Counted from the stretch's first letter, positions 1-64,000 are shown. The stretch is DNA of 64,000 nucleotides from Paraspadella gotoi (GCA_051294375.1 JBJCIZ010000028.1:868437-932436); one strand, 5' to 3'. The notes: a model not told the origin generated them from the letters alone. Numbers and translations are program-made.

Positions 1-3000
1 GTTCTCTGGTACCACGAGCCCGTGACGCCCGGCGCCTCGGCCCAGCAATTCCTCACGGTTTGGCATCACTCGAGGAACCAGGAGCCGCTCGTCAAGGGCG
101 CCTTCGTCGGGAAGGTTCGCTTGGCGCCCTCCGATCGGGACGGCAAAGCGGCCTTGGAGATTATGGAATTCGACGGTAAAATCATTAGCCTAAAATCTTT
201 TCGTTAAATAATAATTATGAACGATTTATCGATTATTATTTTTCAAATTATTTTCCAGCCACGATGATCGGCCACTTCAAATGCGAAGTCTACTACGAAG
301 ACGCCACCGAATTTTCCGAACGCGCGATGCACGACGTCAAACTGGCACACCTCGGCGATCCCATTCTGCAAAGCGGAGAGTCGCCCGTTAAAGTCATCGA
401 AGGTGCGGTGAAGCCTTTAAAAGACAATTATCAATAATATCTATAATAATAATAACATTTTATAATATATATAAAAAAGGGAAGCCAGTCTCCCTCGCCT
501 GCTCCGTGGACGCCTTTCCTCGCCCGAGCATCGCGTGGAAAATGAACGGAGATCGAATCGATCGAGGCGTCGATTTTCCTGGCGACAACAACAACAACGA
601 CGACGACAAAAAGAAGAAGAGATACGTCTCCACTTTTATTTTGACGCCGAAGAGGAAACATCAAGGGATGGAGATTAAGTGCATCGTTGACGGTGAGATT
701 GAGTTGAGGGCGGGGGGGGGTGGAATAGAGGTCCCAGAAATATCATACATTTATGAAAGTTCCTGATACCTGCAAAGTTTCTTGTGCCAAATTTAGTGGA
801 GAAAACGAATATCACAATAAAAATTTTTCCTGGATGCTCATTATGGATTTTCCACGCCAGTTTTTGCGTTGAACCACTTCCGGTTTTAAAAATTCAAGAT
901 TTTTGGAAATAAATAAGCTGTTATTCAGCCAGCATACTTAAATTAATCAAAATAAAGTTACCAATAACCTTAATATTTACATTTTTTATTTTAGTTTAAA
1001 AATAAGGTTATAAAAATATTATTACAAAAGGCGTCAAGTTAAAACTTCATAATTTTTTTAAGCCAAATTGGCCCTGACCAAACTACTTTACTAATTTTAA
1101 TAAAATTTTACTATCTGGTTAAACAAATAGAACTGTCTAAGGGATCTTAAATCTTTAATCTTTAAACCAAGATATTGGCTTTTAAAAAGATTACCAAGTG
1201 ATGCAAAAAGTAGCGATTAGATGGAAGGCAACTTAGCCTTTGCAGCTAGCAGCCTCTCACTCAACTCTTACCCTAAACCGGGCCCTAAACAAAACCTTAA
1301 TCTTAATCCGTTTCCCTGGCTTGGGATATATAACCTAGCCCTAACCCTAACGTGGGCTTTTTGTCTTACCCGAGCAGACTTTCCCCTAACCTTAACCCAA
1401 GCTTGTGTACTTCCTGCTCAACCTTAACCCCAAACTGGTCCCTGATCCAAACCCTCACCAGTTTCCCTGGCTGGTGAAATCTGCAGAGAGCCACTTCCTT
1501 AGCCCTAACCCTAACCTAGGCCTCCTGTTTTATATCATGCCAGAACCCTAGCCCTGCATCACTCCAGAGCCTCACCACCAACCCTCACATCAGCCTGAGG
1601 TTCACCTCTGAGCCTCAACTCAGGCATCCCTACTTCCCAGCCATCAATAAGGCTAAATTTTAATTCTTAATTTCCTTCCCCAGTACTTTCCCTAACCCTA
1701 ACCCAAGCTTCCTGTCCTTTTCTTAGCCTGTCCAAATTGCAATATCACAATACTTAATCTTGTTATAAGCGAGCTTAGAAAGGCTTGTACTAGGGATATT
1801 AAGATTTGAGGCTTTCAAATAAATAAAAGGCCTCGACTAAGGTTTTGGTTGGGAGAGAGGTTTAGGGTTTGAAAGGTGAAGTGGGAAGGTCTTTGCTAAA
1901 GCCGACCAAGGCCCCAGGGACGCGGGGGCCCTTTTATCTAAATTCCTAGCTTTTCTTTTTGTATCATTTGGCAAACCTTTAAAAAGGCAATAAATAATTT
2001 AAAATCCCTTAGAGAGTTCTATTTATATAACCAAATCATACTTTCTTATACAATCTATTAGAATTTGTAGAGTAATTTGGTCAGGGGACATTTGGCTTAA
2101 AAAAAACTAATATTTATTAATTTGAAGTCTTTCTTAATAATAAATTTTTTAACCTTATTTAAAACCAAAAAAAAAAAATTAGTAAAATAAGTTAATTAAT
2201 AACTTTATTTTGATTATTTAAGTTATGCTGGCGAATAACAGCTCATTTTTTTGTTCCCGCAAAAAAGTCCCTTATTGTGTTTTAAAACGGAATGGTACGG
2301 AGGCCAGGCCGATAAAAACTGGCGGTTGGGAAAATCATCAGAAGGGCATTCCAGAGGGAAACTTTTTTGTTATTATGTATTTATTATAATTGAGGAATAT
2401 AGTATCGTTGCTATCGTCCCGACTAGGAGATTTACTGTGTTGGCACAAGAAACTAGTAGCCGCCAGGATATCGAGACTTTCAAAAAAATTGCAATAGTTA
2501 TTCTTGGGAGCTCTAGGGTGGAACTCTACTAAAGATCACGCTTCGTTGTGATTTTAAACGACAGATATTCTGTTTCGTTGGAACATATAATACTATCACA
2601 TCAATTTTTCACATCCAGCTTACATAATCTTTATAATTTCTTTGACCAAACTTTCTTTTGCAAAATATACTCGCCCTACTTTGTCCAAAAAATATTCTGT
2701 AATTGGATTCAGTATTTAGATCGTGTGGTTCTATTGAGAATCTGATCGGTTTCACCGCTATCCAATTCGTAGACAAATATTTAGTAATCCAAGTGCTTGA
2801 AGACCTATAATATTTTTTTTGCAATATGCTTATTAAATTAATGACAGTCGCAAAACTTTGTTTATCATTTTAATTCGATTAATACGACAAAAATGCCGAC
2901 TTTCACTGTCACATTTACATCGACAAGGACCCGCCATATCCACGGTGCCGAGTCGCGCCTACCAGTGGCCCAACGGGATAACCGTCGCCGCCGCCTTGGA

Positions 3001-5618
3001 GGTTCGCTACCCTCCCGACGAGCCTTACATCACCCTAGAGGATTCCCAGTGGTTTTACGAGGGCACCGTGCTTGCCTTAGGTGGGAACTATTATTCTCTT
3101 AGTACCTTTTAAAGTTTTAATATGTCAGTTTGTGTTTATCTATTTATTTATTTCCTTAGGGTGCACTGTAGCGGATCGCGGATTTCCGCCAGCGACGATC
3201 CGTCTCACTTTTCCAAACTCGCGCTCCGTCGAGACCAAGACGGACTCCGTCGTACACAATAGCTTTAGACTCAGTCCCGTCTACGACCAAGAGAAGGCGA
3301 GTGGCAGTTTAAATATAATGTATTGAAATCTTAAGCTACTTCTCTCTCTAAAATAACAATTCCAAAATGAAATGTTTAAAACTAAACGATTATTTCACTA
3401 TGTTAAAAGTCATTGAAAATTGTAATTTAAAATTCCCAAGAAAAGAGAATTAAAAAAAAAAAAAACCGAGAAATCGTCTAAACTGCTACAATATGCAAAT
3501 GAGATTGAGAGAATTATTTCTTTGCTACTTAAGCAATTAGTGTATCTCTTAATATTCCAGGTGATTTGCGAAGCCGTCTCCCCGGCGAAGGAATTGATTC
3601 GACGACAGGAGAAGACGCTCAAAGTCGCATTCGGTCCCGACGCCGTCGAGATATTCACGGGAGGTCGCGAGGTTTTGTTTGGAAAAGGTAAGTCAACTCA
3701 AAAGTGATTGTGTGCCGGTATATTCACACCACCATCGTTCAGCCAATCCCAATGGGCATCACAGGCAACCCGGCTGTTGCCATATTTGATTGTCTGAACA
3801 GATAGTGAAAGCCCCCATTTTTTATTAGCCGAATTTCATTATGAGATGTATTACGATAGAGGAAAATAGAAAACTCTTAACGATTATAGTATTACTATGA
3901 ATTTGGTACAACCAATATGAGAGAGATTAAATCTCATTTAAGAAATCAATCTCGTACAATGTTATCCTAATTTTCATCCGCAATTCTCCCTCTTCCAAAG
4001 TCGACGCGATCGCCGGCCAACTACTCTCGCTCAACTGCCTCCCTCGCGCCGTCAACCCCGAGGCGGAAATCCATTGGTCCGGCGCCGGAAGCGAGACGCG
4101 CATCGTTAACGAGACTCGCCTCTTGGTAACGCCCACTTGGCGCCAAAACGGCGCCGTCATTCGGTGTCTAGGAAGGAATCCGTATTACTACGGGGTAAGT
4201 CCCAATCTGGTTACCTTATCCTGTTTCTAAATATTCAAAACTAACATTATGCTATTACCTAAATATGCAACTGAAATTCAAATTCTGTATTAACTTTTTT
4301 CGTTCTTATTATTGAATATATTCCACACTTTTCAGATTCCTGACAAAGACGTCAAAGCCTTCGTGACGCTCAACGTTCTCCACAAGCCCGTCTGGAACGC
4401 GTCGAATACCGATCAGGTGAGAGAACCTTCGGAGATTAAGATCAAACGTTGCTTTTTAAATAACGTGGTTCTTATGTTTGTTCCCCCCCCTTTAATTTCT
4501 CCGTTTCAGTCCGTTGTCAAGTCCGCGGGACAGGAGGCGCTGTTAACTTGCGGCGTGACGGCGAATCCCGACGCAGATCTCAAATACTATTGGCAATTCG
4601 ACGGAAAACATCGGGGCATGACGAGAGAAATCAAAGTGAATCGATGGATTTTTGAGTATTTTTAAACGATAAACTCTGGGATTTTTTAAACTAGACTGAT
4701 AAACTCTTTGTTAAAAGCTTGCAATGCGAGCTGCGTGGTCACTTGGTCAGGGAAGAAGGCTTTAAACCCACAATAACCTGTTCATAGTCACTGACTAAAA
4801 TTATTCGATGAACAAGATATCTTGCCAACCTGACTATTAGTCAGGTTGGCAAGATGTCTTGTTCATCGAATAATTTTTATAGCAGTTGTACCAATTTTAA
4901 TAGTCATATGTCAACTGCTTCTCAGTCCAACTCTTTATTATTGCTTCTTGTGCCACTCTCACTTCATTCCTTCCTTCTCTTTCAACTCACCATCCCCTTA
5001 AAATCCCACCCCTCCCCTTAAAGGTCCGCGCCTCGGCCTCCACCTTCGGCGCCTACACCTGCGTCGCCACCAACTCAATCGGCTCCGCTTCCTTCTCCGT
5101 CTCTCTCATCGACGCCGATGTCGTCGCCGCGGCGGCTGCGGCGACGGAGCGGCTCGTCGTCGGCGTCGTCGTCGCCGCGCTGCTGCTGATCGTCGTCGTC
5201 GTCCTTCTCGTTTGTTGGTCTCGAAGGAGGAAGAGTTTGAGGGAGAAGGAAGAAGGTCGAGTTATTTTAACCCGTTAACCATACGATTATAGAATCCATT
5301 GAATCGTTGAATATTCATTTATTTACGATTACAGAGGCGTTNNNNNNNNNNCGAGCCATTCCCGAGATTCACGAAGACTTTTTCCGCTTCGGTCCGTCGT
5401 CCCCCGCCGCTGCGGCAGCCGCCGCGGCAGTCGCCGCCGCCGACGCGGCATCGCGGAACGACGACGCTTACGACGACGACACGCCGCCCAACGCGTCGAC
5501 GCCGAAGAAAGGAAGGGAAGACTGGATGGAAAGAAAAGATCTCTTGGTCGGAGGGGAGAAGGAAGAGGAAGAGGAAAACGCCAACAACCCCTTCACTCCC
5601 TCGCGGCAGAGATTGTGA
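1..5618 (+). CDS. Multi-Ig-domain type I transmembrane adhesion protein (nephrin/Kirrel/CADM-like), 5' partial
   Basis: Phase-consistent exons <1-175, 259-402, 480-692, 2928-3080, 3160-3296, 3561-3687, 4001-4194, 4336-4416, 4510-4635, 5024-5255, 5335-5618. Repeated Ig motifs (GHFKCEV; VSLACSVDAFPRPSIAW; LLTCGVTANP..YYWQF; FGAYTCVATNSIG), then TM helix LVVGVVVAALLLIVVVVLLVCW followed by SRRRK. N-gap in the last exon. Confidence 0.85.
728..2513. mobile_element. Non-autonomous long-TIR (foldback-like) DNA element with telomere-like CCCTAA core, in Ig-gene intron
   Basis: ~728-1215 is an imperfect inverted repeat of ~1950-2513 (gtttcttgtgccaa / ttggcacaagaaac; aaatagaactgtctaagggat / atcccttagagagttctattt). 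Termini are TA|GAGGTCCC ... GGGAGCTC|TA. The interior has ccctaaccctaa arrays and no transposase ORF. Confidence 0.8.
4797..4877. repeat. Near-perfect 40-bp-arm palindrome (hairpin) in intron
   Basis: aaaattattcgatgaacaagatatcttgccaacctgacta-t-tagtcaggttggcaagatgtcttgttcatcgaataatttt; one G:T mismatch, 1-nt loop. Confidence 0.95.
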
Positions 5619-7080
5619 AAAAAGGGGGTTGGGGGAGGCGGGGGGGGTGGCAAAATTATCTAAAGACTTTGACGTAGTACATCGAGCGGGAAAGCAATGT
5701 TTCTCGAAACAAAGTATTGTGGAAGGTTACTATATATATATAATATATAATATATATATCTCCGACGGTCGGGGAATTTGCTCTATCTTTACTCAATTCG
5801 GTTCTCAAACGTCTTTTCATATCTTTTTTTTTTTTTCAAAGGCTGTCGTTGTAATATTGACTAATTTCATGCAAGGGACGCATTTTAAAATCGGGGATAT
5901 CGGATGTCTATCCTCTGATATCTATCCCCTTTCGATTCTTTCGCCGTTTACTCGCTCGAACCTTGATTTAGATTTACTAAATCTCAGGAGATTTGTTTTT
6001 TTTTTTTTGCTCAAGATTTATTCTCAGCTCGTGTTTTTTCCCCCCTTTTTCTTCCGCCCGACCGTCTTGACTCCCACTCGATTATATATTCCAGCGATTT
6101 CTCTCAGTATCCCGCAGTATCCTGCTGTATTATTGTTAACATTTTAATATATATTTTTGCCAAAAAGCTGCCATCATGACTTTCGTATTTAAAAAACCCA
6201 AATCTTCGACATTCCAATCTTGCCATGAATTTATTTTCTGGTTGGGGGGCGCGATATAATTTTGCACGTTGGCTAATAATTGATTAACGTTTTTATCTTG
6301 TACCAATTAGTGACTCGTTTTCTCTTTCTCTCTTTCTCTCTCAGCTTTCGTGATCCTAATGACGGTTCTCTATTCCATTCCTTTACTTTTTTTTGAGGTG
6401 CTCCTTCCTCTTTGCTCACTTTTTTCTGGGATTGATTTTTTTTGTCGCGAATTTCTTGCCGATTTTTTTTTCACGAATTTTTAATTGAGAATCATGCTTG
6501 ATCTGAAAAGTTTGTACGTAATCTCTATTTTTTTCTCAATTTGCTTCTCTATGAACGCGTTGTTACATATTATTAATCGTCTACTAATCCTATGCTAATA
6601 GCGATTGTGATTTGCGTTGTGAAATGTAATTACATTTTTTACAAAATGTATCGCGAGTTTCCAGATTATTATTGAAAACAAAATAAAATAAAAATAATCT
6701 ACAAAATTGAATCGTCTTCTCATTTTTCTCGTTTCCTTTTTTCAGCCCAATAAAAAAAAAACCCCGGCAAGCAGCTACAATAAACTAGTAAACCAAATAA
6801 ACAGAGAAAAACCGCTACTCGCCAGTTGATAATTCGCTTTTTTCAATTTATATGTGATACTCACTGCATTCGCCCAACCCATTATGATAAACAAAATTTA
6901 AAACAAAACAAAACAAAAAAAAAACTTAACAAGAGATAAAAATTGTGGGTAACGAAGTTTCTAATCAGTTTTTTTTAGCTTCTGTGATTACACCTACTTT
7001 AAAAAAAAAAAAAAAATCGATTCTCAAATTCCCTGAAAAAGAAAAACTAATACTCTCCATCTACGACGACAAAGACGACG

Positions 7081-12491
<5,411 letters not shown>

Positions 12492-13181
12492 TGGAGGGAG
12501 GAGAGAGATAGAGAGAAACGTTAAGAAGATGAGAAGAGAGAGAGCCTGAGAGGGAGGGTAAGAGAGGAAATGAGATAAAAAAAAATAAGTTAAAAGTTTC
12601 GTCATAAGGACCACATTCAAATCTTTGGATTCTCGTCCTTCGATCGACCGAGTGCAATTCGGGATCTTTTCGCAATCAACGTCCACCGCTTTGACCGTAA
12701 ACAAACCGAAAAAAACTTTTTTTTTCTTGCGAAGTTAAAAAAAAAGGTTGCAAAAAGGCGTAAGTTTAGCGACGCTGTATTTATATGTATTCGCTAGTCA
12801 CTTAAAAAAATATTTTTACCTTTTACGGATTATTCTTTTTTCTCTCGTTTTAAATCGAAGCCATTCCTCGTATGTAATTCCTTTTATTTTTCAACGCTTC
12901 GCGCACCATTTAGTTTATTGTTTTAGAATCGTTTTTATCGTTTTTTTTTCTAAATGCTTCACCAGTCTTTTTTTTTGTCGCTGATAATTATTTTTTTGTT
13001 ATATCGAGGTTTGTGATATTATTATCCGTACAACCAACAACCGAAAAAAATACTTAATTCGTATTGAATGTTGCATTTCTAAGGCTTTTATACATTTTTT
13101 TTGGCTAAGCAGTTATTTTGTCGAGTTTAAAACGTGTTTTATACTAAAAACGAGACGATACATCATTTTTATCTTTGACAA

Positions 13182-15134
13182 ATGGCTCTCAGGATCGGCC
13201 TTAAGGGACTGGTAAGTGATTGGTTATTGTTTCGTGGTATTGTTTACGTTGGATATTCCTTACGATGACGTCTTGATATTTTGACATTCTTCCAGACTCT
13301 GTCTCGGTCTGCATCCTCGGCCTTCCGTCGCCGCGGTTTCGCCGAGATGCCCTTGATCTTCGGCACGCCAAACGAGTGAGAGAAAGGAAGAGAGAAAGAC
13401 TGAATGAATGAACGAACGAACGAACGAATGAACGAACGAACGAATAAACGAACCAGACAAAGAAAGAAATAAATCAATTACGCAATAAAGAAAGAAATGA
13501 ATCAATTGCGCAATAAAGAAAGAAATGAATTAGACACTAAAGAAAAAAAATACAGAGAGAGAAAGAAGTCAATCAATCAATCAATCAATCAATCAATCCG
13601 TATCAGGGCTTTTTACGAAGACGTTGAGGTGAAGCAGATCGACGTCAACTCCTTCAGCGGGGCCTTCGGGATTCTGCCCAATCACGTGCCGACAATGGCG
13701 GCGCTGGCGCCAGGCATTGTGAGTCTATATCATCGGTTAAAGATGTTAAAGGTGTTTTGGAATTTAGATCCAATAAGTAGAATGGAGTATATCACTTTGA
13801 TACTGGATAAGATTCCCAGTTTTAGTCTGAACCGTACCTTTTTTAGTATTTTTTTCATCCCTAACTCAATTTCTGTCTGCCATTGTGTGCGGATTAAATT
13901 AAGTAAAGTAAGATTAGAAAGTAAACTTCGAAATCACGCATATTCGAAGATCAAATAAGAAACGCAAAGAAGGATCTTCGGTTGAGCGCATCTGCAATGA
14001 GATGGAGGCAAAGGGAAGGATGGAATGAAGGAAAGAAAGGAGTTGATTAAAATCGCCGAATTTATTTCGCACATCGGAGGAATTGATTAAAACTTAGCAT
14101 ACTGTGTAGTGGGTACTCGATCTGGCATGATGTCAGACCGTTTTTGCCAGTCAAAAAAATGAACTGGCATATAGCGTACAATCTGGCATAATTTTATCAT
14201 ATTCTTAATTTTAACAAAGATTAAGTATTATGGCGAAGTGGATAGCAAATGAAGGGATACAGGATTTACCAGCCAAAATATGGTAGAAATGGCCACTACA
14301 GAATTTCCTATCGACAGCATTGGAAAAAGTATGAAAAACTTACGGAGGCTTTGATGTCTTGTTACGTCAGATACTGATTATTAATTTTTATTATGGTTCA
14401 ACCAAATGTGAGATTTTTTTTCCTAAAAAGTTATAAAAATTGGTGAAGACATTTATATCGGGGAATGATGATGTCATGAGTAATATTTGCTTACGAATTT
14501 TCTAAAAATTGTTTTTATTATAAATTGAGTATCTTTCGAGCAATGCTCATTTAATGGATGAGCTTTACGCTAAAAAAACCGAAAAATAACTAAATAACCA
14601 AATTTATTTTCGAATACCTTAAGAGATATACCAGTCCAATAGAATTTCGATGTCGCAAGATTTATAAGTTTCCAAATCAACCTCCGAAAAGTTCCCGAAA
14701 CTATTAAAAATTTTGCGTAACTGCAACATGCAAATGAGTTTAAAATCCAAGAAATGCCTTATTTCCGAGTTAAAACCCTCTTTTTCCTTCTCACCAGGTG
14801 ACGGTCTACCAAGCGGACGGGAACAACGTCAAGTACTTCGTCTCCAGCGGAACCGTCTCCGTCCACGAAGACTCCTCCGTCCAACTCCTCGCCGAGGAAG
14901 CCTGTCTTCTCTCCGACATCGACGTGAGTAAAACGTTATTAATTAATTAATTATTAATTCCCTTTAATAATTAATTATTTATCTACTTACTTGGTCTTCC
15001 AGCCCTCGGCAGCCAAGGAGGCCCGGTCTCAGGCCGAATCCCAACAGAACAGCGGGAAGGACGACTTCGAAAAGGCAAAAGGGCGAATCGCCTTCGAGAC
15101 GGCCGACGCTATCGTCAAAGCGCTCGGGGCCTGA
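13182..15134 (+). CDS. ATP5F1D: Mitochondrial ATP synthase F1 delta subunit
   Basis: Exons 13182-13211, 13296-13375, 13607-13718, 14798-14923, 15003-15134. Arg-rich presequence MALRIGLKGLTLSRSASSAFRRRGFAE; VKQIDVNSFSGAFGILPNHVPT; KYFVSSGTVSVHEDSSVQLLAEEA. Confidence 0.96.
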
Positions 15135-15570
15135 ATGGGGGTTGGTCAAAGACTGAGGAGGCCTGACCGGGAAGGGGGGGGGCCTTAATTTAATACCTCA
15201 AGCGTCTAATGTGATACCCTAGTATATTAATTACGTCCTCGGATGTATCAGATTTTTTAAAACAAAGCCAATTTCTCGAATCTCCAATTTTGATCCCAAA
15301 AAATGTTATATGTTAATGTCTAAATTACACGTCGAATGTGATACCATTGGATCTCGTTAGTTATTTACATTTTTCAGCGACAAAGAAAAATCGTAGTAGA
15401 TTTTTAGTTGAAAAGACGAATTGATTTTTCAACGAATGTGAAACTTGAGATGAAGATCGAGGATTTGTGAGAATTAGATACGTGATTTCTTCACTTCGCC
15501 CGCCGTTTTGTTTTGAGGATGAAATAAATACAACGATCTAACAATACCAAAATTCTCTCCAACGTTCGCC

Positions 15571-18500
15571 ATGGAAAATCGGGAAACGTCGCGAACTCCT
15601 TTCGATCACCCTTCGCTGCAACCGCAGACGCAGCGACGAACCTCGCAGCCGGAACTCGCCAACCCGGCCGCGGCTGCCGCGGCGGCGACGGCGCGGGACG
15701 AGATCGAGGATTTGCTCGACTCTCTCCAACCGGAATCCCTGCGGCGGCGTCGAGAACGGACCGAGGACGACGCCGAATCGGATGTCGACGCCGGAAATCG
15801 ATCCTTCGCCTCGCCGAAAAACTCTTCGACCGAACGGCGCCGGGAATCGAGTCTCGACGAAGGACGTCACGTCGTCGGACGAGAATCTCGCGACGGACGA
15901 ACGCGGCATCGATCGGGCGACGGCGCTTCCAAATCCTCGCCGCCGTTGGAGGCGGCTGCGGGGGCGGGGCTGCTGCAGCGGGAAGTGGCCCTTCATCCGT
16001 CCGAAGGGAGGAGCTCGATTCCCAGGATAGCGTCCTTACCTCTTTCCAATCAGCATTGGGTGAGGCACTCTTGAGTCCTCGGTCGTTTCGTGATCAAAAA
16101 TTTTGTCTAAATCTCGCTTACAGATAAGTTTGAATATTGGAAGTAAATGATCGTTGACGAGCCGTCATTAGTCAAGAGGCAGAAGTAGCTTATGGTAGAT
16201 TAAAATCCAGTAACCGTTTTCAGCGGTCATTGAAGCCGAGCCCAGTGGCCACCTTGCAAAGTGAATTGGAGCTCTTAACCCGCCTGTCTCTAGGTTGGTG
16301 CTTCAGCCTGATCCGGAGCTAAGGGAACCGCTATCGACTATCGATTGAAATGCACAGGGAAATGATACTGAGATTGGGTTTAAAAAAAAAAATCCGAAGT
16401 GACATCTGCTTCCTCCTCGCTTTGCGCCAATTCCATTTCTCTCCTTCCCCCCCCCCTTACTCAGTTGGGTCCCAGCGTGCAAAACAGCGGGCATCACCGC
16501 CTCAACTCCACCACCGGCGCCGCCTCTCACTCGGGCGCCGCCGCCGCAGCCTCTTCTCAATCCCCCAACCCGTCCAGCCTTCCGTCGGTCCCGATCTCGG
16601 GTCAGGCCACCGGCCAATCGGGTCACGTTTGCTCGCAGCTGATGGCGCCGGCTGGAGGCGTCGGCGGCGTCGGCGGAATGGGAGACTCGGAAGCTCGAGG
16701 TTAATTTAGTTAATTTTTTTAGGGGTTTGTTTTTCGTGCTCCCTTTTTTTTTTAAATCGAACAATGACCACTAAAGTTCATATATTTTCCTTCAAACTTA
16801 TGGACTCGTATGTTAATTGAAGCGAAATTTATTTTTATAAGTTTCTCGGTTAATAAAATTTTTAGTGAGCCATTTTTTATCATTTGACCTACTATCAATT
16901 GGAAACATTGTGTATGATTTATTCTGGAATCAGAGAAATATATTTCTCAACTTTATTTCAGAACAAAAATAATTTTAATTAATTTAAACTTTAGCAGAGA
17001 TGGAAATATACAGTATGCAAATGAGATTAAGCCGCTCAATCGCTTGTTTTTAAAACTAAACATGAATTTCTGTGCCACAACCATATCCAAATAAGAAAAA
17101 AGGACTCAATTTCTCTCATAATCTCTAATTGCCTCTATATTCCCTCTTCCCTCAAGTCGGTCCCTCGCCCCACCCTCCGCCCCCACTCTCCCACGCCGCC
17201 TTTCCCGAGATCGGCGCGGGTTCCTCGGCCATCTCCAACGAGTCTGTCCTCAACGCCCGCATCGCATCTCTCTTCGATCGACCCGAACTTGCCGACGTCA
17301 CTCTCATTGTTGGGGGGCAAAGGTGGTCGGATGGAGGGGGGGAGGTGGTGGGGGTGTGTTTGTTAATTGGTTTTTTTTTTTATACAGAGAGTTATTTAGT
17401 TTTGTTGTAACTGGGGAACGAGATCGGCTCATTTGTAGTCCTACGTGAAGCGTGAGGACAAGCCGTAAACCGTCTTGGGGTCGTGGAAAACCCTTAAGCC
17501 TGCTTCAAAGCCCTGGACACGTTCCATAGCTGCAAGAGGGGGTTAAAGAAGTTGCAGATAACACTCTTCAGCCCACTTAGCGCCTTATTTACACTTTATT
17601 TGATAATTTTTTTTTTTTTCTGAAAGAAAACAGACCAAACTAATAATTGCGGGAATGGTTGCAAAAAGATCCTATGTCAACAATAAACGTCAACAAAAAA
17701 GTAAAAGTAAAAATAGATCAGGGGAAACTCCGTCCACTTGAGACGGCAACTTAAACACGGGACTTCGGGAAGCAAGCATGTCCCCATTCTCGCGCTGAAG
17801 GCAGACAGAAAGTCTCTCAAAGTGCTTTGACGTTTTGCCAATGTCTAAGCCTGCATTCGTTGCTTGGAGTTTGGCGAAGTCTTTTAGGTTTGAGAGAGCA
17901 TCCAGATCCCACGCCCCGAAGGTAGTGACGACCAATGGGATGAAGCCCACGTCGGCCGGGTTGTGCAAGAGGGCTCAAGAGGAGTATATTGGAAAATTTC
18001 TGTATGAAGCCGAATTTTCTTTCTTGAAAAAAGATCGCGTACAGTTGTGGCAGTTTGCATTTAGATGCAGTAGTGCCAGTTTGCTTTCGTGGTATTCAAA
18101 GTCTCTCTTAACCTTTTCACCCTATCTATCTCCCCATATTACTTCACTCCTTCAGATTCGAGGCGCACCGTCTCATCCTCGCCGCGGGCAGCCCCGTCTT
18201 TAGAGTTATGCTCCTCAGCTCCGCTTGGCAAGATTCGCGCCAGCGGGAGATTGAACTCGAGGAGCGGAAGGAGTGCGTACCCGTCTTCGCTCTCTTTTTG
18301 AGATACTTTTACACTGGTGAGAGAGAGAGAGATTAATCGTTTTACAATTCTTTAATTTTTATCGCGTCGATCTTAAAAAAAAACGATTTAACAATCGGAC
18401 GATATATCATAATAACAACGACTAGCGCTTGTTAACTATTCATTATTAAAAGTAATCTTTTAATTGGTACCATGATGGAAAAAAATGTCGCGGTTTTGCT

Positions 18501-21500
18501 ATTTTTTGGCATCAATAAATTTTGGCCTCTTGTGATTCATATGAGCTGTATCTTATTTATGTACGACAAAAAATACAAGAGTTCTATGCAAAAGAAAATG
18601 AGTTGTCCAAACCGTGACAATTTTTTTTCCATCATGGTAGGCTACATTTAGAAGTGTATTTAAACGGAAAATTTTCACCCCAATATCCACTCCACCCCAT
18701 CGCGATCTTCAGGCCGCATTGAGCTGACGACGGACTCGGCGATCCCCGTCCTCTTCCTCGCCGACAAGTACGCCGTGGAGGATCTCCGCGACGGCGTCGT
18801 CGACTTCATGGTGGCCAACATCGCCCAACAGTCCGACACCAACAGGACCATTTCTTGGTTTGTACCGTCTTCGGGCATTGTTTAGTGTTTACATAAGTTT
18901 ACCCAATCTATACGCTCGACATTGGATCGATCCGCAACAGCCTTAAACCGTCTTGAGGGCCTGGAAAACCCTCAAGTCTGGTTTCAAGTCCGGGACTCGT
19001 TATATGGCTGCTAGAAGTTGCGGGGAGCACTTGGCGCCTTTTCCAGACTACCCCCTTTTCTTGGAGATGGATCGATATGGTCTTTTAGGGGCGAGGGGGA
19101 AGCGTTTTCTTCTTTCCTTCATTCCAAAATAAAAATATTTCAAAAGTAATAATTCGCTTCCAAAGAAAGTTTTGGGTTGTAAGCTAGCATTGCGTCGCAA
19201 ATTGTCATTCACTCGGATTGAGGTAACAAGTTCGTACTAGAATTATGAGCTTTTAAGCTTCTAAAACAGTAATTTTTTCCGATTTGTTTTCAATTGTTTT
19301 AACGTTTTTTTCTGTTTATTTTGGTGTTAGCTAATGTTTTAAAAAATATTTGTATGGGTCTCGTTGCCGCCGCGGGTCGCCTTTCTTCATTTTCAGACTT
19401 GAGTTTCCCTTCACCTTCATTTCCCGTCGCGCGACTCGAGACTTTCTCCTCGACTTTCGCGTCGACTCCGAATGACAAAAGTTCGTTCTCGATTGTCGAA
19501 AGATAAGCATGAAGAACGTCGACGTCGAAATTGCAATATGTAAATTGAATTTAAATTCCGCCGCAGATGAATTTCATCGGAAGTTTTTTGTTATTTTGTA
19601 ATTTTGTTGTCCCATGTTGGGTCCGATGCTTCTCAGTTCTCACTCATCTATTTTATCAATTTAATCATTCCGGTTTATTTTAATATTACATTCCTAGTTT
19701 GTGTTTTCTGACATCGTTATTTTAGTTTTACCTTCTACGTCAGCTTATATTAAATAACAATTTAACGGCGAGAACGTCTTGGATGAATTTTAACTGATTG
19801 CGTTAATTTTACTTTTAAGTACTTTTACTATGTACTTTTAAGTAACTAGTTTAATTCTGATAAATTTTCATCAAATAGGTTACATTTAACATAGGAGCTA
19901 AAAATTGACCCTTTAACACTTATACTTCAGGCTTGTGATGTCGCGTCAAGCTTTTAAGCTTGTAAATTATTGATTGTTCAAAATGTCTGCAACATTATTA
20001 TTCGAATCCTTTTTTTTTTCTTGATCCCTTTTTCGTCCTTGTGTTTCTTCAAGGTCTTGTTTACCTTTTTTTTCAATTACTTTTTTTTATTCATTTTCTT
20101 CGCCATTAATTGTCTTGAAATAAATCTTAAAACCGAAATCGATTCGTTTTGAAAAGCGATAAAAGTGTCTCGCTTTATCTAAGTCTCAGAAGCGAAAACT
20201 GCGACATGCAAATTTGAAAATAGTTTATTTAACGAGGAAATTCATAATTCTCATATCGGTCCACCTCGCCGCGAAATGCCCCTTTTGATCGCGGTAGTCG
20301 ATAGATCCTTATCGTGGCGAGGTGGACCGATATAGAATTAATATTCCATAAAGGAATTAAAAAATTCCTCGAAGCTTCTTTTCTTCCTTTTTCTGTTACA
20401 CTTTTGAATCTTTAATGAGAAATACCTTTTGAGTTATGAGTTGAAATGTTACGGCTTCTATGATAATCTAACAATTTCCTAATCCCAGGTACCAGTACGC
20501 GAAAACCTGCGGACACTCCGAGCTCAAGAACCGGTGCTGCGAGTTCATCGTGTGGAACATGCGGGTGGTGATCAAGTCGCCCGATTGGATCAACGTCGAT
20601 CTGGAAAATCTCGTCGAGTTTCTCGACTACTCGGACATGGTCATCACGGACGAGTACACCCTCTTGAAGGTAAGTTGTGGGGAGCAGGGGTGGGGGAAGA
20701 AATGGATCAGGTAAGGATTTTTCACTATACGGTATTCACTGCTATAGCAGATACACACATACAGCAGATACACACACACATTTATCATCTCATTAAAATC
20801 GTCCAGGCACTCGAAATCTGGGTCCGCACCAACTCTGTCGACGAAGGCTACGACGACGACGCCCCGCCCTCCGCATCCGACGACCCCTCTCCCCCTTCCT
20901 CTTCCTCTTCCGCTTCTTCTCCCCGCCCCTCCTCTCCTCCTCGTCGCCCACCTTCCTCTTCCCCCGCTCCCCTCGCCGCGCCGCCTCCGCCTCGCCGCTG
21001 CCGTCGGCCCGCGCGCTGCTCGACCGCGTCCTGCCGCACGTGCGGTTTCCGATGATCAAACCGGAGCAGCTGGCGCTGTTGGAGGAGGACTCCTTCGTGA
21101 GGAAGTACGCCGCTTGTTTCGACGCCTTCATGGTCAACGCGTACAAGTACCACGCCGTGCCCAAGGAGCACAGGTTGGGTTTTTTGCGGAGTTTGATTTG
21201 TTTGATGGGTGATTTGAAGATCCTTTGGTCATCGATGATCAGCGATAATTTGTTGTGATTTTTATAAAGGCTAAAGCGATGCTATAAGAAGTAGAAGTAT
21301 TTATTACAAAGATCAATAAACAAATAAACGCTTGTATTTGTAATTAATTCTTATCTTTCCTCACTTTTCTCATCCATGTCCCCTTTTCCGCATTTTCTCC
21401 CCCTTGAAGACGCGGCGACGCCTTTCTATTCGGCAACAGCTGCACACAGTTCCGCAACTACACCAACCGCAACATCTCCATCCACATGCAGTTCGACAAC

Positions 21501-22359
21501 TACAGCCAGCGATCCCGCTCCAACTTCACCTGGCAATTCTCCACGCTCGCCTCCGCTTCCAACGCCGACGTCTTGAACAAGATCAAATGGGAGATCAACT
21601 TTCGGCCCAAAGGGTGAGGAACTGAGGAAGAGTGAAAAGGAATTGGAGTATTTGAAAAGGGGTTTGGACCGATTTGTGTGAATTTTAAATATGCGTTAGA
21701 CAATATGAATGTCTGGTAGGTAGGTATAACTTACTATTAGGTAGGTATAACTTATTATTATTGCCATAATTAATGTTCTGCCTTTTTTAAAGTTAATTAC
21801 CGAGTAGCTAAGGTTTCAAAAAAGTAAGGATATTAAAATGTATATTAATAGTTTTACAATTAATCCTATGTTTGGATTAGTTTGTATCTTGTTAGACTAA
21901 GAAAGTTAAATGTGTTTGTAGGCTTATTTCATAAAGGCGAACATTAAGAAGCGCGTGATTTTGCTTTAACTAAAAAAACAAACAAAAAAAAACTCTGCTG
22001 TCTTTTCCCACTCGCTCCCCCTCCTCCCCTTTCTCCCTCCCCCCCCCCATCCTTCCCATCCCTCCAGCTACTCCGACTACTACAACAACAACGAGTCCAC
22101 CCGCTTCACCCTCGAACTCCAAAACAAAGAAATCTCCATGGAGACGGACATCGCCATCTTCGTGTTGACGCGTCACCAGGAGACGAACTTCGTCAACCTC
22201 GTCACGCGCTCCACCTTCGTCTTCGGCGGGGACGCCAAGGTCTTCAAGATCGAGAACCTCCTCAGCCTGGGCGAGCTGCTCAAGAAGGAGTGTCCCATGA
22301 TCATCGACGACACTCTCAATCTCATCGTCTTCGTCAAGGCCAAGACTTTCGCGCAATGA
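15571..22359 (+). CDS. BTB-BACK domain protein, invertebrate BTBD17-like, with C-terminal beta-sandwich (MATH-like) region
   Basis: Exons 15571-16059, 16465-16699, 17157-17322, 18156-18316, 18713-18857, 20489-20668, 20807-21173, 21410-21613, 22068-22359. BTB: ADVTLIVGGQRFEAHRLILAAGSPVFRVM..FLRYFYTG..LFLADKYAV. BACK: SWYQYAKTCGH..CCEFIVWN..DEYTLLKALEIW..VLPHVRFPMI. One apparent indel in the low-complexity stretch ~20880-21010. Confidence 0.85.
16200..16350 (+). repeat. Dispersed repeat family B
   Basis: aaaatcca..aaccgtt..cagcgg.cattg ... cttaacccgcctgt...cagcctgatcc is shared with 25186-25370. Confidence 0.7.
17465..17593 (-). repeat. Repeat family A, copy 2
   Basis: ctcttcagcccacttagcgcctta is the reverse complement of the core at ~7436-7460. 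Confidence 0.8.
17607..17968 (-). mobile_element. 5'-truncated non-LTR retrotransposon (CRE-like, restriction-like endonuclease C-terminus) with poly(A) tail
   Basis: Minus ORF ..GFIPLVVTTFGAWDLDALSNLK..FERLSVCLQRENG.. resembles the FxPxxxETxGxW...QRLSxxLQRGN end of CRE-clade RLE proteins. It is followed by an ~70-nt 3'UTR and an A-run (T-run at 17607-17619 on +). Confidence 0.7.
18470..18637. mobile_element. MITE, Tc1/mariner-type (TA TSD)
   Basis: TA|ccatgatggaaaaaaatgtcgcggttttg ... caaaccgtgacaattttttttccatcatgg|TA. Confidence 0.85.
18945..19050 (-). repeat. Repeat family A, copy 3 (degenerate)
   Basis: taaaccgtcttg...ggaaaaccct.aag.ctg.ttcaa...agaagttgc...cactt.gcgcctt aligns with copy 2. 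Confidence 0.7.
20253..20333. mobile_element. Mini inverted-repeat element (MITE-like), ~22-bp arms, TA flanks
   Basis: atatcggtccacctcgccgcga ... tcgtggcgaggtggaccgatat. Confidence 0.8.
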
Positions 22360-22682
22360 AGCCCGCAATTACGATGACCATTGGTCAATGGTCATTGACC
22401 AAGTCTCAATTTACAATTTGACGATTGCAACGACGAAGTTCATTTGACGGTTCCAGTCCATGAAATGAACGAAATCAACAAATTTAGTGCTAACTCAACC
22501 TCGACCTCGACACGATCGTATGCAAATGAAATTGAAGATACTGAAGTCGTCATTGAATCCAGAGTCCATCTCTTATAATTCTCACGTCGATCATATCTCC
22601 CTGTTGAAAATCCTGGTCTCGCTCCACTCAACCGACTCTCAAGATTGTGGATGGGAGATGAAGGGAGTGTCGGGAGTGACTC

Positions 22683-22772
22683 GGGGGGGGGGGGGGTTAG
22701 GATAGTTTAGGGGTGGTTTAAGGTAAGGGTGTTTAGGGTTAATGGGTTTAGGGTTACAGTTAGCCTTAGGAT
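22683..22772 (+). repeat. G-run plus degenerate TTAGGG-like tract
   Basis: gggggggttaggatagtttaggggtggtttaaggtaagggtgtttagggttaatgggtttagggtta. Confidence 0.7.
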
Positions 22773-23145
22773 AATTAAATAATAATTTTTATTATTTTTT
22801 TTTTTTTAGTAAAACAATTTGACTAATTTTGTCTCTCTCTTTGTTTTTCTTCTTGTCGTGCCGCAGTCTTTCTTCCATTTATTTTCTTTTTTCGTAGGTA
22901 AGGGGGGGACGGGAAGAGGGGGGTAGAGGGGGGACGGGAAAATCAGGGTACAGATCTCGTCCCCAAATTTTTTTTACTTCATGTCGCTTTAAGTGCGTCC
23001 GTTTGAATTTCTAGCTTTATTATTATTATTATTTTTTTTAAATTGGCGCTTTTGAAATCACGTTATTTATTCGGAGAAAAAAAGGAAACTAATCCCACCG
23101 CTACATATTTAATAACCAGTGCCACAATTTTTCGAATTATTTTTT

Positions 23146-23155
23146 TTCTCTCTCT

Positions 23156-23216
<61 letters not shown>
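23146..23216. repeat. (CT)n microsatellite; similar tracts at ~39445-39500, 42273-42347 and 50293-50470
   Basis: Direct reading. Confidence 0.95.
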
Positions 23217-23884
23217 AGGTCGAGTGATGAGGCGAAAGGAGGGAAGAAACTTTCCCCGTCTCCTCCGAACTTCGTCGACGTCTCGATCGAGTTCGTTGGC
23301 GCGCCACGAAGCGACGCCGACGATAGAGTCAGAGTCATAGAAAGCGATAAACTCCCACCGCTAAAATAAACAAAACGAAAAAAAAACAAAACAAAAAGAA
23401 ACATCGAGAGAAATCTTTTCCCCTAAATACTTTTTATCTCGTTTTTCTCTTGATCTCGGAAAAAATTAAAGAGAAACGAATAAACAATCAATCGTCGCAC
23501 CCTTTACACCTCGTCCACCTACTATATTTATATCATTACTATATTATACAAACTATAGACAAAAAAAAAGTAGGTAACTACGTCCGGGAAATACTACATC
23601 TTAGAACGTTCTCTAAAAGGACCTCCATTTAGACGTAGGATCTTATCAGCTTTATCGTCAAGTAGTCTTCCCACTCTCTATTCTCTCTCTATCTCCGCTG
23701 ACTGCACCCCGATAACTTTTTTTCCAAGCAAAATAACAACAACAACCACGCACCCAAATCCTAACCAATCGGAAACGTCCTAGAAAATAAAGCTGAAAAT
23801 CAATATAAAGCCCACCGATTATAAGAGATTCGAAAAGGAGAAAAGAAAACAAAAACAAAAACAAAAACAAAAACAAAACCGGGG

Positions 23885-25641
23885 ATGGGATCGAAGGCGT
23901 CCATCCTCCTCCGCGACGAAGAGATCGAGGAGATTCGTCTGGAGACGGGATTCTCCGCCAATCAGATCCACCGCCTCTACAGCCGATTCACGGCCCTCGA
24001 CAAGACGGGCTCGGGCACGCTCAGTCGGGAAGGTCAGGCTTCGGCCCAGAAGTTCTACCCCAGAAGTTCTGGGGCCTTTTTCTTTTCCCCGCTAATGCGG
24101 GATATTTTTTCTCAGAATTGATAATTAGCAAAGCGTTATATCGTTTTGCCTTTTTATTTAAAGTTATTCGTCAATGTATTTTATGTCTGAATCTGCCTAC
24201 TAAGTCTGTCAACAACTTTTATGCAGTGATGAATTTTACCGAAACCACCCCCCCCAACAGATTTTATCCGGATCCCGGAGTTGGTGATCAACCCGTTGGG
24301 CGACAGGATCGTCCACGCGTTCTTCCGCGACTGCTCCAACGACCTCGGCGACGATCGCATTAATTTTAGACAGGTACGAATCTTTTTCTGTGATTTTTGT
24401 AAAAGGATTTAAATGTACGTAGTTTAACGGATTTCGATCGTCTTCTAATTCTACGTTCTTTTGTTCAAGATAAAGGTTTGGTTGAGAGAATAAATTTTTG
24501 AATACATTTTGGTTTAGTAGTAGTAATAATTTAGTTTTACTTTATTTGATTCACCTTAAATACAAACGTCTTTGAAGACTTTATAGATGATTTTAAAAGA
24601 ATTGTTATCGCTCTGAAATCAACCGCTGGGTATTTGACTGTGAGAGAGTCTTTGATAAAGCTCTGTCCAAAGTTGGGGGCAAGATAGCCTTGTTTATAAA
24701 TGAACTCTAATGGAATAATCTTCATATTGATTTGTACCAATTCATATTAATTATATATTTAACATCACATAAATTACTTCTTTATGCAAATAAGATTAAA
24801 GCGCCTTTCCTCCCTTTTTTAAACTCAGTTCGTCCGTACTCTGGCCCGGTTCCGCCCCATCTCTAATCGCGATCTCTCGAAGAACACCCAGCTGAACTCG
24901 CGCGAGGAGAAGCTCCGCTTCGCCTTCAAGATGTACGACATCAACGACGACGACAAGATTCACCACAACGAGATCCTCGACGTTCTCCACATGATGGTCG
25001 GCTCCAACATTAGCGAGGAGCAACTCATCGGGATCGCCAATCGCACCCTCGAGGAAGCTGATCGCGACAGGTGGGGCGTCGCGAAGCCAAAATTGGGGGG
25101 GGAGAGGCTGGAGTACTATGGGAATGAATATTGAATAAACAAGAATCTTGATTCTTTATTAAAAACTTGCAGGTATGGTGGACTAAAATCCACCAACCGT
25201 TCATCAGCGGCCATTGGTGCCGGAGGCAAGTCATTCGCCTCCCAACCCAAAGGTCCGGGGTTCTAGCCGGTGGTCGTCTGGCAGTTAAGAGGGACGGGGC
25301 GCTTAACCCGCCTGTAACATGGTGTTACAGCCTGATCCGAAGCTCAGGGACTGCTTATATTGAACGGTTCTGTCATTAACACTTATCAATAATTACTGTC
25401 TCTTCACAGGGTCCAGCTATGCTATTATCTTGTAAGTGTGATGGAGGCCTTAAACCATTGCCTGTCCAAAGTTAGGGGCAACATCGCTTATTATTAATGA
25501 ATGGATAATTTTATATTGGTCGTACCAATTTCATATGAGATATTACTTTTCCAGGGACAATTACATCACGTTTGATGAATTTTGCAAAGCATTGGAGAAC
25601 ACGGACGTCGAACAAACAATGAGCATCCGGTTCCTCATTGA
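23885..25641 (+). CDS. CHP1: Calcineurin B homologous protein 1 (myristoylated EF-hand protein)
   Basis: Exons 23885-24032, 24261-24373, 24829-25070, 25555-~25641. MGSKASILLRDEEIEEIR..GFSANQIHRLYSRF; IPELVINPLGDRIVHAFF; NSREEKLRFAFKMYD; DVEQTMSIRFL. The clean stop (FLN*) is seen only in the duplicate exon 29000-29087. Confidence 0.95.
25410..25512 (+). repeat. Dispersed repeat family C with aatgaatg-type tail
   Basis: gctatg.tattatcttg.aag..gaggcctta...ctgtccaaagtt.ggggcaa...aatgaatggataa; also at 24663-24725, and in reverse at 36605-36960. Confidence 0.7.
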
Positions 25642-28241
25642 TCAGTCCCCGCCTTCTGATTGGTTCAGCGTCGTCGACAAGGCGACCAATCAGAAACTCT
25701 AAATTTAAGGACGAATCGAAAGAAAAAACAAGAAAAAGTAGACGATTATTTAACATTTATTACTCATTTAATAATTTTTTTTTTAATTAATAATTAATAA
25801 TTTTTGCCATTATGGACTCAAAATCAAAAAAACAAAAATATAACAAGTCTTTCGATTTTTTTTTTTCGTCCGATTTAAATCGGCGCCATTTTGATTTTTT
25901 ATCGGCGCCATTTTCATTTCGATTTTTCGTTAAATTTCGTGATTCGATCGGCTGATCCTTCAAAAAGTGATAAATTCATCAAACTAACCCTGTAAAATAC
26001 CCCTTGGCCTTGGTTGCAGAATGAATTATAATTAAAAAAATAATAATTATACATAAATATAATAAAGTAGATTTTTTTGGTCTATAATGGAAAGGAGCTG
26101 GTATCTTTTTCATTCTCATTATTCACGTTGAATTTAAACTTTTACGAATAAAACTTAATATTAATTATGTTCAACGTTATAATTGCTCAGATTATTAACA
26201 AATTTTTGTGTTTTTTTTTTTAATGTTTGAACTTTATATCGAATTTTATCCTGGGATTGACGGGTTAAGATGATCGTTTTTTTCCGGCAGTAGATTGGAA
26301 ACGCGATCTTTATTTATATTTAAGTTATATTTATATTTACATAGATCGAGTCTTGCGAATCAAATTAACTAAGGCGATTAAGCGTCTCTACTTAATCGAG
26401 ATAATTGCGAGTATAGCTATTAAAAGGCGACCACCCGATAGTCAATCCTCTTTAATGTTTGGATCTTGACGATCCTCATTAACGATCGCGAATAATCAAC
26501 ATTTTCCCATTCAATGACGAAACTATGAAGAATTCTTCCCTCTTAATTGGAATGGCCTTCGAGTTCTATACCTGACTAACTATCCGTTACCAGAATGTCC
26601 TCTCAAACGTTGGGCTTTGTTATGTCAACGAGACAAATGTAGTCAAGGTTTCTGAACTGATTCTTCGAAGTTGGCGACTAAATAGGGCGGACCGAGTGAG
26701 GATGCTCGGACGAGGATGTCTTGGAAAGATGAAGGAATATTTCAAGGTGGGGTTTTTGTCAAGAATGTAGTGAAGTGTTTGTGAATGTTAGTGAATTGTT
26801 AGTGAAGGGTAAGGGTTATATCTAGTTGAAAATGTTGGTAGAGTGTTATGTGTCCATTTCCCCAATGCCTTGCTGTTTTTAAATACTCGTTGAAATGCAG
26901 CAATATTATGATTGCTCCCAAACTTCCAAGCGTGTGACTCTTGAAATTGTGATGATTGTAAAGATTGTCCCTCATCATCATCAGCGGGCGAGAAATAGGA
27001 AATTTAAATGAATCGTTCGAAATCATAAATCCCGAGTCGAGAGTTGAGAATCAAAATATATCCAAAACCCAGAGAGGAGTGTTTTGTATGTAAACGATAC
27101 CTCTTATTGATCTCATAATTGTAATTAGACAAAAATTTTTCCCCTTTTTTTAAACAATAGTCGTGATTTTAACGGAAGACGTTCGGAGTTGATGAAACTG
27201 ACCCTCGTTTGGCGGGCGTCGTGAAGGAAAGGGAGTCTTTTCGCTGACGAAAGATTTTGACATACGAATGATGTAGAAAATATTTTAAATAAATGTAATA
27301 TTTTTTACTCCTTGGACAAGATTTAGTGTTTCAAGAACTGAAGAGCGGTAGGCGCCCGTCAATTTATGAACGTCCCCGTACGAATCTAGTATGATACTGT
27401 GATCAAGTATTGATGCTGGGATTCACTTATTTGGTTCTTCCTCTCATCGACGCATGCGGTGGTTGTTTCCTCAATTTTTAAGTGTCGTCTTCTCAAAAAT
27501 ATTTTCGAGGCTTTAATTCAATCCTCGCGCGGTTTTTCGATCGTCTTTGTCAATGTGGTTATGGTTATAACTCTAAGCCCGTTGTAATCTTTATTTTGGC
27601 TTCCGGTAGTGGTTTTAATGATTAGCAAATTTTTTGTACTCTTAAAAGAGTATTCAGCATAATGGTTTTTATTTCGGCCTCGCTGATTTTAGCTTTGTTA
27701 GTCGGTCTTTCAGTTTATAAAAAAAACAAACCAAAAAAAATAAAAAGGGTCGTTTTTGTTAACTAACTCGCTTAAAACTAATCTCTTACGTGTTTTTATT
27801 CCGTGCCATAACTTTACTAGTCGAATTTCGTTTTGATAAAATCTAAAATGATTTCGCAAATAGAATAACCTCGATGTTAGAATCACTATAATCTTGTATA
27901 ACACCACTAATGCCTAAACCTCGATTTGGAATCAACCAGAAAAAATTAAAAATATGAGCTAACTTGTAAGTCTCTTTTTACCCCCGTAGTGTTTCCAAGT
28001 CTTCTCCTAAACGACTTCAGATTTCATTTTTTTGGTTAATGGAAAAAAAAAAAAAAAAAAATTATATCTCCGTACGCTATTATTGTTACGTTTTCTTTCA
28101 TCACGATACCTATACCCGTCAAGTAAAAATAAAGCGCTCTCGTTTCCAGATCCAATAAACATTTATTAAAAAAAAAAACAATATAACGATTCGAAGATAA
28201 TGTGGTTTTTCCAGCCNNNNNNNNNNNNNNNNNNNNNNNNN

Positions 28242-31200
28242 TTTGAATACATTTTGGTTTAGTAGTAGTAATAATTTAGTTTTACTTTATTTGATTCACC
28301 TTAAATACAAACGTCTTTGAAGACTTTATAGATGATTTTTAAAAGAATTGTTATCGCTCTGAAATCAACCGCTGGGTATTTGACTGTGAGAGAGTCTTGA
28401 TTGAAAGCCTGTCCAAAGTTGGGGGCAAGATAGCTTGTTTATTAAATGAATGGATAATCTTCATATTGANNNNNNNNNNTAGTAATAATTTAGTTGTACT
28501 TTATTTGATTTACCTTAAATACAAACCTCTTTGAAGATTTATAGATGATTTTAAAAGAATTGTTATCGCTCTGAAATCAACCGCGTGGTATTTGACGATT
28601 GACAACTTAAAATCAGTTTCTCTATGAGTTATTGATATGTTGGGTATTGATAGTATAATATACAATACAATATAGTATTCCCCAATCTAATACTTAAGGG
28701 AGTGGTCTTTTCATACAATTGAAACATTCTTTGAAACATTAAACCACTTCATTGATATGGAAGCCATTCTGGGAGTGAATAAACGTGACTGTGAGAGAGT
28801 CTTGATAAAAAGCCTGTCCAAAGTCGGGGGCAAGATAGCTTGTTTATTAAATGAATGAATAATCTTCATATTGANNNNNNNNNNATGGAGGCCTTAAACC
28901 ATTGCCTGTCCAAAGTTAGGGGCAACATCGCTTATTTATTAATGAATGGATAATTTTATATTGGTCGTACCAATTTCATATGAGATATTACTTTTCCAGG
29001 GACAATTACATCACGTTTGATGAATTTTGCAAAGCATTGGAGAACACGGACGTCGAACAAACAATGAGCATCCGGTTCCTCAATTGATCAGTCCCCGCCT
29101 TCTGATTGGTTCAGCGTCGTCGACAAGGCGACCAATCAGAAACTCTAAATTTAAGGACGAATCGAAAGAAAAAAACAAGAAAAAGTAGACGATTATTTAA
29201 CATTTATTACTCATTTAATAATTTTTTTTTTAATTTTTAATAACCCTTTTTGCCATTATGGACTCAAAATCAAAAAAAACAAAAATATAACAAGTCTTCG
29301 ATTTTTTTTTTTCGTCCGATTTAAATCGGCGCCATTTTGATTTTTTATCGGCGCCATTTTCATTTCGATTTTCGTTAAATTTCGTGATTCGATCGGCTGA
29401 TCCTTCAAAAAGTGATAAATTCATCAAACTAACCCTGTAAAAATACCCCTTGGCCTTGGTTGCAGAATGAATTATAATAAAAAAATTAATAATTATACAT
29501 AAATATAATAAAGTAGATTTTTTGGTCTATAATGGAAAGGAGCTGGTATCTTTTTCATTCTCAATTTATTCACGTTGAATTTAAACTTTTACGAATAAAA
29601 CTTAATATTAATTATGTTCAACGTTATAATTGCTCAGATTATTAACAAATTTTTGTGTTTTTTTTTTTAATGTTTGAACTTTATATCGAATTTTATCCTG
29701 GATTGACGGGTTAAGATGATCGTTTTTTTCCGGCAGTAGATTGGAAACGCGATCTTTATTTATATTTAAGTTATATTTATATTTACATAGATCGAGTCTT
29801 GCGAAATCAAATTAACTAAGGCGATTAAGCGTCTCTACTTAATCGAGATAATTGCGAGTATAGCTATTAAAAGGCGACCACCCGATAGTCAATCCTCTTT
29901 AATGTTTGGATCTTGACGATCCTCATTAACGATCGCGAATAATCAACATTTTCCCATTCAATGACGAAACTATGAAGAATTCTTCCCTCTAATTGGAATG
30001 GCCTTCGAGTTCTATACCTGACTAACTATCCGTTCCAGAATGTCCTCTCAAACGTTGGGCTTTGTTATGTCAACGAGACAAATGTAGTCAAGGTTTCTGA
30101 ACTGATTCTTCGAAGTTGGCGACTAAATAGGGCGGACCGAGTGAGGATGCTCGGACGAGGATGTCTTGGAAAGATGAAGGGAATATTTCAAGGTGGGGTT
30201 TTTGTCAAGAATGTTAGTGAAGTGTTTGTGAATGTTAGTGAATTGTTAGTGAAGGGTAAGGGTTATATCTAGTTGAAAATGTTGGTAGAGTGTTATGTTG
30301 TCCATTTCCCCAATGCCTTGCTGTTTTTAAATACTCGTTGAAATGCAGCAATATTATGATTTGCTCCCAAACTTTCCAAGCGTGTGACTCTTGAAATTGT
30401 GATGATTGTAAAGATTGTCCCTCATCATCATCAGCGGGCGAGAAATAGGAAATTTAAATGAATCTTCGAAATCATAAATCCCGAGTCGAGAGTTGAGAAT
30501 CAAAATATATCCAAAACCCAGAGAGAGAGTGTTTTGTATGTAAACGATACCTCTTATTGATCTCATAATTGTAATTAGACAAAAATTTTTCCCAATTTTT
30601 TTAAACAATAGTCGTGATTTTTAACGGAAGACGTTCGGAGTTGATGAAAACTGACCCTCGTTTGGCGGGCGTCGTGAAGGAAAGGGAGTCTTTTCGCTGA
30701 CGAAAAGATTTTGACATACGAATGATGTAGAAAATATTTTAAATAAATGTAATATTTTTTACTCCTTGGACAAGATTTAGTGTTTCAAGAACTGAAGAGC
30801 GGTAGGCGCCCGTCAATTTTATGAACGTCCCCGTACGAATCTAGTATGATACTGTGATCAAGTATTGATGCTGGGATTCACTTATTTGGTTCTTCCTCTC
30901 ATCGACGCATGCGGTGGTTGTTTCCTCAATTTTTAAGTGTCGTCTTCTCAAAAATATTTTCGAGGCTTTAATTCAATCCTCGCGCGGTTTTTCGATCGTC
31001 TTTGTCAATGTGGTTATGGTTATAACTCATAAGCCCGTTGTAATCTTTATTTTGGCTTCCGGTAGTGGTTTTAATGATTAGCAAATTTTTTGTACTCTTA
31101 AAAAGAGTATTCAGCATAATGGTTTTTATTTCGGCCTCGCTGATTTTAGCTTTGTTAGTCGGGTCTTTCAGTTTATAAAAAAAAACAAACCAAAAAAAAA

Positions 31201-31640
31201 TAAAAAAGGGTCGTTTTGTTAACTAACTCGCTTAAAACTAATCTCTTACGTGTTTTTATTCCGTGCCATAACTTTACTAGTCGAATTTCGTTTTGATAAA
31301 AATCTAAAATGATTTCGCAAATAGAATAACCTCGATGTTAGAATCACTATAATCTTGTATAACACCACTAATGCCTAAACCTCGATTTGGAATCAACCAG
31401 AAAAAAATAAAATATGAGCTAACTTGTAAGTCTCTTTTTACCCCCGTAGTGTTTCCAAGTCTTCTCCTAAACGACTTCAGATTTCATTTTTTTGGTTAAT
31501 GGAAAAAAAACAAACAAAAAAACAAAAATTATATCTCCGTACGCTATTATTGTTACGTTTTCTTTCATCACGAATACCTATACCCCGTCAAGTAAAAATA
31601 AAGCGCTCTCGTTTCCAGATCCAATAAACATTTATTAAAA
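28242..31640 (+). repeat. Gap-bounded near-identical duplicates of CHP1 intron/last exon/3' region (probably uncollapsed haplotype or reads)
   Basis: 28885-31640 copies 25441-28170; 28242-28469 and 28480-28873 copy ~24495-24730. Differences are mostly 1-bp indels, and each piece abuts an N-run. Confidence 0.85.
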
Positions 31641-31708
31641 AAAAAAAAAAAAAAAACTATGATATTATTCGTCCTTCAAAAAAAGACGAATCCTCGCAGA
31701 CGACGACG

Positions 31709-34700
31709 ATGCCAGGTAAAAAAATATTACATTCCTTTGGTAGAGGTTTTTCCATGAAAAAAAAAATATTTAAAATTCACTAGGCTCCTTTTTCCCGGAG
31801 ACTCATTCGGAGAAAATATACAAGAGCGGTGGCTGCTGTTCTCTTGCCTTTTCATTTTCGGCCGTGGCCACTGGCCAATATCGGTGCATATCGCGATGTT
31901 TTAATTTTTAATCTCGATAGTCGATATCGATCGATGAATTTATTGTGACGATTTTGTAATCCTTTAAAATAAGATTTATTGGATTTTCCAGATTTGGCAC
32001 TTTGTATTCTTTTTTTTATCCTTTGTTCCCTTCATCCTTTCTCCTTTTTTTCGTTTTCCTTTACTGGTTTCGTTCCCCAACGGATTTCTTTTTTTCTCTT
32101 ATAAACTTCCCATCGATTTTTCTTTTTCCCTACGTTCCGTATTTCCGCCGAGGATTTTTTTTTCTCTTCCTCGTCCTCGGTTTCTATTTTTGACTTTATT
32201 TGCCAAATTGCATTCCCTCTCCGATTTTCTCAATTCGTCCCGCAGCGTTGGATATTCCATCTATGATTTTTATAATTATGAGGAAGAAAATAAATCGAAG
32301 GTTTTTGATCGTTTGATTACTGATTGCTGATTGCAAAGTATGTCAATGTCTACCTTCTCGATGTAGCAGAGGACCCGAGGACCTTAATCTCATTTAAAAT
32401 GAACCGAGATTCCCACCCTTCCCCCGTCCCCAGGGTTGGACGACGCTGAGACGGACGACGCCTCCTCTTCCTCTTCTCCGGATGGGCGTGGCCTCGCGCG
32501 CGAGTTACGCTCTCTCGAGGCGGAGACGCGGGCGAAACGTCGGGTGTTGGCCGACGTCGCCGACGATCTCGATCAGGTCAGTAGCCGAGGTTGTCATTTT
32601 TTTGTGACGTTGAGGTGGGAAATCTCATTTGCATATTGTAGTAAATTTATTGGCGACGGATTATAAAAAGACTTTTGTTCTTGCGGATGAAAGTTTTATG
32701 AAATCGTTTTCAACTGTTAAATTTATATACAATGAGAGACGCTGACTTGAAGGGTAATTTTTATTGGTTTTTTTTGGAAAATATATTTGTATGTAAGAAT
32801 TTGCAACTGAAAACTCATGATTACTATTTAATAGAGATCAATATTTCCGATTTTGGTTTCATTGACTGTGAAATTTTAACATCTTCTGGCGAACATCGGC
32901 TTCGTGAGCTTTAAATAATTGAAAAATATTTTTTTTTGGTGTTTATTTTCAATTCGTTCTCGTTGTTAATTTGTTAACATGATCGTAAACAAAAGAGAAA
33001 CATTTATAAAAAAGGTAACCATCTCACAGAAACGCGACGAAGTAGAACGACTCCGCGCCGACGACCGACGCCTCAACCGCCGCCACGCCTCCTCCATGAA
33101 ATCCTTGATCCGCGAAAAGGCTGCGTCCGCGGCAGCAACGGCGTCGGCGCGCCGAGAACGCCCACTCGCTTCCGGCGCGCCCGAAGATGACGTCTCCCAT
33201 TCTCAATTTCGATCAACTGGTCATCCGGCGTTCATCCCCGGCGCCCAGCCTCGTTTCGACTGTCGCCAGGCGTTCTGGGCGGATAGATCCGCCTCGGCGC
33301 CGGCGCCGCCTCCCCCTCATTATCAGGCGGTGTTTCACCCGCCGGTTCCGCCGCCAGCGCCGCCGCCGCAAATCTTCGCCCCCAACGAGCAAATCCTGGC
33401 GGACGTCCTCGCCGCCAAAAGGTCGGAACTGGCTCGAGTCGAGCGGCGCTTGGAGGAGTCGACGGAAGAGTTGAGGGATGCCAAGCGGAGGGCGGCGGAG
33501 GCGCGGGCGGAGGCGGAAGGTCTGGAGGCGAGGATCGAGGCGAGGAGGAGCGTAGCGGAAGAGGAGGAGGCGAGGGCGAGGTGAGGGGCAAGAGGGGAAG
33601 GTGGGATTGATTGGTTTATCGATGTGATGGGATGATTGGTTAGATTTCACAGTTTGATTGAATGATTTGACTGGTTCACGTTTTTAATTTAATGGTTTGC
33701 TGGTTTAAATTTTGATTGAATAGACATTTTCAACGAATGATTTTGTTGTTTTTTTTTTTAAAGGCAATTAGTACTTACTCGATTGCTTACAATAATCGCT
33801 CGGTGAATTAATGATTTAATTTTATTAAGTTTGTCTTGGTTTGTTTATTTTTAAATTTTTTTTTTGATAAATCGAGCGATTAATTCATGGTGACTTTATT
33901 TCCCGTCCAGAGAATCCCGCGCCCGCGCCAAACGCATCGACGACCTCCTCGAAGATCGCGAGCGACGTTTGGCTTCGGCGGAATCCGACGACGCCGAGCG
34001 ACGGCGCGCCCTCGAGCGGGTCGTCCGCGTCGCTCGGAGCAAGGACGAGGAGTTCCGGAAGTTGGCGGCGGCGATCGAGTCGGAGGAAGCGAGGAGGAGG
34101 GGGATCGGAGACGAGGTAATTTGATTAATTTAATTAAATAATGTTTAAATAATAGTTATTTATTAATCTCTATTCACCGTTCGTCCCCAGGTGGCGTCGT
34201 TGGAGACCCGCTCCGCGGAGCTGAAGGGGGAGTTGGCGGAGAAGGAGAGTCTGATTCGAGAGGCGGCGTCGGAGTGGGAGGCGTTGAGGACGGCTTTGGA
34301 CGAGGGCGGGAAGGAGTTGAGGGCCTTGGATCAGGTTAGGGTTGGGGGGGGATGCAGCGTGATTTGTTCTTTTTGTTACAAAGGGAACAGATGCTTTCTT
34401 ATTTTATTAACAGATTGTTAGGGTTTGAGTTTGAGTTCATTAATCCTATAATTCCTATTTGCATATAACATTTCAAATTTTCAATATGCGTTCTATTTAT
34501 TGGTTTCGCTGAGTTTAATTTTGTGATATATTTCGTTTCAGAATAATGATTGAAGGTTTATTTCTTAACTATATAGTTGACTCCGCCCCTATATAAATCG
34601 TCTTCGTACGAAAATTAATTAAGTTTGGTTGAATTAGGACGATTTTTTTCCAGCGGCCGGTTGTCGTGTGTCACCTTGTATTACAATTTCCACAATTTTC

Positions 34701-37700
34701 CAATTCCTTTTCCCTGTAAAAAAAAAACACCCCAGGCTCTGGGCAAAGAGCGAACCGCTTTGGCGGCGGCGAATCGGACGGCGGAGAAGAAGCGAGTGGA
34801 GCGACGTCGAGCGGAGGAAGAGGAGGAGGAGAGAAGGAGGGAGAGAAGAGAGGAGGCGGCGTCGGTCGAGAAACACTTGGCCGACTTGGAGGCGGAGAAG
34901 TCGGCGTCGGCCGAGGAAGCCGACAGGTTGAAGAGGGAGTTGAGCGCCCTCGCCAAGAGAACGAGGGACGAGGTAGAGGCGGTGGAGAGATTGAGGGTGG
35001 CCGGGGACAGAGCGAGGGAGGAGAAAGAGGAAGAGGAGGGGGAATTGTCGAGGCTGAGGGAAGAGGTAAGTTAAAAAGTGAGAATTAGACCATCTGTCTA
35101 AAACTTACTTCATTACTCAACTTCATTCTTCAGTTGGAACGGGTCTCCACCGAGCGCGCTGCTAAGGCTTCGTCCCTGGAGGAGTTGGCTGCCGCCGTGA
35201 CGAGCAACGAGGAGATGCTGGACAAGCTCGTCGCGTTGAGGAAGGGGGCCGAGGAGGATGTGGGGGAGTTGAGCGAGATGCTGCGAGGTGAGGTTGCTGC
35301 TGATATTTCGAGGGTCAATTCGTGAAATGCGATTTATTGCTGAATCTTCAATGCGATGTTTAAAACATACGACAGAGAGAAACGATCTGCTCCATCAATA
35401 TTACTGCAATATGCAAATTAGATTTTTCTTTCGTCTTTTTCAGGCCTCAAACGTGACGTTGATCTTTTGTCCGAAGAGAAGAAGGAGATCGACGATCAAG
35501 TACGCGAACTTTTTAAGCAGAAGAAGATTTACGAGACGGAGATGGAGAAAGTTCAGGCGGAAGCCAGGAAGGCCGAAGCGGAGAGGGACGAGGCCGTCGA
35601 GGTTTGATATGTGGGCTGGAAATTAGGGGGGGGGCAGAGAAAGGGGTTGATTGATTGATTGATCGCTTTGAACATAATTTGTGGGTTAGTCTTGCGGATG
35701 TGGTTTTGTCCTGGCCGGCTCCGTTCGCCTTTGTCTGAAGTTGGTTTGAAATAGGAAAAGAAACATCAATCACTCGAGTGGCACATTCGGAAGAATCACT
35801 GATGAAAATTAACTCGGAACAATTTAAACGTCCTGAAGCAAACTGCAATATGCAAATTAGTTTTCTTTCCCGTTTTTCGCCCTTCAGGAAGTGCACGTGA
35901 CTCGCGGACGCGTGGATCGACTCAAGACCGAGATCGATTCAATCGAGACGGAAATTCGGATGGCGAAGGAAGAGCGGAGTCGATTGGAACGCCGCAAGGC
36001 CGAGACCGACGCCGCCGCCGCCAACGCCGCCGACCAACTCGCCGCTCTTAGAGACAGAGTCGCCGCCGCCGCGGAAGAGGCCGACAATGTCGGCGAGGAG
36101 ACCCGTCGGCTGCGGTCGCAGAGGGAAGAAGTTTTGGCGGATGTTCAAAGGGAGTCGGCCAAGCTGGAGATGATCGTCGAGCGGAAGGAGGAGGCGGAGG
36201 CCGAGGCGGCCGCGGCGGAGCGGGAGGCTGCGGCGAAGAGAGAGGACAGAGAGACTGTGGAGGGAGAGTGGGAGAGGACCTTGCAAAAGTTGGTGAGGGC
36301 GAGGAGACAGGCGGAGGAAGAGGAGCGAAAAGCGGCGGAGTTGGAGCAAAGGATGGAGCGACGAAGGGGGGAGTTGGCGGAGGCGGAAGAGGAGATGGAG
36401 CGGGCGAGGGAGGAGGTAGCGAGGAGGGGAAGGACGAGGGAAGCGATCGAGAGATTGGAGGCGGAGAAGGAGGCGTTGGAGGGGAGGTTGAGGGAAGGGG
36501 AGCAGGTGAGTCAGGGTGGGGAGGGAATGTGGGGGGGCAATTATTGTCGATTTAAATTAAAATTCATTTACAGCAAATTTATATGAAACTGTTACAATCA
36601 ATAATTAAATTATTCATTCATTCATTCAATAATGAGGCAATCATGCCCCTGACTTTGGACACAATGTGTTAGGGGGCAAACCTTGCGGACCCCCTAACGA
36701 GTCAATGGGTGGATGCAGACCAAAGAGTCTCGGCGTTGCTCGTATGCCACTGGACGCGGGCAGCAGGGCGTCATCAGTTTCACTAGCCCAGAGTCACTAC
36801 ACTGTAATATTGTATATCAAGACTCAAGAGAGAACACAATGGATCAGTAACCACAGCTTAGTGTGCACAAAGGGACACAAATGGACACTGTCCAATGGAC
36901 AGACTATGATAGCATAAGGCCTCTATCCTCCTTGCAAGATAATAACATAGCAGAGCCCGCAAGCCTTGTTAGATTCGTCTCCATCAGCTTTCGATCAAGA
37001 CTTTTTTTATTGTTTCGTTTCATAACTGACTTCCCTATCAATCCTCAACCTTCAGCTCGCGGACCGGCTCCGTCGAGAGCGCGACGACGCGGCGGCTGCG
37101 GCTGCGGCGGCGTCAGAGGCGACGGCGATGCTTCGTCTCTCCGTCGCCGAGGAGAACGAGAGGCGATCCAAGAGGGAGGAGGAGGAGGAGACGAGGAGAA
37201 GGAAAGCGAGGGAGGAGAAAGAGAGGAACGAGGAGGAGATGACGAGGAAGCTGGAGAAGGCCGAGGAGGAGAAGAGGAGAGCGAGGACGGAGGCTGAGGA
37301 GAATCTGAAGGAAGCGGAGAGATTGGCGGAGGAATTGAACGGCGTTAGACAGGTTGGGGGGAGGGGGGAAATTGTGGTGGGGAGCGAAGCTGAGGGGGGC
37401 CCCCCTTGCCAGTTAGTTTGATACCCCGAGCCCTGGGTAGTGGGTATCCACAGTCAATCCCGCAGTTGCCATAATCGGCCGTTCAATGTTTAACCCTTGA
37501 TGTTTAAAATACGCGGCTGATTATCGATCACTGATTTGGCCAATTCGGTCAGAAAGCATTTAGCAGTTTAATGATTAGGTTTTGTAATTAGGGAAAAGGA
37601 TTTAATGCTCATTTCTCATCCAAAATCCATCCAGGAATTTCTCGACTGCAAACGCGAGACGATCGCTTTGACCGCGCGAGTGACGGACGAGCGGAAGTTG

Positions 37701-39412
37701 ACGCGCGCGCTCGGCCAACTCCGCGCTGACGTGTGGAACGCGTTGGAGGATCAACTCGCCGTTACGCGAGAGATCGGACGGGGCGTCGAAAGCGTCGAAG
37801 GTTGGGTCCAAAGATATTTTATCGTCGATTTAGTAATTCTATTAGATAGTTGTATGGAAGTTATTTTGTCCCCGTTTTTTTTTTCACAGGCTATGTTGGG
37901 TTTAGTCCTTTATCCCTCTAGCAAAATAATCACATTGCCAAGACCCTGCAAGCTTTACAATTTTAAAACATTTATTTTTATGCCTAGCTTCGCCGGATCC
38001 TCTGCCCGTCAAGAAACCCTTTTCTCTTTCTATTTCTCACACTCGAGCTTGTCCCTTCTCCGTCTCCTTTCGCCAAAGAGATGACAACAACCACAACAAC
38101 AACGACGACGTCGAAGAAACCGACGACGGCCTCGCTCGCCAAATCGACGCCCTTCGCCGCAACATGGCCGAGGCGCGCCTCAAGCTGCTCGACCGCGATG
38201 AAGGACGAAGCCACGCCCCTTCGATCGAGGCCTCGTCCGGCGCCAAATCCCCGCTGCTGCTCGAGGATCCCTACCGACGCCAGGGACGCGAGAAGTTCCT
38301 CGAAGACTCGATCCGCTTGAAGAAAGAGTTGAGAGAGAAGATGGCCGCCCACGCGGAGAAGTTGGAAGCGGGAATGACGAGGATGTCGACGGAGTCGTTG
38401 AAGGCGCTGAGGAGACAGGTTGAGGGATTGGAAGCGGCCTTCGCTGACGACGGCGGAGTCGGTGGCGGCGACGGGTCGTCTTTCCGGAATCGAACAATTC
38501 CAAATCCGGCGTCGTTCTCTCTTCGTTCAAATCGCGGCGCTTATTTTCTTCCGCGCACGCTCGGCGTCACCGGCTGCGCTTTCGACCCCAACACGGCAGC
38601 GACGACATCGACGCCGAAACGCGGCGTCGCTGCGTCGGAGGAGCAGCGCAGGTTTTTGAGCGGATCGGCGTCAATGCTGGATTCTGTTCAATTGGATGCT
38701 CAGGATCGTAGGGAAATTCCCTCGACATCTCGAAGCGAAGATCGACTTCATTTCGCTTCTTTGGATCGTCCTCTCGCCCGACCCGTTGCCGACTCTTTTG
38801 CTCGTCCTCTCGCCCGATCCCTTGCTCGACCTTGCGCCCGACAAGATCCTCTTTCGACGAAACCTTCGGAGTCATCGACTTCGCTTCCGACGCTTCGAGT
38901 CACGACGCCTTCGGAGCAGTGCGGCGGCGAGGCGAAGGCCGAGGCGGATAGGGAAAGAGGTCAGTTTGGTTTAAGGCTCGGAAATTATACTTTTTAGTTC
39001 GTTCGTATACACATACCACTAAACTTGATTACTGAAACTTTATACTGTATATTACCCAATAAACTCATTTGCATATTGGAGTCAGTTTCTTTTGGGAGAG
39101 AGAATAGTCAATGTTTTAAACATGTTTATTTTTTGTTGGGGTGTTTTTGTTTTTTTTCGCAAACTGAAATTAACCCTCGTTGGAGCTTGTTTTAGGATTA
39201 AGATTCTCTCCACGGGCACAGCCAATTATTTTTCAATGATTAATATATTACTATAATATATAATAGGTATTGAAGCGGAAGTCGACGACTCTATACGCGA
39301 CGCCCCCGATTGGAGACGCGACGACCCCGCCAGCGCCGGGAGTCTCCATTTCGAAATGCCTCACCCCGACGACGTCGCAGTTGACAAAGGATTCGTCGGC
39401 GACGTCGGTTGA
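31709..39412 (+). CDS. Long coiled-coil protein, centriolin/CEP110-like C-terminal half
   Basis: Exons 31709-31715, 32434-32576, 33030-33580, 33911-34115, 34191-34334, 34736-35065, 35134-35287, 35444-35601, 35888-36505, 37056-37352, 37635-37800, 38081-38958, 39267-39412. E/R/A-rich heptads and a Pro-rich patch. REKFLEDSIRLKKELREKMAAHAEKLEAG..SLKALRRQVEGL resembles the recalled centriolin C-terminus (REKLRHREDRLKAQLRHCMSKQAEVL..TLHSLRRQVDAL). Confidence 0.7.
36605..36960 (-). mobile_element. Longer family C copy (SINE/LINE-tail-like, (TGAA)n 3' end)
   Basis: The reverse complements of 36910-36960 and 36605-36665 match the two halves of 25410-25512, with ~240 bp extra between them. It ends in attcattcattcattc on +. 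Confidence 0.6.
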
Positions 39413-39966
39413 TGTCAATCACTCATCTTTCCTTTATTTTCTATCTCTCTCTCTCTCCCTCTCTCTCCCTCTCTCCCTCTCCCTCCCTCTTTTTCTCCTC
39501 TCTAGCCTTAGATCATCTGATGACTCAATACTTCGAGTTTCGACTCATTTATAATCTTCTTGCCTTCGACTGCCACTGTTTCTCATTGCTCACTTTTAAC
39601 TAGATCATCTTGTTTAGTAACGATGTTGCAATTCGTTTAGCCCGATCGTGAATTTAGAGTTAGTAGCGATGTATCTAGTAAATGCTACATACAATTACAT
39701 TTTCAATGCCACACTCTCGAATAAATCGGTGCTTCATTTTTTTTCCCGGACCTGATTACAGTATTATATATTTTACAATTACAGTATTCGCACTCAAAAG
39801 ATTCCAGATTTTAACCTCAACGGCAATTGATTACTTGTTACTTGTTAATTGTTTTTTTTATTACCCAGAATATTTATTATTTTTAACCGTGAATATATTT
39901 TTCATGTTCCAGATAATCAAAACTTAAAAAAAAAAATGTTTCTTTGAAACAAAAGACCAATCGTCA

Positions 39967-41638
39967 TGGTTTCGACACGAGCCGCTTCGTCGGCGGCGAA
40001 GATGGCGTCGTCGGAAATCGGCGTCGCCTTGAAGAGCGTCTTGCGTCGGATAGACGTCGCCGCTGGACAACGCGAAGGGGGCGCGCCGCCGACGGGTCAG
40101 TCACTGGGATAAAAAGTCACGGTGCCTACGAGGACTCGAGATTAAAAAAAAAAAAAGAATTCTCGTCTCATTTAATTCTCCAGTTCCCCGTCTGGTGGCA
40201 GTTTCCAAAACGAAGCCGGTCTCCGCCATCGTCGACTGCTATCGCGCGGGTCAACGCCACTTTGGCGAGAACTACGCCAAGGAACTCCTCGTGAAGGCCG
40301 CCGACGGAGACGTCTTGAGACTGTGTCCGGATATTCGGTAGTTGGGGAAGAAGAGATGAAAATATTTATTAAAAGATAGATCAAAAAGTTTATATTTGCT
40401 TTAATTTTTGTTAAAATTAAATTTAAAAAAAAAACATTTTAGGATACCTGCGAAATTGGTATAACCGATATAAAAATTATTTTTTATAATATTTAATTTA
40501 TTATTATTTAATTTAAATTTAATTTATTATTTAATTTATAATATTTATAATTATTTTTTAAACTCTTGCCCCCAACTATAAACGCATTGGGCAGGCGATG
40601 GTGGGATTAAATTTATATCGACATAAGACATTAGTAATTTCTAAACGGACAGACCGACCGAAAAAAGGGCTAAGATAACTCTCGTCCGTCGACAGATGGC
40701 ACTTCGTAGGTCCCACCACGCGACGCTCGACGGCAAAAGTGTTGGCGCGATGTCCGAATCTCTTCGTCGTGGAGACGATAGGAGGGAGAGACGCCGCCGA
40801 CGCCCTCGACGAGGCGCTGGGGAAGAGGAAGAGGGACAGGCTCGACGTTATGATCCAAGGTTTGATTCGGAGTGAGCCCGAATATCAATTGATAATTTTA
40901 TATATATAAGTTTACTATTTAGTATTAATTATTAATTTCTATTTTTTTTTATCTCTCTCTCTCTCTCTCAGTCAACACTAGCGGCGAGGCCCAAAAGAGC
41001 GGGGTGGCTCCCGGCGTCGAGACGCTGGCGTTGGCGCGTCACGTGACCGACGCCTGCGTCAACCTCCGTCTCGCTGGACTCATGACCATCGGGTCCTTCG
41101 GCCACGACGACGCCGAAGGTTATTTCACCATTTCCATTTCACCATTTCACCATTTCACCATTCCCAGGACGGGAGAGATTCGCCTCTTTTTTTTAATTAC
41201 CAGCAAATCTTCTATTTTTGACAATCCTTTTCACCTTTTGTTTCCCTTCCCTTCTCTTTCTTACCTTTTCTTCCCTCTTCTTCTTTCACTTGGTTCTGCC
41301 CCGACTTTCTCCCTTCCTTGGTTATCTCTTCTTTCTACCCTTCCCTCTTCCTTTCCTTAACTTTTTACCTCCTTCTCTTCTCTACTTTGTCCTTTCCTCT
41401 CTCTCTCACCCCTCTGCCCCCATCTTTCCTCCCATTGCCCCCCGTCCCCCCCCCAAGGCCCCAACCCCGACTTCCTCCGCCTCCTCTCCACCCGCTCCTT
41501 CGTCGCCGAAGAGTTGGGCCTCCCGTCGACGACCTCCAACTCAGCATGGGGATGTCGGAGAACTTCGAGCAGGCCGTCAGACTCGGCAGCACCAACCTTC
41601 GCGTCGGGAGCCTCATTTTCGGGGAGAGAGACAAATGA
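39967..41638 (+). CDS. PLPBP: Pyridoxal phosphate homeostasis protein (YggS/PROSC family)
   Basis: Exons 39967-40095, 40184-40337, 40696-40859, 40972-41118, 41458-41638. [72 protein letters not shown] 1-bp deletion in a C-run near 41522 is a likely assembly error. Confidence 0.95.
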
Positions 41639-42271
41639 TTACTGATTAGTAATGTGGTGAATTTACATTGTTTTTACGTACTTGTTATTTTTTCTTCGTT
41701 GGAGAGCAATAACGCCAACTCACAAACTAATGGTAATGGGGTTAACTCATTATCCTCTACCGTTTTACTTTGTAACCGTTTTTGATTGATATAATTGTTA
41801 TTTATTTATTACATTATTATCATTGCAGCCAAACTGAAAAGATATGGCTTCCGAGGATAGCGAAGTAGAGAAAGGAGAAACCTTCGTTCAGGAGTCTTAA
41901 CCCTCATTCCGCATTAAGAAAACAAAACAAAAACAAAACAAAAAACAGAAAACTCGTTCAATCCTTTTTTTTTAGTTTTCTCTCAAATCAAAACCCAACT
42001 TGGAACAACTTTGACCTCTTCTCAAGAAACAAAACAAAAGCAAAACAAAATTTAAAAAAAAAACAGCTTGTAAGAATTTTTTTGATTGAAAACATTATTT
42101 TTCGTGTGGACGCGCATTTATTTTAGCAATATTCGTGCCTTAATATAAACTAAGCGATTGCGACGATAATAAAAAAAAGAAATTGACATAAAACTACCGT
42201 CGCGAAACCGTTTCGGAAATATTTCTCTTTAGACTTTACGATCGTGTAAACAATTTGGAGAAAATATTAAG

Positions 42272-42347
<76 letters not shown>

Positions 42348-42855
42348 CGCTCCACCGCGTCGCCCCGCAGCGGGCACGACGGCAGCACCGGGCACGGACG
42401 GACGGCGACAAAATCCTGCTTGGCAGGTTGTATTTTTGCCATTTTTTGATTTACGAGAATCGAGGGAAAAAAAATAACACGAAAGATTTAAAAAAAAAAA
42501 AACAAGAATACTAATACTTTTAAATCGACGATCGACAAATTTTCGAATCCGATATAAATAAAATACGAATTGAATTTTTCCCCGATCGGCGAAACTCGTT
42601 TTTTTTCTTATNNNNNNNNNNNNGGTTTCGTCGTCGTCGTCGTCTCCGGATCGAGCAAAGGGCGTGGATGATTGCGTCGAGTTTGTCGCTTCACTAAAAG
42701 TGACAATCACACGTAAACCAAAATGACCTGACCCGAAAAAGAAGCGGCCCCGTCTTTCTTCTTCCCCTTCCCCCTTCCTTGCCCCCTCCCCCCCCCAACC
42801 GGCGCCGACTTTTTCTCTCCCTTCCGCGGGCGCCCTCGGCGCCACTCCAATTAAA

Positions 42856-45800
42856 ATGGACAACGACAATAAAATGGACGGCGTCGCAGGCGCCTCATCG
42901 ATCTCGCGTCATTCCCTTCGGCGTCGCGACGACGGCGCCGGCTGCGACGACCTCGAAAACGGCGCCACATCCGGATCAACGGCGCCGCGTCGAACCGGAA
43001 GTAGCGCCTCTTCGGCGTCGTCGTCGTCGTCGGCGAATCTGAGACTCGGCGACGTCCGCGTTTTGTACGATTACGAATACGAGAAGAAGGACGGGACGTC
43101 GGTCTCTATCCTCGCCGGACAGTTGTACTCATTGGTGAGTCGGGAGAGACGGACGGACGGATTGGGGTATGTATAGGAGGGTATGTATGCCTATGATAAG
43201 GGAAGTATATTCTTAAGTACCAATATGCTCAATATTTAATCAGCTTAACTATGAATGCGAGAGAGAACTGAATGAAAATGAATAGACGGGGACCTTGGAC
43301 AAAATCTTTAGATACGGACGTAACAGGATTATATTACTCGAGTCGCAGATGTTGCGACATAGTTAACGAATGTTAAAACTCGGACAACAGATGAGTTGAC
43401 AAGGCGACGTTAAAGACGTTAAAGACTGGGAACAACGGATGGTACGACACACAACTTGACAATCGGACATTAGCCAAATATGGGGGGGGGTTTTAACGGA
43501 GGTGAGGTAACTGAAGTCTAATTACTGTAATAAATTATACTTAAGCATTGATTGGTTCTTTTTTTTTCGTGTAGAAAAGAGATTATAATATAGTAAAAGA
43601 ACTCGCCTTTTTTTTGTTTTTGGGTGTGGACAGCGATTAGGCCAATTAGGTTTGAAGAGTTCGCTCTTGTCTAAGGAATAAAAAAAAAAGTCCGGTTATT
43701 TAAAAATTCAAAGGGTCACGAGGGTTCAGTTTTCTAATCCGCTGTTCTTGTCCGTGCAGAGTTTTATTCCTCTGATCTAATCCAATTTCAAACCGTAAAT
43801 CGGTGTCTCTTATTTTCTTCTAATTAGAACTCGATTCTCTTCTCGTTTGTCGAAGCGATGAGTCATGTCGTGACGTTATTCGTCCCACGTCAATAATCTT
43901 TCATAATTTCTGGTTGTCAGTCTTTTTTTCTTTTCCGAATTGCTCGTTCCGGTTAGTCGAGTTATTTCGATTATTTTACTAAGCAAACAACCGTAACTTG
44001 ATAATTTAAAAAAAAAAAAAGATGTATAAGTTCCTGAAACCTGAAGCCGAGGCAAAGCAGGGGCGTGACACATTGAGGACCTGTTCTTCAAGAGGACTAA
44101 AGGGATCTTAGCAGTCAGTTGGTGACATCAGTAGGCCGATGCACCACTGTAACTCTCGTGGTTTTTGAGTAGAAGAATAGGACAAGCTTCTGTCGGCAGT
44201 AATATGCGCAAGGCCAAAAGTCCGGCCAATGTCACGTGCAACTGAGTGATGAGACAATCATGTAAATGTAGTAACAAGAACCAAAGAGCGACAGGAAATA
44301 AAACTGTAAAGCAAAATGAGGCACAAACCATAAATAAGGCACATAATAAAGTAATAAAACCAAAGATAAATGTCTATAAAAAAGTCAGAAGGCATGAACG
44401 TAACCGTAACAGTGGTCCTTCAAAAGTGAAAACATAAATCAGGGTATATGTCATAATTTAATTCCAGTTTGTTTAAACTCACGTCAGCGTACCGCATTCT
44501 TTTTTCTTTTTCTTCTCCTCACATCCAGGTCGACCGGACCAACGACGTCTGGTGGCGAGTGAAGCCCAACGAGCGAACCCTCCTCGCGCCGGGCATGAAG
44601 TTCGGAAAAGCCTTCTACGTCCCGGCCAACTACGTGGAGGAGATCGTCGCCGAGAACTCAGTCAGCCGCAGCAGCAGCCGCGCCAGCAGAAACGATTCGA
44701 CCAAACGGAGCAGCGACGGCATGGCGGCCGCTGTCGAAGCGGCTGCGACGAGGCGACGCGACGAGGACGACGGACGAGACGACGATGGAGACCGCAACGT
44801 CGACTGCAGCAGCAAAAAGTCGGTGGCGGAAAAACGAAAGTCGTTCGAACTCATGACCGCCTCGACTCCCGCGCCGTCGGCCCACGGTGGAGGCTCGTTC
44901 AGGGTGACGAGGGAAGGGAGCTTGAAGAGTAGAGAGGGAAGTTTAAAGGCCAAGCAAGAGAGTCTCAAGGGGCGGGAAGGAAGTTTAAAATCTCGTGGTC
45001 CTCCACCGGCGACTCCGACTCGACCCGTCGCAGTTCCGAGAAAGAGCGAGGTCGACTCCGAGGACGAACCTCATCATCCTCTCCCGCTTTCAACTTATTC
45101 TCCCTCTTCGAGTCCTTCGTCGAGAGAAAGAGATCCTTCAAGCGCCACTAACGGCGTCCCTCTCTCCTCCGCCGATCCTCGTCCGTCTTCCACTTCCTTC
45201 AAACCCTCATCCCTTAAATCCACCTCCCCGCTCTCGGCTCAATCGGCTTCTTATGACTCGGGCATCGACAATCCCTGCTACGGTCGCCTCGACGAAGTCA
45301 GGGCCGCCGCCGCCAAGATCGGCGGCAGCGGGGAGAGCCTCGAACCAGCGCCCGACCGGGCTACCGACGGTTCGAGCGAAGAAGCCCTCGGCCCCGATCG
45401 ACGAGCTTCTTCTGCGGACGAACTCCGCGGCATCGAAGTCGTCGACATCGTGGCGCCGACCGTCGACGCCAACGAGCATCGACCGGCGGTCAAACTCTCT
45501 TCCTTCGCGACGCCGGCGGTCAACGAGAGCCTCGTCGCCTCATTCGCCGTGAGTTTGGAACAAAGCAAAAGTCGCCACGCCTCCGTCGACGAAGTGTTCG
45601 ACGCGTCGGCGGCGGCGGCGTCTTCCAAGCGGACGTTCGTCTCCAAGGCGGCCACGCTGCCCGTGGTGCTCCCGCCGAGAGTTCCCACGCCCAATATACT
45701 CGAGGACGATGCGGCGACAACGACGACGAGAGCGGAAACGTCGACGTCGAAGAGTTTGGAGCGCGATCCGGGACTCCCGAGGAAGATGGAGGCGTTCGGA

Positions 45801-48800
45801 GGGAAATCGGGAATCACACGAGAGGTGATTATGGAAATTTTAGAGTTTAATCTCATTTGCATATCGTAGTGTATGAATTGAATTTCGATAGATTGTTAAT
45901 CTCATGTTCGCCGATTATTGATGTTGTTCCATAACTTAATACTTAATAGTTAATAGTACTTAATAGTTCAAAGCCGCGTTATCTCAGGCCAAGAATGAAC
46001 GAGAGCGAAAATTTATAACAGATTTATAAGCTGGAAAAACCTTGCCAAAGAAAACATCGTAGAGAAAGAGACGCGTTATTAAAACGGACGAAAACTTTCG
46101 GACGAGCTCTGAAATGTAATCGTTAATAAAAACATTTAATGATTTATCGCTACCAATCCATTCCCATTTCTCAGCGCCCCGCCTCCTACTTCAACTACTT
46201 GAGCAAAGACATCGACGTCGGACTTGAAAAGAACAAACTTCGCAAAACCAGCAGCCGCGAGTTGCTCTTCGAATCCGACGCCGCCTCCGACGAAAACTAC
46301 GTCCGCCGAACCGTCGAAGAAACTCGTAAGAGTCTCGAAGATCTCACCGGCGCCGCTTCGGGCGCCGCCTCCGCCGCGGCGACGGCCGCGTCGTCTTCGT
46401 CGACGCCGTCGACTCCGGACTGGAAGACCAAATCGTACGACGACCTCCTGCGGCAGAAGCAGCAGCAGCAAGAGCAGCAGCGGCATCGGCGAAGATCGAA
46501 GCGAGAGGGCGAGAAGTCGTCGCCATCGTCGTCGTCGTTTCGGCGGGAGGCGCCGCTTCCTCCAGGATGGACGAAGGAGTTCGATTCGAAGGCGGAGAGA
46601 GACGTCTTCTTGTTTCGTCACGAGGTTTGAGGGGAAGATGATGATGATGATGATGATAAATGATGATGTTGAATGTTGTATAGTGTTGTGACAAGTTAAT
46701 GTTGTAGTAATGTTAAGTGTTGGTCCTATAGAATTTTAAATACTAATGTTGTAGCGATTTTAAATGTTAATGTATTCTTAAAGTTTGACTTTGAAATTCA
46801 TAATTTACATAATTTTAACATTTTTGTTTGTTTTATTATTGTTACTTTCTGTACAATGTACATCCAAAAAGGAGACCGTCCACCGATGGATGTGCGAACG
46901 CGACGCTTCGGGTCGACCCTACTACTTCTCGGCCGACGGTTCCGTCTCTCGATGGCGCCTCCCGTCGAACCCGTCGGCCGAGGACGAGTCTCGCTCGGCC
47001 GACAAATCGGCGGACGTCGGGAGCGAAGACGAGCGGAGTCACGGGTCCAGCTGCTCTTTGGACAACGACCTCGGAGCCGACGTCTCCCTCTGCTCATCCG
47101 GCGACGGCGTCGACGATAACCGGCGTCGTCGACGCGACTCTTCCGGCGACAACGTCAGTCGCGACGAGGTTTCGCCGCTGGAGCATCTCAAGCCGGAAGT
47201 GGGTCTCTTGGGGGGATGGTGTTTGGCCGGGGGAGTAGGGTGAGGTTTTTTAAAATAATATTTATATTATTTATTAGACCTGTATTTGTAAATGTGAATT
47301 TTTCAAATTCAATATGTTCAAGACGGGGAAGCATTTTCTGATATCTCTTAAGTCTTAGCTTTATAGTTTCGTTTAAATTTTTCGTTTAATGTTAAGGCTA
47401 ATTTTAAACTTCCAAGCAAACGGTTGGGGCAATAACCTAAAAGTTTTGATAAAATGAGCGATTACGCTTTTGATCCCATCTTATCGAGTTACTTTTTATA
47501 TTATATTTATTGTAAGAAAGTAGAATCTCATACATGATGATTTTTAGTAATTTCTGCAATATGCAAATGTCATTAAATACCGTTTCTCGATTTCTGCATA
47601 GGATTATTTATTTTATTAACTAAACTCATTTTATTTGTTTATTTATGAAAAAGAGTAGGCTTCCAAATCAAGTTCCTTTCAATCTCAAACTCCTCAGGTA
47701 CTGAAAAAGGGTTGGCTCAACTACACCAAATACCAGTACGGTCAGAAGCGGCTCAACAAGAACTGGACGAAAGCCTTCGTGCTTCTCATCGGCAACTGGT
47801 TGACCTTCTACTCCAGCGAGAAGAAGACAAAGGTTAGCGGTCGTCGTTGAGATTTGTTAAGATTTGTTAAGTCAGAATGATAGTCTATTTAGTCAAAACC
47901 GTGTCATTATGTTATGTCATAATGTTATTTTTGTTGCGAATATTTTAGCAACGATCATGTATTTCGCTCACATGCAGAAAATTATTTTTAGTTTTACCAT
48001 TTTTCAATTTTTGACTTTAATATTTGATTGTAAGCAGATCGTTTGTCTAGTAGCTATTGTAGACGCGTTTAAGTTAATTCTACCAAATTTTGGATAGAAC
48101 TCCCCTGAAAATAATACTGCAATTTATCGCCTTCAGGCGCAGAAGAACCATCCCTTTGGCAAACCCGAGTTTCGCGTCGACCTCAACGGCGGCAGCATCG
48201 ACGACGGCGCCGAGAAAACGAAGAAGAAAAACGTCATTCTCATCACCGCCTTCACGCCTGGTAAGAAGTACGGCGCTTGTTCAGTCAGGGGCCTGGTATG
48301 TGCGGCGCCTTTGTAGGTGTGTACCGTTTTCACGAAGAAATAACTACAACTGATCAACGCCCCCCCCCACCATTTTCATCTCAGGGTCGGAGATTCAACT
48401 CCTGTTGCAGTCGGATCAGGCGGCGGTTATTGAAGACTGGAAGGCCGATCTTCAAACAACCGTCACCGTCTGTCAAGAAGAGCAGGTTTGTGGAGATGAA
48501 TAAATATTAAATAAACAAATAAATTGCGGCGATTATTATTCTTCTCTCTCCCAGGATTCTTTGGGTCGTCTGGCTCCTCGCTCCCCGTCTTCCCTCACCC
48601 CCTCACCCAGTGGCCAAAAGTCTTTCTTGGGCGGATCCGAAGATTCGCTTGGTGAGTTCACAATTCGTCGGTGAATGAATTAATATCGTCTCTCAGCAAC
48701 GCGACCTTTAATTGAAAATTTTCTTCGTAGTCGATGATTGATTATTAATAACTTGTTTATATCGTTGACTTATATGTATTTAATCACGAATTGATTGTGG

Positions 48801-50299
48801 CGGAGTAATTCAATGAGATTGAGCCTCATAAGCTCATTTTCATATCGTAGTATTTACAATAATTCCAGATACGTTTTGATTCGGCTTTCTTAGAAGGTTT
48901 ATTTAACAATTTTACCTACGCTTTTCATAAGTTTCAATAATGATTTAATTTTCCAAATAATGTTTATATATTTCATATTAGTATTGTAGCTTGACAAATT
49001 ACTTTTGTTTCCTCATCCCACTCAGCCTCGGCCGAAACGCCCACCTCTCGTCGTTCCTTCTTCTCTCGGTCTTGGCTCGAAAACTGGTTCCGTCGTCGCC
49101 CCTCCTTCGACGTCGTCAAGGAGAAAGGTGGATTGGGTGGGGGGGGGCTTTTTATTGGAGTTTAAGGGGAGAGCGGGATGTGGTATTGACTTGAAATGTA
49201 AATAGGAAATAAGTAATGGAAATGAAAAAGAAAAATAAAACGCAAAGCGAAAGAGTTTATATTTTTGTTTTGCGATGCTCAGTCTTAAATTACTAACTTG
49301 AAATAGAAAAAAAAAACAACCTTATTGACATAATTACGAAGATATCCTCGTCATTTCTATTTATTTTATTTTATTTAATCATTATTTCTTCAGGTTTGAT
49401 CAAATCTCGACTCGTATTCGGCGCGAGCATCGAGGAATTGGCGGAGAGAGAGAAGAACTCTGTCCCGGTGAGAGCGTCGTCGTCGTTGTTGTTGTTGTTT
49501 GCCGGAGTTGTTGTGGAACTTATTGAATGCACGTCGAGTCGTCTATACCGAACGGCCTCTTTCCGTTTACTGCCTCTTAAAGACTGGCGACAATAATTTC
49601 GCGTGATCTGTATAAAAGAAAATGGGTTTAATATTAATTAAGGTAAAAAATAAACATTTAAATTAATTAGGATTTGAACTAATGCTTCATTAAAAAAGTT
49701 ACAAAGGGCAGTTTAAGTGATCCCTCGATAAATCAAACATTGTCATCTCTTATATGAAATTAGTAATTTTATTCTTGTTTCCTCTTAACGACGCAGTCTT
49801 TCGTCAGCCGCTGCATCGCGGCTCTGGAGCGGCGCGGCGCCCTCGGCGTCGACGGCGTCTTCCGCATCAACGGAAACAACGCCGAGATCCACAAACTCCG
49901 CTTCCTCGTGGACGAAGGCGACGCCGCCTACGATCTGCTCGACCCCAAGTGGGACGTCCACACGCTCACAGGATCTCTCAAGCTCTTTTTCAGGTCGGTG
50001 GAGGGGAATCAAGGGATAAATTGATCTATTGTTGTATCGTATTATTGATTTTTGTTCATTTTGTTTTGTTAATTATGATTATTCTCTCTCTCCCCTCTCA
50101 CTCTCTCTCTCCCCCTCCCCCACAGGGAATTGCAAAAGCCTCTGATCCCCTGGGAGTGTTTCGAGTCAGCGCTGGAGGTTCTTCGTCGTCAAGGCGACTC
50201 CGACCGCAAAAGTCAAAAGCTTTGAAATCCATTTTCGAAAAGTAAGAGTCTCTTGATTTGGTTTCCTCGCCGTAAGTCTTCTAACGGTTTCGCTCTCTC

Positions 50300-50361
<62 letters not shown>

Positions 50362-50404
50362 TTTCTCTTCTCTCTCTCTCTCTCTCTCTTCTCTCTGTCT
50401 CTCT

Positions 50405-50438
<34 letters not shown>

Positions 50439-50739
50439 TTCTCTCTTTCTCTTTTTCTCTCTCTCTCTCTTTCCCTCCAGGAGCATGCCCTCCGCCTCTC
50501 GTGCCACCCTCGTCGCCCTCTGTCGCCACTTGGACAAAGTGGTGGCGCTCAAGTCGGAGAACCGCATGCAAGCGTCGAACCTGGCCATCTGCTTCGGCCC
50601 TACACTCATTTGGCCGCCTGACACGGGCGGCTCCGCCGGCGGCGGCGGCGGCGCCTCCATCGCCATCAACATGATGTATCAGTCGCAGATCGTCGAGTTT
50701 CTTCTTCTCAACTGCGATCAAGTTTTCGGCAAAGAGTGA
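42856..50739 (+). CDS. SH3-WW-WW-PH-RhoGAP protein (ARHGAP9/12/15/27 family)
   Basis: Exons 42856-43134, 44529-45824, 46175-46624, 46872-47198, 47698-47832, 48137-48260, 48385-48485, 48555-48651, 49026-49127, 49394-49467, 49797-49993, 50126-50241, 50481-50739. SH3 VRVLYDYEY..DVWWRV..FYVPANYVEE; WW PLPPGWTKEFD and WMCERDASGRPYYF..SRWRLP; PH VLKKGWLNY..KNWTK; GAP VFGASIEEL..GVFRINGN..DVHTLTGSLKLFFREL..NRMQASNLAICFGPTL. Confidence 0.93.
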
Positions 50740-50929
50740 CATTTGACGAGCGACTCGGGGAATTTAAGGGAAGACTTGAAAAAAAAAAAAAACAAAAAAA
50801 CAAAAGACTCCGTATTATCTCTTCTTAGTTGCCGGTCAACTGAATTCCTTTTCAGTTCGCGACATAAAAAAAAAAAGCCTGGATAGTTTTAACTCTCTCT
50901 TTCTCGCGCGCGCGTAGGCGAGGTTTTTA

Positions 50930-51205
50930 TCTCGACGTTGATGGCGTTGCATTGGCGTCGACTATGGCGTTGGCGTTGACGTTGGCTTTGATAATAATCT
51001 CGTCATTGACCATATTTTTAATGTGGATGATATTGTTGGCAGTGACAATAACATTGGCTTTGATAATATTACTACCCTTGACTAGATTGTTGGCTTTGAT
51101 AATAACGTGGGCTTTGATAACGCTGTCAAGTACACTGTTTGCATCGAAAATATTGTTGTCGTTGATAACATCGTTGTTGACTCTAATGTTTGCGTCGACG
51201 TCGGC
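50930..51205. repeat. Degenerate ~18-bp-period minisatellite (ttggctttgataata...) downstream of the RhoGAP stop
   Basis: ggctttgataa recurs at ~50984, 51056, 51092 and 51109, embedded in ttg/ttggcg repeats. Confidence 0.6.
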
Positions 51206-51261
51206 GTCCATCGGCCGTCGATCGAGAAACTCGCCTGCGCAGAAAATTCGCTAATCAAGAT

Positions 51262-51421
51262 TTGGGTTACTTTTCCTTTCGCCAACCGGGGTTAGGGATA
51301 AGGGTGGTAATTAGGTATTTAGGTAATTTTTTAAAAAATTTTTGTTAAAAATAAATATTTTTAAATGTTTTTTTTTAAAAGCCGCCATAACCGCGGTCGG
51401 CGAATGTAAAATTTAGCCCAA
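51262..51421. mobile_element. MITE-like element with ~30-bp imperfect TIRs and internal ttaggg/ttagg repeats
   Basis: ttgggttacttttcctttcgccaaccggggtta ... taaccgcggtcggcgaatgtaaaatttagcccaa. Confidence 0.7.
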
Positions 51422-52690
51422 TATTTTTTTGGGTGACGAAGACTATCGTGTTTCTTCGGACGGAAAATACGATGACCTTTAATCGCATTAAAAGACTCGA
51501 TCATTGAAGAGAAAATTGTGGCGGAGAGGGTGAATGGTAATCGTGATATCTCTCTCTCTCTCTCTCCCTCCCATTTTGCCCTCCGCCCTTTCTTTAATCC
51601 AGATTTAAATACAAAGACTCAATTCCTTCCGCATTCGATGCTACCGTTTTTTTCCAATGTAGGGGATGGAAAAAAAAAACCACCCTCCCCTCTCCCTCTC
51701 CCCCCCTCTCCCTCTCCCCCCCCTCTCCCACTCCCCCCTAACGATTACTTCACTCACCTCCCCCCCCTCGGTTCCTCTTCCCTTCACTTTTGCTTCGCTT
51801 GACTCCGCTTCATTTTTTTTTCCCCTTTTTAATCGGACGCAAATCAAACGCAATTCTGTAGGCGCCTTCGTGTAATAAAAATAATTAATTAATTAATTAA
51901 TAATTAATTGATTAATCATTGATTAAATGATTAATCATTCGCGAACGGGTGACAACAATATCAACCAAATCTTACGAATTATTATTCACTTCTTCTCTTT
52001 CTTCTCTCTCTCTCTCTTTTTAAATCAAACGTCGACTAAATGTACTAATTTAAACATTTTCTTTCTCTCTCTCTCTTTTTCTTTGATCTTCATGATAGCT
52101 ATATCAATTTTTTTTTGTTGGTCGCTTTTCGTTACCTTGTTTTTGCTGATTTATTACGGTTGTACTTTTTCGATAAATTAGAGATTCAACATTAATATCG
52201 TATTTACTAAAACTTGGATTTAAAACAAAGAAAAAAAAAACAACTGCCTTCCGTTATTTCTTTTTTGGCGATAATTAGACCGTACTTATTTTTTTATGTT
52301 TTTATTTTATATTTTCGGACAGCGAGCGATTTAGTTTTTATGTGTGGGTGATTGGTGACATTGTTTTATTTTTTTTTCTTTATTAAATATCCCCCGTTTT
52401 ATCGTTTTCGTTGGTTAAAGATATAAACCTTACACCTTCACTAGTCACAGTTAATAAAATTAAAAACAAACTTGGACAAAAAAAAATACAGGAAACCATA
52501 ATTGCCTTCTCGTTTTGTAAACGGATTCCTCATTATTCCCATTTATTTTTCTCTCTCGCTAACGACTTTGTATTATTGTCTCAATGTTACTTAAAAAAAA
52601 ACAAAACAAAACAAAAATGTTCCTTTTAATTTCTCAGGGAATCATTGTCTTTCGAAAGGAGAATGACAGATGACAGATTTTAAAAAATAA

Positions 52691-53874
<1,184 letters not shown>

Positions 53875-54329
53875 CGTATTTTTTTTTTAAACCATCGCAT
53901 CGTTTTTGAAAAGTCGAAAACGACTTTCTTTTTTTGAAATTTGAAAGTAGTATCAATTGGAATTACAGCAAGAGATCAGATTTACGGCAATCTGCGATGA
54001 AAATATATAAAGTATCGTTTTGGTTAAAATGAAAATGAAAAGTTGTGGCAACGGTGGGATCGCCACTAAATTTTAAAAAAAGGTTTTGAAATGGACGTAG
54101 CACAACGTCTTGACACGAAGAATTTTGAACCCGTACAAAAAGAACCCGAGCAAAAAGAAGTTATATCTGTGATACTTGTTGATAATTTCGTTTTAATACA
54201 TTCACTGTTTCAATTACTTGAAAGTTTTAACGATCTCCAACAAAGTATTTTTTTCTGAGGCTCACGGAAATATTGAGGTTTAAAGATGCGCAGCGGTAAA
54301 GGGTAGAACTTGTTATCGGCAGGAGCAGT

Positions 54330-54408
54330 CAAGCGGCAGTAACAGTTAGCGAGTTCCAGTTAGCGGCAGTAACAGTTAGCGACAGTAATAGTTAGCGACA
54401 GTGCCAGT
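54330..54408 (+). repeat. Short tandem array of agcg(g/a)cagtaa(c/t)agtt units
   Basis: agcggcagtaacagttagc is repeated ~4 times with variation. Confidence 0.75.
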
Positions 54409-54528
54409 TTACTTCGATCACTCTTCCCAGCGAGTTAAAGACGAAAAAAAAACAATGAGTAACGGAATCGTGTCGACGGAGATCGACATTCCGGCCGTGA
54501 CCACTTGAAATCTTCGGGTCGGTGAAAG

Positions 54529-57241
54529 ATGTCGTCGTCGTCGTCTCCCTCGTCGTCGTCGTCTTTCTCATCGTCGTCTCCGTCGCCGATGACGTCTTCG
54601 TTCTCGACCTTGTCCCAGTTGCAATTCAATGCCTCCTCCGTCTTCGACTACGATCTTCATTATCGCGGTAAATTCCTTGTTTTTTTAATCTCATTTGCAT
54701 GTTGCAGTAAAAAGTTTATTTTTTTTTGTCAAACATCGCTAGTCTTTTTTTTCTTCCGCGGAGATTCCTAGGAATGTATTTTTTTGGAAAACTTGAATCG
54801 GACGTAGATTGTTGCTTGAGATGATCGGGTTTCGCTTTTCATATTCGTGCGATTAATTGTTTTTATTGATTAATATTGGGACATAAGATTTCACTATACA
54901 TAATCATTGGTAAAGAGTAATCAGAAAATGTCCCTGGCGTTTCTCTGACAGTTAACTGTTAATTCTTTTCTTGGTATTAAAAATAATTAACAAAACCCAC
55001 TAATTTATGATACAACCTCAACAATGTTCTTCATTATCAGAGGAAGCTGGGTAGTTATTATAGTTATATTTTATAGTTATATTATCGCCGCAATATCTTA
55101 TAATCTTATTTGTATGTCGCAGTTAATGTATTATTTTATTTTTTTCTGTGGAAATTCTGAGGAATTGATTGAAAACTTGAATCGATTGTAGTTTGAGTTG
55201 ATCGGGTTTGGCTTTCCATATTAGTGCAATTAATTAGGGTTTTATCAATTAATGTCGGGACTTAAGATTTCACTATTCGTATTCGTAATCATTAAATTCG
55301 TAGTCCCGAGCTACTATTATATATTTCGCAGAATCTTGGAAGTAAATAATGTAAATGTTTGGATCTCTCTCTCTCTCACCATTGTCTCAGAAGTTCGTTC
55401 GTCGGCGCCGGAGGTAAGGGCCTCCTTTCTAACGAACTCACCCGACTTGGTCGTCCTGGGCGAGGGGCGTCGACGCACTGTTTCGACGGGGTTCGCTTCG
55501 CTGCGGACTTTGTCGGGAACGCTGCAGGTCGAGCTGGGGGGGGGGAAGGGGTCAATTTCGGGGTCGGGGAAGATCGATGGACGCATTATGTCACCCCCTT
55601 TTTTGTTGTTGTTATCACTCAAGACTCAATCGATCCGGCGTCCGGTCGTCATCGATTTCCGGCGAGACGCGAGTCGGCAAAATCGGAGACGAACACGCCC
55701 GCGCGTCGTCTGGTCGACCGAATCGAGGTTTTTCGTCATCGTGATGAAATCTTTTTTTATTGTGGAGGAATTTATGAAGGATGTTCTCTCTCTCCCTCTC
55801 GCCCTAAAGACTCTCCAATCTCCCGACGACCTGGTCGGCGCATCGGGAGCTCCTCTTTCGAACTCCTCGTCAACGGTTCATCTTCGCCGACAACGCGGAG
55901 GCGGAGAGGATTCGATGGGGCATCTTTCCTTTGGGAGACGACGACGTCGATTGGTAACGATAACATAAACAAACAAAAGAGCAACAAACAACACACGACC
56001 CATAAGAAACGCCAATCGAAGCGAACGACGGCAATAAACAACGATCAAACTTTAGGATCGTCTGCCTCCGTTCATCTGAGATTCATGGAGTTTATAAAAT
56101 TTCTCATAACCTTTTTATATTTGGTTTTCTTACTTTTACGTTTACTTTTATAGTATGTGCCTTCTGTGCCAAACAACACACGACAAAAAACAAAAAAAAC
56201 AATAATTAACACCATCAGCAGGAGACGTATCCAGCGGTATAGGGGTGTTCTTAGAGACTACTTAAAGTTCTCTCAAGAAGACAGAAATACTTTTTTCTCT
56301 ACTTTTATGTAAACTTGTGTAAACTTGTTTAAACTTTTAGGGGTACCTGGGAGATGACGGCTTCCTCCTCGGAGCCCGTCTGCTACGTGATTTGGATGGC
56401 GCCTCTCAACGTCACCTGTTGGCGCCTGATGAGTCGAGTTCCCGCGATCGCCGATGGGAAGTTTCCCTTCTTCTTCTCGCTGATTTGCATCAACGCCGTC
56501 GCGTTGGCGATGTGCGCGATGATGCAGCGAGAGAGGGCCTACTTGGGGATCGAGGTGGGCGAGAGAACTAGAGAGACTTTGGTCTTTGAATCCGAGTTCT
56601 CGTTTAGTTTTGAATGAACATTGTTGAGATAATTGGTTTGGAGATTATGGATTGCTGTGTAGCTTTTATTCGGTAAACGGGGGGGGAAATGTGATAAAAA
56701 GGGGGAAAGAATATTTGTGGATTAACGCCGAGTGGGCTGAAGACTATTGTGAAGAGTTCTATCTGTAACGGCTCCTGGGCCCGGAACAAGGTGGTTTTTC
56801 GGCCGTCCTCACGCTTGCCGCAGGGTAGGTTACCAATCGAATCGATTCCGGTACCTAGTGGTCATGAGCTGATTGTATTACTCCAATAGACTGAGTGAAC
56901 TCGGCGCAATGCCCGTCTACATATTATTCAATGGCGATAGTATACGGAACCCATTTCCTCTCCCTCCCTTTTTCCCGTTAACTTACCAGTTGTGGAAGCG
57001 CTACCTCTTTGCCGTCTACTTCGAGGATCACCATCTCACCGCCGTCGAGTCCCTCGTCTTCGCCGCCGCGGCGCGAAAGGCCTCGGCACTCCTCGGCGCA
57101 TCCGTCTCCGTTCGGTTGGCGGCGTCGTTGGCCGGGTTCTTCGCAATTTTGCTCTATCGATGCGTGACCGTCCGACAACGCGGAGTCTCCAGCGTCGTCT
57201 TCGATCTCGGGGATTGGTTCTACTTGGAGTTGACGTATTGA
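54529..57241 (+). CDS. Uncharacterised protein with C-terminal hydrophobic (probable TM) segments
   Basis: Phase-consistent model 54529-54667, 55391-55527, 55624-55727, 55810-55953, 56341-56554, 56990-57241, with exon-like composition. Hydrophobic FPFFFSLICINAVALAMCAMM and LAASLAGFFAILLY. No family recognised. Confidence 0.6.
54758..55292 (+). repeat. Imperfect ~140-bp direct repeat within one intron (54758-54908 vs 55150-55292)
   Basis: gaaaacttgaatcg..gatcgggttt.gcttt.catatt.gtgc.attaatt..gggac.taagatttcactat occurs in both. Confidence 0.8.
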
Positions 57242-57530
57242 CGCGCTCGGGAGATCTTATTGTCGTGGGATCGCTCGAATCATTTTTAGTACTTGCTGAG
57301 TCAGTATGTATGAAACGTTTTCGAAGATTAAGACTCGTCCTCTCATTGTTTGTAAGAAAAAAAATATCGACGAAGGAGTAAGTTGAACTTTTTGACAAAT
57401 GCCCGTCGGTCAATGCCCATTTATTCACCGCGTCTGTTGTCTGAATTTTTTTTATATTTTTACGATTATTTCTCGAACGCGAGAGAGTTGGTAGGGTTCA
57501 GATCGACGGGGAGAAAATAGAAAACAAAAA

Positions 57531-59765
57531 ATGAAAATCGTCGAGTTTCGTATCCCGATGCCGATGACGCTGGAGGAATACAGGATCGGGCAATTATTCA
57601 CCACCACAGGTCGCGGGGTTTTATTGAGAGAATGTTGAGAAATTAACCCGAAGAATTCCTGGGGACTAAACGGGGGGAGTAAACAGTAAAACGAAAGCTG
57701 TAACCGTTAAATGATCCAAATGTACAAATCCTCGTCCCAGAAATGAGCAAGAACGAGACGGGCGGCGGTGACGGGGTCTCTGTTCTCGAGGACCGACCCT
57801 TTAACGACTTCCCACTCAACCTCGGCTATAACTCTGGTCACTACACCATGAAAAAATACTTTATGAAGAAAAAGGCCAACGCTTTCATTCAGGCCCTCGC
57901 GCCAAAGGTTATGCGCGAAAGTCTTTGGTTCCGGTTTGGAGTGGTTTTTTTTTTTTTTTTTTGATCCATGGGTTTTTGGGTAACTGTTGCTTTGACACAT
58001 GAGTAAATTGATATTGTGGGAGTATCAACATGACCATTTTGAGAATTTCCTGGCTTTACGTTATCTAGGGGTCCTTGGAGTTCGAAGAAGAGTCTTGGAA
58101 CGCCTACCCTTATTGCAAGACAATCGTTACCAATCCCGCCTACATGAAGGTTCCCTTTCCTTAGCGAGAGACGTTGGAACGTTGAGAACTGTTTAAATTC
58201 TTTGTTTCGCTACAGGACGCGTTCGGCATGACCATAGAAACGATGCATGCCCAGGATGGAGGTTCAGAAATTTTCTCATGATAGGATGTCTAAAACCTTA
58301 AGTCTGACTGAAAGTATCCATGGCAGGAACTCAAGAGAACATCCTCCACCTCTCTGCGGCCGAGCTTCGGGAACGCAAAGTCGTTTTCGTAGACATTCTC
58401 GACAAAACTATAACGAGCGACGCGGATGACCCCGACATCGCCACCTTCCAGGTTGGAAAGGGTGTTGGAGTGGTGTTGAAGAGGCCGTGGGTTATCGACT
58501 TTGGCAGGGTCTTCATTAGTTGGAATCAATGGCAACTTGATCCTAGTTTTGTTTCGCCATCATTTTTTTAAAAAATTACGTTAAGATCTTCTGATTTTTC
58601 ATCCTCCCAAACTTCATAAAGACCCAGACCCTACCACACAATCGGGGCCCTTTACAGCCTGGGTGGAATCTCTCGGAATCTGTCGACCAACTCCTCGCGA
58701 TCACCGACTCCCTGTCCGACTTCGACTTGAATGTCGACATGGAATCACTCAACGAATCCAACGCGCCCCCGACAGATTCCGACGCTCAACCCAACGGCGA
58801 TCAAGAGTCGCCTAATTACAGGAAGCCCATGCCGATCATGTGTTGTTACAAGGTATCGCGGCGGCGGCGTTTTTGATCCACAGTCTTTATTCTCTTTTCT
58901 AGACGACACCTGCATTTCGCTTTATCGGTTATCCTTTTTAATATTTTTGACTTTTTACCAAAGTCGGTTTTAGGATGCACGTTTTATAATATATCTGTAA
59001 TTTAGTTATAAATTACACATGGGAATTATTATTATTATTATATTATTATTAACTTTTCTTATTGTTATTGTTCATAATTATCATATTATATTATCATATC
59101 ATATTCATAATATATAGTCAAATTTATTAATTTTTATATTTATACCGAATTGTCAATGCTGATGAAGACTCGTAAATCTCAGAGTCGAAACATGACCGTT
59201 CATTAATACATTAAAATCCAATTTAAACTTTTCACTAAATACATTTATTTTAAAATTGATTAAAATTTTTAAATTTGAAATTTTAAAATAAAGTCTAATT
59301 TAGTAAAACAAGTAATCTTGAAATTTTTCATATATATATGTATATATATATATATATGTATATATTATATTATCATACCATATTCATATTATCAATATGA
59401 TATTTGATTCCGTTTAAAAAGCTCGTCCGCCTCCATTTCAAATTCGTGGGAATTCAAGAAGTCGTCGAAAAGATGCTCCTCAAGAATCAAAAACTCCTCA
59501 TGGGTAAAACAATAACTAGTTTTAGTCTTAAAATGTAATATAAAACTACACAATTATAATGTTAATTTCGTCTTTGTTCCAACCAAAACCATTTCCTCGC
59601 CCGAAAAAAAAAGCCAAGTTCAATAAGAAAGTTTTCCTTTGGATGGACAGATGGTTCCATCTCAGCATAGACAAAATTCGGGAGATGGAGCGAGATGCCA
59701 AGGATGAACTGGAGCGGCAAAGGCGGGAAGGGGAGTTACGGGGTGGCGGCATGGAGGAAAAGTAG
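57531..59765 (+). CDS. Class I phosphatidylinositol transfer protein (PITPalpha/beta, giotto-like)
   Basis: Exons 57531-57609, 57741-57907, 58069-58149, 58216-58261, 58327-58451, 58622-58852, 59422-59503, 59614-59765. [75 protein letters not shown]. Confidence 0.93.
59155..59204 (+). ncRNA. Minimal type I hammerhead ribozyme-like motif (Penelope/retrozyme style)
   Basis: aatg-CTGATGA-a-gactc(gtaaatctca)gagtc-GAAAC-atgacc-GTT-catt: conserved core boxes, 5-bp stem II, short stems I and III. Confidence 0.6.
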
Positions 59766-60209
59766 CCGGAGCTGGAAAAAGAAAACCGACTTTGTGGGCG
59801 GTGTGAAACGAGGCGAAATATATTTTGAGGGTAGGAAAAACCATGGAGAAATGAGGGGGAATCTCGATCTTAAAGTTATAATTTTACTAGTCATTTTTTG
59901 TTACAGCCGCGACACCGATAACATTATTTATGCCTTTAAACAATTATTTACATCACTCTTGACTATTTTTTTAAAAAAATGGCTGATTTCCAATTTTTAC
60001 CAGATTTTCAATGTTTTTTTTTCTTTTTTTAGATGCAAGGCCACGGATTAGAATATTTACGGATTCTTTTAAAGTTTGGCTGTTAAATTCGTTGTAGACT
60101 CGAAAACTCGATAGCAAAAACTTGAAAAAAAACAACAAAAACGTTATTCCAGTTGTTACACATCAGTTTTTGATTAAACTAGTCAATATCCGTCCGTCAG
60201 CCCGACATC

Positions 60210-63200
60210 ATGTTTGCCTCCTCGGGCTACTTTAAGAGCGTCCCATGCCCTTACTATGTCAGCGGCCTTTGTGAACGGCCTTATTGCCACTTTAAACACG
60301 CGCTTCCGGAAAAGCCAGTGCCTTACGCAAGGGCGGCTCCTGCCGCTCCGACGCCGTCGGACGCGCGGAAGGGATCAGGTGAGCACTGAGCAGTTTGGGA
60401 TTTCCTTGTCGAGTTGTTAAACCATTATAACAATTATCCCCTCATTCAATACATAAATAGCTTTTTATCTCCTGACTTTTGACAAACATGGTAGGGTTAT
60501 GGCCTGCATCCCTCTTACATCCTCTCTTATCACAGAAAGACCCTACCTTTTAATCAAGGCTCTCTCACAATCAGTCTACTTACAGTGTTACCCCCATGTT
60601 TCAGCCATTTTTTCTCCAAAAAATTTATTTGCCACAGGCTTATGTTAACCTATTTTATTCGGTATTTGGTATTCCTTCAAACTTATACATCTTTGAAATT
60701 CCTATTTCACCTCCCGCCCCCCCAGCGTCGCCTTCGTCCTCTTCATCAAGTAATCCCCCGTCGACGGGCAATTTGGCGACGATCTCCGCCTCCCTCGACG
60801 CCGTCCGCAAATCCCCGGCGCCGACGGGTCTCCCTCAGCTCCTCGATCTCTTCTCGCAGGTTTGCTGACGTCCGGATCGGAAAACTACGCCACGCCCACT
60901 GTATATCTATTAACCCGAACGTGCCACGCTCTAGTTTACCGAGGTCATCTCCGAGGTCAAGAACGCCGTGGTGCAGCAAACCGACCGGAAGGGATCGTCC
61001 ACCGACGTCGCCGACGAGGATGCGGGGACGGCTGCGACTTTGTCCGGCGTTTCCGGCGAAGCTCCCCCGACGGCGAAGACGAGCGAAGCGACGACGTCGA
61101 TGGCCAACGAGATTCCGTTCGGGATTCCAAAAGCCTCTTACAATCTGCAGCGGCCCGTCGTTGGTGAGAAGTTGTGAATGAAATTGCATTGACCAATTGA
61201 CTCAGTCTAGCAGAACGTGTACGTCCTCGTTGTCCCTCTGATCAGGACTCAGAGTATTTATTTACGTTTTAAGGTATAAACGTTGTCGAGCATTACTATC
61301 TTGCAAGAGATTTTTCCTATGTACGAGGATTATCGATTTTGATTATTGGCGTTTTCGTTTCTTTTAGTTAAGCCCAAGTGCAAGGTCAAGCTACCTCAAC
61401 ATTATCCCGCTTACAATCCGACGCCAAAGAGTATTTTGGTGAGTATTAAATTAAGAATTTATATACTGTCCTGCTTACAAGTTCCTTCATTAATGAAAGA
61501 TCATAAATTTCGTGAAATTAAAGATTAGTCGAAGGATAATGTACAGAGCTTTCGCCTTAATAACCTTATATTGATAACTGCAATATGCAAATGAGATCGT
61601 ATGCATTGACATACAATTTTAATTTTAATTACAACAGCGACAACAGCAGCATCAGAAACAGAGTGAAGCTCAGCATCATCCGCAGCAGCAGCAGCAGGAG
61701 CCTCCCGCCCCCAAAATCATCCCTCTTAACCCGGTGGAGGAAAAGGAGGGAAAAAGAGATCAAGAAAATGAGAGAGAGAAGGATGAAGAAGGAGAGAAAG
61801 AAGGAGAAGAAGAAGGAGAGAAAGAGGGAGGAGACGGGAAGGAGAATGTGGAGGAAGAAGCAAATGAAGGAGAAGTGGAGTCGGAAAAGAAGAAAGTGGA
61901 GAGAGAAGGAGAGGGGCTAGAGGAGGTGGAGCAGGAGGAAGAGGAGCAGAAGGAAAAGGAGAAGTCGGGCGTCGACCAAGTAATTGAGGAAGACGCAGAA
62001 TCGAAAGTCGCGGACGACGAGACCAACGACTTGGAGGAAGGCAACGACGTCGCCGACTCCGTCTCCGAAGACGTCGCCGAAACGACGGCTCCCTCGACGG
62101 CGCCGCCCGAAACCGGCGTCACCGGCGTCGATGGATCATCCCCAGTCGACGCCAACAAATATCTCTTGGCGACGACGACGCGTCCGAGTTCTTCCCTCGA
62201 ATACGATCCCGTCTGCAATTACGAGGCGGAGACCGACGCCGTCAGAAAGCGGAAGAGCAACGAGGGCGCGCCGCCCGAAAATGCGGCGTCGGAGACCGCG
62301 CCGGGGTCGGAGGGCTTGGCATCGTCGCCGGTTCGAGCGGAGAAGAAGAAAAAGTTTAACTTGAACCGCGCGGGGCCGTTTACTGGGAGGAGAGGAGGGA
62401 AGAAGGAGGCGGGGGAGGAGAATAAGGGGGATGGAGTGGGCGAGGGGATTTCGAAGACGTCGACGAGTTCTGAAGGAGAAGAACCCGTTAAATCTCAAAG
62501 AAGGAAGACTGAAAAATCGGAGAAGGCTGCGGCGGCGGCGGCGGCTGAAGCTGCGTCCGCTGCGAGAATCGACGTAAAGGTGGGAAAAGAATCTCGAAAG
62601 GAGAAAAAAGAGAATAAAAGTAAAGGAGCCAAAACGACGACGACGACGAAGACGACGAAGACGACGAAGACGAAGACGAAAGAGGAAAAACTTAAAACCA
62701 TCGACGACATTTCCGACGATTCGTTGGATGACGACGATGTTGGGGACGACGAAAAAGTTGAGGGAGTCGGTGCGACCGATTGCAAGAAGACTCGCCGTTC
62801 CTCCTCGGAGGAGGAGAGAGAGATCATTAAGAGAGAGATTGAAAAGGGGAGGGGTTCGTCGGAGGCGAAGGCGACGGTAGAGGCGAAGGCGAAGACGACG
62901 GCGGCGAAGGCGAAGAAGGACAAGTTAACGATGGCCGACATCTCGTCGGATTCTCTGTCCGAGGATGAGGACGAAAAACCGACGAAAATTGAAAAGAGGA
63001 AAGATGAAGCGAAGAAGAAGGAAGAGAAAAATGAGAATGGAAGAAGAGTTGACGAAAAGGAAAGAAAGAAAGAAGAGAAGAAAGGAAAAGAGAAGGAAGG
63101 AAAAGAGAAGGAAGGAAAAGAGAAGGAAGAAAAGGAGACAGTAAAACGGGACAATAAGCGTCATGAAAAGAACGACTCGCGAACCAAAGATCATAAGGAC

Positions 63201-64000
63201 AAGAAGGAAAGTCACAAGGACAAATCGCGAAAACACGAAAGTCGCAATGACAAGAAATCGTCGGAAAGACATCGCGAGGAACCGTCCAAGGACAAGTCGA
63301 CATCGTCGACGTCGTCTCATCGACGAAGCAAACACGAAAACAAACGTGAACGGGAAAACAAAGAAGAAAACAATGATTTTGCTGGGAGAGAGAAAGGAAA
63401 ATCTAAAAGGAAAGCCACGAGCGACGGGAAGTCGAAGGAAGACGGGAAGAATGACGGGAAGGAGACTGGAAAGAAAACTAGTAGTCGAAAAGACGGGGAG
63501 AAAAAAATATCTTCATCGAAAAAAGGAGACGCGAAAGTCGAAGAGAAAAACTCGAAATCTTCGAGCGAAAGGAAAACATCCGGCGGCGGAAATTCTCGGC
63601 ACCGGAGCGGCCGGAAAGATGGTGGGAGGAAAGAGGATAAGATTTTGAAGAAATCGAGGAGAAGGTCGTCTTCTTCTTCTTCTTCTTCCTCGTCCTCTTC
63701 TTCCTCCTCCTCTTCCTCCTCGTCGGAGGACGAAAAAGAAAAGCGTCCGAGCGTCAAGAGAAAAGTCAGCGACGCCGCCGACGCCGGCGCCGCCAAGAAA
63801 CGAAAGAAGGAGAGCGGCGCCGCGGCGCGCCCGGACCTCACGGACGACGCCATCAAGGAGGCGGAGGACGTTGAGAAGCGGCTCGTCAAGAAGATCAACG
63901 ATCAGCTGTTCGGAGATACGAGCAGCGAGGAGGAGGAAAAGGGAGGAAAGGAAAAGGGAGGAAAGGAAAAGGGAGGAAAGGAAAAGGGAGGAAAGGAAAA
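60210..64000 (+). CDS. REXO1: RNA exonuclease 1 homolog, N-terminal part (3' partial; nuclease domain outside window)
   Basis: Exons 60210-60378, 60726-60859, 60935-61163, 61368-61438, 61638->64000. N-terminal MFASSGYFKSVPCPYYVSGLCERPYCHFKH and KYLL..RP...LEYDPVCNY match recalled REXO1 motifs (CPY..C.RPYCHFRH; LEYDPLSNY). A long K/E/D/S low-complexity region follows. Confidence 0.85.

Follow-up and report, generated by a model that had tools for sequence, protein, structure and literature searches.

A motif of 22 nucleotides, ACTRCAATATGCAAATGAGATT, is a real feature of the introns in the single 64-kb window analysed here (the window being the whole stretch of DNA under study), where it occupies about 20 near-intact places in gene introns and mostly turns its GAGATT end toward the nearer exon. 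We tentatively read the 22-mer as a class II POU-type site with a partner that would serve as a directional boundary in chromatin, with AT-rich intron on one side and the exon on the other; judging from sequence, we place the probability of this reading a little below even.

Copies of the 22-mer and their conservation

Copies were located on reading-frame gene models, with outside support for 3 of the 20 motif-bearing introns, the other 17 resting on those models. An exhaustive scan returned 24 window matches at up to six mismatches, 23 of them intronic, one in the 3' flank of a BTB gene and none exonic; about one of the 24 is expected by chance. Intronic copies numbered 13, 15, 19 and 23 at up to three, four, five and six mismatches, against 0, 0.03, 0.13 and 1.1 expected from block shuffles. 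The 13 matches at up to three mismatches compare with 0 in 100 shuffles. The scan bore out the claim of the sequence-only reading of this DNA that the motif occurs in introns of 10 of the 12 genes, PLPBP and PITP being the only two without it, and the 16 octamers that it listed were all correct in coordinate and strand. All 15 strong copies are intronic (p 0.001-0.003), and none lies in the 12.6-16 kb of non-intronic non-coding DNA of the window.

By sequence, the core is a class II POU (Oct-1-type) octamer, ATGCAAAT, exact in 16 of the 23 intronic copies; among the 15 strong copies six of its eight columns are invariant and the other two stand at 14/15. Two more exact octamers lie outside introns, at 22520 and, in an exon, at 56483. 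One copy occurs in roughly every 3 to 4 kb; the copies are spread over the length of genes, not gathered at promoters, they show no preference for 5' introns (mean intron rank 0.47), and they lie on either strand (15 forward, 8 reverse in introns). None of the 27 introns shorter than 140 nt carries the motif, and a 65-97-nt class makes up 20 of the 82 introns.

Motif and flanks were compared among 14 copies, the local duplicate being left out. Pairwise identity was 0.83 within the motif and 0.29-0.34 in the flanks, which is the level set by composition, in keeping with the earlier statement that sequence beyond the motif is not shared. Neutral decay fitted to the mismatch counts predicts a flank identity of about 0.81. 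Because the copies are 83% alike inside and at background outside, the motif looks selected rather than like a decaying transposon end. If purifying selection does keep the 22 letters, something would therefore bind them as double-stranded DNA. Both orientations and the sharp edges lend indirect support to the earlier proposal of a protein-bound, class II POU-like site acting as double-stranded DNA.

Orientation and distance to exons

Up to the 3' flank of the BTB gene all copies are forward. An Ig-domain gene carries one with one mismatch in intron 5 (3485..3506, 54 nt to the acceptor; the intron, 3297-3560, is GC-AG, with the frame open over the junctions) and a weak one in intron 7 (4257..4278, five mismatches, 57 nt to the acceptor, near the centre); a weak match that may be chance (2818..2839, six mismatches) lies 88 nt from the acceptor of a 2235-nt intron. 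An NT5C2-like gene has a weak copy in intron 9 (10694..10715, five mismatches, 18 nt to the acceptor), which was not on the sequence-only list, and another in intron 10 (11104..11125, two mismatches, 171 nt to the acceptor and 210 nt from the donor). Intron 3 (1079 nt) of the ATP synthase delta gene holds 14720..14741 (two mismatches, 56 nt to the acceptor). BTB intron 2 holds 17007..17028 (three mismatches, 128 nt to the acceptor) and the weak 17077..17098 (six mismatches, possibly chance, 58 nt to the acceptor), and BTB intron 5 holds two weak copies: 20198..20219 (six mismatches, exact octamer, 269 nt to the acceptor) and 19530..19551 (five mismatches), an exception with the faced exon 937 nt ahead and 672 nt of intron behind. 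The latter copy adjoins a CpG-rich patch. The sole non-intronic match (22512..22533, weak, five mismatches) lies about 150 nt past the BTB stop codon.

Further along, intron 2 of a CHP1-like gene (24374-24828), whose junction is backed by a gap-free 96% match to the full-length relative P0136, has a forward copy 31 nt from the acceptor (24776..24797, four mismatches). A coiled-coil gene carries a reverse copy without mismatch 44 nt from the donor of intron 32577-33029 (32621..32642). There follow a weak reverse copy with six mismatches and an exact octamer, 116 nt from the donor of intron 34335-34735 (34451..34472); forward copies 19 nt from the acceptor of intron 35288-35443 (35403..35424, one mismatch) and 24 nt from that of intron 35602-35887 (35842..35863, two mismatches); and a reverse copy 101 nt from the donor of intron 38960-39266 (39061..39082, two mismatches). 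The RhoGAP gene has 45849..45870 in intron 2 (reverse, one mismatch, 24 nt from the donor), 47553..47574 in intron 4 (forward, three mismatches, 123 nt to the acceptor) and 48830..48851 in intron 8 (reverse, three mismatches), the last a tie at 178 vs 174 nt. The reverse copy 53027..53048, perfect in its 5' 17 letters, overlaps the donor of ALKBH6 intron 1 (53029-53195), so that the splice donor stands in place of the GAGATT end; genomic fragments of relatives break at the same codon. Gene X intron 1 (54668-55390), which a run X1 contig skips from GT to AG, contains 54687..54708 (reverse, one mismatch, 19 nt from the donor) and, in a local duplicate of the region behind it (75% identity over 163 nt), the exceptional 55102..55123 (reverse, four mismatches). 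Finally, intron 4 of a REXO1-like gene holds 61577..61598 (forward, one mismatch, 39 nt to the acceptor).

The GAGATT end faces the nearer exon in 10/10 copies at up to two mismatches (one-sided p 0.001), 12/13 at three (p 0.002), 13/15 at four (p 0.004), 16/19 at five (p 0.002) and 20/23 at six (p 0.0002), and strand is associated with intron half (Fisher test, p 0.007, 0.0095 and 0.0017 at three, five and six mismatches). The sequence-only reading had put this rule at 16/16, which is true of the copies it listed but not of the exhaustive set, in which three unlisted intronic copies (48830, 55102 and 19530) break it. Orientation is also clustered along the window (7 runs vs 11.7 expected, p 0.026), and the copies are therefore not fully independent coin flips. 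The faced exon is at most 60 nt away in 13 of the 23 copies (4.2 expected, p 2e-5; range -2 to 937 nt), and in 22 of 23 at least 110 nt of intron lies behind the motif (15.2 expected, p 2e-4, at a cut-off set post hoc).

Copies so close to splice sites, with both orientations in two genes, might suggest a signal in the pre-mRNA, such as a splicing enhancer, a branch-point helper or sense-antisense pairing. We give this very little credence: both orientations occur, distances run from -2 to more than 250 nt, four stretches gave folding z-scores of -0.46 to +0.90, and in a metagenome contig described below (L013) the motif sits in the untranscribed region upstream of U6. Since 8 of the 10 genes hold one orientation only, their copies have no pairing partner. 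A branch point or intronic splicing enhancer as such, which calls for one orientation and a narrow distance, does not fit 15 forward and 8 reverse copies at -2 to 937 nt. Faced acceptors were stronger than others (11.0 vs 7.3 bits, p 0.0015), not weaker, and the motif therefore does not rescue weak sites.

Splicing could instead have acted as a filter, with sites arising either way round and selection against cryptic splice sites sorting them. On the transcript a reverse copy reads ...TTTGCATATTGYAG, with a pyrimidine-rich YAG end, a forward copy runs into a pyrimidine tract, and in 4 of the 8 reverse copies the AG lies at most 65 nt from the donor, roughly the shortest intron length. The other four, however, lie at a usable distance from the donor, and the avoidance of the donor half by 14 of the 15 forward copies is left unexplained, which makes a filter of this kind improbable.

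Sequence context, proposed mechanism and origin

The 60 nt behind the motif are AT-rich (GC 0.28 vs 0.36 in position-matched control introns, p 0.0003); on the motif strand they are also skewed toward A (+0.14 vs -0.02, p 0.005). The recurring unit, found on either side of exons, consists of at least 110 nt of AT-rich, A-skewed intron, the 22-mer, a gap of -2 to about 180 nt and a GC- and CpG-rich exon. An AT-rich, strand-biased A-tract next to the site is one feature of nucleosome barriers of the GRF type, and the tract would suit the exon or nucleosome boundary mark proposed in the sequence-only reading. TTAA next to copies, also pointed out there, is no general feature; the columns that follow the motif stand at background level.

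An activator site with an AT-rich tract beside CpG-rich DNA is promoter-like, and sites of this type serve as activators at snRNA genes; each copy might thus drive low-level initiation toward the exon as an internal or antisense promoter element. We consider this quite improbable, as no strong copy lies at a real gene start or between genes in the window, no common PSE-like word was found behind the copies, and no Rfam match reached gathering score in the window, so no snRNA or Pol III gene is near them.

The same 22-mer is present in 16 eukaryote-looking metagenome contigs. In L013 it lies at -254..-233 of a U6 snRNA start, with the octamer at -248..-241 and a TATA at -31, no PSE being recognised; this is the only locus with the snRNA distal sequence element (DSE) arrangement of an octamer 170-250 nt upstream plus TATA, it represents a single tandem unit of two copies with 99% identity, and it is the ACTRC end that is turned to the U6 promoter, the GAGATT end pointing away. 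The DSE position of this copy again indirectly favours a POU-like DNA site. Reverse copies in L001 and L012 lie 46 and 57 nt past a GTAAGT donor, facing the exon; over all metagenome sites a donor pattern stands in front in 3 of 19 and behind in 1, which alone is not significant, and the stretch behind the motif shows no consistent A-skew. In L020 the exact 22-mer adjoins a protist-type dynein fragment; POU proteins are not known outside animals, and this contig speaks against a POU binder. Three MITE-like elements of about 500 nt (L005 385-901 and 968-1460; L017 554-1082) have the motif in each of their six arms, some 65-95 nt inside the element ends, with the GAGATT end outward and an A-rich stretch behind. 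None of this family was found in the window.

These elements bear on the sequence-only proposal that the copies are eroded terminal inverted repeats (TIRs) of a transposon that generated the introns. Neutral relics of such an introner would point outward near intron ends, as the copies do, and the composition of intron ends shows mirror symmetry (5' G 0.37, 3' C 0.43), with a median internal exon of 150 nt. Yet none of the 20 motif introns has copies in both orientations, the best opposite-strand match having at least 7 mismatches; own-pair TIR scores did not exceed those of shuffled pairs (p 0.21 for the 20 motif introns, 0.65 for 62 introns); and direct repeats at junctions measured 2.3 vs 2.5 nt. 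All-against-all BLAST of the 82 introns at 1e-5 gave 11 matches, none spanning both ends, which were internal repeats or the motif itself. Neutral decay is rejected by the motif and flank identities, and ALKBH6 intron 1 is common to relatives at 65-70% protein identity. An introner origin of the motif introns is thus largely refuted, and we rate neutral relics as very improbable. A weaker form of the transposon idea still stands, given the outward-pointing motif in the MITE-like arms of L005 and L017.

In this form, short ancestral introns received MITEs with an outward motif in both arms, which brought a copy close to each splice site, reverse at the donor and forward at the acceptor. After decay of the element, single sites would have been retained as enhancer-type POU sites of the ordinary kind, their direction having no function of its own. 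The layout of the L005 and L017 elements would give the same geometry with no selection on it, short introns of 65-97 nt exist and those under 140 nt are free of the motif, and mammalian SBS2 sites may likewise stem from MLT1J elements, according to passages of PMC3627581. Against this, window flanks do not resemble the L005 or L017 arms (p 0.92 and 0.59), the AT-rich tract behind the motif persists although the flanks are saturated, strong copies are confined to introns, and both copies are retained in none of the 20 motif introns, where an estimate that assumes independent survival of copies gives about 2, a difference that is not decisive. We regard inherited geometry, the chief rival of the boundary reading, as possible but doubtful.

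Under the boundary reading that we prefer, a POU protein would be the core binder, as it is at the DSE of snRNA genes, where L013 has the same 22-mer. Together, the bound factor and the A-tract would leave a short stretch of the intron poor in nucleosomes and would fix the nucleosome over the adjacent exon, which would aid read-through and exon definition. The genes served would be unmethylated, closely packed housekeeping genes, and inverted-repeat transposons may have made the first delivery of sites. A bolder claim, which we consider rather unlikely, is that a 22-bp site of the DSE type, carried by transposons, was made by an animal lineage into a directional exon-boundary element used throughout the genome. 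Were it true, exons would be faced from both sides by intronic sites numbering from thousands to tens of thousands, and a POU-containing or domesticated-transposase complex that fixes exon nucleosomes would read them. At the DNA level the sites would do a job done elsewhere by gene-body methylation and its chromatin marks, as a sequence-encoded mark of exon-intron structure on DNA that is independent of splice signals.

Comparison with known systems

The snRNA DSE, an Oct-1 octamer with a Staf/ZNF143 site, shares the octamer core, and the identical 22-mer stands at the L013 U6 gene. It usually lies at -250..-170 and acts via a positioned nucleosome (passages of PMC9652321 and PMC11346459). The window copies differ in lying densely in introns of protein genes, oriented to exons and with no snRNA gene near, and in being a fixed 22-mer lacking the ZNF143-type TTCCCA core. 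The THAP11 (Ronin)-HCF-1/ZNF143 site SBS2, ACTACANNTCCCA, is alike in its 5' ACTACA extension beside another factor's site: the 5' part of the SBS2 probe, AAACTACAAT (passages of PMC3627581), matches the 5' end of several copies, and a transposon origin is possible for both. SBS2 is a promoter element, however, whereas the copies are intronic, and identity with it was rejected, since ACTRCA is present but TCCCA is absent, with the octamer in its place.

The 3' part of the motif, AAATGAGAT, matches eight of the nine letters of the Oct-1/HCF-1/VP16 site TAATGARAT, which may be chance. That site is a POU site with a 3' tail read by a cofactor (in passages of PMC3936734); VP16 is viral. In yeast, the nucleosome barriers formed by general regulatory factors (Reb1) and poly(dA:dT) likewise combine a sequence-specific site, a strand-biased A-tract and a nucleosome-favouring region. 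Passages of bioRxiv 2020.11.03.366690 describe such barriers as promoter-located, with site orientation having no effect. Unlike these, the window sites are intronic and their orientation is tied to the exon. CTCF sites are long, directional and abundant and phase nucleosomes; their sequence is unrelated to the 22-mer, and no exon-facing rule is known for them. Introners and MITEs share the outward subterminal motif of the L005 and L017 elements, but the window introns lack the end-to-end similarity, TIRs and target-site duplications by which introners are recognized in passages of PMC9860276.

In the chaetognath Paraspadella gotoi, de novo motifs have been reported from open chromatin, and one without a name is over-represented in the open chromatin of operons (PMC12460157, Fig. 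5i and Extended Data Fig. 7j); it is described there as unlike known factors, with no mention of POU, octamer or exon orientation in the text. That lineage shares same-strand gene clusters and unmethylated gene bodies with the window.

Abundance of the motif and the genes that carry it

The motif, a 22-mer with ACTRCA at its 5' side, an octamer core and a 3' GAGATT end, is real: with at most 3 mismatches it has 13 matches in the window, and 100 shuffles gave none. Intronic copies number 13, 15, 19, and 23 at 3, 4, 5, and 6 mismatches, compared with 0, 0.03, 0.13, and 1.1 in block shuffles. Among 24 motif matches, 23 are intronic, one lies past the BTB stop, and exons hold none; strong (low-mismatch) copies shun intergenic DNA (15/15 intronic, p 0.001-0.003). 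A scan of viral contigs for the motif yielded 0 matches.

The 82 introns of the window were modelled through reading-frame continuity. The window is animal DNA holding 12 genes, all on the + strand, and six of ten gene pieces tested have Pfam matches. Nine genes are free of internal frame breaks; BTB, RhoGAP, and PLPBP have one late break each, in or near low-complexity sequence and downstream of their motif-bearing introns. The CHP1 model is backed by a full-length relative, P0136, that is 96% identical; the nearest named CHP1 proteins are spiralian, and a tree built by a quick method (92 rows, proteins of at least 260 aa excluded) places the relatives in a clade with 100% support that includes no named kin. 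The ESM Atlas resolved no more than the family. At ALKBH6 intron 1, genomic fragments of relatives break at the identical codon. One spliced contig from sequencing run X1, which is not recorded as RNA, supports gene X (5 junctions) and ALKBH6 intron 2. Spliced contigs were compared with one 4.5-kb stretch only, with ALKBH6 intron 1 outside their coverage, and gave 6 GT..AG junctions, of which one belongs to a motif-bearing intron. On the strength of these junctions, placing the gene at 54.5-57.2 kb on the minus strand was rejected.

Gene X (54529-57241) comprises six exons encoding 329 aa with a serine-rich start and a hydrophobic end, and two of its exons, searched against Pfam, gave 0 matches. 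One X1 contig continues unspliced from ALKBH6 into gene X, which does not prove a single transcript; the layout of the 12/12 same-strand genes is operon-like, with coding gaps below 2 kb in 10 of 11 cases. Exons are rich in GC and CpG (CpG o/e 1.36), and internal exons have a median length of 150 nt. Both the same-strand packing and the CpG-rich gene bodies fit the chaetognath genome description in excerpts of PMC12460157, and we judge a chaetognath lineage somewhat more likely than not. By contrast with the exons, positions ~1260-1900, within a 2235-nt intron, are CpG-depleted (o/e 0.16-0.19) and carry CCCTAA-like repeats, which suggests methylation restricted to inserted elements. Two of the 82 introns (3297 and 7206) are GC-AG, as required for open Ig-domain and NT5C2-like frames. 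A 2.8-kb block is present twice (25441-28178 and 28885-31647; 98% identity, numerous small indels) with short N gaps around it (28217, 28470, and 28875), and the doubling probably arose in assembly. Where P0136 terminates in FLN, at the C-terminus of CHP1, the reading frame of the first copy slips.

Orientation of the motif toward exons

The GAGATT end points toward the nearer exon in 10/10, 12/13, 13/15, 16/19, and 20/23 copies as the cut-off is progressively loosened. The sequence-only reading had counted 16 of 16; the rule itself holds, but that count was incomplete, having left out the copies at 48830 (a tie), 55102 (in a local duplicate), and 19530 (weak, in BTB intron 5). In the two genes that carry both orientations, 6/7 copies with at most 5 mismatches obey the rule, and copy orientation clusters along the window (p 0.026). 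Copies also lie close to the exon they face, 13/23 being within 60 nt (expected 4.2), and for 22/23 the intron extends 110 nt or further on the opposite side (expected 15.2, at a cut-off chosen post hoc). No periodicity was demonstrable in the distances from motif to exon centres. Adjoining the exception copy 19530, a CpG-rich patch with an acceptor-like end (19370-19570, BTB intron 5) may conceal an unmodelled exon or promoter.

The earlier statement that sequence outside the motif is not shared was borne out. Fourteen strong copies are 83% alike across the 22 letters, and their 20-letter flanks are 29-34% alike, at the composition background; neutral decay fitted to the mismatch counts predicts ~81% flank identity. 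From these comparisons the motif looks to be under selection. The 60 nt behind it, on the side away from the faced exon, have a higher AT content and a stronger A-skew on the motif strand than position-matched stretches of motif-free introns, and a search there for a second shared word found none.

Class II POU proteins prefer ATATGCAAATKAG; the motif core is a known kind of site. A protein would bind the motif as double-stranded DNA, with a class II POU factor recognising the core and partner proteins reading the 5' ACTRCA and the 3' GAGAT. Judged from the arrangement in one 64-kb window, the motif may form a directional chromatin boundary beside exons; this is the reading we favour, at a probability just short of even.

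Introns of at least 100 nt (62 in number) have mirror-image ends, with G at 0.37 and C at 0.12 after the donor, and C at 0.43 and G at 0.05 before the acceptor; specific pairing between these ends was tested and none was found, and no branch-point word is prominent in introns. Acceptors faced by forward copies, those in the direction of transcription, outscore other long-intron acceptors (11.0 vs 7.3 bits, 12 vs 43, p 0.0015), a gap that may be due partly to errors in motif-free intron models. That acceptors faced by the motif are strong already counts against the boundary. A splicing filter behind the placement is improbable; rescue of weak splice sites by the motif was tested and is unsupported. 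That the motif acts as an RNA signal is very unlikely, RNA structure at the motif being likewise unsupported when tested.

Origin of the geometry and copies in metagenome contigs

The proposal that the copies are eroded terminal inverted repeats of an introner, an intron-generating transposon, did not survive: 0/20 motif-bearing introns carry an opposite copy, and tests for terminal inverted repeats, target site duplications, and whole-intron similarity gave no support. TTAA target sites beside copies, also suggested earlier, were tested and found unsupported. Compared with shuffled ends, intron ends pair no better and their junction repeats are no longer. Excerpts of PMC9860276 give similarity of introns up to both boundaries as the introner criterion, and no such intron pairs were found; we regard neutral introner relics as very improbable. 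Two or three small intron repeat families (50-113 nt, 73-83%), motif-free in every case, occupy BTB introns 1, 3, and 5, NT5C2 intron 1, CHP introns 2 and 3, and the coiled-coil gene intron 36506-37055.

Metagenome contigs, scanned once for the motif, yielded 20 loci. Four (L004, L008, L014, and L015) represent a single coding gene of bacterial type, ~91% identical among them, and were excluded as a chance match. The remaining 16 are not chance, because a single variant accounts for 15/19 matches where the pattern permitted 32 variants. Compared with the 20 loci, the published chaetognath spliced-leader start matched at one isolated 9-letter stretch, an uninformative result. Reverse copies lie 46 and 57 nt past a predicted GTAAGT donor in L001 and L012, respectively, directed toward the exon.

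In L005 and L017, the motif occurs in both arms of ~500-nt inverted-repeat elements, directed outward. Such MITE-like elements (L005 385-901 and 968-1460; L017 554-1082; L003 798-910) have arms of 140-165 nt and are packed side by side; some terminate in CACTAG...CTAGTG, ends that we take to be CACTA-like. The main rival to the boundary is that the geometry was inherited from MITE arms within short introns, the site alone being kept. Window flanks do not resemble the L005 and L017 arms. We consider inheritance of the geometry unlikely, if well worth weighing. Boundary and inheritance can have a common origin; they differ on the present-day importance of direction.

In L020, a protist-type outer-arm dynein frame (119-1168, with one in-frame TAA; nearest named relatives in stramenopiles) is interrupted by a repeat, common to L020 and L002, that carries an exact motif; unless the contig is chimeric, this weighs against an account confined to animals and to POU proteins. 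A U6 snRNA gene in L013, whose TATA box is at -31, has the motif upstream at -254..-233; both belong to a 707-nt unit, repeated in tandem over 1-1488, that also holds tRNA-Arg(TCT) and a tRNA-like remnant. The 5' stem of this U6 is unusual. The U6 promoter is on the ACTRC side of the motif, which counts against the boundary. That window copies are internal promoters is quite improbable, and this reading, like the splicing filter, introner relics, and an RNA signal, fits worse than the boundary or MITE inheritance.

Significance and likeness to known sites

How chromatin mirrors exon-intron structure is an open question, commonly ascribed to GC content or splicing feedback. A long specific DNA site facing exons from both sides would be a direct handle on it, one that can be footprinted, deleted, and inverted; MITE inheritance, if true, would offer a clear example of host factor sites seeded by transposon arms, their geometry preserved. 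The motif observation is real and largely confirmed, and the mechanism is a proposal from sequence. A full-text literature search did not find a fixed 22-mer, intronic at such density, in mirror-image relation to exons. The body text of PMC12460157, as distinct from its figures and table file, describes an open-chromatin motif of operons that it leaves unnamed, and contains neither 'POU' nor 'octamer'; excerpts of its peer-review file mention enigmatic de novo motifs, and its figures may already show the present motif. A term search of PMC12130899 returned nothing relevant.

Among known systems, yeast Reb1 sites made no difference by orientation (excerpts of bioRxiv 2020.11.03.366690), which by analogy would count against a directional boundary. 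The 5' ACTRCA is similar to the 5' half of the site for THAP11/ZNF143 as presented in part of PMC3627581, but the motif lacks that site's core; the 3' GAGAT is similar to the tail of TAATGARAT that a cofactor reads (PMC3936734, in part). In the relevant portions of PMC9652321 and PMC11346459, the distal sequence element (DSE) of snRNA genes usually lies at -250 to -170, where its octamer binds Oct-1, which contacts SNAPc over a positioned nucleosome; the L013 motif occupies this DSE location.
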